Shown: positions 1-64,000 of the stretch, in pieces
How the letters are laid out: each line of letters begins with the position of its first letter
Position numbering within the stretch: the stretch's first letter is position 1
Notes under the pieces: generated by a model
What the model saw: the letters and a program-made list of their open reading frames with translations, nothing else
Database searches by the model: none
Told to the model about the DNA's origin: nothing
NCBI GenBank assembly: GCA_049903315.1
Contig: JBNGBT010000004.1
Coordinates: forward strand, 128,001 to 192,000
Length of the DNA: 64,000 bases
Origin: Candidatus Cloacimonadota bacterium
GTDB lineage: Bacteria > Cloacimonadota > Cloacimonadia > JGIOTU-2
Direction of reading: 5' to 3'
Program-made: the position numbers and the translations under genes

Positions 1-782
1 AAATCATTCTGTCCGTCATAACCGGTTGAAAGGTAAGCGATCTTTGATTTATTGAGTTGACCCGATAGAAAGTCCATTGCTTCAACACCGTATTTGCTAT
101 TGAAAAGAGGTTCTGTCAGATCTTCGTTCATGATCTGTCCACCTGCTTCTAAAAGGCAGTTCTCAAATTGCCATGCGTTGGTTGCAAAGGTTGTTCCCCA
201 TTGATCAATCTTGCCATCACCGTCCCTATCTTGGGTGAGTTTTTTTCCAACTGCAAGGAAGTCATCCCAGGTTACGGGCGGTTTATCGATGTCCAGTCCG
301 TTTCGGTAGAACATATCCTTATTGTAATACATCACACGTACACTTTTATTGAAGGGGAATGCATACATGGTATCATTGAATGTGCTACTTTTGATGAAAA
401 CCGGATAGAAGTCATCGAGCTCTTCCTGAGAAAGTCCGTTTGGACCGTTAATATATTTCTCGATAGGAACAAGTGCGTTTCCATCTATGAATTTTGCAAT
501 CCATGCTTCGTATGCCTGGGCAAGATCGGGCTGAGTGTTTGCAACTATGGCTGCCATTAGTTTTTGGGAAAGAGCAGTGTAGTTGCCCATATTAATATCA
601 TTGATTAATATATCAGGATGTGTATCATTAAATTCTTTTACTAATATTGTGAGGGCATCACCGAGTGGACCACCCATAGCATGCCAGAATTCGAGTTCGA
701 TTCTTCTTGATTTTGTTTGTTTTGAACATCCTGCGAATACAATAATTGAAAAAATCAAAATAAATAGAAATATTTTTTTCAT
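1..782 (-). CDS. Carbohydrate/glycerol-3-phosphate-type ABC transporter substrate-binding lipoprotein (runs off the left edge)
   Basis: Not in the ORF track because it has no stop in the window. Manual translation from ATG 782: MKKIFLFILIFSIIVFAGC (lipobox)...EFWHAMGG...PFNKSVRVMYYNKDMF...PPVTWDDF; frame open to base 1. Confidence 0.85.
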   Translation of the reverse strand, partial: MKKIFLFILIFSIIVFAGCSKQTKSRRIELEFWHAMGGPLGDALTILVKEFNDTHPDILINDINMGNYTALSQKLMAAIVANTQPDLAQAYEAWIAKFIDGNALVPIEKYINGPNGLSQEELDDFYPVFIKSSTFNDTMYAFPFNKSVRVMYYNKDMFYRNGLDIDKPPVTWDDFLAVGKKLTQDRDGDGKIDQWGTTFATNAWQFENCLLEAGGQIMNEDLTEPLFNSKYGVEAMDFLSGQLNKSKIAYLSTGYDGQND

Positions 783-957
783 TGAAAGCTCCAAAATATT
801 TTGTATGTATGGCATTTAAAGAAAACACATTTATGAGTCAAGTTTTGCTTTTCTTGAACTACAGTTTTCCAATTTTTATTGCAGTGAGAAGAAAAATATC
901 TACCGTTTCAAAAAACTTGACACACATTTTGCGGCTCGATGAATCAATCCTCATCGC

Positions 958-1034
958 GGGGGCGTAGTTCAGTTGGTTAGAACGTCTGCCTGTCACGCAG
1001 AAGGTCGCGAGTTCGAGTCCCGTCGCTCCCGCCA
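958..1034 (+). tRNA. tRNA-Asp (GTC)
   Basis: Acceptor stem GGGGGCG/CGCTCCC, D arm TAGTTCAGTTGGTTAGAAC, anticodon loop CTGTCAC, T loop GTTCGAG, encoded G-CCA; 77 nt. Confidence 0.97.
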
Positions 1035-1050
1035 TTTTTAATTGGCTATT

Positions 1051-1293
1051 ATGTTTTACACTTATATCATTTATTCTGAATCCTCAGACAAATACTATAT
1101 TAGTCACACACACGATCTTGAATTAAGGTTACAGCGTCATAATGAAAGATGGACACGTTCAACGAAAGCCGGAATTCCATGGAAATTGATTTATAGTGAA
1201 GAATATCGAACCAAATCTGAAGCTATGAAACGTGAGTGTGAAATAAAACGCATGAAAAGTAGAAAGTACATTGAAGATTTAATAAGTCGGTAA
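1051..1293 (+). CDS. Small stand-alone GIY-YIG nuclease family protein
   Basis: MFYTYIIYS...YYISHT...RLQRHN...TKAGIPWKLIYSE...AMKRECEIK resembles YhbQ/SLX1-like GIY-YIG proteins. The YIG motif appears as YIS. ATG 1051 preferred over TTG 1042. Confidence 0.85.
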   Translation: MFYTYIIYSESSDKYYISHTHDLELRLQRHNERWTRSTKAGIPWKLIYSEEYRTKSEAMKRECEIKRMKSRKYIEDLISR

Positions 1294-1343
1294 TCACGCA
1301 GAAGGTTGTCCCGAGGAATCGGGAAGTCACGTCGCTCCCGCCA
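1294..1343 (+). repeat. Degenerate copy of tRNA-Asp 3' half with a palindrome in place of part of the T arm
   Basis: TCACGCAGAAGGT...AGTCACGTCGCTCCCGCCA matches the tRNA from the anticodon loop to CCA. CGCGAGTTCG is replaced by TG-TCCCGAGGAATCGGGA. Confidence 0.9.
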
Positions 1344-1398
1344 TTTATTTATTCAAGAATTAGAGCGTATTTCATCTCTCAATACTTTTTTTTTATTC

Positions 1399-1446
1399 CA
1401 CGCAGAAGGTCATCCCGATAATCGGGAAGTCACGTTGCTCACGCCA
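1399..1446 (+). repeat. Second degenerate tRNA-Asp 3'-half copy
   Basis: CACGCAGAAGGT-CA-TCCCGATAATCGGGA-AGTCACGTTGCTCACGCCA. Confidence 0.85.
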
Positions 1447-1492
1447 TTTTTATTCCATCATTCAATATCTACAATTTTCAATACTTAAAAAT

Positions 1493-2755
1493 TTAAAAAT
1501 CTCCAGTCACAAATACTTGAATTTCACTCTCGCTGTTAATGCCTTCATTGCTGATTGCAATTACTTTCCAATAATAGACTGTATTGGGTTGAAGATCATT
1601 GATTGTTGTAGTATGCTGAGTTTCCGAAGGGTGATATGGCGAAGTAATCGTGTCCAGACTACAAGCTGTGATTGATGTAAGCAGGATGATAACGAGTAAT
1701 AACATCCTGTTTCTCTTTTTTCTAAAACAGATCGAACCAACAAACATAAAGCCTATGCTCATTGAACCGAATAAAAATGATAATTGATTATTTCGATTTG
1801 TATCCTTAAGTATGCCATGTTCAGAGGTTAAAAGTTCAGGATTATCCGAATAGTACACCTCATAATTGGCTGCATTCCCATACCATTTGAGCTCTGTTGA
1901 TTGTGAGAAAATTGATTGCGCATTTATAGGTGAATCTAAGCGCACCTGATGAAAAAGTTCAGGTAAATTATAGTAATTTTCCCCCTTTTGCAGCTCTTCA
2001 TCCACGTTCAATTTTACAACTTCCGAGTAGTTGTGAAAATTGTATATATAGATTTCTCGGTTTTTTAGATCGTAAATATTTGAAAAAACAGTTGGATCAA
2101 CACCATGCTGATGTGTCTCATCCAGAATAGTTTTGAAAAGTATTGGTGAGATAGAAGAAGCATTTTCAAAGAGGTATGAAGCAACTTTGAACCTGTAGGA
2201 ATTATACCAGCGGTAATCAGTACTGTCAGAAACGTAGAAATTTGTCATGACTTGATAATTTCCTTGTCTATTGACGAATACGACATCACGTTCTCCAAAT
2301 TCGATGATCACTGAGTTCCCGAGACTATCTCCCCACATTGAATGACCATCCCAGTGGGAAGAATAATATGTTGAGTAGAGGTCGATAACTTCTTGCACTG
2401 TTGCACATTCTTCCAGAGCTTTTTCGCATAGTTCCCCTTGAACAGATGGCTTGTTATAATAATTTGCCACATCATATCTTTCAGGAAGTGATGCGCCATC
2501 ATACCACAAACCATTCTCATTAATGCCACCTACATTCTGAAAACCCTGCGATACCTGATAACCGAAATATATACGACCATATTTCCCTTCTGAAGCTGGA
2601 ATTACTTTAATTCTCGTATTGATATTGTGCCAATCTTTATTCGTCCCACCAAGAATCACATCACCTTCTGCAGCACTTATTACTGTACACGCATCAAGAG
2701 AGGATATCGTGGTGAAGGAAAGAATTATCAATAATACAAAAAAACACCTCTTCAT
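1493..2755 (-). CDS. Secreted Ntn-hydrolase (choloylglycine hydrolase/acyltransferase-like) with a C-terminal FN3-like region and two hydrophobic segments
   Basis: Signal peptide followed by A|CT (N-terminal Cys nucleophile), NKDW, GGINENGL, TNF; C-terminal LQPNTVYYWKVIA motif. Confidence 0.7.
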   Translation of the reverse strand: MKRCFFVLLIILSFTTISSLDACTVISAAEGDVILGGTNKDWHNINTRIKVIPASEGKYGRIYFGYQVSQGFQNVGGINENGLWYDGASLPERYDVANYYNKPSVQGELCEKALEECATVQEVIDLYSTYYSSHWDGHSMWGDSLGNSVIIEFGERDVVFVNRQGNYQVMTNFYVSDSTDYRWYNSYRFKVASYLFENASSISPILFKTILDETHQHGVDPTVFSNIYDLKNREIYIYNFHNYSEVVKLNVDEELQKGENYYNLPELFHQVRLDSPINAQSIFSQSTELKWYGNAANYEVYYSDNPELLTSEHGILKDTNRNNQLSFLFGSMSIGFMFVGSICFRKKRNRMLLLVIILLTSITACSLDTITSPYHPSETQHTTTINDLQPNTVYYWKVIAISNEGINSESEIQVFVTGDF

Positions 2756-3351
2756 GACTTACCTCCAGCATAAATAAAAGCTATATTAATAATAAAAGAG
2801 AGCGTTTGATTTTTTAGATCAGCATCATCAGTGTTTGTATCGAAGTTTACAAGTCCCTGTTCGTAACGAATTTCAAAGGCAAATCTTCCTATTCCGACCT
2901 CGACACCAGCAACAATGCCCGAATCGAATCCTCTGATATTGTCCAGAACTCCAACATCATTCATTGCCAATGCTTTCATGCTAAAATATGGGCCGAGAAC
3001 TCCACTGAGATGAAATTTACTATTATTCACCAGGAAATATTTTGCAAGGATGGGCATTTCTACATATACAAAAATGTTATATTGTTCGATATCTCCAACT
3101 GTGTTGATCTTACTCCCCTTCGTGGCGAGGAAGAGCTCGGGCTGTATGGACAGGTTTCTATTCAAACCATATGTAGCAAATCCCCCAATCGTAAAACCGG
3201 GGACATGTTTCACACCTTTTCCCGGCAGCTCTTTTCCGCTGAAAACGGATGAACTATAACCGATTTTCATCCCAATATCGGTGATATTACCGGCATGAAG
3301 ACTCAAGGAAATGATCATAATAAGAAAGATGGTAATTGTAATTTTTTTCAT
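2752..3351 (-). CDS. Outer-membrane beta-barrel protein (PorT/OMP_b-brl_2-like)
   Basis: Signal peptide; GMKIG, LSIQPELFLATKG, YVEMPILAKY, FEIRYEQGL; alternating hydrophobic pattern. Confidence 0.75.
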   Translation of the reverse strand: MKKITITIFLIMIISLSLHAGNITDIGMKIGYSSSVFSGKELPGKGVKHVPGFTIGGFATYGLNRNLSIQPELFLATKGSKINTVGDIEQYNIFVYVEMPILAKYFLVNNSKFHLSGVLGPYFSMKALAMNDVGVLDNIRGFDSGIVAGVEVGIGRFAFEIRYEQGLVNFDTNTDDADLKNQTLSFIINIAFIYAGGKS

Positions 3352-3367
3352 CAGATCTCCTACTATA

Positions 3368-4741
3368 TTATTTTATTTGTATTTGTTTATGTATCCAATT
3401 GTAAATGATTTCAAGCACAATAGGTGAAATCGTTTCTTCAATCAATCTGTATTCTTGCGGACTCCCAGTCTGCGCAGTCTGGAAGTAGTGATTTACTCTA
3501 GGTATTTCTTTCACTTCAAAGTTATGATTGCCACCCATTATAAGTGCAGTTTTAACTGCCTCTGCATTTCCTTCTGGAGGAACCTGCATATCTTTCTCTC
3601 CAAAAAGCGCCAAAACCGGACATTTTATCTGCTGTAGAATCTGCTTCGGTTCATAGGTGATATTGTATCTGAACCATGGTGATAAAAATCTCTGTATAGT
3701 TGCTTGTATACGATCTTTGGGTAGATCGGAATGAGACATAGTATAGAGTTTTTCGAGTTTGATTTTGGCAGAATCTTCATATTCTTCATCCAGAATTATG
3801 GTAAGCACTTTTTTCTGGAAATTTATTCTTTCGGTAATATCCTCTTCAGACATTCCCATTATTCTGCTCATTGATTCTTCGAATTGGAGATTATATTCAA
3901 AGCCATTTAATCCGGGAGTTCCCATCATAACCACAAAAGAAATATCTGGCAATTCAGCTGCTATTAGAGACGCTATCGTCCCTCCTTCGCTGTGTCCGAC
4001 AAGACCGATTTCTTTTATCTGGTGTATAGATTTCAAGTAGTCCACACCAGCGATCACGTCCTGTGCGAAATCTTGAGTAGTTGCTTGAGTTCTATCACCC
4101 TTTGAACTCCCTACACCTCGCTCATCATATCGCAAAACAGCAATCCCGTTGCGGGTGAGAAAATCTGCGATAACGAAGAACGGACGATGCTCAAAAAATA
4201 TATTATCTCTTTCGTGAGAACCTACTCCAGGTATCAGAATTAACGCGGGAAATTCTTTCACATTTTTGGGAGTGGTCAACGTACCAACAATGTGAACATC
4301 TCCATTGTCATAAGACACCTCTTGTTCATCATAGGGGAATGGTGCTTGTGGAGTTTGAGGTCTTTTGGAAGATGCTATTTCCTCCACTTGTTCCATATTT
4401 AAAGGCATTGATCTTCCCGCTTGTTCCCATGCTCCGGTAAGATGAGTGTTTTTAAAATAACCCTTGAAATTGCACTTGATTTGATCGAATGTTAATAAAA
4501 TATCAGGATAAGTAAATTTGATCGAGATTGCAGAAAATGTTTTATCCGATTGATCTGGAAAAATGACTTCAACTTGCATATCATTCCCATTTGAAAACAA
4601 AAAAACAATTCTGTAACTGAATCCCGGGAATTGAACTGTCCCTTCCCAAATTCCTGAAACATGCTGAACTGATGAGTTCTGGGAACATCCAATCACAATA
4701 ATAAAGATAAGAATAGTAAAGTATGCAGCATTTTTTCTCAT
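3368..4741 (-). CDS. Alpha/beta-hydrolase lipoprotein
   Basis: Lipobox IVIGC; RPQTP; LRYDERGVG; nucleophile elbow GHSEGG; GEKDMQV; NHYFQ. Confidence 0.9.
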   Translation of the reverse strand: MRKNAAYFTILIFIIVIGCSQNSSVQHVSGIWEGTVQFPGFSYRIVFLFSNGNDMQVEVIFPDQSDKTFSAISIKFTYPDILLTFDQIKCNFKGYFKNTHLTGAWEQAGRSMPLNMEQVEEIASSKRPQTPQAPFPYDEQEVSYDNGDVHIVGTLTTPKNVKEFPALILIPGVGSHERDNIFFEHRPFFVIADFLTRNGIAVLRYDERGVGSSKGDRTQATTQDFAQDVIAGVDYLKSIHQIKEIGLVGHSEGGTIASLIAAELPDISFVVMMGTPGLNGFEYNLQFEESMSRIMGMSEEDITERINFQKKVLTIILDEEYEDSAKIKLEKLYTMSHSDLPKDRIQATIQRFLSPWFRYNITYEPKQILQQIKCPVLALFGEKDMQVPPEGNAEAVKTALIMGGNHNFEVKEIPRVNHYFQTAQTGSPQEYRLIEETISPIVLEIIYNWIHKQIQIK

Positions 4742-5163
4742 TCGAGTGTGTCACCTTTTTCATTCCATGCAATAACAGAGGCTGGAAGAATGTGAGCAAA
4801 ATATAACAGACTTATTGCAAGGACTGCGTCTATCTGCCCGAGTCCGGATAGGATAAATATGTAGATTATCACAAGTGTCGCAATAGCAAACAGGCTGTAA
4901 GAAATATTTGTTGCATGCAGTACGACGTGCATCTCGCGTTCATCAAGTTCTTTTGATGAGGAATGTGTGAGTTTCCAAATCGATGATTTTATAAAAGCAG
5001 TGTGAAAAGTGAGTATTATTACAACGATTGGAATAATCTCAAGTACCAGATAGATCATCTTCAAAACCTGTAATTTTACAAGGTAAAATAGCACGAGTAT
5101 CACAATTACACTGAGATAATTTAATATCATGGCTGTTCTTCGTTTTTTCTGTATTGTATTCAT
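4738..5163 (-). CDS. Four-TM membrane protein (DUF2178-like, LDERE motif)
   Basis: Four hydrophobic helices with a central ELDERE; directly follows the XRE regulator. Confidence 0.6.
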   Translation of the reverse strand: MNTIQKKRRTAMILNYLSVIVILVLFYLVKLQVLKMIYLVLEIIPIVVIILTFHTAFIKSSIWKLTHSSSKELDEREMHVVLHATNISYSLFAIATLVIIYIFILSGLGQIDAVLAISLLYFAHILPASVIAWNEKGDTLE

Positions 5164-5418
5164 CTATACTCCTCGTTTTAGATTGAGCAGCTCTTCGCTG
5201 AGAGGTTTCATTGGTTTGGTGGAGAATATAAATTCAACTGGGAGATCAAAACACTCGCTGATTCGAAAAGCAAGATCAAGACTTGGATTATATTCCTCCC
5301 GTTCAAGATAACCGACGGTCTGAAAATTGACTCCGATCTTATCAGCAAGCTCTTTCCGCGAGAGCCCACGCTCTTTTCGTAAAACAGCAATTCGATTATA
5401 CATAGTTCTGATTTCCAT
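5164..5418 (-). CDS. XRE/Cro-family HTH transcriptional regulator (start may be 5403)
   Basis: NRIAVLRKERGLSRKELADKIGVNFQTVGYLEREEYNPSLDLAFRI. Confidence 0.92.
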   Translation of the reverse strand: MEIRTMYNRIAVLRKERGLSRKELADKIGVNFQTVGYLEREEYNPSLDLAFRISECFDLPVEFIFSTKPMKPLSEELLNLKRGV

Positions 5419-5582
5419 GGAGGCACTAAAATTTGGATTTGTATATTATGTCAAGCAAAATATTGTAAATATACAACAAAATGTTTAAATATGGTAACAA
5501 AAATATCTTCAAATACTTGAATACAACTATAAAAACATGACTTATGTCTATGAGCTTAAATTGTATAAAATGACCCTTAATC

Positions 5583-5608
5583 AAAAAAGCCGGTATAAAA
5601 ACCGGCTT
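5583..5608 (-). terminator. Intrinsic terminator after the beta-helix gene
   Basis: AAGCCGGT-ATAAAA-ACCGGCTT hairpin with a T run on the minus strand, 27 nt past the stop at 5635. Confidence 0.75.
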
Positions 5609-5634
5609 CATAATCATCATCAAACATGTAAAAT

Positions 5635-7044
5635 CTATTTCATAAAGATCATCTTTTTTATAGGCGACATGCTGATATTCAATTTGTAGAGATATACTCC
5701 ACTCGAAACAGGTTGGTTGTTTTCATTCATTCCATCCCACATAACCGAACCCTCAATACCACTTATCGAAAGAGGTAACGATTTTACCTTTTCCCCTTTG
5801 AGATTATATATCTCCAGTTGTGTACAAGTAATATTTTTTGGCAAAATTTGAAAACATATTGTTGTACAAGGACAGAAAGGATTGGGATAATTTTGGTGTA
5901 GTACAATTTCTGAACCATATACTGAATGCTGATTATCGACAGAAACCCACGAACCGGATCCCCCTCCGCCATATGCGCCCATGTCATTGGTAACTGTTCC
6001 CATTGCCGGATATAACGCATAGCCGGGATCTTGAGGATTCTCAGGATCGTAATATAATATATCAGGATTACCGGCATCCACACATTGAGAGTTTGTATTT
6101 AAATGATACAGTGTGTCAGCAAATAGAGGATCTTCATTAATATTGCCCTCTCCGTTAAATCCTCCCTCCACATCACAATAAGTAAATGATGACGTGCTTT
6201 CACCGAATATCTGTCCTGCTGAATTTTGGGTGTTACCCCATATGATATTATTGCGCGCAGTCACCACACTGCTATACAATCTGAGTCCTCCTCCTGTTGT
6301 GCCGGAGTGATTTCCTACGATGGTGTTGTTCTCAATAATGATCGGTTCTGTGTCATTGCCAATCGTATAGAATCCACCTCCTCCGTATGAAGTACCAGCT
6401 GTATTCTCGGCAACAATATTATTCTTGATTATTGCGCCCGAGTAATCAACGACAATTCCTGCCCCGTAACCTGCCTGGTTTGATGTAATGATATTATTGG
6501 AAATTTTCGGATTCCCCATGAAGCAGAGTAAGCCGCCGCCGGAGATACCATCGTAATTTCCAACATTACTCACAGTATTCATTGTGATCAGATTATGCCT
6601 GATAGTTGGGGAAGCCGTATACATAAAAATACCTCCCCCGCTGTACCAAGTGAATTGTGGGTATTGAGGATCGACCCACTCTGTACCCCCTCCAGCCGTG
6701 ATAGTAAATCCCTGTAGGATAGCCTGTGCAGATTCGCTGCTGCAAAATGTGACAGTGCTTGCATTCTGGGGATTTGCAGCATTACTACCATCAATAATTG
6801 TTTCATGAATATAATGAACTTCGTGGTCCAACAGGTAATAGCTTGTCAGCATGATGTTTTTTCCAAAAAAATCAATGTTTTCGTAATAAGTGCCCGGAGC
6901 AACGAGTATAGTATCCCCATCAGAAGCCATAATAATGCCGAGTTGTATTGTGGCATAATCATCCGGGATCGATATGATCTCCCCTGAAAGCGGTAGCGTT
7001 ATGCATAGAAACAAGATGCATAAAATATTTTTTTTTGTTTTCAT
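5635..7044 (-). CDS. Secreted right-handed beta-helix (pectin-lyase-fold) protein with FlgD-Ig/Por-type C-terminal domain
   Basis: IPDDYATIQ..GDTILVAPGTYYENI; repeated GGG/N-ladder motifs; C-terminal QNYPNPF...IYNLKGEKV...WDG...VSSGVYLYKL. Confidence 0.85.
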   Translation of the reverse strand: MKTKKNILCILFLCITLPLSGEIISIPDDYATIQLGIIMASDGDTILVAPGTYYENIDFFGKNIMLTSYYLLDHEVHYIHETIIDGSNAANPQNASTVTFCSSESAQAILQGFTITAGGGTEWVDPQYPQFTWYSGGGIFMYTASPTIRHNLITMNTVSNVGNYDGISGGGLLCFMGNPKISNNIITSNQAGYGAGIVVDYSGAIIKNNIVAENTAGTSYGGGGFYTIGNDTEPIIIENNTIVGNHSGTTGGGLRLYSSVVTARNNIIWGNTQNSAGQIFGESTSSFTYCDVEGGFNGEGNINEDPLFADTLYHLNTNSQCVDAGNPDILYYDPENPQDPGYALYPAMGTVTNDMGAYGGGGSGSWVSVDNQHSVYGSEIVLHQNYPNPFCPCTTICFQILPKNITCTQLEIYNLKGEKVKSLPLSISGIEGSVMWDGMNENNQPVSSGVYLYKLNISMSPIKKMIFMK

Positions 7045-7064
7045 TATAAAGACCTCCGTTATTT

Positions 7065-7682
7065 TTAACTGCCTAATCTATTGAAATATGTATCAACATA
7101 ATAATCATACACGTCTTCTGTAATTTCGTTATAGCGGATCATATTGATTATGATCGCGACATAAGATATATTAAAACTCCATGCTTCGTACCAGGGATTT
7201 TTTATTTCTGCTGTGATACTTCCATCCATAATACCTTCTTCGTATAGTGAAATCAAGGTCTGTTGGATTCGCTTACGTGCAGGTTTAGCTAAATCTCTAA
7301 TCTCCTTAGGCGCACGAGTACTTCTGGGTTTTTCACCCATTGAAAACGCTATCAACTCAGCATAGAGTGGATTTTCATGAAAATAATCAAGAAGTGAGGA
7401 ATAATAGTAGCGAAGTTTTCCCAACCCGGAAAGTTCACTGATTGCTGGTGTTATCTTCTCTGCGTCGAAGAAATCAAGATAATTATTTGTGTATTCAATC
7501 CATAGAACATAACAAATATCATTTTTGGATTTATAATAATAGTAAATATTTCCTACAGCAACGCCGAGTTTTTTTGCAACACCCCTCAAGGTCGTCTTAA
7601 GAATTCCTTTTTCAAGGAATTGCTTTTTCACTTCCGTAATAATAGTCTCTTTAATAAGCTGTTGCTTCATTTCTTTGATCAT
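7065..7682 (-). CDS. TetR/AcrR family regulator
   Basis: FLEKGILKTTLRGVAKKLGVAVGNIYYYYKSK. Confidence 0.92.
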   Translation of the reverse strand: MIKEMKQQLIKETIITEVKKQFLEKGILKTTLRGVAKKLGVAVGNIYYYYKSKNDICYVLWIEYTNNYLDFFDAEKITPAISELSGLGKLRYYYSSLLDYFHENPLYAELIAFSMGEKPRSTRAPKEIRDLAKPARKRIQQTLISLYEEGIMDGSITAEIKNPWYEAWSFNISYVAIIINMIRYNEITEDVYDYYVDTYFNRLGS

Positions 7683-7704
7683 TATATTTCCTTTCTTAGA
7701 TCAT

Positions 7705-7830
7705 ACATGTACTAAAATATACATAATAATAAAATAATATTCACTTATATTCGCACTGATCTACTGTACCAACAGTGTCTCTTAGAAATAAGCTTGTCAA
7801 GTATTATTTTTAGTACATGTTCAAAATAAT
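7705..7830. promoter_or_regulatory. Candidate TetR operator pair and -35 box
   Basis: ACATGTACTAAAA at 7705-7717 recurs inverted at 7808-7820, inside an imperfect palindrome ATTATTTT..ACATGT..AAAATAAT. TTGACA on the minus strand at 7795-7800. Confidence 0.4.
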
Positions 7831-7925
7831 GATTAAAATACCATTGAACATTCTCATGCTTACTACAAATCTTGGAATAAAGTGAAGATCGGTCTATTCA
7901 GTCTATAGTGATAATCTTATAATTC

Positions 7926-9695
7926 TTACAATGATCGTACACTTGCCAGATGCAGTATAAATACTGCGCCATTTGGTTCGTTGTCTTCCACAGAAATAGT
8001 TCCACCCCATCTTTTTACGGATTCCCGAACAATATATAATCCAATTCCGGTATGCCCCTTTTTGCCGTACACAAATCCTTCATCAAATATTTTATCTTTA
8101 ATTTTATCAGGAATACCCTTTCCATAATCTGCAATTTTGATAGAACAATTATCATTATCAGAGGTGATAGTAATATCTATTTTTAAAGTTTCACTATGCA
8201 CTGCTGCATTGCTTATAATATTGTCTATTACAGAATCGATCGCATCATCGGCAAGGATTTTATCATGACCTGTTACGGTAAATTCTATTTCTGGATAATG
8301 TTTGATAACCTTGTTTATGATGTCGGAAATCTCAACAATTTTCAGGTCTTCCGATGAGATCATATCTTCCTGCTCCCTCATTTTATTTATCAACATAATG
8401 CTCTTTTCTACCTTGCTAAATGCTTCATCCAGAAGTGATTCATCATTCTCTTTTCTATACAATTTTAATGCTGCATCAATCACAGAAAGATTATTTATTA
8501 TATCATGCCTAAGTATCTTATTTAACAAAGTCAGTTGCCTTTCACGAGTTTCAAGTTTTCTGTTTTTGATATTCACCATTTCGTTTGCTTTTGCAAGTTC
8601 AACATTTTTAAGCCGATAGATTTCCGCTTCCCTTTCCTTTTGCTCGGTTTCATACTTGGTGCGCATCTCAGCAATCTGCTTTGATTGTTGGTCATTGAAC
8701 AACTCACCTTTTAGTTCTGAGAATTTTTTATGATAGAAAAGAGCTTGCTTAAAATCTTCTTGCTCCTCAAACAGTATGAAAAGCGAATCTAAAGCGTTAA
8801 GTTCTAAACCTTTCGCTTTTATGCTACGAGCGATATCCAGTGCTTTTTTTAAATGATCAAATGCTTGCTGAAAGTCTTTTTTTCTCGTATGAAGGTTACC
8901 CAAACTTGTCAATGACGTTACATCTCCAAATGGATCTTTAGTTTCATTAAATAACTCATTGGATTTTTTCAAAAATGATAGTGCTAAATCTTGCTCCCCT
9001 TTCTCAATATAGATATTTCCAATATTGACATATGAGACTGCGACGGAATGTTTATCTTCGGATTTCTCTTTTATATAGAGTGCCTTAAGGAGATATTCAA
9101 GTGCAAGGTCATGTTTATCTTGTCTTTCGTATACAATTCCAATATTATTCAAAGATATTGCGATATCTCTTTCTGATCCGATTTCTTCTTTTATTTTAAG
9201 TGATTTTAAATGATGATTCAACGCTTCATCATAGCTTCCCTGTTTTTCATATATAATACCAATGTTATTACAACATGCTGCGACATATGCTTTATCCCCG
9301 GCTTGATCCCAGACTCGGAGAGCACGAAGATAATATTCCAACGCTTTATCATAATTTCCCAACTTTTCATATATTCCACCGATATTATTTTTAGTACCGG
9401 CTATTTTATGCATCATCTTCAACTGCCTAAACATGTGAAGAGCTTTATGGTAATATTTTAGCGCTTCATTGTAATTACCCCTGCGATGATATGATATGCC
9501 GATAATATTATAACTCCGCGCAATATCAGGTTTTGACTTTAATCGGGTTGCAAGTTCGAGAGCTTCTTGTGCATAATACTCGGTTTTCTCCGGATCAGAA
9601 ACATTAAGTGCAAATGCAAGATCATTCAAATTGGTTAATTTTTCTTCTCCAGAAGAGTTGCGAACTTTTTTCTCGAGTTCTTTAATGTTATCCAT
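7926..9695 (-). CDS. TPR-repeat sensor histidine kinase
   Basis: Multiple NNIG..Y...G.YD.AL TPR repeats; H-box ILRHDIINNL; G boxes DYGKGIP and GHTGIGL. Confidence 0.92.
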   Translation of the reverse strand: MDNIKELEKKVRNSSGEEKLTNLNDLAFALNVSDPEKTEYYAQEALELATRLKSKPDIARSYNIIGISYHRRGNYNEALKYYHKALHMFRQLKMMHKIAGTKNNIGGIYEKLGNYDKALEYYLRALRVWDQAGDKAYVAACCNNIGIIYEKQGSYDEALNHHLKSLKIKEEIGSERDIAISLNNIGIVYERQDKHDLALEYLLKALYIKEKSEDKHSVAVSYVNIGNIYIEKGEQDLALSFLKKSNELFNETKDPFGDVTSLTSLGNLHTRKKDFQQAFDHLKKALDIARSIKAKGLELNALDSLFILFEEQEDFKQALFYHKKFSELKGELFNDQQSKQIAEMRTKYETEQKEREAEIYRLKNVELAKANEMVNIKNRKLETRERQLTLLNKILRHDIINNLSVIDAALKLYRKENDESLLDEAFSKVEKSIMLINKMREQEDMISSEDLKIVEISDIINKVIKHYPEIEFTVTGHDKILADDAIDSVIDNIISNAAVHSETLKIDITITSDNDNCSIKIADYGKGIPDKIKDKIFDEGFVYGKKGHTGIGLYIVRESVKRWGGTISVEDNEPNGAVFILHLASVRSL

Positions 9696-9930
9696 TGACT
9701 ATTCCTTTGCTAAATTGAAAGATGTATTATTTAAAGAAGAATTAGGGTAAATAATTTTTTATATTTTCAAGGTGAGAAAAGGATAATCATTCCGTCAAGA
9801 TAAAAGTATTAATTAATAATTATATAATTCACAGATTGTACTTAAATATGAAGTTATGAGCAAGTGTTGTTTTTGTACTTTATTTGCTAAAATGTTGACA
9901 GTAAATACACTCCAAAATCTCTGAAATACT

Positions 9931-10692
9931 ATGAAAAGAATTCTATTAACAAATGATGATGGTGTCTTTGCAGAAGGGATCGGCGATCTTGCGAAGGTTC
10001 TTCGAAAAAAATATGATGTTACTATTGTTGCTCCGGATAGGGAGCGCAGTGCTGCGTCGCATTCACTCACCATTCACCATCCTCTTCGCATTTTCAAGAT
10101 CAAAGAAGATAAGTATGCAGTGGATGGCACACCGACCGATTGTGTGATACTTGCTACTCATAAGATAATAAAAACCAAGATCGATCTTGTCATCTCGGGA
10201 ATTAATAATGGTCCCAATATGGGAGAAGATATACTCTATTCCGGCACGGTTGCTGCAGCCATAGAGGCAATGAACCTGGGACTTCCAGCCCTTGCCGTTT
10301 CAATGGGTTTTCGGGATAAAGGTGATTTTAAAGACGGCGCAGAAATACTCTTACACATGCTCGAACATGACCTATTTTCGATTATGTCAGCCGAATCTAT
10401 TTTGAATATTAATTTACCGCCTGTTCCTTTGAAAGAAGTAAAAAGTTTCAAGGTAACCAAGCTGGGGCATCGGGTGTACAGTGACTTCATAAAAGAACGG
10501 CATGATCCGCGTGGGCGTCCATATTATTGGATTGGTGGGCAAACTCCAGATTGGACTGGTGGAGTGGAAACAGATTTTCATGCGGTGGGGGAAAATAGCG
10601 TTTCAATTACTCCCATTACTATAGACATGACCAAGTATGCCTACTTCCCCCAGATCACAGAGTGGATTGAGAAGAATAAATTGAAATCTTAA
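9931..10692 (+). CDS. surE: 5'/3'-nucleotidase SurE
   Basis: ILLTNDDG, GTPTDCV, SGINNGPN, YSGTVAAA. Confidence 0.97.
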   Translation: MKRILLTNDDGVFAEGIGDLAKVLRKKYDVTIVAPDRERSAASHSLTIHHPLRIFKIKEDKYAVDGTPTDCVILATHKIIKTKIDLVISGINNGPNMGEDILYSGTVAAAIEAMNLGLPALAVSMGFRDKGDFKDGAEILLHMLEHDLFSIMSAESILNINLPPVPLKEVKSFKVTKLGHRVYSDFIKERHDPRGRPYYWIGGQTPDWTGGVETDFHAVGENSVSITPITIDMTKYAYFPQITEWIEKNKLKS

Positions 10693-10712
10693 TAAATACC
10701 AAAAAATCCTGA

Positions 10713-11366
10713 ATGGACTACACAAAGCAACGGAATAACATGGCCGAGTACCAGATAAAAGCACGCGGCATTACGGACGAACGGCTGCTGGATGCATTTA
10801 GAAAAGTGGAGCGACATCTATTCATTCCGGGTAATTCTGGCCATTTTGCATATAGTGACGGACCAATGTCTATAGGGGAAGGACAGACTATTTCCCAGCC
10901 CTACATCGTTGCGCTTATGCTCGATCTGCTGAAATTACAACCAGATAATGTTGTGCTGGAAATCGGTACGGGTTCCGGCTATCAAACTGCACTTCTTGCA
11001 GAGATAGCACAAGTAGTATATTCAATAGAGAGGATACCGTCTCTCGCTGTAAATGCAAGGCAATTACTAAAAAAACTGGGCTACTCAAATATAAAGATCC
11101 AACAAGGTGATGGCACTCTCGGCTGGAAACCAGAAAATGAAAACGAGAATGACATTGCCTTTGATGCGATTATAGTTTCCGCTGCAGCACCCTCTGTTCC
11201 CAAAAGCCTTCTGGTTCAACTGAAAGAAGGTGGACGTTTAGTGCTGCCTTGTGGAAGCAAATTTGTGCAGGACTTGATCTGTGTAAAAAAAGAAAATGGG
11301 AATATCATAAAAGAGAGTTTCGGCGGATGCCAGTTCGTGCCGCTTATTGGAGAGCAGGGATGGTAA
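10713..11366 (+). CDS. pcm: Protein-L-isoaspartate O-methyltransferase
   Basis: GQTISQPY, VLEIGTGSGY, FVPLIG; conserved surE-pcm order. Confidence 0.97.
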   Translation: MDYTKQRNNMAEYQIKARGITDERLLDAFRKVERHLFIPGNSGHFAYSDGPMSIGEGQTISQPYIVALMLDLLKLQPDNVVLEIGTGSGYQTALLAEIAQVVYSIERIPSLAVNARQLLKKLGYSNIKIQQGDGTLGWKPENENENDIAFDAIIVSAAAPSVPKSLLVQLKEGGRLVLPCGSKFVQDLICVKKENGNIIKESFGGCQFVPLIGEQGW

Positions 11367-12046
11367 AATTAAAATTTATTACATTTGTTCTTATGCTTCT
11401 GCTGACGATGCCGGTATTTCTTGGCAGTGATGAACCACCTGATGAACCGGGAAAACAAGCAAAATTCTCAAAATACTTTAAAGAGAAAAATGTATCAGAT
11501 GAAGCTGTCGTTGTTTTACTTGCCACACTTCCGATTTTTGAACTGCGGGGAGCAATTCCCTGGGCAATTCATCATTATAAGATGCCGTGGTATAAAGCAT
11601 ATCTGCTTGGAGTTTTTGGTAATTTTCTGCCAATTCCATTTGTACTCCTTATTCTAAAATATGGATTGGACTTACTTTCACGGATTCCTTTTTTCAGGAA
11701 ATTTTTTGAATGGCTCTTCGCCAGAACAAGACGAAAAGGCACTCTTATAAAAAAATATGAAGCGCTGGGACTCATACTTTTTGTCATGATACCTCTACCG
11801 GTAACCGGTGCATGGACAGGGAGCATTGCAGCATATATTTTTGGAATAAAATTCTTTCCCGCACTCCTTTGCATCTTAATCGGAATATGCCTTGCAGGCG
11901 TTATTGTCACGACCTTGAGTATGTTCGGAATGTGGGGTGCATTCATAGCGATTATAGCTTTATTGACATTATTTATCATATGGCTCATAAAATTCATCAA
12001 AGCAATAAAAGCCGCCAGAAACAGCGAAAAGGGGGCAACTGAATGA
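11360..12046 (+). CDS. Putative small multidrug export / COG2426 membrane protein
   Basis: LPIFELRGAIP, FVMIPLPVTGAWTG; ATG 11360 overlaps the pcm stop. Confidence 0.85.
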   Translation: MVKLKFITFVLMLLLTMPVFLGSDEPPDEPGKQAKFSKYFKEKNVSDEAVVVLLATLPIFELRGAIPWAIHHYKMPWYKAYLLGVFGNFLPIPFVLLILKYGLDLLSRIPFFRKFFEWLFARTRRKGTLIKKYEALGLILFVMIPLPVTGAWTGSIAAYIFGIKFFPALLCILIGICLAGVIVTTLSMFGMWGAFIAIIALLTLFIIWLIKFIKAIKAARNSEKGATE

Positions 12047-12627
12047 AGTTAAAAGACTTCTTTGCACCGAAAACTGAAAAGGTCGATGAGGAAAAAGATC
12101 TGATCCGATTCCTCTCTGAAGTAGAACTTTTTGAAAATCTTACTCGGAACGAACGTAAAAATCTTTCTCAACACCTTTATGAACGCATCTACAAAGAAGA
12201 CGAAGTCGTGTTTAAAAAAGGATATCCAAATGTGGTCATGTATATCGTGAAAGAAGGTGAACTTCAAACTTTTCTCGATTCCAAAGATGGGGAAAGTCTC
12301 AAAACAATAAAACCCACTGATTTTTTTGGAGAAGTGGGACTGTTTCTTGAAGAAGAGCGTACTGCAACAATTGTGGCATCAAAGGATTCTGTGCTTCTGG
12401 GTATTTCCAAAAGAGATATGAACAGATTCATCGATGAGTTTCCGCGCGCAGGCAGTAAGATCTTGAGGAAATTAGCTACTGTTCTTTGCACTCATCTTAT
12501 TAATACTAATAAGACACTTACAGGTAAAAGAGATGAACTTATCGAGCTGAAAAAACACCTTGAAGACAACGAACACCAACTCCAGGAATTAAAGAGTTCA
12601 CAGGAAGTTGAGACAGAAAAGAGCTGA
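12043..12627 (+). CDS. Cyclic-nucleotide-binding domain protein
   Basis: LFENL, MYIVKEG, FFGEVGL...RTAT; C-terminal coiled coil; no HTH seen. Confidence 0.88.
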   Translation: MKLKDFFAPKTEKVDEEKDLIRFLSEVELFENLTRNERKNLSQHLYERIYKEDEVVFKKGYPNVVMYIVKEGELQTFLDSKDGESLKTIKPTDFFGEVGLFLEEERTATIVASKDSVLLGISKRDMNRFIDEFPRAGSKILRKLATVLCTHLINTNKTLTGKRDELIELKKHLEDNEHQLQELKSSQEVETEKS

Positions 12628-12629
12628 TC

Positions 12630-13700
12630 ATGGATAGAATAAAAGTAATCCGTCTTGTGATAGGAGTTTTGACCCTTGGTATTGCAGTTCTGGGTATTCT
12701 GTTTTATAAATCAATTCTCTCTTACCTGGTAATTTCCGGGATCATTGCCTATCTTTTATCACCACTGATAAACTATGCTCAAAAGTTCCATATTCCTCGA
12801 GCGCTCTCTATCCTGATCGTGTACATTATTGTGATCGTGCTTATCATTGTATTGATAAATGTGATCATTCCACAAGTAAAATTACAAGCAGAAGAAGCTT
12901 CAAAATTCTTCAAACAGATCGTTCGGGATCCTGGAGCTTTCAGCTTAAAATCATTTGGTTTAGACGGTCTTTCAAAATTTATAGATCGTATGCAAACAAA
13001 GTTTACCTTTATCAACGTCGATGAATACACTCAAATGCTTGGAGAGAAATTCGTTGGATTGATCAATGCTATTCCACAGATACTCATTAATTCTCTCAGC
13101 GGTATAATCAATTTCCTTGCATTTCTTGTTGTGATCCCCTTTGTCTGCTTTTTCCTTTTAAAGGATGAACGCCAGCTCATGAAAACCTTTTTCAGCTGGA
13201 TACCGAATAGATATTTTGAGTTCTCCATATACTTATTTGAGAAGATCGAAGATAGTTTTGGACGTTACTTGCGCTCCATTTTATTGGAAACAATAATTGT
13301 GACAATCCTATCCTATATCGGACTCCTGATCCTTGGAATTCCCTATGCACTTACTCTTAGTATCATTATTGGTCTGACAAATCCGATCAAGTTTTTTGGA
13401 CCCTTTATTGGGTTCGTCCCGGTGATTTTGGTCATACTGTTCAGTCCTGTGCCCAATGTTATGGTCATCTATGCGATTCTCATGTCAATCATCGTTCAGC
13501 AGATCGACAGCAATATATTGTTCCCGTCCCTGGTTGGCAAAGGACTTGGCATGCATCCACTCTGGGTGTTACTGACTGTTATAGCCGGTGGTTATGCATT
13601 CGGTGTGCTCGGACTCCTGCTTGCAGTTCCGGTCGTGTTTCTTATCAAAACAGTTATACAGGTTTCTGCAACAAGTTTGAAACAATTTGAAATCATATAA
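12630..13700 (+). CDS. AI-2E family (PerM) transporter
   Basis: IAYLLSP, FFLLKD, PIKFFGP, QQIDSN, GMHP, GLLLAVP. Confidence 0.9.
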   Translation: MDRIKVIRLVIGVLTLGIAVLGILFYKSILSYLVISGIIAYLLSPLINYAQKFHIPRALSILIVYIIVIVLIIVLINVIIPQVKLQAEEASKFFKQIVRDPGAFSLKSFGLDGLSKFIDRMQTKFTFINVDEYTQMLGEKFVGLINAIPQILINSLSGIINFLAFLVVIPFVCFFLLKDERQLMKTFFSWIPNRYFEFSIYLFEKIEDSFGRYLRSILLETIIVTILSYIGLLILGIPYALTLSIIIGLTNPIKFFGPFIGFVPVILVILFSPVPNVMVIYAILMSIIVQQIDSNILFPSLVGKGLGMHPLWVLLTVIAGGYAFGVLGLLLAVPVVFLIKTVIQVSATSLKQFEII

Positions 13701-13739
13701 TTCGAAAAATACAATACCAGATAAATAGAAAGGAGATCT

Positions 13740-14321
13740 ATGGCTCGCTGGCAATCATTAGAAGGTTCTATATTACATACGACGCAGGAGGGCTCCCAGG
13801 AGCATTTTCTAAAAGATTTTTTTGAAAATAAAGCTTTTATTCCCAAGACGAAAAGGGAAAAGCAAGAATATGAGGATTTTTCATTTGTGAGTAGTGCTAT
13901 GGCGCTTCTCATCTACGTGGCACAATCGGATGGTGAAGTGGATAAGGATGAAAAAGATATGATCATGAAGGAACTGAAATTCCAGCTTAATCAGCGTCAT
14001 TTTGAGTATGAAACTCTCGCAGAAGAGATCGGTCCGGATGAAATGAAAATTCTCATCCATCTTTTTGATCATTTCAGAACTGAGATTGCAGAAAAATCAT
14101 GCGATCTGGATGAAATTATTCGGGTCATCAATATGATCTATAAAAAGAATCCTTACAAAAGAATGTTCCTCGTTCGTTTGTGTTACTATGTGGCATATGC
14201 GGATAAGAAATTCTCGAAAGAGGAGTTTGCGACAATAGAAAAGGTCGCAAAAAAACTCGATGTGTCTGTAGCGGATTCAAGCAGAATAGAGCAGGAAGTA
14301 CGTACCGAACTGAAAATATAA
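13740..14321 (+). CDS. TerB/DjlA-N-like protein
   Basis: VAQSDGEVDKDE and VAYADKKFSKEE twin motifs. Confidence 0.75.
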   Translation: MARWQSLEGSILHTTQEGSQEHFLKDFFENKAFIPKTKREKQEYEDFSFVSSAMALLIYVAQSDGEVDKDEKDMIMKELKFQLNQRHFEYETLAEEIGPDEMKILIHLFDHFRTEIAEKSCDLDEIIRVINMIYKKNPYKRMFLVRLCYYVAYADKKFSKEEFATIEKVAKKLDVSVADSSRIEQEVRTELKI

Positions 14322-14409
14322 GAATAGTTTTGTTTTTATACCTTGTGAAATTTGACACAATTTCTCGCTATCACAGCGTTAGGAACAATTGAATTATTCA
14401 GGAGGATAT

Positions 14410-14736
14410 ATGTTCCAAGGTGGAAAAGGTCTTCAGGACTTGCTCAAACAAGCACAGAAGATGCAAAAAAAGATGATGGAAAGCCAGGAAGCTCTGGCAC
14501 AGCAAACTGTGGAAGCTTCTGCAGGCGGTGGTATGGTTAATGTCGTGATGAATGGAAACCAGGAGCTTATCTCATTGAAGATCGAAAAAGAAGTTGTCGA
14601 TCCTGATGATGTAGAAATGCTGGAAGATCTCATCATTGCTGCGGTGGAAGAAGCCAGGCAAAAAGTCAAAGAAATGGTCGAAAGTGAAATGTCCGGTTTG
14701 ACTGGCGGTCTGAAGATTCCTGGACTCACAGCATAA
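14410..14736 (+). CDS. ybaB: Nucleoid-associated protein YbaB/EbfC
   Basis: KQAQKMQ, ASAGGGMV, DDVEMLEDLI; GGAGG RBS at 14401; precedes recR. Confidence 0.95.
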   Translation: MFQGGKGLQDLLKQAQKMQKKMMESQEALAQQTVEASAGGGMVNVVMNGNQELISLKIEKEVVDPDDVEMLEDLIIAAVEEARQKVKEMVESEMSGLTGGLKIPGLTA

Positions 14737-15329
14737 TGTTTGAAGGAAAATTAGAAAAGCTCAAAGACGGCTTTAAGCAGTTGCCCGGAATCGGCGAAAA
14801 AACTGCAGAGCGTCTTGCCTTTTATCTTATCAGTCAGGATAAACAGGTGGGATTGAATCTCGCAGAACTGATCAACGATTCGATCAGTTCGATACAAAAG
14901 TGCGAAAGCTGCAATATGCTGTCCGAAGCAAGTCCTTGTCATTTCTGTGCAGACGATGAAAGGGATAGTGCATCTCTGTGCGTTGTGGAGAAATCACAGG
15001 ATGTCTATCTTATTGATGAGACTGGAGTGTACAATGGACGGTATTTTGTGTTGGGAAATCTCATTTCTCCATTGGATGGCATTGGACCGAACCATATTAA
15101 TTTTCCAAAGCTCAAAGAAATGATCGAGAAACAAAATATAAAAGAGATAATACTTGCGTTAAATCCGAGCAGTGCAGGTGAGACAACCATGGCTTTTATC
15201 ACTTCCAAGTTACAAAGCCCGGCAAGAAAGATCACGCGGCTGGCAACAGGATTGCCCGTTGGCGGGGATATTGAGTACACAAGCTCAAAAACTCTTGCAA
15301 GCGCACTGACTCATAGAAACGAATTATAA
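14736..15329 (+). CDS. recR: Recombination mediator RecR
   Basis: LPGIGEKTAERLA HhH, C4 zinc finger, Toprim, RLATGLPVGGDIEY. Confidence 0.97.
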   Translation: MFEGKLEKLKDGFKQLPGIGEKTAERLAFYLISQDKQVGLNLAELINDSISSIQKCESCNMLSEASPCHFCADDERDSASLCVVEKSQDVYLIDETGVYNGRYFVLGNLISPLDGIGPNHINFPKLKEMIEKQNIKEIILALNPSSAGETTMAFITSKLQSPARKITRLATGLPVGGDIEYTSSKTLASALTHRNEL

Positions 15330-15342
15330 GATTGGAGTAAAA

Positions 15343-15900
15343 ATGGCATCAACTGCTGATTTTCGTAATGGAATGGTCATTCTTTTTAAAGACAGTTTAT
15401 ATGTAATCGTGGAGTTTCAACATGTAAAACCAGGCAAGGGTGGTGCCTTTGTACGAACTAAACTGAAAAATGTGAGGACAGGTCAGGTTATTGATAATAC
15501 TTTTCGTTCTGGAGAGAAGGTGGAAGAGGTTCGTATTGAAAAGAAAAAAATGGAATATCTCTATAATGACGGCATGCATTTCGTCGTAATGGATCCAGAG
15601 ACCTATGCTCAGATAGAGCTCAACGAAGAGCTTATTGGGGACAGCAAATTTTTCATGAAAGAAAACACTGAGATCGCTCTTTTTCAAACTGAAGACGAGA
15701 TCATTTATATAGAGCTTCCTACAACAGTAAATCTTGAAGTGGTGGAATGTGAGCCCGGGATCAAGGGCAATACTGTTACCAATGTAACGAAGAGTGCCAA
15801 GCTGGAAACCGATCTCGAAGTACAGGTTCCCATGTTCATCAATAATGGCGATATTCTGAAAATCGATACACGGACAGGTCAATACATCGAAAGAGTGTAA
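15343..15900 (+). CDS. efp: Elongation factor P
   Basis: HVKPGKGGAFVR, PGIKGNT, IDTRTGQYIER. Confidence 0.98.
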   Translation: MASTADFRNGMVILFKDSLYVIVEFQHVKPGKGGAFVRTKLKNVRTGQVIDNTFRSGEKVEEVRIEKKKMEYLYNDGMHFVVMDPETYAQIELNEELIGDSKFFMKENTEIALFQTEDEIIYIELPTTVNLEVVECEPGIKGNTVTNVTKSAKLETDLEVQVPMFINNGDILKIDTRTGQYIERV

Positions 15901-15908
15901 ACGGACTC

Positions 15909-16424
15909 GTGCAGTACATAAATAAGCCCATTTACTGCCTTTCTTGCGGGGGAAAACTCTCAGAAAAACAGGACGATAATAACAAAATTCGTCATTTTTG
16001 CCCTGCCTGCGGCTGGACCTATTATGCCAATCCCATTCCTGCGGCTGCTTGTGTGGTGCTGAACAGCGATCATGAACTGTTACTTATTAAAAGAAAGAAC
16101 GAACCTAAGCCCGGAAGTTGGGCGTTGCCGAGCGGGTATGTAGAGATTAATGAAACTGCAGCGGAATGCGCGGTTCATGAACTCGAAGAAGAAACGGGCT
16201 TGCTTGGAAACACAGAAAAGTTTTTAGGTCACTTTTTTCAAAGCTCATCAATTTATAAACGGGTTATTACTTTTGGATTTCTTATGAAAATAATGGGCGG
16301 AAACCTGAAACCCGGGGATGATGCGCTGGACGCACGATATTTTCCAATGAATACATTACCTGAAATCCCTTTCACATCACATATAGAACTGATCTCAATT
16401 ATCAAAAAGGAATTTGATCTATGA
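15909..16424 (+). CDS. Zinc-ribbon NUDIX hydrolase
   Basis: CLSCG...CPACG; Nudix box GYVEINETAAECAVHELEEETG. Confidence 0.9.
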   Translation: MQYINKPIYCLSCGGKLSEKQDDNNKIRHFCPACGWTYYANPIPAAACVVLNSDHELLLIKRKNEPKPGSWALPSGYVEINETAAECAVHELEEETGLLGNTEKFLGHFFQSSSIYKRVITFGFLMKIMGGNLKPGDDALDARYFPMNTLPEIPFTSHIELISIIKKEFDL

Positions 16425-17023
16425 TGAAACTCGTCCTTGCTACTCATAATAAAGATAAGATAACTGAAATAAAAGCTTTGTTACAACAGCTGCCAATCGA
16501 AATATTGACCTTTTCTGATTTTGACCATTTCCCGGATGTTGTTGAAGATCGCGATACACTCGTGGGAAATGCAGAAAAAAAAGCGCGAGAAATATTCAAT
16601 ATTACGGGAATACCTTCAATGGCGGACGATACCGGTCTTTTTGTCGATGCCCTCGATGGAGAACCTGGTGTGTTCAGTTCGCGATATGCAGGAGAGAACG
16701 TCACGTACGAGGATAATAGGAAAAAACTTCTTTCAGAAATGAGAGATATTCCTGCATCGAAAAGAGATGCGGCTTTTAAAACTGTCATTGTGTTGATCGT
16801 GAACGAGAAGGAAAATTTTGTTGTTGAGGGGAGTTGCGAAGGGTATATTGGATTTGAAGAAAAAGGCACAATGGGCTTTGGATATGATCCGATATTCTAT
16901 ATGCATGATTCGGGAAAAAGCTTTGCAGAACTCACTGTGGAAGAAAAGAATAAGATCAGCCATCGGGGACGGGCATTGCAGAAAATAAAAGAAATTTTAG
17001 AAAAAATAACAAAAAATACATGA
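16421..17023 (+). CDS. rdgB: XTP/dITP diphosphatase (RdgB/Ham1)
   Basis: ATHNKDK, ADDTGL, GFGYDPIF, KNKISHRG. Confidence 0.96.
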   Translation: MMKLVLATHNKDKITEIKALLQQLPIEILTFSDFDHFPDVVEDRDTLVGNAEKKAREIFNITGIPSMADDTGLFVDALDGEPGVFSSRYAGENVTYEDNRKKLLSEMRDIPASKRDAAFKTVIVLIVNEKENFVVEGSCEGYIGFEEKGTMGFGYDPIFYMHDSGKSFAELTVEEKNKISHRGRALQKIKEILEKITKNT

Positions 17024-17039
17024 CTTCATTGAGGTGGAA

Positions 17040-18368
17040 ATGGATAAAAAAGAGGTTCTAAAAAAAGTAGCAGAGGAGAATGTAAAGTATATCCTTCTCC
17101 AGTTTTCAGATATTTACGGAATGGTAAAAAGTATTACAATCCCGGTCAATCATCTCGAATCTTCGCTCGAGCATGGCACCTGGTTTGACGGTTCATCAAT
17201 AGAGGGTTTTGCACGAATAGCAGAGAGCGATATGTATCTTATGCCCGATCCTGAAACCTACACGATCATTCCCTGGCTTGATTCCGAGGATGGAAACACT
17301 GCGCGGTTGATCTGCGATGTGTATGGTCCCGACGGAAATCCTTTCGAGGGTGACCCTCGATATATACTGAAAAAAGTCCTTCTTGAAGCAGAAGAAATGG
17401 GATATTTCTTTAAAACCGGTCCCGAGCTCGAATTTTTTCTGTTAAAAAAGGATGATGGATTGCATACCCTTCCGCATGATAAAGCCGGTTACTTTGATAT
17501 GACCATGGATCAGGCATATGAAATTCGCAGAGAAATGACCTCGATGCTGCAGATAATGGGAATCAATGTCGAAGCAACACATCACGAAGTAGGGATTGGT
17601 CAGCATGAGATCGATTTTCGTTATGACCATGCTTTGAAAACTGCAGATAATGCGACCACGATCAGATTTGCATTAAAAGCAATTGCCCAGAAATACAACC
17701 TGCTTGCGACATTTATGCCCAAGCCGATCGCAGGTATTAATGGAAGCGGAATGCATGTCCATCAAAGTTTGTTTGATGAAAAAGGAAATAATGTATTTTT
17801 TGATAAGAAGAATCAGTACAATCTTTCTGAAATTGCATATCACTTTCTTGCTGGACAGCTCAAACACATCAAGGGAATGACAGCGATACTCAACCCGATC
17901 GTGAATTCTTATAAACGACTTGTGGTGGGTTATGAAGCTCCAGTATATATAAGTTGGGCGCGCACAAATAGGTCTTCACTTATCAGAATTCCCCGCTATC
18001 TCGAAGGAAGAAGTCAATCAACACGGCTCGAACTCCGCAGTCCTGATCCAAGCTGTAATATTTATCTTGCATTTGCAGTTATGCTCAAAGCCGGTCTGGA
18101 AGGAGTGAAAATGAAATTGCAACCTCCTAAACCTGTTGAAGAGGATGTCTATAACTTCAGTGATGCCAGACTCGAAGAAATGAAGATCGACACACTTCCC
18201 GGTTCACTGCTTCAGGCATTATATGAACTGAAAAAAGATGGGCTCGCAAAAGAAGCACTCGGCACACATACATTCGAGCGCTACGTAGAAGCAAAAGAAA
18301 AGGAATGGGACGAGTTCCGCATACAGGTGACAGAATGGGAGCTTGCGAGGTACCTGGAATTGTATTAA
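17040..18368 (+). CDS. glnA: Type I glutamine synthetase (GSI-alpha size class)
   Basis: FDGSSIEGF, HHEVG.GQHEI, FMPKP..GINGSGMH, GYEAP, RLELRSPD. Confidence 0.95.
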   Translation: MDKKEVLKKVAEENVKYILLQFSDIYGMVKSITIPVNHLESSLEHGTWFDGSSIEGFARIAESDMYLMPDPETYTIIPWLDSEDGNTARLICDVYGPDGNPFEGDPRYILKKVLLEAEEMGYFFKTGPELEFFLLKKDDGLHTLPHDKAGYFDMTMDQAYEIRREMTSMLQIMGINVEATHHEVGIGQHEIDFRYDHALKTADNATTIRFALKAIAQKYNLLATFMPKPIAGINGSGMHVHQSLFDEKGNNVFFDKKNQYNLSEIAYHFLAGQLKHIKGMTAILNPIVNSYKRLVVGYEAPVYISWARTNRSSLIRIPRYLEGRSQSTRLELRSPDPSCNIYLAFAVMLKAGLEGVKMKLQPPKPVEEDVYNFSDARLEEMKIDTLPGSLLQALYELKKDGLAKEALGTHTFERYVEAKEKEWDEFRIQVTEWELARYLELY

Positions 18369-18404
18369 TTAGTTTTTAATATAATTCAAATGAATCAAAA
18401 AAAA

Positions 18405-18481
18405 CACCACAGAGCACACAGAGACAAAAGAGAAAATCTCCTCTTGAGAGGAGTACTCCGATTTATCGGAGGGAGGTGTGT
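18405..18481. repeat. REP-like intergenic cluster
   Basis: CACCACAGAGCACACAGAGAC (same family as the GxxExxY left repeat), then hairpins CTCCTCT-TG-AGAGGAG and CTCCGAT-TT-ATCGGAG. Confidence 0.6.
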
Positions 18482-18523
18482 CACTATGAAAATATATAGT
18501 TTTTGCTTGAATAATTATCATAT

Positions 18524-19282
18524 ATGAAATCTATCGATTCGGAAGCACTTTATCAGGATGGACTTCACTATGATGCACAGCACGTGGAGATAGTCGAAGA
18601 TATTCCTTTCTATTTATCACAAGCAAAGAAATGTGGTGACCCGATCCTGGAACTCGCTTGCGGCACAGGCAGGATAACAATTCCGCATGCACGGCAGGGC
18701 TTTGATATTACGGGTTTAGATATTTCAGAAGGTATGCTCAAGGTCGCACGAGAAAAAGCCGAAAGGGAACATCTTTCATGCACTTTTATTAAGGCGGATT
18801 GTCGAAAATTCTCAATTCCCAAGAAATTCAATCTCATCTTTATCCCATTCAATTCGATTGCGCATATTCATGATAGAGCAAGCTTTGAAGCGATGTGTAT
18901 TGCAGTGAGAAACCATCTTACTGACGATGGGCACTTCATTGTTGATATTTTCAATCCCAAGCTGGAAGTCTTGATAAGTGATCCGAATAAGCGTTTCGCT
19001 GTTGCCGAATATGAAAATCCTTACGGGAACGAGAAAGTAACAATAACAGAAAATAATGTGTATGATAAAGAAACGCAGATCAATCATATAAAATGGTATT
19101 ATAAAATTGGGAAACAGGAAGAGTTTGCAGTAGAACTCAATATGCGTATCTACTATCCACAAGAACTTGAAAATATGCTTTTATATAATGGATTTGATAT
19201 AGTAGAAAAACTAGGTGATTTTGATGGATCACCGTTTAATTCCGATTCACCCAAGCAGCTTATAATTTGTAAAAAAAATTAG
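18524..19282 (+). CDS. Class I SAM-dependent methyltransferase
   Basis: ILELACGTGR, GLDISEGML, FNLIFIPFNS. Confidence 0.93.
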   Translation: MKSIDSEALYQDGLHYDAQHVEIVEDIPFYLSQAKKCGDPILELACGTGRITIPHARQGFDITGLDISEGMLKVAREKAEREHLSCTFIKADCRKFSIPKKFNLIFIPFNSIAHIHDRASFEAMCIAVRNHLTDDGHFIVDIFNPKLEVLISDPNKRFAVAEYENPYGNEKVTITENNVYDKETQINHIKWYYKIGKQEEFAVELNMRIYYPQELENMLLYNGFDIVEKLGDFDGSPFNSDSPKQLIICKKN

Positions 19283-19309
19283 CAGCATTATACTGCACTA
19301 TATTGTCTT

Positions 19310-19354
19310 GTCATTCTGAGTGAATCCCGATTCATCGGGAGAAACGAAGAATCT
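19310..19354. repeat. REP-like GTCATTCTGAG...CGAAGAATCT unit carrying a TCCCGATTCATCGGGA palindrome
   Basis: GTCATTCTGAGTGAA-TCCCGATTCATCGGGA-GAAACGAAGAATCT. Confidence 0.6.
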
Positions 19355-19460
19355 ATTGCACGAAATCCACCGTCTGCTTCCGATTGATCAGAATATGCCG
19401 TGAGAGGTATTTTCTAATTACAAATGAGTCCACTCTAAAAAGTCAGAATTAATAAAACAA

Positions 19461-19562
19461 GAAACCGTTGAAACGGTTAATGATCTTATTTGTTTCATTA
19501 ACCACCAACTTAAGTTGGCGGTTAATAGAAAGATAGCTAATTGCAACCGATTCATCGGTTTC
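19461..19562. repeat. 102-bp composite palindromic element (MITE/REP-like)
   Basis: Terminal inverted repeats GAAACCGTTGAAACGGTT / AACCGATTCATCGGTTTC enclose a 30-bp near-perfect palindrome ATTAACCACCAACTTAAGTTGGCGGTTAAT. Confidence 0.7.
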
Positions 19563-19757
19563 AAAATATTTGATGCATTTTTTAACTTATTTCTAATCAC
19601 ACGCTTTTTATAGCACACTCACAAATAAAATATCAAGCATAGTTTGATTGGCAGTTTGGTCTTTTATTTTTTTTTTTGTAATTTCTATAATTGTAATGAA
19701 TAGGTTTTAAGAAGGTGTGAATTTGTTTTAATCTTGTGCTCTGTGTTTTATTACTTT

Positions 19758-20225
19758 TTATACTTCCGGATTTTTTTTCTTAGTGAAGTATATAATATCA
19801 TTGTGCTTGGTATAACCTGCTTTTGTAAATAAATTCATCGAGGGATCATTAGGATCATCAATCAGAGTTGCATAGATTTCTAATCCTTGAGACGCCAGCC
19901 ATTTTTCGGAATGAGCAATGAGTTGCTGAGCGATACCTTTATTTCGATATTCTTTCATAACTGCCAGCCGGTTTATCCACCCTTTTCTGCCATCGTGTGT
20001 AACCATAATCGTAGCCACATCTTTATTCATAAAGTTTGCGATAAATACACAGATTTGCGGAAGTCCAAGCTGTGAGATCAGGTTTTCCCTTGTGTCGCGC
20101 CCCTGTGGTTTGTGGGTGAGTTCCGCATCTTTCCATATGAGGAGGATCGCATCAACATCCTCTTTTTCCGCATCACGAATATCAATTTTTATGTATTTGG
20201 TTTTATTCATATTTAACCTTTTCAT
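19758..20225 (-). CDS. GNAT family N-acetyltransferase (YpeA-like)
   Basis: THDGRKGWINRLAV..EYRNKGIA; N..SMNLFTKAGY. Confidence 0.9.
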   Translation of the reverse strand: MKRLNMNKTKYIKIDIRDAEKEDVDAILLIWKDAELTHKPQGRDTRENLISQLGLPQICVFIANFMNKDVATIMVTHDGRKGWINRLAVMKEYRNKGIAQQLIAHSEKWLASQGLEIYATLIDDPNDPSMNLFTKAGYTKHNDIIYFTKKKNPEV

Positions 20226-20256
20226 TGTTTATGCTGCCTTATCCTTCTTGTCAAGT

Positions 20257-20413
20257 ATCGTTCTTAACTCAGCGCTTCGCTTTTAAGTCAAGTCCGACAA
20301 TGCTTGAACATGGCTTAAGACTTGAGTTAAGGGCACGAAGTGAACTTGACTTTGTTAGTTCTTAACTCAATTCCTCAGCAAGCTGAGTTATTAAGTCAAG
20401 TCCCAAGTCCGAT
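20257..20413 (+). repeat. Composite hairpin repeat, copy 1 (left border of the signalling island)
   Basis: TCGTTCTTAACTCA..GCTTCGC..TTAAGTCAAGTCCGAC / ACTTGAGTTAAGGGCACGAAGTGAACTTGACTT / TTCTTAACTCAATTCCTCAGCAAGCTGAGTTATTAAGTCAAGTCC. Confidence 0.92.
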
Positions 20414-20742
20414 GGAAGGATATTTTTCTTATCAAGTTTATAATGGATGAAAAATGTAAAATTAATATTTTAGTTATGATTCTGGGTAGCCGCAGTTTTT
20501 ATTTGTATTACGTTAAATTATGGGTAGGAATATTTAAGGAATGTGAAATACTTGACACATAAAAATTATAAGGCATTAAAAAATTTGAACTGAAAGCAAA
20601 AATTTTGGAACATCAAAATTCGGAACTTGATAAAATATCAAGAAGCAGCTGTCGTAAAAGAATAAAACTTGGGAAGAATAGGTAGGTGCCCAAACGAAAA
20701 GTTGTTTCATAGGAATCGAGCTTTATTGATAAGAGGTTTTAG

Positions 20743-23700
20743 ATGAAAAATAAAAATATAACAACTGAGAAGCATAGAAAAGAAACAGATAGATTGAAGT
20801 CTAAGATTTCAGAACCGAAGAATCAAAAAACCAGACCGGATCAGAAAGATCTTAATAAAAATCGAATCCATTTTGAAAACTTAGCCAAGGCTGAGCAAAA
20901 GATGAATTTATTTAACTCAATCAATTTTGAGAGAGTAAATGTGTTATTGGAGGCCTTCAATAAAGCAACCGGTTTTGTTACAGCAATACTCGATCTGGAA
21001 GGGAATATTCTGTCAAGATCAGGATGGAGGAGGATTTGTACTGAATTTCATCGTATTAACCCAGAAACATCTGAGAAATGTAAGATCAGCGACACTATTC
21101 TTGCAGGTGAGTTAGCTAAAGGGGAAAAATACCATTGCTATAAATGTTTGAACGGACTTGTCGATGTGGCTGTTCCTATTAAAATTAACGGCGAACATAT
21201 AGGAAATTTGTTTACCGGACAATTTCTTTTTGAAAAACCAGATAGAGAATTTTTCCGCAAGCAGGCTGCAGAAAATGAATTTGAGGAGAGTTCATACCTT
21301 GAAGCTCTTGATGAAGTACCCATTGTATCTGAAGATCAGGTGAAAGCTGTTATGTATTTTCTACTTAATATGACTGAATTGATTAGTGAGATGACCCAGC
21401 AGAAAGTTGAGCAAATCAGTTTAAATGATGCTCTTAAGGAAAGTGAGAACCGATTCAAGCTTGCTTTTGAAAATATCCCTGATGTGGTGGTCATATATGA
21501 CAAAGACTTACGGATCAGATACATAAATGAAGAGACGAGAAAACTAACAGATAAACCAACCTCATATTTCATCGGGAAGCGTGATGATGAAATATGGCCC
21601 AAAGAGGTTTATGAGTCCTATTTACCTACACTTAAGGATGCCTTCAGTACTAAAAAAACATGTTCGATTAAGACCAAATTGATGCTGTCAAGCGGAGTAA
21701 GTAGAGATCTCCAAATTACATGCGTGCCAATTATTGACGATGATGGTGATGTGCGGGAAGTAATGGGCATTACACACGACTTTACAGAGCGTAAACAAGC
21801 AGAGAAGGAGCTGCATGCCCTCGCGTACCGGCAGGGTGCTATTTTGGATGCAGTCCCGGACCTTATTATGGAAGTGGACAATAACAAAGTTTACACGTGG
21901 GCGAACAAAGCAGGTTTGAAGTTCTTTGGTGAGGATGTGATTGGTAAAAATGCAGATTTCTACTTCGAGGGTGAGCAAGATACTTACAGACAAGTCCAAC
22001 CGCTTTTCGAGGGTGTTGAAGATTTATTCTACGTAGAGAGCTGGCAGCGCCGCAACGATGGAGAAAAACGACTACTCGCATGGTATTGCAGGGTACTAAA
22101 AGACAACGCCGGAAAGGTCATCGGCGCACTTTCGTCTGCACAGGATATCACCGAGCTCAAACACACAGAAGAAGAGATCAAAACAATCTGGGATGTTTCA
22201 CCGGATTTACTTTGTGTTGCAGATTATAATACTGCGACATTTCTAAAAATAAATCCATCGTTTAAAAAGACTCTTGGATATTCCGAAGAGGAATTACTCG
22301 GAAAACCTTTCCTTGAATTCGTTCATCCGGACGATCTGCAATCCACGATTAATGTAATTGAAGAAGAGCTGAAGGAAAATATGACGGTCATCAACTTTAT
22401 CAATCGCTATCTTTGTAAAGATGGTTCTTATAAATATCTGAACTGGGTTTCTAAGCCCATCAAAGCAAAGGGGCAAACGTATGCTATTGCACGTGATGTT
22501 TCGGAACAGATAGAAGCTGAAAAAGCACTGGCTGAACAGAATATTTTTCTAAGAAATATTACAGAAACAAGCCCGATTGGTATTGTGCGCACTGATGCAC
22601 AAGGACAACTCACTTATGCCAATCAGGAAGCTGAATCAATACTTGGATTAGAAAGAAGCGAAATTATAAACAGAAGTTATAATGATCCGAAGTGGGAAAT
22701 TACGGATTTTGATGGTAAGGAATTCCCATCAGAAAACCTTCCTTTTTCTCTTGTAAAAAGTAAAATGAAACCGGTAAAAGATGTTCGACATGCGATCAGA
22801 TTCCCTGATGGCAAAACTACTTTACTTTCAATCAATGCTTCTCCGGAACTGGATGAAAATGGTAAATTCAATGGCATGGTTGCCACTATCAGTGACATTA
22901 CTGAATATAAATTGGCCGATGAAACGATACAAAAAAGCGAAAAACTTCTCAATGCTACAGGAAGAATGGCAAAAGTAGGGGGTTGGGAACTCAATGCAAA
23001 AACGAATAAAGTAACTTGGTCTGAGGAAACCTATAGGATCCACGAGATAGATTTAGACCAGGAACCACCCTTGGATGATGCGATTAATTTCTTCCATCCC
23101 GAAGATCGACCCATACTACAGGAAGCCATTAAAAATGCTTTCGAAAAAGCGGAACCGTATGATCTTGTACTTCGTTTTATTACTGCCACAGGTAAAAACC
23201 TGATTACTCACTCAGTGTGTCAACCTGTTTTAGAAGATGGCAAGGTTGTTAAACTTTTTGGTACTTTCCAGGACATCACAAAGCTCAAGCAAATAGAAGA
23301 ATCTTTAAAGGAAAGTGAAGAACGGTTCAATCTGGCAATGAAAGCTTCTAAAGATGGGATTTTCGATTGGAACTTGGCAACTAACGAAATTTATTATTCC
23401 CCCGGCTGGAAGAGTATTCTTGGTTATGAATATGATGAAATCCCTAATGATTTCTCGATTTGGGAAACCAACACCGATCCAGAAGACGTAAAACTCTCCT
23501 GGCAGATGCAGCAGGAACTTATAAATAAACAGCGTGATCGTTTTGAGATGGAATTCAAAATGAAACATAAAGACGGTCATTGGGTGGATATTCTCTCTAG
23601 AGCAGAAGCTATTTTTGATAAATCTGGAAAAGCAGTCCGAATTGTCGGTACACATGTAGATATTACAGAACGTAAACAAGCGGAGTTGGCATTGAGCCGG

Positions 23701-25182
23701 GCAGCAAAAGAGTGGCAGAGCACTTTTGACGCTGCACAGGATGGTATATGGATACTTGATCTGGAACATCATATTTTGCAGTCAAATAGAGAAGCAGAAA
23801 AGATATTTAATAAATCCCGCAAAGATCTCATGAAACGGTTTTGTTATCAGAGTGTTCACGGGACAGATGAACCGATTCCGGAATGTCCTTTCACACGTAT
23901 GAAAAAAACCCTGAAACGTGAATCCATGGAATTGGAAATAGATGGACTCTGGCTCGAGATCACTGTTGACCCGATCTTGGATGAAAGTGGAATGTTAACT
24001 GGTGCTGTCCACATAGTAAGAGATATCACCGAGGGTAAAAAAGCACAAGAGACGCTGGATTATGAACGCAGATTTTCAAAAAATTTAATCAATACAGCAC
24101 AAGCGATTATTTTATTGTTGGATACAGAAGGTAAGATCGTCAGCTTTAATCCGTATATGGAAAATCTCACAGGCTACAAATTGGATGAGGTGAAGGGAAA
24201 AGACTGGTTCACCACTTTCCTTCCGGAATGTGATTATGATAAAATTAGAAAACTGTTTAAAACTGCATTAAACGAGACATCTACAAAAGGTAATATAAAT
24301 CCAATAATGACAAAAGAAGGAAAAAAACTATCGATTGAATGGTATGATAAAGTTCTCAAGAACAGAGATGGTAACATTACTAATATAGTGTCTGTGGGAT
24401 ATGATATTACCGATCGATTAAAGAATGATGAGGAATTGGAACAATACCGTAAACGTCTTGAGGAATTAGTCGATATGCGTACCGCTGAACTGCAGGCAGC
24501 AAATAAAGAACTGGAAGCATTTGCCTATTCAGTATCCCATGACCTGCGCGCTCCCCTGCGTGCGATAAACGGATTCACAAGTATTCTTATGGAAGACTAC
24601 GCACAAAAACTGGATGAAGAGGGGAAAAGAATAGGAGCTCTTATTCAGAACAATTCACGGCAGATGGGGCAGCTTATTGACGATCTACTGGCGTTTTCCC
24701 GATTGGGAAGGGCATCCATGCAAGCATCCACGATTGATATGAAAAATATGGTGAAAGCAATTTATCACGAGGCAGCTAGTCCCGCAGAACGCAAGAGAAT
24801 ACGTTTTTCCATAGGTCCCTTGCCCCCGATTAAGGGTGATCCGACTATGTTTCGGCAGGTGTGGATGAATCTCATTTCCAATGCGCTTAAGTTCACTTCC
24901 AAACGTAAAATAGCGACTATCGATGTTTCATGCAAGAGAGAGAAGAATAGATATATATTCTCAATTAAAGATAATGGCGCAGGATTCAATATGAAATATA
25001 AAGATAAACTCTTCGGTGTGTTTCAGCGCTTGCATACAGAAAGAGAATTTTCTGGTACAGGAGTGGGGCTGGCTCTGGTGCAGCGTATTATTCTCCGTCA
25101 TAAAGGGCTGTTATGGGCAGAAGGAGAAGAGGATAAAGGTGCTGTATTTTATTTTTCCTTGCCAAAAAAATCATTATCATAA
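20743..25182 (+). CDS. PocR + about 8 PAS/PAC histidine kinase
   Basis: PocR (CLNGLVDVAVPI..GNLFTGQF), repeated DITERK-type PAC ends, H-box FAYSVSHDLRAPL, FQRLH...GTGVGL. Confidence 0.93.
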   Translation: MKNKNITTEKHRKETDRLKSKISEPKNQKTRPDQKDLNKNRIHFENLAKAEQKMNLFNSINFERVNVLLEAFNKATGFVTAILDLEGNILSRSGWRRICTEFHRINPETSEKCKISDTILAGELAKGEKYHCYKCLNGLVDVAVPIKINGEHIGNLFTGQFLFEKPDREFFRKQAAENEFEESSYLEALDEVPIVSEDQVKAVMYFLLNMTELISEMTQQKVEQISLNDALKESENRFKLAFENIPDVVVIYDKDLRIRYINEETRKLTDKPTSYFIGKRDDEIWPKEVYESYLPTLKDAFSTKKTCSIKTKLMLSSGVSRDLQITCVPIIDDDGDVREVMGITHDFTERKQAEKELHALAYRQGAILDAVPDLIMEVDNNKVYTWANKAGLKFFGEDVIGKNADFYFEGEQDTYRQVQPLFEGVEDLFYVESWQRRNDGEKRLLAWYCRVLKDNAGKVIGALSSAQDITELKHTEEEIKTIWDVSPDLLCVADYNTATFLKINPSFKKTLGYSEEELLGKPFLEFVHPDDLQSTINVIEEELKENMTVINFINRYLCKDGSYKYLNWVSKPIKAKGQTYAIARDVSEQIEAEKALAEQNIFLRNITETSPIGIVRTDAQGQLTYANQEAESILGLERSEIINRSYNDPKWEITDFDGKEFPSENLPFSLVKSKMKPVKDVRHAIRFPDGKTTLLSINASPELDENGKFNGMVATISDITEYKLADETIQKSEKLLNATGRMAKVGGWELNAKTNKVTWSEETYRIHEIDLDQEPPLDDAINFFHPEDRPILQEAIKNAFEKAEPYDLVLRFITATGKNLITHSVCQPVLEDGKVVKLFGTFQDITKLKQIEESLKESEERFNLAMKASKDGIFDWNLATNEIYYSPGWKSILGYEYDEIPNDFSIWETNTDPEDVKLSWQMQQELINKQRDRFEMEFKMKHKDGHWVDILSRAEAIFDKSGKAVRIVGTHVDITERKQAELALSRAAKEWQSTFDAAQDGIWILDLEHHILQSNREAEKIFNKSRKDLMKRFCYQSVHGTDEPIPECPFTRMKKTLKRESMELEIDGLWLEITVDPILDESGMLTGAVHIVRDITEGKKAQETLDYERRFSKNLINTAQAIILLLDTEGKIVSFNPYMENLTGYKLDEVKGKDWFTTFLPECDYDKIRKLFKTALNETSTKGNINPIMTKEGKKLSIEWYDKVLKNRDGNITNIVSVGYDITDRLKNDEELEQYRKRLEELVDMRTAELQAANKELEAFAYSVSHDLRAPLRAINGFTSILMEDYAQKLDEEGKRIGALIQNNSRQMGQLIDDLLAFSRLGRASMQASTIDMKNMVKAIYHEAASPAERKRIRFSIGPLPPIKGDPTMFRQVWMNLISNALKFTSKRKIATIDVSCKREKNRYIFSIKDNGAGFNMKYKDKLFGVFQRLHTEREFSGTGVGLALVQRIILRHKGLLWAEGEEDKGAVFYFSLPKKSLS

Positions 25183-25215
25183 ATATTTTAGATAACATAA
25201 GATTGGTGGTATAAA

Positions 25216-25653
25216 ATGAAACATGAAGAATATGAAATCCTGATCGTTGAAGATAATCCACAGGACGCCGAGCTCATGGTTCGTTCGCTGAAAAAGAAAC
25301 ATCTGGCAAACAACTTGATTGTAGTGGAAGATGGAGAAGAAGCATTGGATTTTATTTTGTGCCGAGGTGATTATAACGGGAGAGACATAAAAAGACCTCC
25401 CAAAGTGATCTTTCTCGATCTCAAGCTTCCAAAAGTAAACGGATTGGAAGTGTTAAAAGAAATCAAATCTCATCAGCTTACGAAGAAAATTCCTGTTGTA
25501 ATAGTTACTTCTTCCAGAGAAGATCCGGATGTACAGGCAGCTTATGATCTGGGTGCAAACAGCTATGTGGTGAAGCCTGTGAGTTTTGAGAATTTTGCAG
25601 AAACCATGAGCCAACTGGGATTGTACTGGCTGGTCGTGAACGAAAAACCATGA
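25216..25653 (+). CDS. Single-domain response regulator (Rcp1-like)
   Basis: ILIVEDNP, FLDLKLP, TSS, GANSYVVKPV, GLYW. Confidence 0.95.
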   Translation: MKHEEYEILIVEDNPQDAELMVRSLKKKHLANNLIVVEDGEEALDFILCRGDYNGRDIKRPPKVIFLDLKLPKVNGLEVLKEIKSHQLTKKIPVVIVTSSREDPDVQAAYDLGANSYVVKPVSFENFAETMSQLGLYWLVVNEKP

Positions 25654-26054
25654 TAGTCTGCCACAGAGACACAAAGGACACAGAGATAAATATAAATAAA
25701 ATAACTGAAAAAATAATTGGCTGTGGTATAGAAGTTCATAGAGAGTTAGGTCCCGGATTATTAGAATCAATTTATGAATCAGCATTATCTATTGAATTTA
25801 GAAACTGTGGTTTAAAATATGAACGGCAAAAAGTGCTTCCTGTAGAATATAAAGGAGCTAAAATAGGTGAATTTAGAATCGATTTATTAGTTGAGAATTC
25901 TGTAGTTGTTGAATTGAAGAGTGTAGAACGATTCGATCCAGTTTTTGAAGCACAAATTTTGACTTACATGAAATTAGGTAAATATAAAATAGGTTTATTA
26001 ATGAATTTCAATTCAAAATTATTAAAAGATGGTATTAAAAGATACATTTTTTAA
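25650..26054 (+). CDS. GxxExxY family protein (PD-(D/E)XK-like)
   Basis: LGPGLLESIYE, RIDLLVE..VVVELKS, AQILTY, GLLMNF; visibly more AT-rich than its neighbours. Confidence 0.92.
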   Translation: MIVCHRDTKDTEININKITEKIIGCGIEVHRELGPGLLESIYESALSIEFRNCGLKYERQKVLPVEYKGAKIGEFRIDLLVENSVVVELKSVERFDPVFEAQILTYMKLGKYKIGLLMNFNSKLLKDGIKRYIF

Positions 26055-26087
26055 AACTGTCTTTGTGCTCACTGTGGCTCTGTGGCA
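25659..26087. mobile_element. Putative GxxExxY mini-element bounded by 28-bp imperfect inverted repeats
   Basis: TGCCACAGAGACACAAAGGACACAGAGA (25659-25686) versus TCTTTGTGCTCACTGTGGCTCTGTGGCA (26060-26087). Mobility is inferred, not shown. Confidence 0.55.
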
Positions 26088-26115
26088 TGTTGAGTTACAT
26101 ACTAAGTTTATACGA

Positions 26116-26246
26116 TATGAACGGCCAAAAGTGCTTTCTGTTGAATATAAAGGAGCTAAGATGGTATTAAAAGATACATTTTTAAAACTGTCTTTGTGCT
26201 CTCTGTGGCTCTGTGGCATGTTGAGTTACATAATAAGTTTATACGA
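26116..26246 (+). pseudogene. Internally deleted tandem duplicate of the GxxExxY 3' part and right repeat
   Basis: 26116-26159 copies about 25817-25861 and is fused to a copy of about 26028-26115; a few substitutions are present. Confidence 0.85.
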
Positions 26247-26257
26247 AAGGTTGTTTT

Positions 26258-28408
26258 ATGACAACAAAATTACATGTATTGATTGTTGAGGACCTGCCTT
26301 CTGATGCTGAACTTGCGAAGTATGAAATTAATAAAGTCTTAGAAAACTATCTTACTCAGGTTGTCGAGACTGAAGATGATTTCAGAAAAGCGCTTGAGTC
26401 GTTTAAACCCGATCTCATTATCTCGGATTATAAACTCCCTTCTTTTGACGGTTTATCTGCCTTAAAGATCGCTCAGGAAAAATCACCATTCACTCCTTTT
26501 GTTATCCTCACCGGATCGATGAATGAGGACACAGCAGTCAAATGTATGAAAGCCGGCGCAGACGACTATGTAATAAAGGAGCATATCAAAAGATTGGGTC
26601 CTGCAATTCTCAACGCGATGAAAAAGAAACAAATTGAGTTCGAGCGTGCGCAACAGGAAAAAGAATATAGGCAATTGATAGATGGCATGAATGATACTGC
26701 TTTCGTGATAAACTTTGAAGGTAAATTCGTTGAGGTGAATGAGACTGCTGTCCGTGTTTTGGGTTATTCTAGAGATGAACTGCTTACTATGGGACCTACT
26801 GATATCGATCCTCACTTAACTGCAGAAGATATTGGGAAAATGATCAGAGAAATTGAATCGGGATCAGCAAAAAAACAGGTGTTTGAAACAGAGCACAGAA
26901 CCAAAACAGGTAAAATCATACCTGTGGAGATCAGCTCGAGCCCAATAACATATAAAAGGGAATTCGTGATTTTAAGCATTGCCAGAGATATTACTGAACG
27001 AAAAAGAATAGAGGAGAAACTTAAGGATTCGGAAATTAAATATCGCGGTCTATTCGAAAACTCAAGCGAGTTCCTTTTTACACTTGATCTTAAAGGTAAT
27101 TTCACAGATGTTAACAAAGCAGCAGAAAATCTCACCGGCTACACAAAAGCCGAGTTGTTAAAGATGAATTTCAAAAATTATACAAAAAAAGAGGATTATA
27201 GAAGACTTTTTATTGCTTTCAATAATATTTATAAAACAGGAAAACCCCTGCATAATCTTTTTATTGAAGCAAATATGAAGGACAAATCAAAAAGATATTT
27301 TCAGATAAGTCTCAATCTTTTGCGGAAAGGTAAAGAGATTATCGGCTACCAGGGCAGCTCAATGGATATTACAGAACGCAAACTGGCTGAAGAAACCCTG
27401 AAAAGGAGCGAAGAATTTAACCGGGCTATTATAGAGAATAGCAAGGATTGTATTAAGCTCCTTGATCTCGATGGAAACTTGCTTTATATGAGCCCGGGTG
27501 GGCAGGAACTCCTCGAAATCGATGATATAGGAAAATATTTGAACAAATCGTGGATCGAGTTCTGGAAGGGAGAAGATTACGAGAATGCAAAATGTTCTAT
27601 CAACCAAGGGAAAGAAGGTGGAACCGGATATTTTGAAGGATATTGTTCTACAGAAAAAGGAACTCCAAAATGGTGGAGTGTGATAATATCACCTATTTTA
27701 GATGAACATGGGAAGGTTGATAAAATTCTGTCAATCTCGAGGGATATTACCGAACGAAAGCAAGCCGAAGAACAGATCAAGAAAGAACTGCTGGAAAATA
27801 AGGTATTGTTGAGGGAAGTTCACCATAGAACAAAAAATAATCTGCAAACGATCAACAGTTTGTTGCAGCTCCAACAGGATACGATAAAGACAAAAGAAGA
27901 TGCCTTCAAAAGTTTTGAGGTCAGCCAGGACAGGATACGAACAATGGCGCAAGCGTATGAAATTCTGCTTGCATCGGAATACATGTCTGAAGTGAAACTT
28001 GGCGAGTATCTTACCTTGCTTGCAGGACAGCTCAAACGTAATTATGATGCATATAATAAAGTAAAGATTACCTTTTCTTTAGAGGAAGTGCACTTTGAGA
28101 CGGAAAAGTTGAGTAAACTTGGTCTCATTGTAAATGAAATTCTGACAAATGCGATGAAATATGCCTTTCAAGGAAAAGATAAGGGCAATATACATATTGA
28201 GTTAAACGATATGAAGGATCATTTAGTGATCAAGATTTCAGATGATGGAATAGGTATTCCTGAAAACATTGATGTTCATAAACCAGAAACACTTGGGTTG
28301 TCACTTGTTGGTATGCTGCTCGAGGAGTTCAACGGATCATTTTCTGTGGAGAGGAAAAAAGGAACGAGTTTTACACTGGAAATACCGAAGGAGAGAATAA
28401 ATCAATAA
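26258..28408 (+). CDS. REC-PAS(x3)-HisKA_2-HATPase hybrid kinase
   Basis: VLIVED...ISDYKLP; three PAS/PAC; EVHHRTKNNLQ; NAMKYAF; DDGIGIP; TLGL. Confidence 0.93.
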   Translation: MTTKLHVLIVEDLPSDAELAKYEINKVLENYLTQVVETEDDFRKALESFKPDLIISDYKLPSFDGLSALKIAQEKSPFTPFVILTGSMNEDTAVKCMKAGADDYVIKEHIKRLGPAILNAMKKKQIEFERAQQEKEYRQLIDGMNDTAFVINFEGKFVEVNETAVRVLGYSRDELLTMGPTDIDPHLTAEDIGKMIREIESGSAKKQVFETEHRTKTGKIIPVEISSSPITYKREFVILSIARDITERKRIEEKLKDSEIKYRGLFENSSEFLFTLDLKGNFTDVNKAAENLTGYTKAELLKMNFKNYTKKEDYRRLFIAFNNIYKTGKPLHNLFIEANMKDKSKRYFQISLNLLRKGKEIIGYQGSSMDITERKLAEETLKRSEEFNRAIIENSKDCIKLLDLDGNLLYMSPGGQELLEIDDIGKYLNKSWIEFWKGEDYENAKCSINQGKEGGTGYFEGYCSTEKGTPKWWSVIISPILDEHGKVDKILSISRDITERKQAEEQIKKELLENKVLLREVHHRTKNNLQTINSLLQLQQDTIKTKEDAFKSFEVSQDRIRTMAQAYEILLASEYMSEVKLGEYLTLLAGQLKRNYDAYNKVKITFSLEEVHFETEKLSKLGLIVNEILTNAMKYAFQGKDKGNIHIELNDMKDHLVIKISDDGIGIPENIDVHKPETLGLSLVGMLLEEFNGSFSVERKKGTSFTLEIPKERINQ

Positions 28409-28419
28409 ATGCCGTTCTT

Positions 28420-28574
28420 GTCGTTCTTAACTCAATGCTTCGCTTTTAAGTCAAGTCCGACAAGACTCAAGACTTGAGTTAAGGGCACGCAGTGAACTTG
28501 ACTTAAGGATTGTGGGTGAAGTATCGTTCTTAACTCAATTCCTCAGCAAGCTGAGTTATTAAGTCAAGTCCGAT
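28420..28574 (+). repeat. Composite hairpin repeat, copy 2
   Basis: Units A, B and C complete; starts 12 nt after the kinase stop at 28408. Confidence 0.95.
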
Positions 28575-28767
28575 AGAATTTTTCATACTGCCTAATAAAT
28601 TAAGCAAACTGCGGAATTAATTCAGCACTTTGGGGAAAATACTATTTTGCACAATTATTTTTCAGCTAGATTTAATAATTAATTAAATCACGTAACTTAC
28701 TGCCAAAAAGCACATTGCAAAATTGCAATCTCCAATTCAAGAATAATATCCCGGTTAATGACAACAC

Positions 28768-28783
28768 TGGCACGGAAATTGCT
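28768..28783 (+). promoter_or_regulatory. Sigma-54 (-24/-12) promoter candidate
   Basis: TGGCACGGAAATTGCT matches TGGCAC-N5-TTGCW with GG-N10-GC spacing; palindrome ATTGCAAAATTGCAAT upstream at 28714-28729. Confidence 0.7.
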
Positions 28784-28999
28784 ATTAATAATGTAAAGTA
28801 TAAAAGGTGTTTAAAGAATCACGTTGTCACGTGTAAAAAAAGCGGGTATTGCCATGATTGATAAAAAGTATAATAGAAAAAACAAAACAAATAAAAAAGG
28901 GATAAATTCTCTGTCAAAAATCAGTTTATCTGAGTTTAGTAATTGCACACAAACTGTAAATGACTCTGCATTTTTTTCCAAATTTAAAAAGGCGGATAT

Positions 29000-30007
29000 A
29001 TGTCAAAAAAAATAATCGGAATTATTATCATATGTGTAGTGGTAATCATAGGGATAGGTATTTATTCACTTGTGCATAAACAGCCTGTGAAATATTCAGG
29101 ACCTGCAGAGAAAATTATAATAGGGTCACCATTGCAGGAAATATCTTCCTTAGTATATCTCGCACATGAAAACAGATATTTTAAGGAAAATAAACTGGAT
29201 GTAGAAATAAAAAAATGTAACTCCGGAGTTGAGGCAGTACAGAAATTGCTTGATGGTGAGATAGATATCGCATTGGGCTCAGATTTTGTGCTTACCAGCA
29301 ACAGTTTTGATCACGATAACTTGAGGGTAATTGGTTCTATTGCCAAAGCTGATGTTGAAGAATTTGTTGTGAAGAAAGATTCCGGGATTTCAACTCCAAA
29401 AGATTTGAAAGGAAAGAAAATCGGCATTAAGAGAAAAAGCACTTCAGAATTTCACCTTGGAAGTTTTCTTCTCTTTAACGGACTTACCCTCGAAGACATA
29501 GAAATGGTTGATCTAAGCCCCGCAGAATTAGTAGAAGCGCTTAAAAATAATGAGGTTGATGCGATCATTACGTGGCCCCCTTACGCATTTAATGTGAAAA
29601 ACCAGTTGGGTGATAATGCATTCTCATGGAGTGCACAATCCGGGCATCAGTTTTTCTGGATTGCAATAACGACTCAAGATAAGATCCCCGAAAAGGAACT
29701 CGCTTTTGAAAAATTCTTCAAAGCTTTAGTGCAGTCTGAAGAATATATAAAAGAAAATAACGCAGAGACAAAAATTATAATTACAAAATACTTAGATACG
29801 AATGAAAAATATATGAATTATCATTGGCCTAAACAAAAGTTTGTTGTAGAACTTCCACAAGCCCTCATAATCACCCTTGACTCTCAGGCACGGTGGCGGA
29901 TACAAAATAAACTTACAAATGCCACAGAAATTCCCAACTATATGAACTTTATATATTTAGATGCGTTGAATAATGTCAAACCCGAAATAGTAACAATAAT
30001 AAGGTGA
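29000..30007 (+). CDS. NMT1/SsuA/TauA-like solute-binding protein with N-terminal anchor
   Basis: GISTPKDLKGKKIG, VDAIITWPPY; no permease or ATPase gene adjacent. Confidence 0.85.
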   Translation: MSKKIIGIIIICVVVIIGIGIYSLVHKQPVKYSGPAEKIIIGSPLQEISSLVYLAHENRYFKENKLDVEIKKCNSGVEAVQKLLDGEIDIALGSDFVLTSNSFDHDNLRVIGSIAKADVEEFVVKKDSGISTPKDLKGKKIGIKRKSTSEFHLGSFLLFNGLTLEDIEMVDLSPAELVEALKNNEVDAIITWPPYAFNVKNQLGDNAFSWSAQSGHQFFWIAITTQDKIPEKELAFEKFFKALVQSEEYIKENNAETKIIITKYLDTNEKYMNYHWPKQKFVVELPQALIITLDSQARWRIQNKLTNATEIPNYMNFIYLDALNNVKPEIVTIIR

Positions 30008-30011
30008 TATA

Positions 30012-31694
30012 ATGAAAATCAAAACAAAGATATATCTGATTTTTATAGTGTATTTAATTTTACTTGTCATACTGGGAAATGCATTGATCTTTACTGCGCG
30101 CCAGATGGTTCATTCAATTGATAAGTCAGATTTGGCAAGCGATATGGTGCAAGGGCTTTTTGGATTGAATGTATTAACTAATGATTACATTTTATACCAG
30201 TCAGAAAGAGCAAAAGAGCAATGGCAGGCAGTTTATACTTCTCTGGGAAATGTCATCGCACATAATTTACCTCATGAAAAGAAAGTGAAACATACACACA
30301 CTCATGAAGAAGAAGCTATTTTACATGAATTGCATGAAGATTGGACAGTTGTGGGAGAATTGTTCCCCCAGATCACTGATCCAGCTATCTCGAAAGAATT
30401 ACACGACAGATTGGTTTCACAGATATTAATAAAATCGCAAGAAATGGTGACAAATGCATTTGAATTGTCTCAGATGTCCCAAAGAACTATACTTAAAGCT
30501 CAAGGGAGAGATAATATATTCAATTTAGTCTTTTTAACATCGATGTTCATTCTTGTTTTAGTTGGATTTTATTCTCTTATTCATTCAACGCTGAAACCGA
30601 TGGAAAAATTAATGGAAGGAACAGAGATAATTGGAAAAGGAGATCTTAAATACAAGATTGACATTAAAGGTAAAGATGAAATAGGGAATTTGGCTGCTGC
30701 GTTTAATCGCATGACAACGAATTTGCAAGAAACCACTGCTTCCAGAGATGAATTAGATAAGGAAATCGCAGAGCGCAAACAAGCAGAAATTATGATCACA
30801 AAACAACAGGAACAGCTTAACTCCATATTCGATGGTATCGATGATGTGATCTATGTGGCAGATCCCGATACATATGAATTGCTTTTTACGAACGATGTTG
30901 CAAAGAAAATTTGGGGTGATAACATTATTGGCAAAAAGTGCTATGAAATATTGCAAGGGAGGAATTCACCCTGTCCTTTCTGTACGAATAAAGAAATTTT
31001 AAAAAAACTCGGCGAACCGGTAATATGGGAATTCCAGAATGAGAATAACAAAAGGTGGTATCGCTGTTTTGATAAAGCAATACAGTGGTCAGATGGTAAG
31101 ATGGTACGTTTCGAATTGGCTATGGATATTACAGAAATGAAAGAAGTGCAGCAACAGATCATCAAAGAAAAAGCCATAACAGAATCAGTTCTGGATAGTA
31201 TCCCGGGAATATTTTATCAAATCGATACAAAAGGTAAATTTGTAAGAACGAACAAAAGCTTTCAGGAACTTGTTGGAAAAACTGAAAATGAAATGAATAC
31301 ATTGAATGCAGTAGAACTTTTCGAAGGTGAAGATAGGCAGTTAATAGCAGAAGCAATGCAAAAAGTGTTTGTAGATGGGCATTATAGCGTGGAAGCAAAT
31401 ATGGCAATCCAGGATAAAAAAATCCCATTCTACTTCACTGGAATATTAACGAAAATTGATGATATCCCTTATCTTATTGGAATGGGAACTGATGTGAGCA
31501 CCCTGAAAGAGATAGAAACAAACCTGAGAAAAACCAATAGTGAACTGGAAATGTTCAACAAAATGGCAGTGGGCAGAGAGAAACGTATGATAGAGCTGAA
31601 AAGAAAGATCAATTCTATGAGCAAAGAACTTGGCAATGAAGAACCGTACGATCTTTCGTTTGCCGAAGCAGATACTGCTAAGGAGACGAATTAA
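30012..31694 (+). CDS. Membrane sensor: TM-periplasmic-TM-HAMP-PAS-PAS, no kinase domain
   Basis: HAMP (KDEIGNLAAAFNRM), two PAS domains, ends in FNKMAVGREKRMIELK coiled coil. Confidence 0.85.
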   Translation: MKIKTKIYLIFIVYLILLVILGNALIFTARQMVHSIDKSDLASDMVQGLFGLNVLTNDYILYQSERAKEQWQAVYTSLGNVIAHNLPHEKKVKHTHTHEEEAILHELHEDWTVVGELFPQITDPAISKELHDRLVSQILIKSQEMVTNAFELSQMSQRTILKAQGRDNIFNLVFLTSMFILVLVGFYSLIHSTLKPMEKLMEGTEIIGKGDLKYKIDIKGKDEIGNLAAAFNRMTTNLQETTASRDELDKEIAERKQAEIMITKQQEQLNSIFDGIDDVIYVADPDTYELLFTNDVAKKIWGDNIIGKKCYEILQGRNSPCPFCTNKEILKKLGEPVIWEFQNENNKRWYRCFDKAIQWSDGKMVRFELAMDITEMKEVQQQIIKEKAITESVLDSIPGIFYQIDTKGKFVRTNKSFQELVGKTENEMNTLNAVELFEGEDRQLIAEAMQKVFVDGHYSVEANMAIQDKKIPFYFTGILTKIDDIPYLIGMGTDVSTLKEIETNLRKTNSELEMFNKMAVGREKRMIELKRKINSMSKELGNEEPYDLSFAEADTAKETN

Positions 31695-33064
31695 TGAAAA
31701 TGCATATTTCACAACTCGTTGATATCAATAGGCTTCAGAAAATTCTGGAAAAATTCTACATAGCTACTGGAACAAATGCATTTATTTTAGATCTTGAAGG
31801 AAATATACTGGCTGAAATAGGTTGGCAGGATATCTGTACAAAATTTCATCGCGTAAATGCCGAAACATGTAAAAACTGTATGGAAAGCGATACTTCCCTC
31901 GCAAACGACCTGAAGAAGGGTAAAAAGTATAATGTGTATAAATGTCTGAATGGTCTGATTGATGTCGCTGTTCCTATTACTGTTAAAGGCGAGCATATCG
32001 GAAACCTTTTCGTGGGTCAGTTCCTCTATGAAGAACCTGATCTGAATTTCTTCCGTAAACAAGCAGCAAAGTATGGATTTGATGAGAAAGAGTATTTGGA
32101 AGCTCTGTCTAAAGTTCCTATTTTATCTGATGAAGATGTGAAGAAAAAAATGGAGTTTCTTTCGGAACTAACAATGCTCATCGGTGATATGGGGATCAAT
32201 AAATTGGATTTGATGGAGCTGACCGGCTCTCTGGAAAAGAGGATTACAGAACGCACAAAAGATCTAAGAGAAGCCAAAATCGCCACCCTGAACATGATGC
32301 AGGACGCTGAAGAAGCGAGAAGGGAGACTGCGTCATCAAATAAGAAACTTAAAAAATCGATGCTTGATCTTGAGCGGTCGAATAAGGAATTGGAGCAGTT
32401 TGCCTATGTGGCATCCCATGATCTGCAGGAACCTCTCCGCATGATCTCAAGTTATACGCAACTGCTGGCAAAAAGGTTCCAGGGTCAACTTGATGAAAAA
32501 GCAGATAAGTACATACACTATGCGGTCGACGGGGCAGTGCGTATGCAGACTTTGATTAATGACCTGTTATCCTATTCAAGGGTAACAACACGCGGCGAAC
32601 CCTTCAAAAATGTAGATTGTTATTCTGTTCTGGGACAGGCGCATTTAAATCTAAAGAAAGTGATCGAGGAGAATCAAGCAATTATTATGAATAATGGTCT
32701 GCCGGAAGTGAAAGCAGATGCTAATCAGCTTGTAAGAGTGTTTCAAAATCTCATTGCCAATGCAATTAAGTTTCGTAAAGAAGAAACTCCTGTCATTCGT
32801 ATTTCAGCGAAACAAAAAGATGAAGAATGGATCTTTTCTGTACAAGATAATGGCATTGGAATTGATCAAAAGCATAAAGATCGGATCTTTATTATTTTCC
32901 AGCGGCTGCATACACGAGCGGATTATGCCGGAACCGGTATCGGGCTGGCAGTATGTAAAAGAATAATTAACAGACATGGTGGTAAGATCTGGGTGGAATC
33001 CGAACCCGGCAAAGGTTCTACGTTCTATTTTACCTTACCTATACAAAAGGAAAAAAAATCATGA
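31694..33064 (+). CDS. PocR-domain histidine kinase (phytochrome-type kinase core)
   Basis: PocR; FAYVASHDLQEPLR; FQRLH...GTGIGLA. Confidence 0.93.
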   Translation: MKMHISQLVDINRLQKILEKFYIATGTNAFILDLEGNILAEIGWQDICTKFHRVNAETCKNCMESDTSLANDLKKGKKYNVYKCLNGLIDVAVPITVKGEHIGNLFVGQFLYEEPDLNFFRKQAAKYGFDEKEYLEALSKVPILSDEDVKKKMEFLSELTMLIGDMGINKLDLMELTGSLEKRITERTKDLREAKIATLNMMQDAEEARRETASSNKKLKKSMLDLERSNKELEQFAYVASHDLQEPLRMISSYTQLLAKRFQGQLDEKADKYIHYAVDGAVRMQTLINDLLSYSRVTTRGEPFKNVDCYSVLGQAHLNLKKVIEENQAIIMNNGLPEVKADANQLVRVFQNLIANAIKFRKEETPVIRISAKQKDEEWIFSVQDNGIGIDQKHKDRIFIIFQRLHTRADYAGTGIGLAVCKRIINRHGGKIWVESEPGKGSTFYFTLPIQKEKKS

Positions 33065-33093
33065 CAAAACAAGAAACAAAACATGGAGGAAAC

Positions 33094-33534
33094 ATGTTAG
33101 TGAAAACTATCGATATTTTGCTGGTTGAAGACAATCCCGGTGATGTGGAACTCACCCGGGAAGCGCTTGAGATCAGTAAATTAAAAAACAACCTGTTTGT
33201 GGCAGAAAATGGCGAGGAAGCAATGGATTTTCTTTATAAAAGAGGAAAGTTCGCAAATATGCCGAAACCAGATCTCATACTGCTGGACTTGAACCTGCCA
33301 TTAAAGGACGGCAGAGAGGTCCTCAAAGATATCAAAACAGATAAAGATCTCCTCAGGATACCTGTCGTCATTTTGACTACATCAGAAGCAGAAGAAGATG
33401 TACTTAAGACCTATGACCTGCATGCAAACTGCTATATTACCAAACCATTGGACCTTGAACGCTTTATCCATGTGGTGAAAAATATCAAAGAATTCTGGAT
33501 GAGTATCGTTGTGCTTCCTGATGGATTAAAATAA
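33094..33534 (+). CDS. Single-domain response regulator (Rcp1-like)
   Basis: ILLVEDNPGD, LLDLNLP, YDLHANCYITKP; GGAGG at 33085 supports ATG 33094. Confidence 0.95.
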   Translation: MLVKTIDILLVEDNPGDVELTREALEISKLKNNLFVAENGEEAMDFLYKRGKFANMPKPDLILLDLNLPLKDGREVLKDIKTDKDLLRIPVVILTTSEAEEDVLKTYDLHANCYITKPLDLERFIHVVKNIKEFWMSIVVLPDGLK

Positions 33535-33675
33535 CGAAAGAGAAAAAATTCTATTTATCATTACTGATATGTGTCAGGAATATTAAGGCGAAGATAATAG
33601 TTCTTTCCTGAGACCTTGTGAAAAAGCTCACGGGTTTACAGTAAATAATTACTAAATAGTGCTATAGAGATTAAT

Positions 33676-35595
33676 ATGAACACAAGACTAAATATTTTGT
33701 TGGTCGAGGATAATCCTGGTGATGCAGAACTCATTAAGGATATGATATTTGAATCACGTTTAAAGCGTTCAGATATAGAAGAGGTTCAGACCCTGAAACA
33801 CGCTATTACGCAGGTTCAAAATAAAGATTTTGATATAATCCTCTTGGACCTTGGTTTGCCGGATAGCGCCGGTATGGATACTCTCTATGAAATACTCAAG
33901 TGGTCAGAAAGCGCTCCTGTGGTCGTTTTTACCGGACTGGATGACGAAGAAGCCGGACTTGAAGCTATAAGCAAAGGCGCACAGGATTACCTGGTAAAGG
34001 GTAAGGTCGGATCGGATATGTTAGCCCGTTTCATTTTATATTCCATAGAGCGGAAAAAAGATGCTAAGAAGATATCTCACTTGAACAGTATGCTCAAAGC
34101 AATACGAAATGTGAACCAGCTTATTGTGAAAGAAAAAGATGTGGATGAGCTCATCATGCAATCATGTAATATCCTAACAAAAGAGCGTGAGTATCTTAAT
34201 GCCTGTATTATCCTTTTCGATGAGAAGAACAAGCCATATAAATCTTCAATGAGAAGAAATACGAAGGGATATGATGAATTTCGCACACAGGTTGAAAAAG
34301 GCACCTGGAAAGGAATTTGTCAAAAAGCTCTCGGAATTGAAGGTATTCAAATAATTGAAAATCCTGCAGATGAATGCGGGAAATGCCCTCTTAATGAATG
34401 CCTCAGTGGGGGTAATGCGATAGCTATCCGGCTCGAGTATGGTGATAAAGTATATGGCGTTATGTCTGTGAGGGTTCCCCGGGATATGGCGTTTGCTAAA
34501 GAAGAACAGGAATTGTTAAAAGAAGCTGCCGGTGATATCTCCTTTGCTATTCATGATATTGAAATAGAGAAAGAGCACAAGCAGGCGGTAGAAAAACAGA
34601 AAATATCCGAAAGAGAAAAATCAATAATACTCAATAGCTCACCTACCCTGATCGCGTATCAAAATATGAACCATGAAGTCGTTTGGGCTAATCAAGCTGC
34701 CTGTGATTCTGTTGCTAAAAAGTTTGATGAATTGATAGGTAAGAAATGTTATCATATCTGGGCAAAACAAGATGAAGCATGTAAAGGATGTCCAGTTGAG
34801 ATATCCTGGAAAACCAAAAAAATAGTAAGTGGAGAACATGTTACACCTGATGGACGGTGTTGGTCAATCATTGGGAGTCCCGTTATCGATGACCATGGGA
34901 AAATAATCGGCGCAGTGGAAACGAGTCTGGACATCACCGAGCGCAAACAGGCGGAAGAACAGCTCAAGAAAGAGCTCACAGAAAAAGAATTGTTGTTGAG
35001 AGAAATACGTCATAGAGTAAAAAATAATCTGCAGGTGATATCAGGTCTTCTTCATCTTCAGCAGAGAGAAATAAAAACAAAAGAAGATGTTGCAAAGGGA
35101 TTTAATGCAAGCCAGGATAGAATACTTGCAATGGCAAAAGCGTATGAGTTATTATTGGGATCGGAGTATATGTCTGACGTGAGTGTGGGGAAATATATCG
35201 AATCACTTGCGACTCAACTTAAAAATAATTATGATATCCATAATAAAGTGAAAATACACTATTCTATGGATGAACTCACGGTCAATATCGAGATATTAGA
35301 CAGGCTAGCGCTGGCATTGAATGAGATCATCACGAATGCAATAAAATATGCGTTTGAAGGAAGAGATTCCGGGACTATCACAATACAAGTGAAAGGTGAT
35401 GAAGATCGCTTTACGATAAAGATATCAGATGATGGAACAGGCATTCCGGAAGAGGTAAAAACGGATAATCCCGCGACACTTGGTCTCTCGATTATTTCTA
35501 TGATCATCGGACAATTATATGGCACATTATCAATAGACAGAACAAATGGGACGTGTTTTATCCTGGATATCCCACACAAAAAAGATGAGAATTAA
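33676..35595 (+). CDS. REC-GAF-PAS-HisKA_2-HATPase hybrid kinase
   Basis: LLDLGLPDS; AIRNVNQLIV GAF; EIRHRVKNNLQ; NAIKYAF. Confidence 0.92.
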   Translation: MNTRLNILLVEDNPGDAELIKDMIFESRLKRSDIEEVQTLKHAITQVQNKDFDIILLDLGLPDSAGMDTLYEILKWSESAPVVVFTGLDDEEAGLEAISKGAQDYLVKGKVGSDMLARFILYSIERKKDAKKISHLNSMLKAIRNVNQLIVKEKDVDELIMQSCNILTKEREYLNACIILFDEKNKPYKSSMRRNTKGYDEFRTQVEKGTWKGICQKALGIEGIQIIENPADECGKCPLNECLSGGNAIAIRLEYGDKVYGVMSVRVPRDMAFAKEEQELLKEAAGDISFAIHDIEIEKEHKQAVEKQKISEREKSIILNSSPTLIAYQNMNHEVVWANQAACDSVAKKFDELIGKKCYHIWAKQDEACKGCPVEISWKTKKIVSGEHVTPDGRCWSIIGSPVIDDHGKIIGAVETSLDITERKQAEEQLKKELTEKELLLREIRHRVKNNLQVISGLLHLQQREIKTKEDVAKGFNASQDRILAMAKAYELLLGSEYMSDVSVGKYIESLATQLKNNYDIHNKVKIHYSMDELTVNIEILDRLALALNEIITNAIKYAFEGRDSGTITIQVKGDEDRFTIKISDDGTGIPEEVKTDNPATLGLSIISMIIGQLYGTLSIDRTNGTCFILDIPHKKDEN

Positions 35596-35607
35596 GGGAG
35601 AGGTGCT

Positions 35608-37797
35608 ATGGAACTTACATTAAATATTTTACTGGTAGAAGATAATCCAGGTGATGTGGAATTGATAAAAGAAATGATGGAACAGCCACATATCCGGAAT
35701 TCTACAATTATAGAAGCCAGAAACCTAGAACAAGCGATTTCCAAACTTCAAGAAGACACTTTTGATATTATACTTTTAGATTTGGGCTTGCCGGACAGCG
35801 CTGGTTTGATGACGCTCACTGATATATTGCAGTATGCAAAAAAGATTCCTGTGGTGGTTCTTACAGGTCTTGATGACGAGAGTTTGGCAGTGGATGCGAT
35901 ACGCAAAGGCGCCGAGGATTATCTCCCCAAAAATAAGATGGATGCTGAAGTTCTTTTGCGTGTTCTTCGGTATGCAATAGAGCGCAAACGCGTACGTGAA
36001 GCTTTACATGCAAGTGAAAAAAAATACAGGTACCTTGTGAATGAAATCAATGATGGGATTTATAATTCTGATATTGATGGCAATTTCACTTTTACAAATA
36101 ATGCACTCTGCTCGCTCCTTGGCTATGAAGAGGAAGAATTGATCGGGAAACCTTTTAGGGAGCTTATTATACCTGATGAGCGGGAACGATTCATAACATT
36201 ATATAAAGATACTCTCAAAACCGGCAAATCTCATGGAGTCATTGAAGTGCCGATTCAGGATAATAATGGAAATTCCCTGGTTATCGAGATAAAACCAGTC
36301 GTGATCAAGAGGGGGGGGAAACCGGTCGGCTCCCGCGGAGTTGTGCGTGATGTAACTCAACGCAAACAATGGGAGACACAATTACAAGCAAGTGAGAACC
36401 GCTATCGCTCTTTTGTGGAGAATTTCCACGGCATTGCTTTTCGCAGCAGTCTGGATTGGATTCCACTGTACTTTCATGGTGCGGTAAAAGAGATCACGGG
36501 TTACACAGAAGCAGAATTCATTAATGGTAAGCCCCGCTGGGATCAGATCATATATAAGGATGATCTGGAAAAGCTCATGACACCTGAATCACAGGAAGGA
36601 ATAAAGCAGGTCGGATATGTGGCAGAGCGAGAGTACAGGATCGTCACAAAATGCGGGGAAATAAAATGGCTGCATGATTATATACAAACTGTATATGATG
36701 ACCTACTCGGGGAGAATATCCTGCAAGGTGCACTCTATGATATTACTGACAGAAAAAAGGCAGAGGAAGCGTTGATTTTGGGAGAAAGGCAAATCAGATT
36801 TCAGGCGGAACTGCTCCAGAACGCGCCGATGATAGCAGCTTTTCACGACAAAGATCTCAATATGGTCTGGGCAAACAACGCATATGAAAAAGCAACCGGA
36901 TCATCCTTGGCGGAAATGAAGAACAGGAAGTGTTATTCTGTGTGGAATCTTTCCAGACCGTGTCGCAACTGTCCTGTTATGAAGGCAATAGAAACAGGAG
37001 AATCTCATGAGGCGGAGTTAACACCTCAAAACCAGGATCATTGGCCTGAGTCTCAGGGATGCTGGCTCTCAAAAGCTGCTCCTGTACGTGAAAGGGACGG
37101 CAGTATTATCGGAGCCATTGAAATTGCGATAAATATCACAGAACTCAAGCAGGCGGAAGAAGAATTAAAGATGAACCGCGAGAGATTAAAAACAGCAACC
37201 TCAATTCTGCGGCACGACATCATTAATGATCTTTCTGTGATCAAAAGCGCAGTTGATATATATCGTGATGAGCACGACGAAACGATGATTGACGAGATAG
37301 AGAAACGAGTAAAGAAAACAATAGAAACGATAAATAATCAAAGAGATCAGGTTAAGTTCTTAGATGCTCATGCTGAGCTGGATGAATATAACTTGGAAGA
37401 AGTACTATATAATGTCTTAAAAAATTATCCATGCCTTGAGATGACGATTTCGGGCTCCGGCAAAGTTTATGCTGATAATGCCATATATTCAGTATGTGAG
37501 AATATAATCAGCAATGCAATCAAACATGGAAAAAATAAAAAAATAGATATCGATATTGTTCCAGACAAAGAATATTGCGAGGTCAGATTTAAGGATTATG
37601 GTACTGGCATACCTGACGAAATAAAGGATAAGATTTTTGATGAGGGTTTCCATTATGGCAAGTCCGGTCATACGGGTATTGGTCTCTTTATTGTGAAGAA
37701 GACTATCGAGGAATATGGCGGAGAAGTTTCAGTGAAGGATAATAAACCGAGTGGAGCCATATTTGTCATTCGTTTAAAGAAAACGGTCGAAAGATAA
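35608..37797 (+). CDS. REC-PAS(x3) histidine kinase with RHD-type H-box
   Basis: LLDLGLPDS; three PAS; ILRHDIINDL; DYGTGIP; GHTGIGL. Confidence 0.92.
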   Translation: MELTLNILLVEDNPGDVELIKEMMEQPHIRNSTIIEARNLEQAISKLQEDTFDIILLDLGLPDSAGLMTLTDILQYAKKIPVVVLTGLDDESLAVDAIRKGAEDYLPKNKMDAEVLLRVLRYAIERKRVREALHASEKKYRYLVNEINDGIYNSDIDGNFTFTNNALCSLLGYEEEELIGKPFRELIIPDERERFITLYKDTLKTGKSHGVIEVPIQDNNGNSLVIEIKPVVIKRGGKPVGSRGVVRDVTQRKQWETQLQASENRYRSFVENFHGIAFRSSLDWIPLYFHGAVKEITGYTEAEFINGKPRWDQIIYKDDLEKLMTPESQEGIKQVGYVAEREYRIVTKCGEIKWLHDYIQTVYDDLLGENILQGALYDITDRKKAEEALILGERQIRFQAELLQNAPMIAAFHDKDLNMVWANNAYEKATGSSLAEMKNRKCYSVWNLSRPCRNCPVMKAIETGESHEAELTPQNQDHWPESQGCWLSKAAPVRERDGSIIGAIEIAINITELKQAEEELKMNRERLKTATSILRHDIINDLSVIKSAVDIYRDEHDETMIDEIEKRVKKTIETINNQRDQVKFLDAHAELDEYNLEEVLYNVLKNYPCLEMTISGSGKVYADNAIYSVCENIISNAIKHGKNKKIDIDIVPDKEYCEVRFKDYGTGIPDEIKDKIFDEGFHYGKSGHTGIGLFIVKKTIEEYGGEVSVKDNKPSGAIFVIRLKKTVER

Positions 37798-37817
37798 AAA
37801 ATGAAAAAATATTATGT

Positions 37818-38035
37818 GTCGTTCTTAACTCAACGCTTCGCTGTTAAGTCAAGTCCGACAAGACTTGAAAAAGACTCAAGACTTGAGTTAAGGGCACGAA
37901 GTGAACTTGACTTAAGGATTGTTGTTGGTGCAGTATCGTTCTTAACTCAATCCCTCAGCAAGCTGAGTTATTAAGTCAAGTCCGATGAAAGGGATAGAAA
38001 ATGCGAAGTGAATTTGACTTAAGGATTTTGGACGA
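37818..38035 (+). repeat. Composite hairpin repeat, copy 3 (longest; units A, B, C and partial second B)
   Basis: Full units plus GCGAAGTGAATTTGACTTAAGGATT; followed by heptamer run ACGAGTT-GCGGGTT-GCGGGTT (38032-38052). Confidence 0.95.
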
Positions 38036-38135
38036 GTTGCGGGTTGCGGGTTGTTTATTATCCGCTTGAGGAGAACGATTAATTCGTCATAGATGGATTG
38101 AATGAATTTTTTATGAATATATGTAGGAGTTAAGA

Positions 38136-41100
38136 ATGTTTAAAAAAGTTCGTGCTCGATATTGGAGCACTATAATGATAATTTTTCTTTTTGTTATATT
38201 ATCAACAACCTCAATAGCAGCACAAAATACAAAGCACATGTTGCATGCGGTAAAAGATACAATACTTGTTGCTTCAGAACCGAGCTATCCACCATTCTGC
38301 ATCGTGGATGAGGACGGGAACGCAGATGGTTTTTCTGTAGATCTCATAAAAGCTGCTGCAGAAGTGATGCATCTCAATATTAAGTTCAAGGTAGGTCCAT
38401 GGGCTGAGATCAAACAAGAGCTGGTAGAAGGAAAGATCGATGCCCTGCCATTGGTTGGACGTTCACCGGAGCGGGAAGCAGTCTATGATTTCACTTTTCC
38501 TTATCATATTATGAATGGGGCTGTATTCGTACGAAAAGGAACCAAAGGCATCGAAACATTGGGCGATCTGAAGCATAGAGATATCGCAGTCATGAAAGGA
38601 GATAATGCACACGAGTTTGTCGCGAGGGTGAAATTATCCGACAAGATACACACTACACTGACCTATGATGTTGCTTTCCAGGAACTTTCTGAAGGCAAGT
38701 ATGATGCGGTCATTGCCCAGCAGCTCATGGGATTGCAACTATTAAATGAACTAAATATTCAAAATGTACAAGCCCTTGATATTGAACTCACGGATTTCAA
38801 CCAGGATTTCAGCTTTGCAGTGCAAGAAGGTAATAAAGAACTTTTAGCAGTTTTGAATGAAGGATTATCAATAATAGTTGCGAACGGAACGTATGATGAA
38901 TTGCATAAAAAATGGTGGTCACCCATCACTATAAGCGGTCTATCAACCAAAGAAAAAATCACAATGCTTCTGCCCTATATTATCAGTATTATTTTTATCA
39001 TAGCCATTATTGCCATAGTAGTTTTGGAAATACGGGTAAAGAGGAGAACACGCAAGCTTCGGAAGGAAATTGCTGTACGCAAACAAACAGAAATAGCTTT
39101 AAAAGAAAGCGAAGAGAAGTATCGAAATATTTTCGAGAATGTGCTGGATATGTTCTTTGAGGTGCGCCTTGATGGTGAAATCATTGATGTGAGCCCTTCA
39201 ATTCAGGAGCTGTCTTACGGTCAATACAAAAGAGATGATCTTATCGGCAGATCAATGTATGATTTGTATGCGGATCCGGCTATGCGGGAGGTATTTCTAG
39301 AAGCTTTGCAAAAGCAGGGAAGTGTGGCTGATTATGAAATTATATTCAAAAATCGGGATGGCTCTGAAGTTCCCTGTTCTATCTCTGCACGCATCCAGTG
39401 TGATGCGCAGGGCACACCCACGAAGATAATCGGCAGTATGCGTAATATCACCGAACGAAAAAGGGCAGAAGAAGAGCTGAAGAAAATTGAATGGCTGCTC
39501 GAAAAAGAAAAAAAGGAATCCTCAAAAATAGCAAAGAATTATATTCCAGATTACGGAGATGTAACCAAACTCAATACGGAAAGGACAATTCTGGATAATG
39601 TGGGAGCAGACACATTAAAAACCCTGTGCTCTGACATCATGGATTTGCTGGACACCTCGATTGCGATTTATGAAAAAAATGGTGATTATGCCTATGGTCA
39701 GTTTGACTCAAGGTGGTGTCAGACAATGGATATAGCGTCTTTTCGGTTATGTAAAACGCAGGACAATAAAGAAGCTCTGAGTTGCGGTAAATGGTTATGT
39801 CATGAAAATTGCTGGAATGACTCGGCAAAAGAAGCGATCATTACACAAAAAACAACAGATATTGAATGTGTCGGGGGAATTCATCTATACGCAGTTCCAA
39901 TTTTCGCAGGTAGAGAGTTAGTTGGCGTTATCAATATGGGCTACGGTAATCCTCCAACCGAAGAAAAAAACTTAATAGAACTGGCCGAAAAATTTCACGT
40001 CGAATATGAAGTTTTGGACGAGAATGCAACAAACTACAGAGCCCGACCTCCTTTTATTATCGAAAATGCCAAAAAGCGTTTACAAACCGTAGCACAACTC
40101 ATTGGCAAAATTGTAGATAGTGCGGAAAAAGAAAAGCAAATTAAAGAAAGCGAAGATTTCCTTAATCGAACAGGAGAAATATCCAGAGTAGGCGGTTGGC
40201 AGCTTGCAGATAATTTTACACGGGTAGAATGGACAAAAACAACCGGAGATATTCATGAACTTTCTGAAGGGGTTTATCCTACTTTAGAAGATGCGATCAA
40301 CTATTACCATCCAGATGACCGCGATAAGGTTAATAAAAGCGTTTCTGATGCAATTGAAAAAGGCAAGCCTTTTGATTTTCAAACCAGATTGATAACCGCG
40401 AAAGGAAACTTACGCTGGGTAAGGGCAATAGGTTGTCCTGAAATGAAAAATGGAAAATGTGTCCGGCTTTCCGGAACATTCCAGGATATTACTGAACATA
40501 AACAGGCTGAAGAGAAACTAGAAGCAGCTAAGGAAAAAGCTGAAGAAAGCGAAGCCCGTTTGCGTGATGCCCAGAGAATTGCCAATATCGGCAACTGGTC
40601 CTTAGATCTGCAAACTGGAAGAGTCGAAATGTCTGACGAAATGTTAAACCTTAACGGACTGAAAGATAAGAACGAAGCTTTAGATGTAGCGAATCATGAG
40701 AAATTCTATACACCAGAAAGTTGGCTTCGGTTTGAAAAAGCTGTAGAGACATGCAGAAATACAGGTAAAAGTTATGAAATCATAATGGAATTTTCTGATA
40801 AAAATGCTGAATTCCGTTATGCGGTAGCGAGAGGTGAAGCGATTAATGATGAGAATAACAACATCATAGGGCTAAAAGGTACTCTTCAGGATATCACCCA
40901 GCGCAAACGGGCGGAAGAAGAATTAAAGATCAACCGTGAAAGGTTAAAAACTGCAAGCTCCATCCTTCGCCACGATATCACAAATGATTTGACTGTGATT
41001 AAAAGTGCGGTTGATATATATCGTGAAGAACGTGATGAATCCATGATCGATGAGATTGAGAAGCGCGTATGGAAAAGCATAGAAACCATACAAAATCAGC

Positions 41101-41555
41101 GGGATCAGGTACAGTTCCTGGATTCTCATGCCGATCTTGATGAATATGAGCTGAAAGAAGTAGTGCAAAAGGTTCTCAGTAACTATCCGGATTTGAAGAT
41201 CACTGTTACGGGTAACTGTGTTACCTATGCAGATAACGCAATATACTCAGTATTTGATAACATCGTCAACAATGCAGTCAAGCATGGGAAAACCTCTAAA
41301 TTGGATATTGAAATTATTCCAAACAAAGAACATTGTGAGATTAAATTTAAAGATTATGGTATCGGCATACCTGATGAAATAAAGGATAAGGTCTTTGATG
41401 AGGGCTTTCACTACGGAGAAACCGGTCATACAGGTATCGGGCTGTATATTGTTCAGACCACTGTCGAAGAATATGGCGGAGAAGTATTTGTAGAAGACAA
41501 CGAACCAAACGGTGCTATATTTATTATTCGTTTGAAGAAAGCGATTGAAGTTTAA
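38136..41555 (+). CDS. PBPb-TM-PAS-PocR-like-PAS-PAS histidine kinase with RHD-type H-box
   Basis: EPSYPPF...GFSVDL family-3 binding domain, TM, Cys-rich PocR-like domain (ECVGGIHLYAVPI), ILRHDITNDL. Confidence 0.92.
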   Translation: MFKKVRARYWSTIMIIFLFVILSTTSIAAQNTKHMLHAVKDTILVASEPSYPPFCIVDEDGNADGFSVDLIKAAAEVMHLNIKFKVGPWAEIKQELVEGKIDALPLVGRSPEREAVYDFTFPYHIMNGAVFVRKGTKGIETLGDLKHRDIAVMKGDNAHEFVARVKLSDKIHTTLTYDVAFQELSEGKYDAVIAQQLMGLQLLNELNIQNVQALDIELTDFNQDFSFAVQEGNKELLAVLNEGLSIIVANGTYDELHKKWWSPITISGLSTKEKITMLLPYIISIIFIIAIIAIVVLEIRVKRRTRKLRKEIAVRKQTEIALKESEEKYRNIFENVLDMFFEVRLDGEIIDVSPSIQELSYGQYKRDDLIGRSMYDLYADPAMREVFLEALQKQGSVADYEIIFKNRDGSEVPCSISARIQCDAQGTPTKIIGSMRNITERKRAEEELKKIEWLLEKEKKESSKIAKNYIPDYGDVTKLNTERTILDNVGADTLKTLCSDIMDLLDTSIAIYEKNGDYAYGQFDSRWCQTMDIASFRLCKTQDNKEALSCGKWLCHENCWNDSAKEAIITQKTTDIECVGGIHLYAVPIFAGRELVGVINMGYGNPPTEEKNLIELAEKFHVEYEVLDENATNYRARPPFIIENAKKRLQTVAQLIGKIVDSAEKEKQIKESEDFLNRTGEISRVGGWQLADNFTRVEWTKTTGDIHELSEGVYPTLEDAINYYHPDDRDKVNKSVSDAIEKGKPFDFQTRLITAKGNLRWVRAIGCPEMKNGKCVRLSGTFQDITEHKQAEEKLEAAKEKAEESEARLRDAQRIANIGNWSLDLQTGRVEMSDEMLNLNGLKDKNEALDVANHEKFYTPESWLRFEKAVETCRNTGKSYEIIMEFSDKNAEFRYAVARGEAINDENNNIIGLKGTLQDITQRKRAEEELKINRERLKTASSILRHDITNDLTVIKSAVDIYREERDESMIDEIEKRVWKSIETIQNQRDQVQFLDSHADLDEYELKEVVQKVLSNYPDLKITVTGNCVTYADNAIYSVFDNIVNNAVKHGKTSKLDIEIIPNKEHCEIKFKDYGIGIPDEIKDKVFDEGFHYGETGHTGIGLYIVQTTVEEYGGEVFVEDNEPNGAIFIIRLKKAIEV

Positions 41556-41575
41556 AAAATGAAAAAGTATGATGT

Positions 41576-41639
41576 GTCGTTCTTAACTCAACGCTATGCT
41601 GTTAAGTCAAGTCCGACAAGACTTAACTTAAGGATTGTG
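41576..41639 (+). repeat. Composite hairpin repeat, copy 4 (collapsed)
   Basis: Unit A intact; unit B reduced to ACTTAACTTAAGGATTGTG. Confidence 0.9.
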
Positions 41640-41641
41640 CG

Positions 41642-41690
41642 GCACGTGCAGTATTTATTATTCGTTTGAAGAAAGCGATTGAAGGTTAAA
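41642..41690 (+). pseudogene. Orphan 3' tail of an RHD-type kinase gene
   Basis: GCAGTATTTATTATTCGTTTGAAGAAAGCGATTGAAGG matches the last codons of 41713-43287 and 38136-41555. Confidence 0.85.
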
Positions 41691-41712
41691 AAACTATGGA
41701 GCATACATAGAT

Positions 41713-43287
41713 ATGAAAAAAGTTATAGTATTAATTCTAACTATATTTATTCTCTCTCAACTCATAGCCCTGGAACTCACGCAGGAAGAAACTGCCTGGC
41801 TAAAAGAACATCCGGTCATTCGTATTGCTCCTGATCCGGATACTCCTCCTATTGAATGGTTTGATAATAATGGTGAATATCGGGGAATTACTGCTGATTT
41901 TATGAATTTGATTTCCAAAGAACTGGATGTAACGTTTGAAATAGTGAAATGCAAAACCTGGGATGAGGTTCTTTCCAAAGCGCGAAATAGAGAAGTAGAT
42001 TTGATACCGGCAGCAGCTCAAACACCCAGTAGAGCAGAATATATGCTTTTCTCGGAACCTTATCTCACTCTTCCCGGGGTCATTATAACTAAGAATGAAA
42101 ATAAAGATTTAACGACTACTAAAAAACTTAACGGGAAAAGAGTTGGAGTAGTATCAGGTTATATCTGGCATGAAGGTTTAGTCAGAGATTATCCCGATAT
42201 AGAAATTGTTCCTGTAGACCACATCTTGCATGGATTACGTAAAGTGTCCACTGGAGAGATCGATGCATTTGTGGGAATTTTTCCCATTGCACTTTATTAT
42301 ATCGAAAAAGAAGGTATTCACAACTTAATTGTAGCCGGTGAAACCGAATATGAAACCAGGATATCGATCCATACACGTAAAGATTGGCCAGTCCTGAATG
42401 CAATTATAAATAAGAGTCTCAAGAGTATATCGGAAAATAAAAGGAAAGAGATCATAAATAAGTGGATATCACTAAAACCAATGTCGATATTTTCCTACAA
42501 AATTTTCTGGTTGATAGTTATATCTATAATAGGTGCAGGTTTCCTGATCGTAATTGTGATTGCTACCTGGAATGCATCGCTGAAGAAACAAGTGAAACGT
42601 AAAACCAAAGAGCTGGAAGATGATATTGTCATGCGCATGAAGACGGAAGAAGAATTAAAGCTCAGCCGGGAAAGGTTGAAAATAGCAAGTTCCATTTTGC
42701 GGCACGACATTATTAATGATTTGACTGTGATTAAAAGTGCGGTTGATATCTATCGTGAAGATGGGGATGAATCAATGATCGATGAGATAGAGAAACGAGT
42801 TGAGAAAAGCATTGAAACGATACATAAACAAAGGGAACAGGTAAAGTTTATAGATTCTCATTCTGATCTTGATGAATTTGATTTGAAAAAAGTTGTACAA
42901 AAAGTGCTCAGTAACTATCCAAATTTGCTTATCACTATTAAGGGCAATTGTGTTGCGTATGCAGATAATGCAATATATTCAGTATTCGATAACATAGTAA
43001 ATAATACGGTCAGGCACGGGAAAACTTATAAATTGGATATAGAAATTATTCCAAACAAAGAACATTGTGAGGTGAGATTTAAAGATCATGGTATAGGAGT
43101 TCCCGATGAAATAAAGGATAAGGTATTTGATGAGGGCTTCCATTACGGCGAAACCGGTCATACAGGTATCGGTTTGTACATAGTTCAGACCACTGTCGAA
43201 GAATATGGTGGAAAGGTATTTGTAGAAGATAATACACCGCACGGAGCAGTATTTATTGTTCGTTTGAAGAAAGCGATTGAAGGATAA
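41713..43287 (+). CDS. PBPb-TM histidine kinase with RHD-type H-box
   Basis: Signal peptide, LTQEETAWL...DPDTPPIE (BvgS-like binding domain), TM, ILRHDIINDL. Confidence 0.92.
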   Translation: MKKVIVLILTIFILSQLIALELTQEETAWLKEHPVIRIAPDPDTPPIEWFDNNGEYRGITADFMNLISKELDVTFEIVKCKTWDEVLSKARNREVDLIPAAAQTPSRAEYMLFSEPYLTLPGVIITKNENKDLTTTKKLNGKRVGVVSGYIWHEGLVRDYPDIEIVPVDHILHGLRKVSTGEIDAFVGIFPIALYYIEKEGIHNLIVAGETEYETRISIHTRKDWPVLNAIINKSLKSISENKRKEIINKWISLKPMSIFSYKIFWLIVISIIGAGFLIVIVIATWNASLKKQVKRKTKELEDDIVMRMKTEEELKLSRERLKIASSILRHDIINDLTVIKSAVDIYREDGDESMIDEIEKRVEKSIETIHKQREQVKFIDSHSDLDEFDLKKVVQKVLSNYPNLLITIKGNCVAYADNAIYSVFDNIVNNTVRHGKTYKLDIEIIPNKEHCEVRFKDHGIGVPDEIKDKVFDEGFHYGETGHTGIGLYIVQTTVEEYGGKVFVEDNTPHGAVFIVRLKKAIEG

Positions 43288-43290
43288 AAA

Positions 43291-43497
43291 ATGAGAAAGT
43301 ATTATGTAGAAAAAATTATGCAATCGAACGGTGAACACGAGGTTCATTCCGAAGAATGTAAGTCTCTACCAAATGAGGATAATAGAATCTATCTTGGAGA
43401 ATTTTATTGGTGCAGAACCGCAATTGAGGAAGCAAAGAAGCATTATTTTAAAGTAAATGGGTGTTATGCATGCTGTAATGAATGCCATAGAGATTAA
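43291..43497 (+). CDS. Small Cys/His-rich hypothetical protein (68 aa)
   Basis: YYV...NGEHEVH..C..LP...RIYLG.F..C..A..EAK......NGCYACCNECH; starts 3 nt after the kinase stop. Confidence 0.8.
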   Translation: MRKYYVEKIMQSNGEHEVHSEECKSLPNEDNRIYLGEFYWCRTAIEEAKKHYFKVNGCYACCNECHRD

Positions 43498-43537
43498 TTA
43501 TATAAATAATCTAATTCATTTATCCAAAAAAAATCTG

Positions 43538-43602
43538 AAAAACGAAACGAGATTTACCCTGAAAATATCAAAGGAGAGAATAAATCAATAAATTTCATTC
43601 AT
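43538..43602 (+). pseudogene. Orphan 3' tail and 3' UTR of a HisKA_2-type kinase gene
   Basis: AACGAGATTTACCCTGAAAATATCAAAGGAGAGAATAAATCAATAA aligns with about 28363-28408. Confidence 0.8.
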
Positions 43603-43806
43603 GTCGTTCTTACCTCAACGCTTCGCTGTTAAGTCAAGTCCGACAATACTTGAGTTAAGGGCACGAAGTGAACTTGACTTAAGGATTGTGGATGTTGTTG
43701 CAGTTATCGTTCTTAACTCAATTCCTCAGCAAGCTGAGTTATTAAGTCAAGTCCGATGAAAGGGATAGAAAATGCGAAGTGAACTTGACTTAAGGATTGT
43801 GGACGA
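43603..43806 (+). repeat. Composite hairpin repeat, copy 5 (units A, B, C and partial second B)
   Basis: Near-identical to copy 3, including the GATGAAAGGGATAGAAAATGCGAAGTG linker. Confidence 0.95.
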
Positions 43807-44008
43807 TTATTGTATCAGCATACCAGCTGAAATTAAGGATAAGATTTTTGTCGAAGGTTTCCACTACGGAGAAAATGGATATACAGGTATCGGGCTTTAT
43901 ATTGTTAAGACGACTGTTGAGGAATATAGCGGAGAAGTATTTGTAGAAGATAATACACTGAACGGTACAGTGTTTGTCAATCGGTTAAAGAAAACGATTA
44001 GGCGATAA
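43805..44008 (+). pseudogene. 5'-truncated, diverged HATPase C-terminal fragment of an RHD-type kinase
   Basis: DYCISIPAEIKDKIFVEGFHYGENGYTGIGLYIVKTTVEEYSGEVFVEDN, compared with DYGIGIPDEIKDKVFDEGFHYGETGHTGIGL; G1-box glycines are lost. Confidence 0.9.
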
Positions 44009-44505
44009 AAAAATGAAATTGAAAGCTAAGGTCATCCCATCTCCCTTACCTGCAGTTTTATATTGTTGCATGAGTGAGTGGTTAGCCCTTAATGAAAAAA
44101 TTGACAAAGTAAGAATTAAGAAAAGAATATTACTAACACAAGTAAATTTTAACCAGAAAAACTGTTTGTTACATGAGGTTGGATTAGGCGGAGGTATGGA
44201 TGTTAAAGTAGATTGTGAAGCTAGGATTGATAATATCATAATTATTACAGAACAATCAAATGATAGATTTATCTTAAACGGACGATGTGCGGAATTGTTT
44301 TCAAAGGATAGGGAGTCATTCTTTTTTACATCAATAAGAGCAGAAAGCTAATGAACAAGAATATTTCCACATCAAAAACCAGAAGAAAGTCTACAAAAAA
44401 ACAAATAACAAATAATTTGGATAAAGCGATGAGTTTATTCTATCTTGGTATGAAAATAAAACTGGAAAAAATTAAAATACAAGTAGATAAACCGGGAGGT
44501 TTGCT

Positions 44506-47500
44506 ATGAAATTTGTTAATAATCTCTCTATAAAAGGGAAAATTATATCAGTAGTATTACTTGTTGTCTTTCTTGAGATCCTCATATCAGTTGTCGGAAT
44601 TTACTATTTGAATCATTCCGAAAATCAATTAGATTATATCGTAGATATTAAATCGGAGAACATCAAACTTGCTGCTCGAATCCATCGAAACCTGGTTGAA
44701 ATAAATAGAGCTGAAAAAAATCTTCTCCTGTCTAATTCACTGGAAGAAATCGATCTCTATTTATCCAGGATTACAGAGGCAAAGAGTGAACTTGAGTCAA
44801 AATTAATACAGTTGAAATCCCAAATCGAAGAACAGAACATACAATACGTAGAGAACTTTGAAACAAGTTATGCAGAATTTATCAGAAAGAATGAGGAAGT
44901 ACAGGATATAATTTCTCATGAGCTGTTAAAAGCAGATATTACTCAGCTTCAATCTCCTGAAAAATTTATGAATTTCTCGGGCGATGCGGTTATCTCAGCT
45001 AAGAATTTGAGTAGGGAGTCGTATCATAATGCTGCTTCTGCAATGGAAAATCTGGTTGAAAAAATAGATGAAGAGCTTGGAGGGCAGCAGATAATAGCTT
45101 CCAAGAATGCCACCTCCGAACTGACCATTATTATAATAATTGCTTTGGCAAGTATTGTTATCGGGCTAGTGGCTGGATTATGGATAGCGCGATTAATATC
45201 ATCTAATTTGAACAAAGTGGTGCACCTGGCAAACGAAATAGCAGAAGGAAAGCTGGATACAAAGATTGAAATTGAAAGTAAGGATGAGACTGGCAAATTG
45301 GCAGAAGCTACCGAAAAAATGCAGATTTCGTTGCTTAAATCAAGAAATGAATCTGAAGCGGATGACTGGCTGAAAACAGGGATTGTGCGCATTAATGACG
45401 TCATAAAAGGTGAACTTGATTTACCGGATATGGCTAATAAAGTAATTACAGAAATTTCCTCCTATCTCGATGCTCAAATTGGTGCATTCTACCTTTATGA
45501 AAAAAATGACAAAGAAGAAGTCCTGACTTTACTCAGCAGTTATGCCTATCAGAAACGCAAAAACCTGTCGAATACATTCAAAATTGGTGAAGGATTAGTA
45601 GGTCAAGCAGCCTTGGAAAAAGCCCCAATATTGATAAAAAATGTTCCTGAAGATTATATCAAGGTTGTATCAGGCTTGGGTGAAAGAATTCCACAGTATA
45701 TTTGCGTGATTCCGTTTATATTCGAAGGCAAGGTGAAAGGCGTGATCGAAATCGGAACCTTGAATGACTTTACCGACCTGCAAATGGAGTATCTTAACCA
45801 GGCAATGGCTGCAATTGCTATTAATGTTGAAACTGCGAGGAATCGTGATGAACTTGCTAGAGCATTGCAAAAATCTCAAGCGCTTACAGAAGAATTGCAA
45901 AGCCAGCAGGAGGAATTGAGAACTGCCAATGAAGAGCTGGAAGAACAAACACAGCTCTTGCAGCAATCCGAAGAAAAATTAAAAGCCCAGCAAGAAGAAC
46001 TTGAAGTGACGAACGAAGAATTGGAAGAGAAAAACGAATCACTTCAAAGGCAGAAAAGGGATATTGAGAATGCGCGAAAGGAAATTGAAATAAAGGCGGA
46101 AGAACTCGCTATTGCAAGCAAATACAAATCCGAATTTCTTGCAAACATGTCACATGAGCTTCGCACTCCCTTGAATAGTCTATTAATACTCTCTCAAATA
46201 TTAGCTGAAAATAAAAATGGGAATTTGGATAAAAGCCAGGTAGAGTCTGCAAGCGTGATATATAAGAGTGGTAACGATCTTCTTTCTCTTATCAACGAGA
46301 TATTAGATCTTTCCAAGATCGAAGCCGGTAGAATGGATGTCCATGTTGAGCAAATAAATATTAAGGGACTCATAGAGAATATCAAAAACAATTTCCATCA
46401 TATGCTCGACGAAAAAGGGCTGTCCTTAACGACCGAAGTAGATTCCAAAGTGCCCGAATCAATATTAAGCGATAATCAGCGCCTGATGCAGATCATCAAG
46501 AACATTATGTCAAATGCGATCAAATTTACAATGAAGGGGGGCGTTACCGTTAAGGTGAATGTGCCGCCAAACAATGTAGATTTGTCGAGAAGCGGACTTA
46601 AGCCGGATAACTGTATAGCGATCTCGATACAGGACAGTGGAATTGGAATTTCTTCCGAAGAACAGAAGATTATATTCGAAGCTTTCCAGCAGGCAGAAGG
46701 TGGAACATCGAGAGAGTTCGGTGGAACAGGTCTGGGACTTTCAATTTCAAGGGAATTAGCCAATTTGCTTGGAGGAGAAATCCAATTAGTGAGCGAAAAA
46801 GGAAAAGGATCAACATTTACTCTTTATATTCCTGTGAGATTAGTAGAGACAAAAATAAAAATTGCCCCATTATTAAAGATACCTGAGGAACCAGCCATTG
46901 AAGTTATTACGGATAAGAAAACTCCAGCAACAGTCCAACATGAAATACCTGATGACCGTGAGTCTCTTGCAAAGGGAGAAAAAAGTATTCTCATAATCGA
47001 AGATGATCCCAATTTTGCGAAACTGGTCCTCGATCAATGCCATCAGAAGAATTTTAACGGAATCGTCGCGTTAACAGGAGAAGAAGGATTGGAGCTCGCA
47101 GTTCAGTACCTTCCGGCTGCAGTGATTTTGGATCTGCATCTGCCGGGAATTGACGGCTGGAGTGTGCTCGATAGTCTTAAAAATAATCCAGAAACAAGGC
47201 ACATACCGGTTCATATCATGTCTGTAGAGGACTCCACTCTGGAAGCATTCAGAAAGGGGGCAATCGGTTATTTAACAAAACCTGTCAAAAAAGAAGAACT
47301 CGATGGAGCATTCCAGAAACTCGAGGGGATGTTGAGTAAACGAATTAAGGATCTGCTCGTTGTAGAAGATGATCAAGCACTTCGGGACAGCATCATTAAA
47401 TTGATCGGAAACGGAGATGTCCACTGCAAAGCAACAGGTTCTGGCAAAGAGACGCTCAAAGAACTGAAAGCAAATAAATTTGATTGTATCATTCTTGATC

Positions 47501-48147
47501 TTGGGCTGCCTGATATGACAGGATTTGAGCTATTGAAAAAGTTAGAGGAATTGGAAATAGACATCCCGCCAATTATTGTCTATACAGGCAGAGAACTCAC
47601 AAAAGAAGAAGAGTATGAATTGCGTAACTATGCAGAATCAATAATAATAAAAGGAGTCAAATCACAAGAAAGATTGCTGGACGAAGCATCGTTGTTTCTC
47701 CATAGGATGGTTGAAAATATGCCGGAAAAAAAGAGAAAAATGATTGCAGATCTCCATGATACAGATGTAATTTTCAAAGATAAAAAAGTCCTGATCGTGG
47801 ATGATGATATGAGGAATGTTTTTGCCCTTTCTAAATTACTGAGTGATAAAGGAATTACACTGCTGAAAGCAGGAGACGGACTGCAAGCGTTAGATATATT
47901 GAAACATAATCAAGATGTTGGTCTTGTTCTCATGGACATCATGATGCCGGAAATGGACGGTTATGAAACAATAAAACGTATTCGAGCGCAGGAAAAATTC
48001 TATAAGCTTCCGATTATCGCACTCACCGCAAAAGCAATGAAAAAGGATTATGAAGATTGTATTGCAGTAGGTGCAAGTGACTATTTACCAAAGCCGGTAG
48101 ATATAAACAGACTCCTTTCTATGATGAGGGTCTGGTTATATAGATGA
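44506..48147 (+). CDS. Hybrid kinase: four-helix-bundle sensor-HAMP-GAF-coiled coil-HisKA-HATPase-3xREC (MAC2-like)
   Basis: Two TMs, HAMP, GEGLVGQ GAF, QQEEL/NEELEE coiled coil, ANMSHELRTPLN, GGTGLGL, three receiver domains. Confidence 0.93.
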   Translation: MKFVNNLSIKGKIISVVLLVVFLEILISVVGIYYLNHSENQLDYIVDIKSENIKLAARIHRNLVEINRAEKNLLLSNSLEEIDLYLSRITEAKSELESKLIQLKSQIEEQNIQYVENFETSYAEFIRKNEEVQDIISHELLKADITQLQSPEKFMNFSGDAVISAKNLSRESYHNAASAMENLVEKIDEELGGQQIIASKNATSELTIIIIIALASIVIGLVAGLWIARLISSNLNKVVHLANEIAEGKLDTKIEIESKDETGKLAEATEKMQISLLKSRNESEADDWLKTGIVRINDVIKGELDLPDMANKVITEISSYLDAQIGAFYLYEKNDKEEVLTLLSSYAYQKRKNLSNTFKIGEGLVGQAALEKAPILIKNVPEDYIKVVSGLGERIPQYICVIPFIFEGKVKGVIEIGTLNDFTDLQMEYLNQAMAAIAINVETARNRDELARALQKSQALTEELQSQQEELRTANEELEEQTQLLQQSEEKLKAQQEELEVTNEELEEKNESLQRQKRDIENARKEIEIKAEELAIASKYKSEFLANMSHELRTPLNSLLILSQILAENKNGNLDKSQVESASVIYKSGNDLLSLINEILDLSKIEAGRMDVHVEQINIKGLIENIKNNFHHMLDEKGLSLTTEVDSKVPESILSDNQRLMQIIKNIMSNAIKFTMKGGVTVKVNVPPNNVDLSRSGLKPDNCIAISIQDSGIGISSEEQKIIFEAFQQAEGGTSREFGGTGLGLSISRELANLLGGEIQLVSEKGKGSTFTLYIPVRLVETKIKIAPLLKIPEEPAIEVITDKKTPATVQHEIPDDRESLAKGEKSILIIEDDPNFAKLVLDQCHQKNFNGIVALTGEEGLELAVQYLPAAVILDLHLPGIDGWSVLDSLKNNPETRHIPVHIMSVEDSTLEAFRKGAIGYLTKPVKKEELDGAFQKLEGMLSKRIKDLLVVEDDQALRDSIIKLIGNGDVHCKATGSGKETLKELKANKFDCIILDLGLPDMTGFELLKKLEELEIDIPPIIVYTGRELTKEEEYELRNYAESIIIKGVKSQERLLDEASLFLHRMVENMPEKKRKMIADLHDTDVIFKDKKVLIVDDDMRNVFALSKLLSDKGITLLKAGDGLQALDILKHNQDVGLVLMDIMMPEMDGYETIKRIRAQEKFYKLPIIALTAKAMKKDYEDCIAVGASDYLPKPVDINRLLSMMRVWLYR

Positions 48148-48187
48148 GGAAAGCAGCAGACTGTAAACTGAATATGGAGTTAAAAAA

Positions 48188-49042
48188 GTGAAGAACAAAG
48201 ACATCGATAACCTGGAATTAACTCTTTTACTTGACGCCATGTATAAAAGATACGGATATGATTTTCGGGATTATTCAAGGGCTTCTGTAGAACGAAGAGC
48301 CAGACATTTCATAGCAAAAGAAGGTTACAAATCAATTTCCGAGATGATCCCGCTCCTGTTACATGATGAAACCTTTTTTCAAACTCTGGTTCGTGAATTT
48401 TCCATCACAGTAACCGAGATATTTCGCGATCCCCACGTGTATAAAGTGATCAAGGAAAAGGTTTTCCCGGTTCTGGAAACCTATCCCTTTATCAAGATAT
48501 GGCATGCTGGCTGCGCTACTGGTGAGGAAGTTTATTCGCTTGCTATACTTATGAAAGAGAATGGCTTATACGATAGGGCAACCATCTTTGCTACAGATTT
48601 TAATGACGAAGCATTAGAGAAAGCAAGGCAGGGGATTTACCATGTGGACAATATCAAGCAATGTACTCAAAATTACCAGAAAGGCGGAGGTTCCGAATCA
48701 TTCTCCCAATATTACCATGCTAAGTATGATTCAATAGCAATTGATAACTCGCTAAAAAAGAAAATAACATTTGCAAATCACAACCTGGTCACTGACCACT
48801 CATTTGGCGAGATGAACCTGATCCTTTGTAGAAATGTGTTGATATATTTTAACAAGGGGTTGCAGAATAGGGCTTTACAGCTCTTTGATGACAGTCTCAT
48901 GCCTGGCGGATTTCTCTGCCTTGGTAACAAGGAAAGCCTTCTTTTCTGGGACGAGAGAAAAAGATATGAAACCATATCAGACAGTGCAAAAATTTTCAGA
49001 AAAAAATATGTGCACACCCACAATAAAACCATAGGGCAATAG
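48188..49042 (+). CDS. cheR: CheR-type protein-glutamate O-methyltransferase
   Basis: YGYDFRDY, IWHAGCATGEEVYS, CRNVLIYF. Confidence 0.93.
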   Translation: MKNKDIDNLELTLLLDAMYKRYGYDFRDYSRASVERRARHFIAKEGYKSISEMIPLLLHDETFFQTLVREFSITVTEIFRDPHVYKVIKEKVFPVLETYPFIKIWHAGCATGEEVYSLAILMKENGLYDRATIFATDFNDEALEKARQGIYHVDNIKQCTQNYQKGGGSESFSQYYHAKYDSIAIDNSLKKKITFANHNLVTDHSFGEMNLILCRNVLIYFNKGLQNRALQLFDDSLMPGGFLCLGNKESLLFWDERKRYETISDSAKIFRKKYVHTHNKTIGQ

Positions 49043-49043
49043 C

Positions 49044-49625
49044 ATGAATAAAAAAGCATATAAAGCAATTGTAATAGGTGTTTCCGCCGGTGGTTTGAGA
49101 GCTATAATAGAATTATTTAAAAATCTGCCATCTGATTATCCCTTTCCCATTATCGTTACTCAACACCTTTATCCTACGGAAGATAGCTGCCTGGCGGAGC
49201 TTTTAAACAGGATAACAGCGCTCCATGTGAAGGAAGCGAGCGATAAAGAAGATGTCAAGGCAGGAAATATATACCTGGCGCCACCCAATTACCATTTGCT
49301 GGTTGAACGCAACGAAACATTTTCTCTATCGAATGATGAAAAGGTAAATCATTCCAGACCTTCAATCGATGTGATGTTTGAAAGCGCTGCATATGTCTGG
49401 GGTGATCTTCTTATCGGGATTATTCTGACCGGAGCAAATAGCGACGGTGCGAAAGGCATAAAAATCATTAAAGAATTTGGCGGATTAACAATAGCTCAAG
49501 ATCCGGAAAAAGCTGAACATCCTGCAATGCCATTATTTGCAATAAATACAGGTGCTATTGATAAGATATTAAATCTTAACGAGATCAACGCTTTCCTGAT
49601 CAACCTTGTAATGGATATATCATGA
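49044..49625 (+). CDS. cheB: CheB methylesterase, catalytic domain only
   Basis: GVSAGG (Ser), TQH (His), LTGANSDG (Asp), RPSIDV; no REC domain. Confidence 0.93.
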   Translation: MNKKAYKAIVIGVSAGGLRAIIELFKNLPSDYPFPIIVTQHLYPTEDSCLAELLNRITALHVKEASDKEDVKAGNIYLAPPNYHLLVERNETFSLSNDEKVNHSRPSIDVMFESAAYVWGDLLIGIILTGANSDGAKGIKIIKEFGGLTIAQDPEKAEHPAMPLFAINTGAIDKILNLNEINAFLINLVMDIS

Positions 49626-49650
49626 GAAAGCACCATTATGGAGGAATTGC

Positions 49651-51189
49651 ATGAATAAAAAACAAAAAATTCTGATTGTAGATGACAAAAAAGAAAACTT
49701 AATCGTTTTGGAAAAAGTGTTACAAGCACTCGATGTTGATATCGTTAAGGCAGAGAGCGGTAATGATGCACTCAAAGCAACACTCAACCACGATTTTGCA
49801 CTGGCAATTCTGGATGTGCAAATGCCGGAAATGGACGGGTATGAACTTGCAGAGTATTTACGGAATGAAGAAAAAACAAAACATCTCCCAATGATCTTTC
49901 TTTCTGCGGTTTATTCTGATGATTATCATGTGTTTAGGGGGTATGAAGCTGGTGCAGTTGATTTTGTGACCAAACCATACAATCCATACTACCTTGTCAG
50001 CAAGGTGAATATCTTCCTGCAGTTGGACAAACAAAAGCATGAACTCCTTGAAAAAATCGAGCTTGAGAAATCGAAAAACTATCTTGAAAGTATTTTAATG
50101 TCTGTTAATGACTCTATAATAGTATTGTCATTAGACGGGGTGATGAAAACCGTAAATAAAGCTGCGTTATCACTTTGGGGCTATAAAAACAAAGAGATGA
50201 TAGGTTCAAAGATACGAAAATTATTTGAAACTGATATTTATACTACGTGGCTCAATTCAATAAAAGATTATAATGTATCGCTGGGTAAATCAAACTTTTC
50301 CTTTAAAAAAGTAGAAGCGAACATTATCACGAAAGATAACAATAAAATACCTGCTCTTATCTCCGGTTCAGCTCTTTTAAATCGCAATGGGGATGTTCAG
50401 GGAGCAGTTCTTGTTGCAGTTGATATTTCTGAAAGAAAGATCGCTGAGATGAAAATCAAGCAAATGAATGAAGAACTGGAAGAACGGGTAAAGGAAAGAA
50501 CCCTACAACTTGAGATTTCAAATAAAGACCTGGAAGCGTTCTCATATTCGGTTTCCCATGATCTCAGAACACCCCTGCGAGCAATTTCCGGTTTTGCAAA
50601 TGCTTTGTATAAAAAATATTTTGATGTATGTGATGATGAGGGAAAAAGATTGATCAATGTCATTATCGATAGTGCAAGCAAAATGGGTTGCTTGATAGAT
50701 GACATACTCGCATTCTCTAGATTGGGCAGAAAAGAAGTTGTGAAGAATTTGATTGATCTGAATCCTCTATTTACAGAAGCATTTGACGAATTAACAAATC
50801 TTATAACTGACAGACAAATTGAATTCAAGCTTTCAAAACTTCCCTCGGTGAACGCAGATGCCTCATTAATCAAGCATGTAATAACCAATCTTCTCGCTAA
50901 TGCTGTCAAATTCACACAAACAAAGGAACATGCAGTCATTGAAGTCGGGTGCCAGAAGACTGAAGATAAAATTGTCTATTATGTGAAAGATAATGGCGTA
51001 GGATTTAATATGGAATATGCTGATAAGTTATATAATGTCTTTCAGCGCTTGCATACAGACAGAGAGTTCGAAGGTACTGGTGTAGGTTTGGCGATTGCGT
51101 ATAAAATTCTGCAAAGACATGGCGGAATTATTTGGGCAGAAGCCGAAGTAAATAATGGGGCAACGTTTTATTTTTCATTACCTCAATAA
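49651..51189 (+). CDS. REC-PAS-HisKA-HATPase hybrid kinase
   Basis: ILDVQMPEMDG; FSYSVSHDLRTPL; FQRLH...GTGVGL. Confidence 0.93.
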   Translation: MNKKQKILIVDDKKENLIVLEKVLQALDVDIVKAESGNDALKATLNHDFALAILDVQMPEMDGYELAEYLRNEEKTKHLPMIFLSAVYSDDYHVFRGYEAGAVDFVTKPYNPYYLVSKVNIFLQLDKQKHELLEKIELEKSKNYLESILMSVNDSIIVLSLDGVMKTVNKAALSLWGYKNKEMIGSKIRKLFETDIYTTWLNSIKDYNVSLGKSNFSFKKVEANIITKDNNKIPALISGSALLNRNGDVQGAVLVAVDISERKIAEMKIKQMNEELEERVKERTLQLEISNKDLEAFSYSVSHDLRTPLRAISGFANALYKKYFDVCDDEGKRLINVIIDSASKMGCLIDDILAFSRLGRKEVVKNLIDLNPLFTEAFDELTNLITDRQIEFKLSKLPSVNADASLIKHVITNLLANAVKFTQTKEHAVIEVGCQKTEDKIVYYVKDNGVGFNMEYADKLYNVFQRLHTDREFEGTGVGLAIAYKILQRHGGIIWAEAEVNNGATFYFSLPQ

Positions 51190-51201
51190 AGGAGTAAAAA
51201 C

Positions 51202-51642
51202 ATGAAAGAAGAGTGGTATGAAATTTTGCTGGTTGAAGACGATCCTAATGATGCTGAAATGACAATAAATGTTTTAACAGAAAATCATCTTGCCAATAAG
51301 ATACATTGGGCTGAAGATGGTGAACAGGCAATTGACTATATTTTTGGATTAGGAAAACATACAGGGCGAAATATTGAACATAAGCCCAAATTGATACTTC
51401 TTGACCTTAAGCTGCCCAAAATTGATGGTTTGGAGATTCTGAAAAGGATCAAATCGGACGGGATAATGAAAACGATACCGGTCGTGATACTCACGTCATC
51501 AAGAGAAGATAATGATATCTTGAAAAGTTATAGTCTCGGAGTAAACAGCTACATCGTGAAGCCGGTTGATTTTGACCAGTTTTCTAAAGTAGTGAACGGA
51601 TTGGGTTTGTATTGGCTGTTATTAAACCAGCCCCCGGAGTAA
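51202..51642 (+). CDS. Single-domain response regulator (Rcp1-like)
   Basis: Close paralogue of 25216-25653: LLDLKLP, GVNSYIVKPV, GLYW. Confidence 0.95.
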   Translation: MKEEWYEILLVEDDPNDAEMTINVLTENHLANKIHWAEDGEQAIDYIFGLGKHTGRNIEHKPKLILLDLKLPKIDGLEILKRIKSDGIMKTIPVVILTSSREDNDILKSYSLGVNSYIVKPVDFDQFSKVVNGLGLYWLLLNQPPE

Positions 51643-51695
51643 ACAATGAAAACAAATATAAACACAGCATCATCACAAGAAAGAAAGGAAGAGTT

Positions 51696-54600
51696 ATGAA
51701 ACGTAAGATCAAATTCTTAATCCTCGAAGATGTGCTCACCGACCTCGAATTAGTTCTTATGGAACTAGAAAAAGCACAATTAGAATTCACTTATCTTCAT
51801 GTAGAAACCGAAAAGGATTTTATAAAAGGATTACATGAATTTAAACCTGATCTTATTCTCTCGGATTATAGATTGCCCCAGTTCAATGGCATGCAAGCAC
51901 TCAAACTGAATAAAGAAATTTCACCTTTAATACCCTTTATTATCATAACTGGTTCGATCAACGAAGATACTGCAGTTGAATGCATGAAAGCAGGTGCAAC
52001 AGATTATGTCATAAAACAAAATCTCATTCGGCTTAATTCTGCTATTGAACAGGCTCTGGATAAGAAAGTGCTGCTCGAAGAAAAGACCAAAGCAGAAGAA
52101 GCATTGCGTGAAAAAAGCTATATTCTGAATGAACGTGTTAAAGAACTCAATTGTCTGTATAAAATTTCTCAACTTGTCGAAACACCCGGGATCTCGGATA
52201 AACATTTCTTTCAAGGTGTTGTCGATCTCATACCTCCCGCCTTTCAACATAGCAATATTACCGTTTGCAAGTTGATAATAAATGATAAGGAATTTTTAAC
52301 AAAGAATTTTACACAAACCGATTGGGCACTCCACCAAGATATAGTTATCAATAATGTAAAAGCTGGTGTGATTGACGTTTATCATATAAAAGCGATACCT
52401 GAAACAAAGGATCAGCAATTCTTGGATGAAGAGAAGAGTCTCCTTAATGCAGTCGCTGAACATCTCGGACGTGTTGCCGAACATAAAACAGCAGAAGATA
52501 GTATTTTTCATTTGAACAAAGTTTTGAGAGCAATTCGAGATGTAAATCAGCTTATTGTAAAAGAAAAGAACATGAGTGCCCTTATTAAAAAGTCATGTGA
52601 TATTCTCACCAAAACAAGGGGCTATGATCGTGCCTGCATAGTATTGTTTGATGAACATGATCAACCATACAAATCTTCCCTGGCAAAGAATACCCCAGAA
52701 TATGTTCTATTCGAAAAAGCAGTAAAAAAAGGAACCTGGGATGGGATGTGCAGAAAAGTTATGGATCAGGAAGGAATTGTAATACTTGATAATCCGGAAG
52801 AACAGTGCAAAGGTTGTCCGCTACAATCACTTGTCCCGAAATCTAAAGCCATGTCGATCAGGTTGGAATATGAAGGAAAGATATTCGGCTTTATTAGTGG
52901 CTGGATTCCGGAAAGAATACCGTTAAATGCTGATGAACAGGATTTATTCATCGAAGTTGCCGGTGATATAGGTTTCGCTCTTTATACTGCTGAACTCGAA
53001 AAGAAACGGAAAGAAGCCATCGATTCACTTGCTGCCAGTGAAGAAATGTTCCGATTGCTCGCAGCGAACTCGATCGACTGTATCTGGAAAATCAATAAAA
53101 AATTACAATTCACCTATCTCAGTCCTGCTTTGGAACGAATGACTGGATTTAAACCGGAAGAATGGGTTGGAACACATTTAAGCACTCATTTTACTAAGAA
53201 AGAATTTCTCAAAGTAAGCGCTCTGGCAGTTAATGCATTAAAGAATTATAAAAATTTTTCACATATTACTTTTGAGACCAAAATGCTCAATAAGAATAAA
53301 GAAGAAATAGACTTTGAAATAACCAGTAAACTAATCAAAGATAAAAAAGGAAAAATAATCGGACTACAGGGTACTACACGTGATATTTCAGACAGAAAAA
53401 AAAATGAACAAACTATCAAGCAAAACCGTGAGATGCTTGTACGAACGGAAGCAATCGCACATATTGGTAGCTGGGAATGGGAAATAGCCACCGATACGGT
53501 CATCTGGTCTGATGAGTTATTCCGAATTTTCGGTATAGAAATTGCAAAAACCGCTCCCAGCTGGAAAGAGCATTCTGCTCTCTATTATCCTGAGGATATG
53601 AAGAAATTGACCGCTGCTGTGGAAAAAGCTGTGACCAAAGGGAGTACCTACGAGATGGAACTCAAAGCTATCCGGAAAGACGGTGAGACCAGGATCTGCC
53701 TTGCACGCGGAATCGCAAGGAAAGGAAAAGGTGGGAAAATAACTCACCTCTTCGGGTCACTGCAGGATATTACAGAAAGCAAGGAGGCAGAAGAAAAAAT
53801 CACCAAAGCAAATCGGATATACTCAGTGATCAGTCAAATCAATCAAACGATTGTACACGAAAAAGATAAAAATTTACTCTTTAGAGAAGCCTGCCGCATT
53901 GCTGTCGAGTTTGGAAAATTTCAATTAGCCTGGATCGGCATAGTCGATGAATCTACAAAACTGGTGGTTCCTGTTCAATATGCGGGGAATGGGGCCGGAT
54001 ATTTCTCCACAATTCCCCAGATATCCGTCGAAGATATACCTGAAGGCAGAGGTCCTACCGGTACAGCCATTCGAGAAGGAAAACATGTTGCCTGCAATGA
54101 TATACCCAATGATCCCCGCATGACTCCATGGCGTGAAGAAGCTCTCAAGCGAGATTATCGTTCTGCCATTGCTCTTCCCATAAAACTCTACGATAAAGTG
54201 ATCGGCGCTTTTAATATATACTCTAACAATCCGCATTTCTTTGATGAAACTGAAATAGCTCTTCTGGATGAAATAACTCAGGATATATCATTTGCTATTT
54301 CTGCTATCGAGACGGAAAATAAACGTATTAAAGCTGAAGAAGCCCTGATCAAAAATGAAAAAAAATACAGAGATATTTATGAAAACATCCAGGATGTGTA
54401 TTATGAAACCGATCTTAAGGGAAATATACTGGAAGTGAGTCCCTCTATTAAAGCACTTTCCAGAGGACAATATACCAGAGAGGAAGTAATCGGCAAGAAT
54501 ATGAATGATTTCTATTCGAAACCTGAAGAAAGAACGGAGTTGATCCAGGAGTTATTAAAACATAAACGGGTATCGGATTATGAAATCACTCTGAAAAATA

Positions 54601-56237
54601 AAGATGATTCCCGGATAATATGCTCTCTTGCTTCAATACTTCAGTTTGGCAATGAAGGAAAACCTGAAAAAATCATAGGCTCTATGCATGATATTACAAA
54701 ACGAAAGCATACAGAAAAAGGGCTACACGAGAGTGAAGAACGTCTACTACTAACTTTACAAAGTGCAGATTTGGGATCATGGTACTGGGATATACCAACA
54801 GGTCATGTCGTTTTTAACGAGCGATGGGCAGAGATGCTGGGATACAAACTGAGTGAGATCGAACCCACTTTATCAACATGGGAAAAATTGGTGCATCCTG
54901 ATGATTTGCCGGGTATAATGAAGGGGCTTAATGATCACCTGAAAGGAAATACACCTTCCTACAAAGCAGAATTCAGAATGAAGACAAAGTCAAATGAATG
55001 GAAATGGATACTCGACAGTGGAAAAGTAATAGAAAGAGATAAGCAAGGAAAACCATTGCGAGCAGCAGGAACCCATTTAGATATCACAGAACGTAAGCTG
55101 GCTGAGAAAACGCAGAAAATTTTGTTTAACATATCCAAAGCCCTTAATGTTACTGAAAATTTGCAAATGTTGTATAAAGAGATACATGCATATTTAGGAG
55201 AGGTTCTTGATACTACGAACTTCTACATTGCGCTGTACGATAGAGAAAATGAGTTACTAACATTTGAATATTATGCAGATGAAAAATTTGATAAGGATTA
55301 CCTTCCATCCGGTCGAGCATTTGGTAAAGGTCTAACTGAATATGTTATCTCCACCGGTAACACTATACTCGCTACATTGGAAAAACAGGATGAACTGGCA
55401 CGAGAAGGCAAAATTGAGATTATTGGTCCCCGTTCTAAAGTCTGGCTTAGCGCTCCTCTCAAAGTGGAAAATGAGGTCATCGGAGCCCTTGCTGTACAAA
55501 GTTATGATGATACGGATCATTATAATGAGAAGGATATTCAGATTCTTGATTTTGTATCAAGTGAAGTTGCGATCGCGATAAAGCGTAAGCAGTCAGAGCA
55601 GCAAATACAAAGAGACTTGAAAGAAAAAACACTTTTATTGCAGGAGATCCATCATAGGACAAAGAATAATCTACAGACAATATGTAGTTTAATGCAGATG
55701 CAGGAGGACAATATCCTAACCAAAAAAGATGCGCTCCAGGGTTTTCAAGTAACCCAGGATAGAATAAGGGCAATGGCAAAATCGTATGAGATTTTATTGC
55801 GGTCGGAATATATGTCAGAAATAAAACTCGGTGAATATATTACAGAGCTTGCAGACCAGCTGGGAAGGAATTATGATATCCATAGGAAAATTAAGATCAT
55901 TTACTCTTTGGAAGATGTGCATTTTGACGCAGAGAAATTATCTAAACTCGGGCTGATCCTGAATGAGATAATTACAAATTCGATAAAATATGCTTTCAAA
56001 GGAAGAGATGGGGGGAATATACACATCATTTTAAAGGATGCAAAAAACCATATAACAATTGAAATATCAGATGACGGTATAGGTATTCCGAAAAATATAA
56101 AAATACCGAATCCAAAAACGCTTGGACTATCACTTGTGGATATGCTGATGAGTGAGTTAAATGGGTCCTACTCGGTAGGCAGAAAGAATGGCACGAGTTT
56201 TACACTGGAAATACCGAAAGAGAGAAAAAATCATTGA
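51696..56237 (+). CDS. REC-multi-GAF/PAS-HisKA_2-HATPase hybrid kinase
   Basis: LSDYRLP REC; several GAF and about four PAS domains; EIHHRTKNNLQ; ATG 51696 preceded by AAGGAAG. Confidence 0.92.
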   Translation: MKRKIKFLILEDVLTDLELVLMELEKAQLEFTYLHVETEKDFIKGLHEFKPDLILSDYRLPQFNGMQALKLNKEISPLIPFIIITGSINEDTAVECMKAGATDYVIKQNLIRLNSAIEQALDKKVLLEEKTKAEEALREKSYILNERVKELNCLYKISQLVETPGISDKHFFQGVVDLIPPAFQHSNITVCKLIINDKEFLTKNFTQTDWALHQDIVINNVKAGVIDVYHIKAIPETKDQQFLDEEKSLLNAVAEHLGRVAEHKTAEDSIFHLNKVLRAIRDVNQLIVKEKNMSALIKKSCDILTKTRGYDRACIVLFDEHDQPYKSSLAKNTPEYVLFEKAVKKGTWDGMCRKVMDQEGIVILDNPEEQCKGCPLQSLVPKSKAMSIRLEYEGKIFGFISGWIPERIPLNADEQDLFIEVAGDIGFALYTAELEKKRKEAIDSLAASEEMFRLLAANSIDCIWKINKKLQFTYLSPALERMTGFKPEEWVGTHLSTHFTKKEFLKVSALAVNALKNYKNFSHITFETKMLNKNKEEIDFEITSKLIKDKKGKIIGLQGTTRDISDRKKNEQTIKQNREMLVRTEAIAHIGSWEWEIATDTVIWSDELFRIFGIEIAKTAPSWKEHSALYYPEDMKKLTAAVEKAVTKGSTYEMELKAIRKDGETRICLARGIARKGKGGKITHLFGSLQDITESKEAEEKITKANRIYSVISQINQTIVHEKDKNLLFREACRIAVEFGKFQLAWIGIVDESTKLVVPVQYAGNGAGYFSTIPQISVEDIPEGRGPTGTAIREGKHVACNDIPNDPRMTPWREEALKRDYRSAIALPIKLYDKVIGAFNIYSNNPHFFDETEIALLDEITQDISFAISAIETENKRIKAEEALIKNEKKYRDIYENIQDVYYETDLKGNILEVSPSIKALSRGQYTREEVIGKNMNDFYSKPEERTELIQELLKHKRVSDYEITLKNKDDSRIICSLASILQFGNEGKPEKIIGSMHDITKRKHTEKGLHESEERLLLTLQSADLGSWYWDIPTGHVVFNERWAEMLGYKLSEIEPTLSTWEKLVHPDDLPGIMKGLNDHLKGNTPSYKAEFRMKTKSNEWKWILDSGKVIERDKQGKPLRAAGTHLDITERKLAEKTQKILFNISKALNVTENLQMLYKEIHAYLGEVLDTTNFYIALYDRENELLTFEYYADEKFDKDYLPSGRAFGKGLTEYVISTGNTILATLEKQDELAREGKIEIIGPRSKVWLSAPLKVENEVIGALAVQSYDDTDHYNEKDIQILDFVSSEVAIAIKRKQSEQQIQRDLKEKTLLLQEIHHRTKNNLQTICSLMQMQEDNILTKKDALQGFQVTQDRIRAMAKSYEILLRSEYMSEIKLGEYITELADQLGRNYDIHRKIKIIYSLEDVHFDAEKLSKLGLILNEIITNSIKYAFKGRDGGNIHIILKDAKNHITIEISDDGIGIPKNIKIPNPKTLGLSLVDMLMSELNGSYSVGRKNGTSFTLEIPKERKNH

Positions 56238-56247
56238 ATGTCATTCT

Positions 56248-56333
56248 GTCGTTCTTAACTCAACGCTTCGCTTTTAAGTCAAGTCCGACAAGACTTGAGT
56301 TAAGGGCACGAAGCGAACTTGACTTAAGGATTG
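56248..56333 (+). repeat. Composite hairpin repeat, copy 6 (right border of the signalling island)
   Basis: Units A and B; starts 11 nt after the kinase stop at 56237. Confidence 0.93.
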
Positions 56334-56480
56334 AGGAGAGTTTCAACATCACTTTTGTAAATATTTTAAAATTTTAAACCATATAATTTCCACATATTCT
56401 TGACATAAATTTTTAAAATGCACTCAATCCATACAATCATCATCGGCAATTTTGCTGAAATATTACATGAAGGAGTAACG

Positions 56481-57104
56481 ATGGACGAACAGTTATCAAT
56501 TGGTAACATTATCTCGAACGGTTTTTCCTATGGATTAAGAAACATTCTCAATCTGCTTGGAGCAATCATCTTATGGATCGTCACTATTTGGATACCTTAT
56601 CTCAATATCGGAACAACGATCGGTCTCGTGGGATTGGTTGTGCATATGAGCAAGGGAGAGCCTTTTTCACCAACAGTTATTTTCGATTCAAAATATCGAA
56701 AGAATTTTGGTGAATTTTTCCTGTTGGGCGGTTTTTTGATGATAGGTATTTATTTTGCTTCGATGCTCATGATCATTCCCGGTATCGTATTGCAGGTTGC
56801 CTGGGGACAGGCATTCTACCTTTTCCTTGATAAAGGTATTAAGCCACTCGGTGCACTAAGAAAAAGTAATGATATTACTTATGGCAAGAAGTGGAACATA
56901 TTCCTCGGAGAACTGATTCTTATGCTTATCGTAGGCATTATCTTCGTAATCCTCGTCACGATCTTTTATAAGATATGGGGATTCCTTGGCGGTCTCTTCA
57001 CATTTATTGGTATTATCGCCATTATTGCCATTGCTATGGGTGTGAAAGCGTATATTTACAGCGTACTTTCCAAAGGTGTCGAGTCTGAAGTTGAAACTTC
57101 ATAA
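56481..57104 (+). CDS. Integral membrane protein (DUF975-like)
   Basis: Several TM helices, IIPGI...ALRKS...T.GKKW; AGGAG RBS before ATG 56481. Confidence 0.65.
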   Translation: MDEQLSIGNIISNGFSYGLRNILNLLGAIILWIVTIWIPYLNIGTTIGLVGLVVHMSKGEPFSPTVIFDSKYRKNFGEFFLLGGFLMIGIYFASMLMIIPGIVLQVAWGQAFYLFLDKGIKPLGALRKSNDITYGKKWNIFLGELILMLIVGIIFVILVTIFYKIWGFLGGLFTFIGIIAIIAIAMGVKAYIYSVLSKGVESEVETS

Positions 57105-57129
57105 GTAGAATTTCAATAAACAAATTTAC

Positions 57130-57159
57130 AGAGAGGAATGAAAGTTCCTCTCTTCTTTT
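57130..57159 (+). terminator. Intrinsic terminator
   Basis: AGAGAGGAA-TGAAAG-TTCCTCTCT followed by TCTTTT. Confidence 0.75.
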
Positions 57160-57209
57160 ATTTGCAACCTCCATGATCGAGTGTTCCTTAAAAAAATTAG
57201 ATAAAAATA

Positions 57210-57284
57210 TGCCACGAAGACTCTAAGGCACAAAGAGCTTAAAGGAAAATAAAATGGACTTAGTGACTTCATGTCTTAGCGGCA
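57210..57284. repeat. Gene-less imperfect inverted repeat of the GxxExxY-flank type
   Basis: TGCCACGAAGACTCTAAGGCACAAAG ... CTTAGTGACTTCATGTCTTAGCGGCA; roughly 9-bp periodicity. Confidence 0.6.
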
Positions 57285-57309
57285 ATCTTTCTAGTTTATT
57301 TAGGTAAAT

Positions 57310-57921
57310 ATGCAGAATAATAAAATCACTCATCTCTTTTTTGATCTTTCGGAAGTGATTATCAGGGGATTGGTCGGCATTGATGATGCGCTTGGTGAAC
57401 TGCTCGGTAGAAAGTCTGAAAAGTTACTTCATACATTTGGAGGAGAGGATTTAATAGCACTCTGCAAGAATGATATAACCGAGGATGAATATCTAAAGAA
57501 CATCATTACCAATGAAAATTGGGATTGCTCGTTAAAAGAACTCAAAAAGATAATCAGAAATAATTTTCATGTCGTAATGGGAAATATGGACGAGATAATT
57601 GAAGAATTATCTGGCAAGTACACACTCATTCTTCTCAGTGATCATGCACGGGAGTGGATAGAATATATTGAAGAATATCACCGGTTTTTAAGCAATTTTT
57701 CTATGAGAATGTATTCTTTCGAGACAGGTCATCTCAAGGATGAAACTCACAATTTTCAGAAACTTCTCACTGATCTGAATATTTCATCTGATTCATGCCT
57801 TTTCATCGATGACAATAAAGAAAATATAACTGTGGCGAATCAGTGCGGTATAAAAGGAATTCTATTCAAAGATCAAGATCAATTGATAAATGAATTAAGG
57901 GAGTTCGGAGTAGTTATATGA
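57310..57921 (+). CDS. HAD family phosphatase
   Basis: LFFDLSEV, LLSD, CLFIDDNKENI. Confidence 0.85.
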   Translation: MQNNKITHLFFDLSEVIIRGLVGIDDALGELLGRKSEKLLHTFGGEDLIALCKNDITEDEYLKNIITNENWDCSLKELKKIIRNNFHVVMGNMDEIIEELSGKYTLILLSDHAREWIEYIEEYHRFLSNFSMRMYSFETGHLKDETHNFQKLLTDLNISSDSCLFIDDNKENITVANQCGIKGILFKDQDQLINELREFGVVI

Positions 57922-59291
57922 ACAAGGATACCTCCTATGCTATTCTGAAAGACCTGTTTTATGCAGGAGTCCGGGCAGTTGATCCTTCTGATCTTATTCA
58001 GGATATTCTCAGGTTAGAGAAAAACACACTTATTTTACAAAGGCAACTTGATTTTAGATTGATCAATCTCGATAAATTTGATGAAATACTGGTTATCGGC
58101 GCGGGGAAAGCAAGTGAGCAGATGGCAGCAGGAATACATAATATCCTGGGTGATAGGATCAGTGATGGGCTAGTTGTCACAAAATATGTCCGTTATCCTC
58201 TTATTGGAGCGATCCACATTCTGGACGCAGGCCATCCATTGCCGGATAAGTGGAGTGTCGAATGCGGCATTGCGCTGCAGGTTAAAGCACATCGGGCAAA
58301 TGAACGAACATTATTTATTTCCTTGATTTCAGGGGGTGCTTCAGCATTGGTGGAAGTGCCGCGCATCGATAAGGTCGGTAATATCACGGTCGCACTCACG
58401 CTTGAAGACATTATTGCAACGCATTCTGCACTTATCCTGAGTAGGGCTTCTATAGATGAAATCAACTGTGTACGCAAGCACATTTCAATGATAAAAGGCG
58501 GGTATCTCTCTGCATGGATGTATCCTGCAACTGCACTCAACTTGATTTTATCCGATGATGAATTCGACCGCATCGATGTTATCGGTTCGGGATTGACCAC
58601 GTATGATAAAACCTCTTTTGAAGATGCGCTCCAGATAATTGAAAAATATGATCTGGCTGAGAAGATGCCAGAAAATGTGATGAGAATAATTCAATGGGGA
58701 GTTGATGAGAAAATTTTGGAAACTCCTAAAACCAACACACTTGTTTTTGATAAAACAGAGAATGTCATTATCGGTAATAATGCACTTGCATTGAACGCTA
58801 TTGAAGAGCATGCTCTATCACTCGGATTTAACGTAGAAAGATCTACTGATTGGATTAAAGGAGAAGCGCAGGAAGCAGGGCGGAAATTATTTCATAAAGC
58901 ATTAAAACTCAAACAAGGGAAATCTGCTGATAAGCCATTCATTATCATTTGTGGCGGCGAAACGACTGTCACGATACGAGGAGAAGGAAAGGGTGGAAGG
59001 AACCAGGAGATAGCGCTTGCATTTCTGGATGAGCTGAAAAAATTCGGAACAAAAGCAGAAGGCATTTATTTTCTTTCAGCCAGCACAGATGGAGATGACG
59101 GACCAACTGATGCAGCAGGAGCATTTGCTTCATCAGAGATTATACATATTGCAGAAATGATGGAGCTCAATACAGAAGAGTATCTTCGCAGAAATAATTC
59201 TTATGCGTTCTTTGAATTGTGCGGATATTTATTCAAGAGCGGAATAACAGGCACGAATGTGTGTGATGTGCAATTGATTCTTATTACATAA
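57918..59291 (+). CDS. Glycerate 2-kinase (DUF4147/MOFRL family)
   Basis: GAGKAS, AGHP.PD, LISGGASAL, RKHIS.IKGG, GGETTV, GGRNQE, TDGDDG, TGTNVCD. Confidence 0.92.
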   Translation: MNKDTSYAILKDLFYAGVRAVDPSDLIQDILRLEKNTLILQRQLDFRLINLDKFDEILVIGAGKASEQMAAGIHNILGDRISDGLVVTKYVRYPLIGAIHILDAGHPLPDKWSVECGIALQVKAHRANERTLFISLISGGASALVEVPRIDKVGNITVALTLEDIIATHSALILSRASIDEINCVRKHISMIKGGYLSAWMYPATALNLILSDDEFDRIDVIGSGLTTYDKTSFEDALQIIEKYDLAEKMPENVMRIIQWGVDEKILETPKTNTLVFDKTENVIIGNNALALNAIEEHALSLGFNVERSTDWIKGEAQEAGRKLFHKALKLKQGKSADKPFIIICGGETTVTIRGEGKGGRNQEIALAFLDELKKFGTKAEGIYFLSASTDGDDGPTDAAGAFASSEIIHIAEMMELNTEEYLRRNNSYAFFELCGYLFKSGITGTNVCDVQLILIT

Positions 59292-59904
59292 TCCCGATTC
59301 TTTTAAGTTCCTTTACCATTTGTTCATAACTATTCACGTGAATGATTTTCATTCCGATATTCGCAGCTGAGAGAATGTTTTCATGATTATCATCCAAAAA
59401 TACAGTCTCTCCAGGTGGAAGCTGCAAGTAATCCAGCACACATTTGTACGCGTTATGCTCTGGCTTGCGATAGCCTATCTCATTTGAAGAGAATATTTTC
59501 TCAAAACAGGGGAGGATCGGTTTACACATTTCAAGCCACATCGGCACATGGATTTCATTCGTGTTGGAAAGGGCGACGATCCTGTATGACATACTGAGTT
59601 CCTGTAATAGTTCTGGAATATTGCTTCTGATTTGTATGAGGATTCTTTTCCATCCTTCGATGAAATCATCTTCCGAAATATCTATCTTCAGACATTTCAT
59701 CACGTGTGTCCTGAAGATTTCCGAACTGATCTCTCCTCTCTCAAACTGTGCATACGTCTCATCAAATGGAAAGGCGACATATAAATCCATTGGTTTAATT
59801 CCGCATATATCAGCCCAGTAATCGCAGGTATTTTTTGGTGAAATATCAATAATGACATTCCCAAGATCAAAGATGAGGGCTTTATACTTCTGAGGAGGTA
59901 TCAC
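59284..59904 (-). CDS. HAD family phosphatase (YihX-like)
   Basis: IFDLGNV, LSNTN..H, RKP, FLDD...N; convergent 8-bp overlap with glycerate kinase. Confidence 0.9.
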   Translation of the reverse strand: MIPPQKYKALIFDLGNVIIDISPKNTCDYWADICGIKPMDLYVAFPFDETYAQFERGEISSEIFRTHVMKCLKIDISEDDFIEGWKRILIQIRSNIPELLQELSMSYRIVALSNTNEIHVPMWLEMCKPILPCFEKIFSSNEIGYRKPEHNAYKCVLDYLQLPPGETVFLDDNHENILSAANIGMKIIHVNSYEQMVKELKRIGIM

Positions 59905-60503
59905 TTACTTTTTCTCTTGAATCTGAATAGTCGGGGATACGCTTTCATCTTTGGTAGGATTGGGTGTTTTTCCTTTTTAGGTATTGCCCATTCACTCATC
60001 ATGCGCACATCCTCAAAAGTGTACAGTGCATTCTCGTTATATTTTCTTATCGCTGCAACAACAGAACGTATATCTTTTCTTTTTATAGGAATAAATATGA
60101 TCTCGACCTTGCCGACATTCGCCTCGGCTGGTACGTGTGTCACACGGTAGCCCAAGTCGCGGAAATGAGTGATAAGCTCTTTTGCTTTTTTCATCGTGAT
60201 AATACGAAGAAGCACAATACCCATAGCAAGTTTCTGTTCAAGAAAGATGCCGACAAAATTACCCATTGCAAAGCCCCCTGCGTAAGCGATATAATTTGTA
60301 ACATTGGTAAGGTTTTGCATGATTTGTCCGATAACGACAAGCCATATAAGTACTTCAAAAAATCCGATGACTGGTGCTATATACTTCATGCCCCGATTAA
60401 CAAAAATGATGCGAAGTGTGCCGAGGGACACGTCAATGACGCGTGATATAAAAATTAAAAGAGGGAGTAATGCGTAAGAAAAAAGTCCTGATTCAGATAA
60501 CAT
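59901..60503 (-). CDS. DUF2179/UPF0316 membrane protein
   Basis: RVIDVSLGTLRI, GFFEVLIWL, YAGGFAMGNFVG. Confidence 0.85.
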   Translation of the reverse strand: MLSESGLFSYALLPLLIFISRVIDVSLGTLRIIFVNRGMKYIAPVIGFFEVLIWLVVIGQIMQNLTNVTNYIAYAGGFAMGNFVGIFLEQKLAMGIVLLRIITMKKAKELITHFRDLGYRVTHVPAEANVGKVEIIFIPIKRKDIRSVVAAIRKYNENALYTFEDVRMMSEWAIPKKEKHPILPKMKAYPRLFRFKRKSK

Positions 60504-60511
60504 AATATTTC

Positions 60512-62284
60512 CTATAAATTTTTTAAGAAGTGATCAATCGATCTTGCCGCACGGTGTCCATCTGCAATTGCGCTAATAGCATCTTTCGTTTGATTCGCAA
60601 TGTCACCTCCTGCGAATATTTTACAATCCGGAGTCCGGCAAAATTCATCAATCTTTAACTGATTTTTTCGTTTAAAAAGAGTTTCATATTCCATCGGAAG
60701 AAAGGAGAAATCTGCACCCTGTCCGATAGCAGAAACAACCATATCAACAACGATTGAGTATTCTTTTCCTTCGATCAGCACCGGCTTTGGTCGTTTACCT
60801 TGTCCCTGATCAACCATTTCTGCCAAGCCATAAATAAAATTCAAACGGTTATCTTCTGCTTGTTCTATTCTTAAAGGAACTGCCTGAGTTATAAATGACA
60901 CTTTTTCTCGCTGTGCATCAATAATTTCTTCTTCATCAGCGGGCATATCCTCGATCCTTCTTCTGTAAAGCACTGTCACTTCTGCACCAAATGTTCTCGC
61001 GGTACGGGCAGAATCCATTGCGACATTTCCACCGCCTATGACAGCTACCTTTTTCCCAAAAGGTACTTTCTCTCCGCGAGTGATCTTGTCGAGTACTTCA
61101 AGTCCAGAAATATTACCGGGCAGATCTTCGCCGGAGATTTCCATTTTATATGGAACCATTAGCCCGATAGAGATCAAAACAGCATCATTTTTTTTATGGA
61201 TTTCCTGAAATGAGATATCTTTTCCAACTCGTGTATTGTATTTTATATTGATACCGAGAGAGAGTATATATTTAATATCTTTATCAAGCTGGTCATAGGG
61301 TAGCCGATATTCTGGAATGCCGTAACGGGTCATACCGCCTGCTTTTTCATTTGCTTCATAGATAGTAATTTCATAACCGAGTAACCGCAGGTAGTATGCA
61401 GCGCTCAATCCGCCCGGTCCAGCGCCGATTATCGCAATATTCTTTCCGTTTGACTGAATATCGGTTGGCATTGCTTTTGAATAGTCCCCAAGTTCAATCT
61501 GGTCTGCGAGGTAACGCTTGAGCCAGCGTATGGAGATCGCTTCACCCGTATGAGCAAGAGCACAGTCCTCTTCGCATTGGTGTGTGCACACACGACCGCA
61601 CATCGCAGGCATGGGATTTGTTTCATACATGAGTTTCAGTCCGTCTTCAATCTTATTTTCCCGGACTGCTTTTATATATCCCGGGATGTCCATGTGGGCA
61701 GGACAGGTTGCTGTGCATATTCCGCATTGAATGCAACGGTCGGCTTCTTTTTGTGCCTGTTCCTTGGAGTAACCCTTCACCATCTCAAGAAATGATTTTA
61801 CTCTTTCTTCCGGAGTGAGCATTTCCATAGCAACTCGTTGCAGATCAACCAGATGATAGTCTTCTTCTCTTTTATATCCTTTTGCAAATGAGTCCCACGG
61901 TTTTTCCTCTGCGCCGGGCACAAAACGAAAAACATCAGCATCAGAGTCTATCCACACATATTCATTGCTCATTGAGAGAGATTGTGTCGGACAGATGTCC
62001 ACACAGAGAGCACACCAGCAGCATCGTCCATAATCGATTCTGGGTCGAAGTCCACTGTCGCCTTTGTGAGTTTCTATTCCTTCAACAGGTACCATGTCAA
62101 TAGCATGGTTCTGGCAGATTGAAGCGCAGGTTCCACAGCCGATACAAGCATCCAGTTCATTCTGATGAAATCCGCGGTAACGAGGAGAGCCGGGTCTTTC
62201 TTTCAGAGGCTTTGGAACAGTAAAAGGTTTTTCGAATGCGCGTTTCCACACATAGAATGGTGCGATCCAGTCTTTCAGTTTCAT
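60512..62284 (-). CDS. NuoI-like 2x[4Fe-4S] domain fused to GltD-like FAD/NAD(P)H oxidoreductase
   Basis: RYRGFH...CIGCGTC...C, CCWCALC...CP; RCIQC..C...CP, CGRVC...CE; GAGPGG; GGGNVAMD; YRRR. Confidence 0.88.
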   Translation of the reverse strand: MKLKDWIAPFYVWKRAFEKPFTVPKPLKERPGSPRYRGFHQNELDACIGCGTCASICQNHAIDMVPVEGIETHKGDSGLRPRIDYGRCCWCALCVDICPTQSLSMSNEYVWIDSDADVFRFVPGAEEKPWDSFAKGYKREEDYHLVDLQRVAMEMLTPEERVKSFLEMVKGYSKEQAQKEADRCIQCGICTATCPAHMDIPGYIKAVRENKIEDGLKLMYETNPMPAMCGRVCTHQCEEDCALAHTGEAISIRWLKRYLADQIELGDYSKAMPTDIQSNGKNIAIIGAGPGGLSAAYYLRLLGYEITIYEANEKAGGMTRYGIPEYRLPYDQLDKDIKYILSLGINIKYNTRVGKDISFQEIHKKNDAVLISIGLMVPYKMEISGEDLPGNISGLEVLDKITRGEKVPFGKKVAVIGGGNVAMDSARTARTFGAEVTVLYRRRIEDMPADEEEIIDAQREKVSFITQAVPLRIEQAEDNRLNFIYGLAEMVDQGQGKRPKPVLIEGKEYSIVVDMVVSAIGQGADFSFLPMEYETLFKRKNQLKIDEFCRTPDCKIFAGGDIANQTKDAISAIADGHRAARSIDHFLKNL

Positions 62285-62286
62285 AG

Positions 62287-63456
62287 TTACCTCTCGATCT
62301 CAGGCGGACATGTATGCAGAGAAACCATCAGGCCGGCAAGATCTGCTATGTTTGTGCCGATCGCTAATTTTTCCAAAACAGCTATTGCATGTGTATAGCT
62401 TGGTCCGCGCACCTGTACTCGTCTTGGATATTCTGTGCCGTCAGAAACCATGTAATAGCCATATTCTCCGCGCGATGCCTCTGCACGGACATAGGTTTCG
62501 CCTGCAGGGATTTTCCAGTGAAGGGGATTTGGAATACGTGTTTGATACTCACCATTTTCCGGCATTTTATTTATAATCTGCCGTATTAATGATACGCACT
62601 GTACCATTTCCTGAAATCGCACGAAAGTTCGTTCAAGAGCATCAGATTTTGTGCCGGTTATCACATTAAAGTCGAGTTTATCATATATTAAATAAGGAGA
62701 ATCCTTGCGGATATCACGAGTAAAACCAGCAGCTCTTGCAGTGGGACCGACAATCCCGTACTCATCAACCATATCTTTTGAAATGTATCCTAGTCCTTTT
62801 GCTCGCATTTTGAAAATTGCATTATTAAGGAGCGCAATTTCTACATCATAGAGAACTTTTTCGACACCCTTCATAACTTTTTCAACATGCTCAAGAAATC
62901 CATCCGGAACGTCGCCACGCACACCACCCGGGACGATATACATATGATATACTCTCCCGCCGGTGAGTTCTTCAAAAAGATCAAGAATATAGTCTCGTTG
63001 GGCGACAGTCCACTGAGCGATCGTTCCCATTCCAAGCGCGCCTGCCTGTCCGCCGATCCACATCAAGAAGCTTGCAAGCCGAGCCATCTCAAGTGAAAGA
63101 GTGCGAAGCCATTTCGCTTTTTCGGGAACAGTAATTCCCGCAAGTTCTTCTGTAGCGGCAGCAAAGATATATTCATTCGTATCTGGCTCAGGAACACATA
63201 TTCGGCATACGATCGTGAAACACTGCAGATATTTTCTTCGTTCCATGAGCTTCTCAAAACCACGATGCAGGTAGCCGACATGCGTTTTCAGGTCGACAAC
63301 TTCGTCGCCACTCAATGTAACTTCCAGGGATATATTCCCTGTCACGCCTGGATGCTGAGGTCCCTGCCAGACCTTCAGGAATTTCTGCGAGTCAAGATCT
63401 ATGACAGGTTTACCATCCACGAGTTCGGGAAATTTTTCTCTATCTTTATCGTTCAT
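62287..63456 (-). CDS. NuoD/hydrogenase-large-subunit homologue (MbxL/MbsL-like)
   Basis: GPQHPG, GYLHRGFEK, CRICVPE, RGEYGY, RGPS, C-terminal TCPPEIER. Confidence 0.88.
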   Translation of the reverse strand: MNDKDREKFPELVDGKPVIDLDSQKFLKVWQGPQHPGVTGNISLEVTLSGDEVVDLKTHVGYLHRGFEKLMERRKYLQCFTIVCRICVPEPDTNEYIFAAATEELAGITVPEKAKWLRTLSLEMARLASFLMWIGGQAGALGMGTIAQWTVAQRDYILDLFEELTGGRVYHMYIVPGGVRGDVPDGFLEHVEKVMKGVEKVLYDVEIALLNNAIFKMRAKGLGYISKDMVDEYGIVGPTARAAGFTRDIRKDSPYLIYDKLDFNVITGTKSDALERTFVRFQEMVQCVSLIRQIINKMPENGEYQTRIPNPLHWKIPAGETYVRAEASRGEYGYYMVSDGTEYPRRVQVRGPSYTHAIAVLEKLAIGTNIADLAGLMVSLHTCPPEIER

Positions 63457-63486
63457 ATTAAAACCTCTGAATACTGTGTGAACATG

Positions 63487-64000
63487 TTACTCAGGTTCTT
63501 TATCGGGATACAATTTTTGTTTCATATATTTCTGTGGATCATAACTTTTCCTGCCCGGGCGCGGAAAGAAGGTCTCCTGCGAATATTTTAATGTATCAAA
63601 ATCTTTTCGCATTGGTGGAATGTTCTGCCAGCCCTCAAGGAGGAATGGTTTGTCAATACCGGGACTACCAGGAAAATCAATGCCGAACATTTCCTTAAGT
63701 TCCTGCTGATATGTTCTTGCCTGTGCCCAAAAAGTGTGAATTGATTCCATCACAGGATGTTTTCGTTCGATTTTTACACGTATGCCAATATCGGCATGAA
63801 GATCATAATTATGGAGTATATACGTAAGCTGGAAAATCCCATCTTCAATAAAATCAACTGCTGCAAGCATTACAAGATGAGTAAAACCTTCAAACTGCTT
63901 GAGATAGGAAATACTCGGTATTGCATTGCTCTTTTGTACAGCTACAAATACCATACTTTCTCGTTGATGCACTATATTCGACACCGGAAATCTATCAGAA
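63487..64000 (-). CDS. NuoC-like subunit (5' end beyond the window edge)
   Basis: ELKEMFGIDFPG...LEGW...PPMRKDF; frame stays open upstream of GTG 63984 to the edge. Confidence 0.85.
   Translation of the reverse strand, partial: SDRFPVSNIVHQRESMVFVAVQKSNAIPSISYLKQFEGFTHLVMLAAVDFIEDGIFQLTYILHNYDLHADIGIRVKIERKHPVMESIHTFWAQARTYQQELKEMFGIDFPGSPGIDKPFLLEGWQNIPPMRKDFDTLKYSQETFFPRPGRKSYDPQKYMKQKLYPDKEPE

What the first reader, a model, noticed from the sequence alone, without database searches (positions are those of the whole stretch)
20257..56333. A 36-kb sensor-kinase array partitioned and bounded by six co-oriented copies of one composite hairpin repeat: candidate cassette-shuffling system
Seen: copies at 20257, 28420, 37818, 41576, 43603 and 56248, all in the same orientation. 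The first and last mark the switch between ordinary genes and signalling genes. I saw none in the other ~28 kb. Four start 11-21 nt after a kinase stop codon and a fifth follows a relic kinase tail. They divide the island into five plus-strand blocks of about 8, 9, 3.5, 2 and 12.5 kb, and gene stubs cluster at their edges. Established: ORF-then-hairpin arrays are the logic of integron cassettes, and REP/BIME repeats are recombination hotspots, but this repeat matches neither as far as I can tell. Inference: the repeat is a recombination or mobilisation site that builds and rearranges multi-gene signalling cassettes, using an enzyme encoded elsewhere.
Basis: partly seen in the sequence, partly recalled or inferred. 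Interest (0 to 1): 0.85.

Follow-up and report, generated by a model that had tools for sequence, protein, structure and literature searches.

The report
Transposase-linked hairpin repeats in kinase island
The six repeats are leftover DNA hairpins of a small transposase element whose gene was deleted here; they were copied around a fast-changing cluster of sensor-kinase genes and mark some of its rearrangement points, but they are not a dedicated cassette-shuffling system.

Summary
The six co-oriented repeats are real (10 arm matches against 0.18 expected). They are REP/REPIN-like paired hairpins of a RAYT-type HUH transposase. In related sequences the same repeat flanks a ~190-aa Y1 transposase on both sides. 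A metagenome contig of the orthologous island holds the intact element where this window holds 28 kb of kinases. Two window copies still carry the transposase's ribosome-binding site and first two codons, and no cognate enzyme was found in this assembly. Block content differs among congeners and some breakpoints lie in the repeat. But 51 of 71 outside sites have no signalling neighbour, co-orientation with the upstream gene is general (55 of 63), and congeners lack the repeat at the island's left border. Best reading: orphaned REPs spread by recombination among paralogous kinase tails, acting as passive hotspots. New aspects: a repeat family not found in my searches, no GTAG foot, direct-repeat flanks on a subclass-2.1-like transposase, and 6 of 8 transposase-bearing sites in signalling clusters. 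The scan noted similar REP/RAYT stories on other DNA, but not this sequence.

The parts
20256..20422 (+). Repeat cluster 1: arms X, Y, X', then a truncated remnant of the transposase leader (20411-20422)
   Evidence: no repeat at this border in G004, G008, G009
20743..56237 (+). Variable signalling island between a GNAT gene and the conserved 56418 gene; empty in G009, about 16 kb in G008
25650..26054 (+). GxxExxY gene (TIGR04256, 149 bits against cut-off 35) with its own short repeats; a separate element, not linked to the hairpin repeat
28419..28573 (+). Repeat cluster 2 (X, Y, X') after HisKA_2 kinase 26258-28408; type-A junction
37801..37817 (+). Stub of the first codons of the 68-aa ORF, cut off by the repeat (same breakpoint at 41559-41575)
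   Evidence: intact ORF at 43291-43497
37817..38035 (+). Repeat cluster 3 (X, Y, X', transposase remnant, half Y); type-B junction
37984..38006 (+). Ribosome-binding site and first two codons (Met-Arg) of the deleted RAYT-like gene, joined to a Y-arm loop
   Evidence: matches the start of the intact gene in L234, L085, L109, L082
38046..38093 (+). Degenerate type-B kinase-tail relic
41575..41640 (+). Repeat cluster 4 (X plus half Y); type-B junction
41646..41693 (+). 48-nt type-B kinase-tail relic (94-96% to 41512-41559 and 43246-43291)
43291..43497 (+). Intact 68-aa ORF with no Pfam match; 93% identical to the G004 orthologue
43537..43590 (+). Type-A (HisKA_2) kinase-tail relic
   Evidence: 43537-43783 is 93% identical to the left end of the intact element in L234
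43602..43806 (+). Repeat cluster 5 (X, Y, X', transposase remnant at 43755-43777, half Y); type-A junction
43805..44012 (+). 208-nt type-B kinase-tail relic; starts at the same base as the relic after the repeat in G004
56247..56334 (+). Repeat cluster 6 (X, Y) after HisKA_2 kinase ending at 56237; type-A junction; right border
   Evidence: folding z -3.5 and -4.4 on the two strands

Best explanation
The repeat is the cognate REP/REPIN-type flank of a RAYT-like HUH (Y1) transposase. The unit is two inverted, strand-specific hairpins (X and Y) with fixed G-T mispairs, placed as direct repeats on both sides of the gene (shown). Such an element once sat in this island after a HisKA_2 kinase (shown by L234). 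In the window's lineage the gene was deleted from codon 3 to the downstream Y loop, probably at a 3-nt microhomology (remnant shown, mechanism inferred). The orphan repeats then multiplied locally as passengers of unequal crossing-over or conversion among paralogous kinase 3' ends (inferred from shared junctions). They also supply the longest near-identical tracts I saw there (46 nt at 98-100% in four copies) and hairpins, so they act as passive recombination hotspots through which blocks are gained, lost or swapped (inferred). Sitting just after stop codons, they may also tune read-through or mRNA stability, as reported for E. coli REPs (untested).
For: Same repeat on both sides of Y1 transposases in L052, L085, L086, L109, L234, L237; Pfam Y1_Tnp over cut-off in 3 of 3 tested; invariant H60, H62, Y120, N124, P125; best fold match 4ER8 TnpA-REP, E 3e-8. 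The clade carrying this repeat or a diverged form has 7 rows (94/87 support), and other clades carry other repeats. Flanks share 18 or more letters in direct orientation in 24 of 34 loci and at most 13 in inverted orientation; stems change on both sides while G-T pairs stay at fixed offsets. Window 43537-43783 is 93% identical to L234 up to the second codon. Six copies reduce to three left junctions. Window 43084-44018 is a circular permutation of a G004 segment with crossovers in kinase tails. 37934-38035 and 43705-43806 are 97% identical under different left flanks. In E. coli 22 of 90 rearrangement junctions fell in REPs (PMC3161906, passages).
Against: Signalling neighbours are enriched: 20 of 71 sites against 107 of 2221 gaps in this genome, and 6 of 8 transposase-bearing sites. 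Two non-sister transposase clades sit after the same type of sensor gene end. Passive hitch-hiking explains this only if the clusters are permissive sites or move between lineages. The stop-plus-repeat region is more alike (83-93%) than the kinase tails (63-81%), so whole-gene co-duplication alone is not enough. Sequence cannot separate RecA-type from transposase-made junctions.
Confidence: 0.68

Rival explanations
1. Transposase-driven cassette shuffling: the HUH enzyme cuts and rejoins single strands at the repeats and so moves, excises or inserts sensor-kinase modules. Its clade has been domesticated in signalling clusters; in this genome the system is now orphaned or served in trans.
For: Sensor-repeat-sensor-repeat-kinase runs in G209:C50, G218:C89, G174:C65; 4 of 4 members of one subclade and 3 of 3 of another lie in signalling context; 4 of 47 sensor ends of one type are followed by the transposase; the 28-kb difference to L234 ends in repeats on both sides.
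Against: Tandem sensor genes of the same type occur without the repeat (G210:C129, G220:C33, G185, G218:C295); 51 of 71 sites are non-signalling; about 50 signalling genes elsewhere in this genome lack it; several breakpoints lie in kinase tails or inside PAS domains; no cognate enzyme found here. The authors of a like claim for prochlorosin genes later found no strong evidence for or against causality (10.1101/2020.03.09.984088, read in full).
Confidence: 0.14
2. Purely passive passenger: the repeat was co-duplicated with kinase 3' ends and has no effect on where recombination happens.
For: Identical junction positions in three type-A and two type-B copies; crossovers in tails explain the 43603 copy; kinase-tail relics occur without the repeat in G004 and G008.
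Against: Flank exchange inside the repeat; repeat-bounded 28-kb difference; the 20257 copy has no kinase tail; orthologues of kinase 38136 in G004 and G008 lack the repeat.
Confidence: 0.12
3. The repeats are kept mainly as 3'-UTR regulators (terminator or stabiliser) that set expression steps along long signalling operons.
For: 55 of 63 sites follow a co-oriented gene, 24 within 60 nt of its end; this role is reported for E. coli REP325 (10.64898/2026.03.23.713779, abstract and outline only).
Against: Positions are not conserved among congeners; the pattern also fits insertion bias. No RNA data were available.
Confidence: 0.05
4. Integron-like array (CALIN) whose repeats are attC sites.
For: ORF-then-hairpin layout; a tyrosine recombinase scoring 228 bits on the integron integrase model lies about 36 kb from the island's right end.
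Against: That score is under the 265-bit cut-off and the match skips model positions 179-237; the repeat flanks an HUH gene, is absent near that integrase, and its fold does not pair an RYYYAAC box with a GTTRRRY box (box consensus recalled); blocks are multi-gene and 2-12.5 kb.
Confidence: 0.01

Closest known systems
REPtrons: REP/BIME/REPIN sequences with TnpA-REP (RAYT), e.g. E. coli TnpA-REP, PDB 4ER8
   Same: HUH/Tyr enzyme with the YxxxNP signature and the same fold; gene flanked by cognate imperfect palindromes in inverted pairs; gene-less copies in intergenic space just after stop codons; each enzyme lineage has its own repeat.
   Different: No GT[AG]G foot (stems follow AAGA or CGGA); longer stems with an inner variable hairpin and two fixed G-T pairs; few copies per genome (eight clusters here, 1-7 matches in relatives) instead of hundreds; 57-63 bits against the 80-bit cut-off of NF047646.
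TnpA-Y1 subclass 2.1 (Bertels group 1) and TIRYT/TIRtrons (PMC6006769, PMC3733652)
   Same: NHFH and YIH[LYNRF]NP motifs and a Trp-x-x-Ser after the catalytic Tyr; patchy distribution across phyla.
   Different: That subclass is reported with no REP-like flanks, or with terminal inverted repeats and a C-terminal HTH. These proteins are about 190 aa with no HTH match and have direct-repeat, paired-hairpin flanks. The assignment rests on motifs only.
TnpA-REP genes beside prochlorosin arrays in picocyanobacteria (10.1101/2020.03.09.984088)
   Same: A subclass-2.1-type enzyme co-located with an expanding, diversifying gene family; diversifying recombination was proposed.
   Different: There no cognate repeat was found and the causal claim was softened in a later note; here the cognate repeat is clear and the cargo is multi-gene signalling blocks.
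Integron cassette arrays (attC/CALIN)
   Same: Co-oriented ORF-then-hairpin look; strand-specific folded site.
   Different: The linked enzyme is an HUH transposase, not IntI; no attC box pairing; most copies lie outside arrays.

Membership tests
REP/RAYT (REPtron) | HUH motif plus catalytic Tyr (YxxxNP), TnpA-REP fold | tested here: met
   H60, H62, Y120, N124, P125 invariant in 24 sequences; profile hits only 4ER8 in the PDB, E 3.8e-5; model pLDDT 94, top Foldseek hit 4ER8, TM 0.64. The gene is in relatives, not in the window.
REP/RAYT (REPtron) | Gene flanked by cognate palindromic repeats specific to the enzyme lineage | tested here: met
   24 of 34 loci share 18 or more letters between the two flanks
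REP/RAYT (REPtron) | Repeats in inverted pairs (REPIN/BIME), dispersed without the gene | tested here: met
   X and Y are inverted units; 63 of 71 outside sites have no transposase gene in the locus
REP/RAYT (REPtron) | 5' GT[AG]G tetranucleotide at the hairpin foot | tested here: not met
   feet read AAGA-C and CGGA-C or CAGA-C; the feature is as given in PMC6006769, where subclass 2.6 and class 3 also lack it
REP/RAYT (REPtron) | High copy number (over 100 per genome) | tested here: not met
   eight clusters in this assembly; 1-7 matches per relative; MAG assembly may lose copies
REP/RAYT (REPtron) | NCBIfam NF047646 cut-off (80 bits) | tested here: not met
   57.4, 62.7 and 63.2 bits
REP/RAYT (REPtron) | Enzyme binds and cleaves the single-stranded repeat | not testable with these tools
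   needs an in vitro assay
TnpA-Y1 subclass 2.1 / TIRYT | NH[YF]H and Y[IV]HLNP-type motifs | tested here: met
   NHFH in 32 of 34 (two have DH); YIHxNP in 33 of 34; motif table in PMC6006769
TnpA-Y1 subclass 2.1 / TIRYT | Terminal inverted repeats instead of REPs | tested here: not met
   longest inverted match between flanks 13 letters in 34 loci
TnpA-Y1 subclass 2.1 / TIRYT | C-terminal helix-turn-helix domain | tested here: not met
   only Y1_Tnp matched in 3 of 3 proteins; length about 190 aa
TnpA-Y1 subclass 2.1 / TIRYT | Placement in the subclass on a tree with reference members | not tested
   the tree held only my own rows; the paper's supplements were not opened
Integron / CALIN | Integron integrase in the genome | tested here: not met
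   best 227.9 bits against 265 on TIGR02249
Integron / CALIN | attC sites with paired R boxes | tested here: inconclusive
   by eye on the folds no R-box duplex (consensus recalled); no attC model or IntegronFinder available; Rfam found only a tRNA in the window
Integron / CALIN | Mostly single-gene cassettes | tested here: not met
   blocks of 2-12.5 kb with 1-6 or more genes

The most novel reading that the evidence does not exclude
A clade of RAYT-like HUH transposases has been domesticated inside signalling clusters of marine Cloacimonadota, where its paired hairpins serve as cut-and-join sites that swap sensor modules in front of kinase outputs: an integron-like diversification system run by a REP transposase. 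This would give RAYTs, whose host benefit is an open question, a concrete job. The window would be a worked-over array that has since lost the enzyme.
Probability: 0.14. Interest if true: 0.85.

Novelty: new variant of a known kind. Interest (0 to 1): 0.44.

Why it matters
It removes the need for an unknown cassette system and names the enzyme. It also shows that transposases with subclass-2.1-type motifs, reported as lacking REP-like flanks, can carry co-evolving paired hairpins with fixed G-T mispairs and no GTAG foot; this gives a ready set of enzyme-substrate pairs for testing how such enzymes recognise DNA. The repeated placement of intact elements in sensor-kinase clusters makes a standing question testable: whether RAYT/REP systems persist because they help diversify host gene families.

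Tried and rejected
Rfam: no family matched the repeat. Four-helix-bundle or GxxExxY flank (my first guess): rejected, since the repeat flanks Y1 transposases and the GxxExxY gene has other repeats. Integron: see rivals. Cognate enzyme in this assembly: no match at E 1e-10; 5 Y1_Tnp matches, none within a repeat cluster; the one whose flanks could be extracted has a different hairpin, and two gave no hit in that script. Population reads: 4 of 16 listed runs laid on 27600-47500; all are contigs that break at the repeats, so junctions inside the repeat cannot be seen. Coverage was even across blocks, and the two joints listed had short sides (20-23 letters) inside genes; no verdict. These runs may be the source of this DNA. 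No RNA holder listed. A metagenome scan for the arm plus start-codon remnant found 0; a second pattern found 13 loci. The single-sequence PDB search found 0; the profile found 4ER8. The strict hairpin filter was noisy: 7 of 47, two of them AT-rich false hits, against 60 of 2245 gene ends in this genome; I rely only on its transposase count. Paper searches: 'Cloacimonadota' with 'repetitive extragenic palindrom' gave 0; TnpAREP/REPtron terms since 2019 gave 2. Earlier scan notes by sequence: 0 for the repeat and 0 for the enzyme.

Full report
Observation. The six clusters are real, on the + strand and at the stated places: 10 matches to the left-arm motif against 0.18 expected. Four follow kinase stops by 10-20 bases and one follows a relic stop by 12. 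The island is an all-plus run of PAS/GAF/PocR kinases, response regulators and CheR/CheB. The window is C44:128001-192000 of a 2.96-Mb, 96%-complete assembly; earlier scan notes call the organism a Cloacimonadota bacterium, and most named records with the repeat belong to that phylum or to Marinimicrobia. A profile scan of the assembly finds the six clusters plus two diverged ones elsewhere, neither beside a signalling gene.

Anatomy. The repeat is made of two arms, X and Y, each an imperfect palindrome with a variable inner hairpin; they are inverted relative to each other. Each folds better on one strand, because G-T pairs there become C-A mismatches on the other (for example -10.2 against -6.5 kcal/mol for the second X arm at 28520, and -4.2 against -0.9 for Y). 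This is the layout of REP doublets.

The enzyme. An exact scan of one genome per species gave 35 loci. Two held a gene of about 190 aa directly against the repeat, with HUH and YxxxNP motifs. It matches Y1_Tnp over cut-off and the RAYT model under cut-off, and its model's best structural match is E. coli TnpA-REP, 4ER8. Relatives occur in 90 of 232 genomes of the phylum, not in this assembly. Of the 30 best loci fetched, the closest (68-79% identical) carry this repeat on both sides, and the stop codon lies inside the downstream Y arm. More distant clades (46-55%) carry their own repeats, whose stems change on both sides while G-T pairs stay at offsets 3 and 7 (L052, L085, L091, L093, L096, L098) or 2 and 8 (L090, L095, L101, L104, L106). 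Flanks are direct repeats: 24 of 34 loci share 18 or more letters directly and none more than 13 inverted; three of the ten misses have a flank cut by a contig end.

The direct link to this window. Metagenome locus L234 is the orthologous island: GxxExxY gene, the orthologue of kinase 26258, repeat, intact transposase, repeat array, then the conserved gene at 56418. Window 43537-43783 is 93% identical to its left end up to the second codon, where the window continues into a Y-arm loop. The same ribosome-binding site and Met-Arg remnant is at 37984-38006, and a shorter remnant at 20411-20422. The window's repeats are therefore the remains of a transposase element whose gene was deleted; the join falls at three shared letters (mechanism inferred).

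How six copies arose. They reduce to three left junctions: type A (28420, 43603, 56248, also in G004 and L234), type B (37818, 41576; both cut the same small ORF at the same base) and 20257. Window 43084-44018 is a circular permutation of a G004 segment, with crossovers in the two kinds of kinase tail and the repeat as passenger. Whole-gene co-duplication is not enough: tails are 63-81% alike, the last codons plus repeat 83-93%, though the arms are conserved even between families, so this does not date the copying. Orthologues of kinase 38136 in G004 and G008 lack the repeat. Two events point to crossovers in the repeat itself: 37934-38035 and 43705-43806 are 97% identical under different left flanks, and the 28 kb that L234 lacks begins and ends at repeat clusters.

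Against a dedicated system. The same site is empty in G009, holds about 16 kb with one repeat at another junction in G008, and has other blocks and one repeat in the assembled parts of G004 (77% complete); none has the repeat at the left border. Kinase-tail stubs occur there without it. Of 71 outside rows (one site counted twice; loci found by protein searches L085-L114 and L179-L227 left out, re-cuts L115-L129 kept), 51 have no signalling neighbour, and 55 of 63 with an upstream gene are co-oriented with it, so six co-oriented copies in an all-plus island are expected. Tandem sensor genes of the same type exist without repeats. No integron integrase passes cut-off.

What remains odd. Signalling neighbours are enriched, 20 of 71 against 107 of 2221 gaps here. 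The sites are not independent, the baseline comes from one genome, several loci were re-cut because they held the transposase, and the second metagenome pattern used a loop variant from this island. Six of 8 transposase-bearing sites are in signalling clusters. Two clades on opposite sides of a 99/99 branch sit after the same type of sensor end. Of 47 such ends, taken from 44 loci (30 fetched of 79 matches in one family, 14 of 14 in the other; three ends dropped at contig edges; the query came from a repeat-followed gene), 4 are followed by the transposase. The same ends also carry unrelated short-repeat scars, so a permissive site is the simplest reading.

Population data gave no verdict: contigs of 4 runs break at the repeats and cover all blocks evenly. 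For the same reason the block order rests on the original assembly.

Literature seen. PMC6006769: parts 2-5 of 10 and passages; it reports no REP-like sequences for subclass 2.1, and its supplements, which I did not open, may hold related cases. PMC5581495, PMC3733652, PMC8266576, PMC3161906 and 10.1101/2021.07.10.451892: passages. 10.1101/2020.03.09.984088: whole text (supplements closed). 10.64898/2026.03.23.713779: abstract and outline. I found no description of this repeat family, within a library that lacks most subscription papers. The attC box consensus and the look of four-helix-bundle flanks are recalled, not from a call.

Verdict. It works like a REP/RAYT system and meets its core features, but not the GTAG foot, the copy number or the model cut-off: a new variant of a known kind. 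The island is reshaped mainly by recombination among paralogues, with the orphan repeats as passengers and probable hotspots (0.68). Active enzyme-driven shuffling is not excluded (0.14). Interest 0.44.

Noticed in passing
window 25650-26246: GxxExxY gene followed by a partial copy of itself (26115-26162 matches 25817-25864; 26158-26246 matches 26026-26115 at 97%), inserted between a response regulator and a kinase; also present in L234.
   Followed up: partly
window 19410-19630: A different palindromic repeat between the methyltransferase and GNAT genes, with about 30 matches in G009 and several in G001, G007, G008: a second dispersed family.
   Followed up: no
window 30012-31694; L123, L162, L163, L184-L227: Sensor proteins without a kinase domain that end in a conserved coiled-coil motif (ELKKEINELL...GK...KY), often in tandem before kinases; they may be plug-in sensor halves. 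Their 3' ends often carry small mobile elements.
   Followed up: partly
window 43291-43497: 68-aa Cys/His-rich ORF with no Pfam match, 93% conserved in G004, that follows type-B kinases; its start is cut by the repeat at two other kinases.
   Followed up: partly
L241:4414-5478 (G000:C44, about 28 kb beyond the window's end): 354-aa tyrosine recombinase, 228 bits on the integron integrase model (cut-off 265) and over cut-off on NF040815, followed by several small co-oriented ORFs; not checked for attC sites.
   Followed up: partly
L116:2287-2865 on the reverse strand (G004) and L119:100-762 (G007); window about 10692-10713: In two congeners a transposase of another clade, with its own hairpins, sits just before the pcm gene, between surE and pcm in G004; the window has no insert there.
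   Followed up: no
L120:5733-6413 and window 20226-20256: The island occupies the place of a DNA-alkylation repair gene that is intact in G009, cut to a stub in G004 and G008 and missing in the window.
   Followed up: partly
L234:1380-1718: The middle of the 26258 orthologue matches a PAS segment of kinase 51612 (74%): domain shuffling inside kinases, away from any repeat.
   Followed up: no
L200 and L243:110: Hybrid units that join the Y arm of this repeat to the X arm of another transposase clade's repeat, suggesting exchange between repeat lineages.
   Followed up: no
window 958-1031: A tRNA gene (Rfam, 67 bits), 19 kb from the island; no link seen.
   Followed up: no
window 7926-9695: A TPR sensor kinase on the minus strand outside the island, related to the type-B kinases, with no repeat after it.
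   Followed up: no

Follow-up and report, generated by a model that had tools for sequence, protein, structure and literature searches.

The closest described systems are the REPtrons of E. coli, in which an HUH-Y1 transposase, TnpA-REP (subclass 2.2, PDB 4ER8), lies between alternately oriented arrays of imperfect hairpins (BIMEs) with variable linkers. These hairpins fold asymmetrically with respect to strand and can outlast loss of the gene (PMC3333891). TnpA-REP cuts and joins single strands beside REPs, linker sites included (PMC3333891, PMC8266576), and a guide rule relates the foot of the hairpin to the cut, an AGAC foot predicting G^T (caret, junction; PMC8266576). The spread of REPs is still described as unresolved, and the transposase (RAYT) genes are said to be immobile (PMC8266576; PMC3333891). 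Enzymes of subclass 2.6, or RAYT group 5 (PMC6006769; 10.1101/119735), are about 190 aa long with a Y-x-x-x-NP motif, and lie between atypical hairpins of non-GTAG type, which have further copies at other places in the genome (PMC6006769). IS200/IS605 elements such as IS608 belong to the same enzyme family, have hairpin ends on one strand, define their own end on the 3' side of a hairpin, and leave no target duplication. In picocyanobacteria, TnpA-REP genes and fragments of subclass 2.1 occur among the fast-reshuffled prochlorosin paralogues; REPs were not identified there, and the authors find no strong evidence of causation (10.1101/2020.03.09.984088).

The repeat described here, from the window (the whole 64,000-nt stretch of DNA analysed), is a RAYT-associated REP cluster and a relic of a REPtron. 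The genome holds eight clusters, all intergenic, six of them in the window (table 1) and two elsewhere, compared with hundreds in E. coli. As in the E. coli arrays, they consist of inverted X/Y hairpin pairs with variable linkers, which form alternating arrays in the relatives L045, L049, L080 and L149. Folding is likewise strand-asymmetric: X folds on the bottom strand and Y on the top, and four of five cluster stretches gave z-scores of -2.1 to -5.5 on the preferred strand (the fifth, -1.4). The hairpin feet read AGAC (Y) and GGAC or AGAC (X, bottom strand) instead of GT[AG]G, and thus differ from the GTAG that is canonical in subclasses 2.2, 2.4 and 2.5; the likeness to subclass 2.6 is one of descriptions. 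The repeat was absent among the matches listed, 60 of the 70 subclass-2.6 hits in the table, and that table contains no Cloacimon or Marinimicrob string. Rfam gave no match at gathering score across 37500-44200 and one sub-threshold match (E 0.18) outside the repeats, and the repeat pattern had no match in viral contigs. CGTC-REP families (PMC3733652) were set aside, having shorter perfect stems and no transposase.

Relatives have a cognate HUH-Y1 transposase with these repeats on both sides, of which the window holds only the start stub. In the close relative L149, the orthologue of copy 6 is an intact succession of kinase, REPs, RAYT and REPs, with an element of 1033 nt. Copies 3 and 5 keep the RAYT ribosome site and first codons (99/102 nt identical between the two) and have lost the body of the gene. 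No cognate RAYT was found in G000 (genome 96% complete), so that RAYT activity cannot be dated. The repeat is carried by seven of eight RAYTs in one clade (support 94/88) versus 1/25 of the others. In these proteins, about 190 aa long as in subclass 2.6, the HUH and Y-x-x-x-NP motifs are invariant. They score above the cut-off of PF01797 (26.5 bits against 23) and below that of the NCBIfam family REP_Tyr_transpos, NF047646 (57.4 and 62.7 bits against 80). A profile search of the PDB returned E. coli TnpA-REP (4ER8, E 2.5e-5) as its only match and a single-sequence search returned none, which marks the enzyme as distant from the E. coli one. The repeat array was found at 0/12 Y1_Tnp loci. An IS200-like gene on contig C5 with a look-alike motif nearby was rejected, as the motif falls inside the gene's own coding end.

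The association with RAYT genes also bears on whether the repeat could be an attC-like site of a site-specific system shuffling kinase cassettes, which we consider very improbable. All six window copies share one orientation downstream of genes, their imperfect inverted repeats have CTTAAC/GTTAAG cores, and an integron-like integrase is encoded on the same contig (C44), about 28 kb past the window. That integrase, however, adjoins an array of its own, made of a different repeat unmatched by the REP query, and none of the 50 window ORFs encodes one. The consensus of attC cores is RYYYAAC/GTTRRRY, from which the cores here deviate, and the copies are spaced 2-12.6 kb apart, across operons.

Table 1. 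Positions of kinases, repeat clusters and gene remnants in the window.
Feature	Position	Strand	Remarks
REP cluster copy 1	20256..20422	+	starts TATCG; left edge of signalling island
REP cluster copy 2	28419..28575	+	after HisKA_2 kinase 26258-28408
K1, RHD-type sensor kinase	35608..37797	+	729 aa; REC-PAS-HATPase
Small-gene stub after K1	37801..37817	+	17 nt; 15/17 vs 43291
REP cluster copy 3	37817..38035	+	X1 (37817-37860), Y1, X2, RAYT start stub, half Y
Start of deleted RAYT in copy 3 (ribosome site, first codons)	37992..38006	+	matches RAYT starts in L080, L083, L107, L149
r', 3' remnant of RHD kinase	38054..38093	+	also upstream of K2 orthologue in G004
K2, RHD-type sensor kinase	38136..41555	+	1139 aa; SBP_bac_3-PAS-PocR-PAS-HATPase
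Small-gene stub after K2	41559..41575	+	17 nt; 15/17 vs 43291
REP cluster copy 4	41575..41637	+	X1 and collapsed Y tail
r'', 3' remnant of RHD kinase	41646..41693	+	48 nt; 200-nt full-length form in L151
K3, RHD-type sensor kinase	41713..43287	+	524 aa; SBP_bac_3-HATPase
Small gene S, intact	43291..43497	+	68 aa; Cys-rich
a, orphan 3' end of HisKA_2 kinase	43537..43602	+	
REP cluster copy 5	43602..43804	+	X1, Y1, X2, RAYT stub (43763-43777), half Y
r3, 3' remnant of RHD kinase	43805..44008	+	200 nt; begins at DYG motif, as in G004, L151
REP cluster copy 6	56247..56333	+	after HisKA_2 kinase 51612-56237

The initial annotation had noticed that three RHD kinases are followed, 3 nt after the stop, by the same gene start, and this holds to the base: ATGAAAAAATATTATGT at 37801, ATGAAAAAGTATGATGT at 41559 and ATGAGAAAGTATTATGT at 43291 follow stops at 37797, 41555 and 43287. 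At 43291 the start opens the intact small gene S, which matched no Pfam or NCBIfam family and has homologues in 4/22 relatives. Its reported truncation after nucleotide 17 at the other two sites was also borne out, since identity to S drops from 15/17 in both stubs to 10/30 over the next 30 nt, and the remainder of the gene (43308-43540) has no second genome copy by blastn (a protein search gave one match). With up to two mismatches, the 17-mer has nine occurrences in the 2.96-Mb genome, both strands counted, and three of these are the kinase-end sites, so a pair of in-register stubs after paralogous stops is not a chance match. The stub is absent after four further RHD-type kinases of the genome, one of them in the window (7926-9695).

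The repeat starts as TGTCGTTCTTA at 28419, 37817, 41575, 43602 and 56247. The T^GTCG left end proposed for the repeat thus applies to five of the six window copies, copy 1 (20256) beginning AAG^TATCG instead. Copies 2, 5 and 6 have this end in another flank, as had been claimed, and that flank comes from the 3' end of HisKA_2 kinases, at copy 5 as an orphan remnant. The T itself is not a fixed target base: it belongs to the last pair of the hairpin foot. Folding and covariation place the end of the basal X stem on the bottom strand, with its TGTCG/CGACA foot, exactly at the junction, which is therefore the element's own end. The foot pairs are A-T 27, A-C 12, G-T 2 and G-C 17 in 58/71 units, which are kin and not independent. 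TGTCG begins 5/48 internal units and 0/32 cluster-first units outside the island lineage, the downstream-foot count being at least 11/32.

It is hardly credible that the joins between stubs and REPs are assembly chimeras among paralogous repeats. Contigs of run X13 do break at repeats, and none of the pieces listed bridges 37817 or 41575. Yet 13 runs, which may be the source of the assembly, contain 97-98% of 907 words sampled from 36500-45000, the stubs and REP copies carry private substitutions, and the same kinds of joins are seen in relatives.

Comparison with relatives revealed unfilled homologues of both flanks, namely the small gene at 43291 and in G004, and a HisKA_2 kinase end in G004. 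Two unrelated flanks therefore break at the same element end, in agreement with the claim that the repeat joined at least two targets precisely. In the HisKA_2 flank, the 1033-nt L149 element sits between sequences adjacent in G004, with a few bases at most unaccounted for and, as anticipated, no target duplication; this is the one two-ended pair, with a flank identity of about 85% and a right end ambiguous by about 3 nt. The G004 site orthologous to copy 2 also has no REP. The further claim that downstream DNA was replaced stands for the small-gene lineage, where the remainder is gone, but not for the HisKA_2 lineage, whose clean empty site has lost almost nothing. The 43291 site is not truly empty, as REP copy 5 begins 295 nt past the junction point. 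The HisKA_2-end copy in G004 is a duplicate.

Descent of the two filled sites from one event, which had been suggested, is unlikely in the form of whole-unit duplication: K2 is 84% identical to the unfilled K3 versus 74% to the filled K1, so that the stubs do not stem from duplication of a single unit. An intact K1-S or K2-S unit was not found in 22 relatives. Other REP loci offered only two filled/empty pairs collinear with G000, too diverged to map; at the C66 site, relatives carry other repeats or another RAYT, and no junction emerged. A pattern search for further HisKA_2-type ends (L153 left out) returned five matches in 3/23 genomes, none of which added an informative empty site. The contigs of 4/17 runs showed no same-organism joint from which a REP had been removed; stretches without cover are uninformative.

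Our favoured reading, which we hold to be somewhat probable, is that the clusters derive from a REPtron whose RAYT made the junctions by cutting and joining and was then lost, the repeats spreading by recombination between kinase ends. The RAYT and its hairpins would once have followed the HisKA_2 kinase that closes the island on the right, as still seen in L149, and the element would there have been inserted or cleanly removed. In the small-gene lineage, a one-sided join into nucleotide 17 would have cost the remainder of the gene, in its simplest form through one-sided loss of 295 nt from a kinase-gene-REP unit such as the one at 43291-43602. Both junction types would most likely reflect RAYT cleavage and joining just 3' of a REP. 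Later, a deletion running from the start of the RAYT to a downstream hairpin presumably removed its body, and clusters were presumably copied round the island by recombination of paralogous kinase 3' ends, leaving remnants of 40-200 nt. Relatives point to this last step: an RHD-kinase 3' remnant comes after each of copies 3, 4 and 5, and the same REP-remnant join precedes three different downstream flanks in the window, G004 and L151. The HisKA_2 remnant a is a hybrid, its 5' part like the REP-free copy of G004 and its 3' part like a REP-bearing kinase end. At present the clusters would be inert unless some other RAYT acts.

Alternatively, the same relic REPs could have spread in the same way while host replication slippage or hairpin processing made the junctions without RAYT chemistry, by deletions that stop where a stable single-strand hairpin begins and use 1-3 nt of microhomology, a possibility we take seriously but regard as rather less than probable. 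The junction does coincide with the hairpin foot, and its position is ambiguous by 1-3 nt because of microhomology in each lineage (CAT; T or GT). Further joins within the clusters are alike, the RAYT stub meeting Y via CGA, the right end of copy 2 formed via AGAA and the X15 joint lying between two TATGG, and the island is rich in REP-free short-homology rearrangements (50-nt remnants, G004 and G008). Such microhomology, and the fact that the five TGTCG copies fall into only two junction lineages, count against junctions made by the RAYT. So does the finding that a T is all the two empty sites have in common, with no shared dinucleotide at T^G, since E. coli TnpA-REP requires the same dinucleotide at both partners. 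Also counting against it are the ambiguous right end and the duplicate nature of the G004 copy, the lack of a cognate RAYT in G000, the NCBIfam score below cut-off and the missing K1-S and K2-S units. Slippage, on the other hand, does not usually insert or remove a 1033-nt element so that either end is accurate to about 3 nt while flanking direct repeats are lacking. RAYTs that are nearly identical (75-95% over 105 aa) also sit in differing genomic places in records from three phyla, which calls for an enzyme-driven route.

With the RAYT as agent, the guide rule gives an exact fit at the small-gene junction if the register is G^TGTCG and the donor is the downstream linker of L149, but the G004 empty site would need one more change to agree with it. 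More tentatively, and in our view doubtful, this RAYT clade may be undomesticated, moving whole REPtrons whose fixed end is the foot of the X hairpin, similar to the right end of IS608, while one-ended joins and kinase-end recombination actively reshuffle the sensor-kinase islands of Cloacimonadota. K1 and K2 would then represent two independent events at the same base. Unlike E. coli REPtrons, the element seems to end at a defined point and to have an empty-site counterpart; unlike IS200/IS605 elements, it has no TnpB and is built of multi-hairpin arrays. Inspection by eye found no shared target tetranucleotide of the IS608 type at the two empty sites. The setting recalls the prochlorosin loci, except that hairpins and base-level junctions are visible here, and in sensor kinases.

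What the question of REP spread lacks is natural filled/empty pairs whose ends are resolved to the base. This locus offers a non-GTAG REP family, a cognate RAYT, a clean two-ended pair and a one-sided junction, and together they define a specific candidate cut site: the hairpin foot, for an unstudied branch of single-strand transposases. If host slippage made the junctions, the repeat would be an ordinary decaying one in a recombining array of paralogues. K2 itself is mosaic in its relationships, its 5' part being orthologous to a G004 kinase and its 3' core not.

The initial annotation had described one small-gene start 3 nt after the stops of three RHD-type sensor kinases (K1-K3), intact after K3 and switching to a repeat after nucleotide 17 behind K1 and K2, and all of this was reproduced from the sequence. 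Each stub shares 15 of its 17 nt with the intact gene, falling to 10 of 30 just downstream; the two stubs differ from each other at 2 of 17 positions. Stub-like 17-mers occur nine times in the genome, counting both strands, and three of these are the sites after K1, K2 and K3. The rest of the small gene is indeed missing beyond the stubs, with no second copy anywhere in the genome. Its 68-aa product has HEVH and CxxCCxxC motifs and matched no Pfam or NCBIfam family. We regard the stub observation as real and precise, and as largely explained by a known element class together with recombination between paralogues.

Positions of features in the window and elsewhere in the same genome (G000; 2.96 Mb, 96% complete)
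Feature	Position	Remark
Window	C44:128001-192000	
Sensor kinase and regulator cluster	20.7-56.2 kb	
REP copies 1-6	20256, 28419, 37817, 41575, 43602, 56247	copies 1 and 6 mark the cluster edges
12-nt near-direct repeat	20243-20255, 20425-20437	brackets copy 1; one mismatch
GxxExxY gene (TIGR04256)	25650-26260	between CACAGAG/CTCTGTG palindromic words
K1	35608-37797	
GCGGGTT tandem word	38039-38053	single in G000
K2	38136-41555	
K3	41713-43287	
Small gene	43291-43497	68 aa
Orphan HisKA_2 kinase end	43537-43602	
Integrase locus L226	C44:214900-221477	outside the window
IS200-like tnpA (L024)	C5:17388-17747	internal TGA; adjoins IS21-like helper remnant
RAYT-type gene L199	C11:196.1 kb	
RAYT-type gene L200	C22:246.8 kb	
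Intergenic spot	C66:88560-88720	orthologues L159-L166

The repeat consists of two hairpin modules, X (RTCG-TT-CTTAACTCAA-loop-TTAAGTCAAG-TC-CGAY), folding on the bottom strand, and Y (AAGA-CTTGAGTTAA-loop-TTGACTTAAG-GATTG), folding on the top strand. In the bottom-strand fold of X1, a basal stem of TGTCG and CGACA closes exactly at the junction. The foot bases of 71 distinct X units pair as A-T (27), A-C (12), G-T (2), G-C (17) or otherwise (13), and 56 of the 58 units with the first four combinations can pair on the bottom strand (Fisher p 5e-5 for covariation, overstated since kin are not independent). Because the basal stem ends at the junction and the foot bases covary, TGTCG belongs to the element. 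Six repeat clusters lie in the window and two diverged ones elsewhere in the genome; as had been noted for copies 2, 5 and 6 and the stub copies, TGTCG opens five of the six, the exception being copy 1. The repeat was also found in 7 of 10 congeners, at 40 GTDB loci with mostly Cloacimonadota or Neomarinimicrobiota titles and at 4 metagenome loci, with 0 matches in the viral contigs searched. Among 86 X units, TGTCG begins 6 of the 38 that stand first in a cluster (one at L149, the copy-6 orthologue, and five in the window) and 5 of the 48 internal ones; a seventh cluster-first unit with TG is not TGTCG. Units that lay under 60 nt from the edge of a contig were left out of the left-flank table, among them the leading X of loci L151 and L152. 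These counts refute the T of the proposed fixed T/GTCG junction (slash, join or cut) but are compatible with a fixed end at /RTCG, since this is where conservation stops.

At locus L045, a Y-X pair lies on either side of a 190-aa gene encoding a Y1 transposase (PF01797; under the NF047646 cut-off). A 20-sequence profile of this RAYT had E. coli TnpA-REP (4ER8) as its sole PDB match, and HUH and Y-x-x-x-NP are invariant in the alignment. Homologues occur in 76 of the phylum's 232 genomes; none was found in G000, which has just two distant RAYTs with other repeats. We compared 33 RAYT loci (the 30 best homologue matches plus L045, L080 and L149). This repeat is present at eight, seven of them within one eight-member clade (support 94/88) whose eighth member carries a variant repeat, judged by eye; other clades have diverged hairpins in an unchanged layout. 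At 17/33 RAYT loci a GTCY foot occurs in the 45 nt preceding the gene, against 8.7% of 1777 G000 ORFs. L149 preserves an intact element (kinase end, X1 Y1 X2, RAYT, more hairpins, 228-aa gene). Copies 3 and 5 follow it as far as the second RAYT codon and then jump to a Y half, and are therefore RAYT-deleted REPtrons. As a separate observation, RAYTs directly follow a PAS/kinase-type signalling gene at five of seven REP-clade loci (L080, L083, L084, L107, L149, L091 and L092) and at about 3 of 26 others, judged from translations, which may reflect descent with the island.

The repeat works like an E. coli REPtron or BIME and has the structural features of a REP/RAYT pair, but lacks the GTAG foot of canonical REPs. 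Its closest likeness, compared by description, is TnpA-REP subclass 2.6, going by the text of PMC6006769 and 60 of the 70 '2.6' matches in its supplement 2; 10.1101/2020.03.09.984088, PMC3733652, PMC3116915 and 10.1101/119735 were consulted as well. The literature searched, with most subscription journals outside it, yielded no paper that treats RAYT/REP systems of Cloacimonadota or a part played by REPs in the shuffling of kinases. What the locus adds is a new pair of REP and RAYT whose natural junctions are open to testing.

Copies 2, 5 and 6 share a left flank, a HisKA_2 kinase 3' end, with L149 and the relative G004, and therefore represent a single event. In G004, a second copy of this HisKA_2 end, after the small gene, continues straight into sequence lying beyond the REPtron in L149; the left alignment stops at ...TTCAT, the right one restarts within ~3 nt, and 1033 nt are absent. 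The repeat had been proposed to join at a precise end and replace downstream DNA. The precise left end is upheld by this clean empty or excised site, and the expected lack of target duplication was confirmed at these flanks, while replacement does not hold for this lineage. The orphan end is a hybrid of both G004 versions. The G004 orthologue of the copy-2 site has another repeat in place of this REP, so copy 2 came along with its kinase end.

For copies 3 and 4, the order K3, small gene, orphan end, copy 5, RHD-kinase 3' remnant still exists in the window, and removal of 43308-43602 from it reproduces exactly the kinase-stub-REP-remnant layout of K1 and K2. Copies 3, 4 and 5 have a common loop variant, each followed by an RHD-kinase remnant, and copies 3 and 5 are identical at 99 of 102 nt of the X2-stub-Y part. 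Descent of both filled sites from one event, taken as whole-unit duplication, does not fit, with K1 and K2 74% and K2 and K3 84% identical over the last 195 codons. Transfer of stub and REP by crossover within 14 identical bases around the stop is somewhat favoured; that the join happened twice is a weaker possibility, and an old join homogenised later is improbable. Within the same 195 codons, K1 and K2 differ at 25 of 43 fourfold sites, and no K2-like tract was found at the end of K1.

TnpA-REP cleaves single-stranded DNA at dinucleotides on either side of a REP (5' or 3') and joins ends, according to PMC3333891 and PMC8266576. A bottom-strand cut 3' of X would be C/A, among the Marinomonas sites; against this, the empty sites of the two lineages have just one base in common. 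By the guide rule in the latter source, the AGAC foot would predict G/T, which fits the stub junction one base to the left and fails at the HisKA_2 junction. Both junctions show 1-3 nt of microhomology, as slippage would leave, and we give slippage an appreciable but minority chance; RAYT action is the slightly better bet.

One REP-remnant join has three downstream contexts: in G004 it is followed by the small gene, in L151 by the K3 leader and in the window by a 112-aa gene. A read run (X15) has a shorter version of the remnant. Kinase-repeat-remnant layouts recur in congeners, some with other REP variants and some without REPs; therefore recombination of kinase 3' ends suffices for the copy number, RAYT aside.

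In the relative G009, the two genes flanking the kinase cluster are at most 2 kb apart. The 12-nt repeat at copy 1 resembles the REP's 3' arm, and its right member is also kept in REP-free relatives. Three of seven relatives checked (L205, L206 and L208 in G007, G009 and G001) have a (TG)TCGTTCT word, possibly an older REP relic, at the island insertion site, some 165-170 nt ahead of the 228-aa gene. K2 and its L141 orthologue are 89% identical over the 5' 1.4 kb and 78% in the kinase core, a sensor/core swap. The GCGGGTT word, which in G004 sits after the copy-2 kinase orthologue, is a relic of another repeat family. About 130 nt at the 3' end of the GxxExxY gene are duplicated in tandem.

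G000 also has RAYT-type genes at L199, L200, L231 and L232, two of them over the NF047646 cut-off; L199 and L200 each come with palindromes of their own, and a copy of L199's repeat lies next to the X unit on C22. At L226, a gene for a 354-aa integron-like integrase (TIGR02249, 135+99 bits, under cut-off) is accompanied by small genes interspersed with about six copies of a repeat 120-130 nt long, which is probably an integron array. The C66 spot is a turnover hotspot: depending on the congener, it is occupied by the REP pair described here, by a different RAYT, by a toxin-antitoxin-like gene pair or by repeat arrays, or is almost empty.
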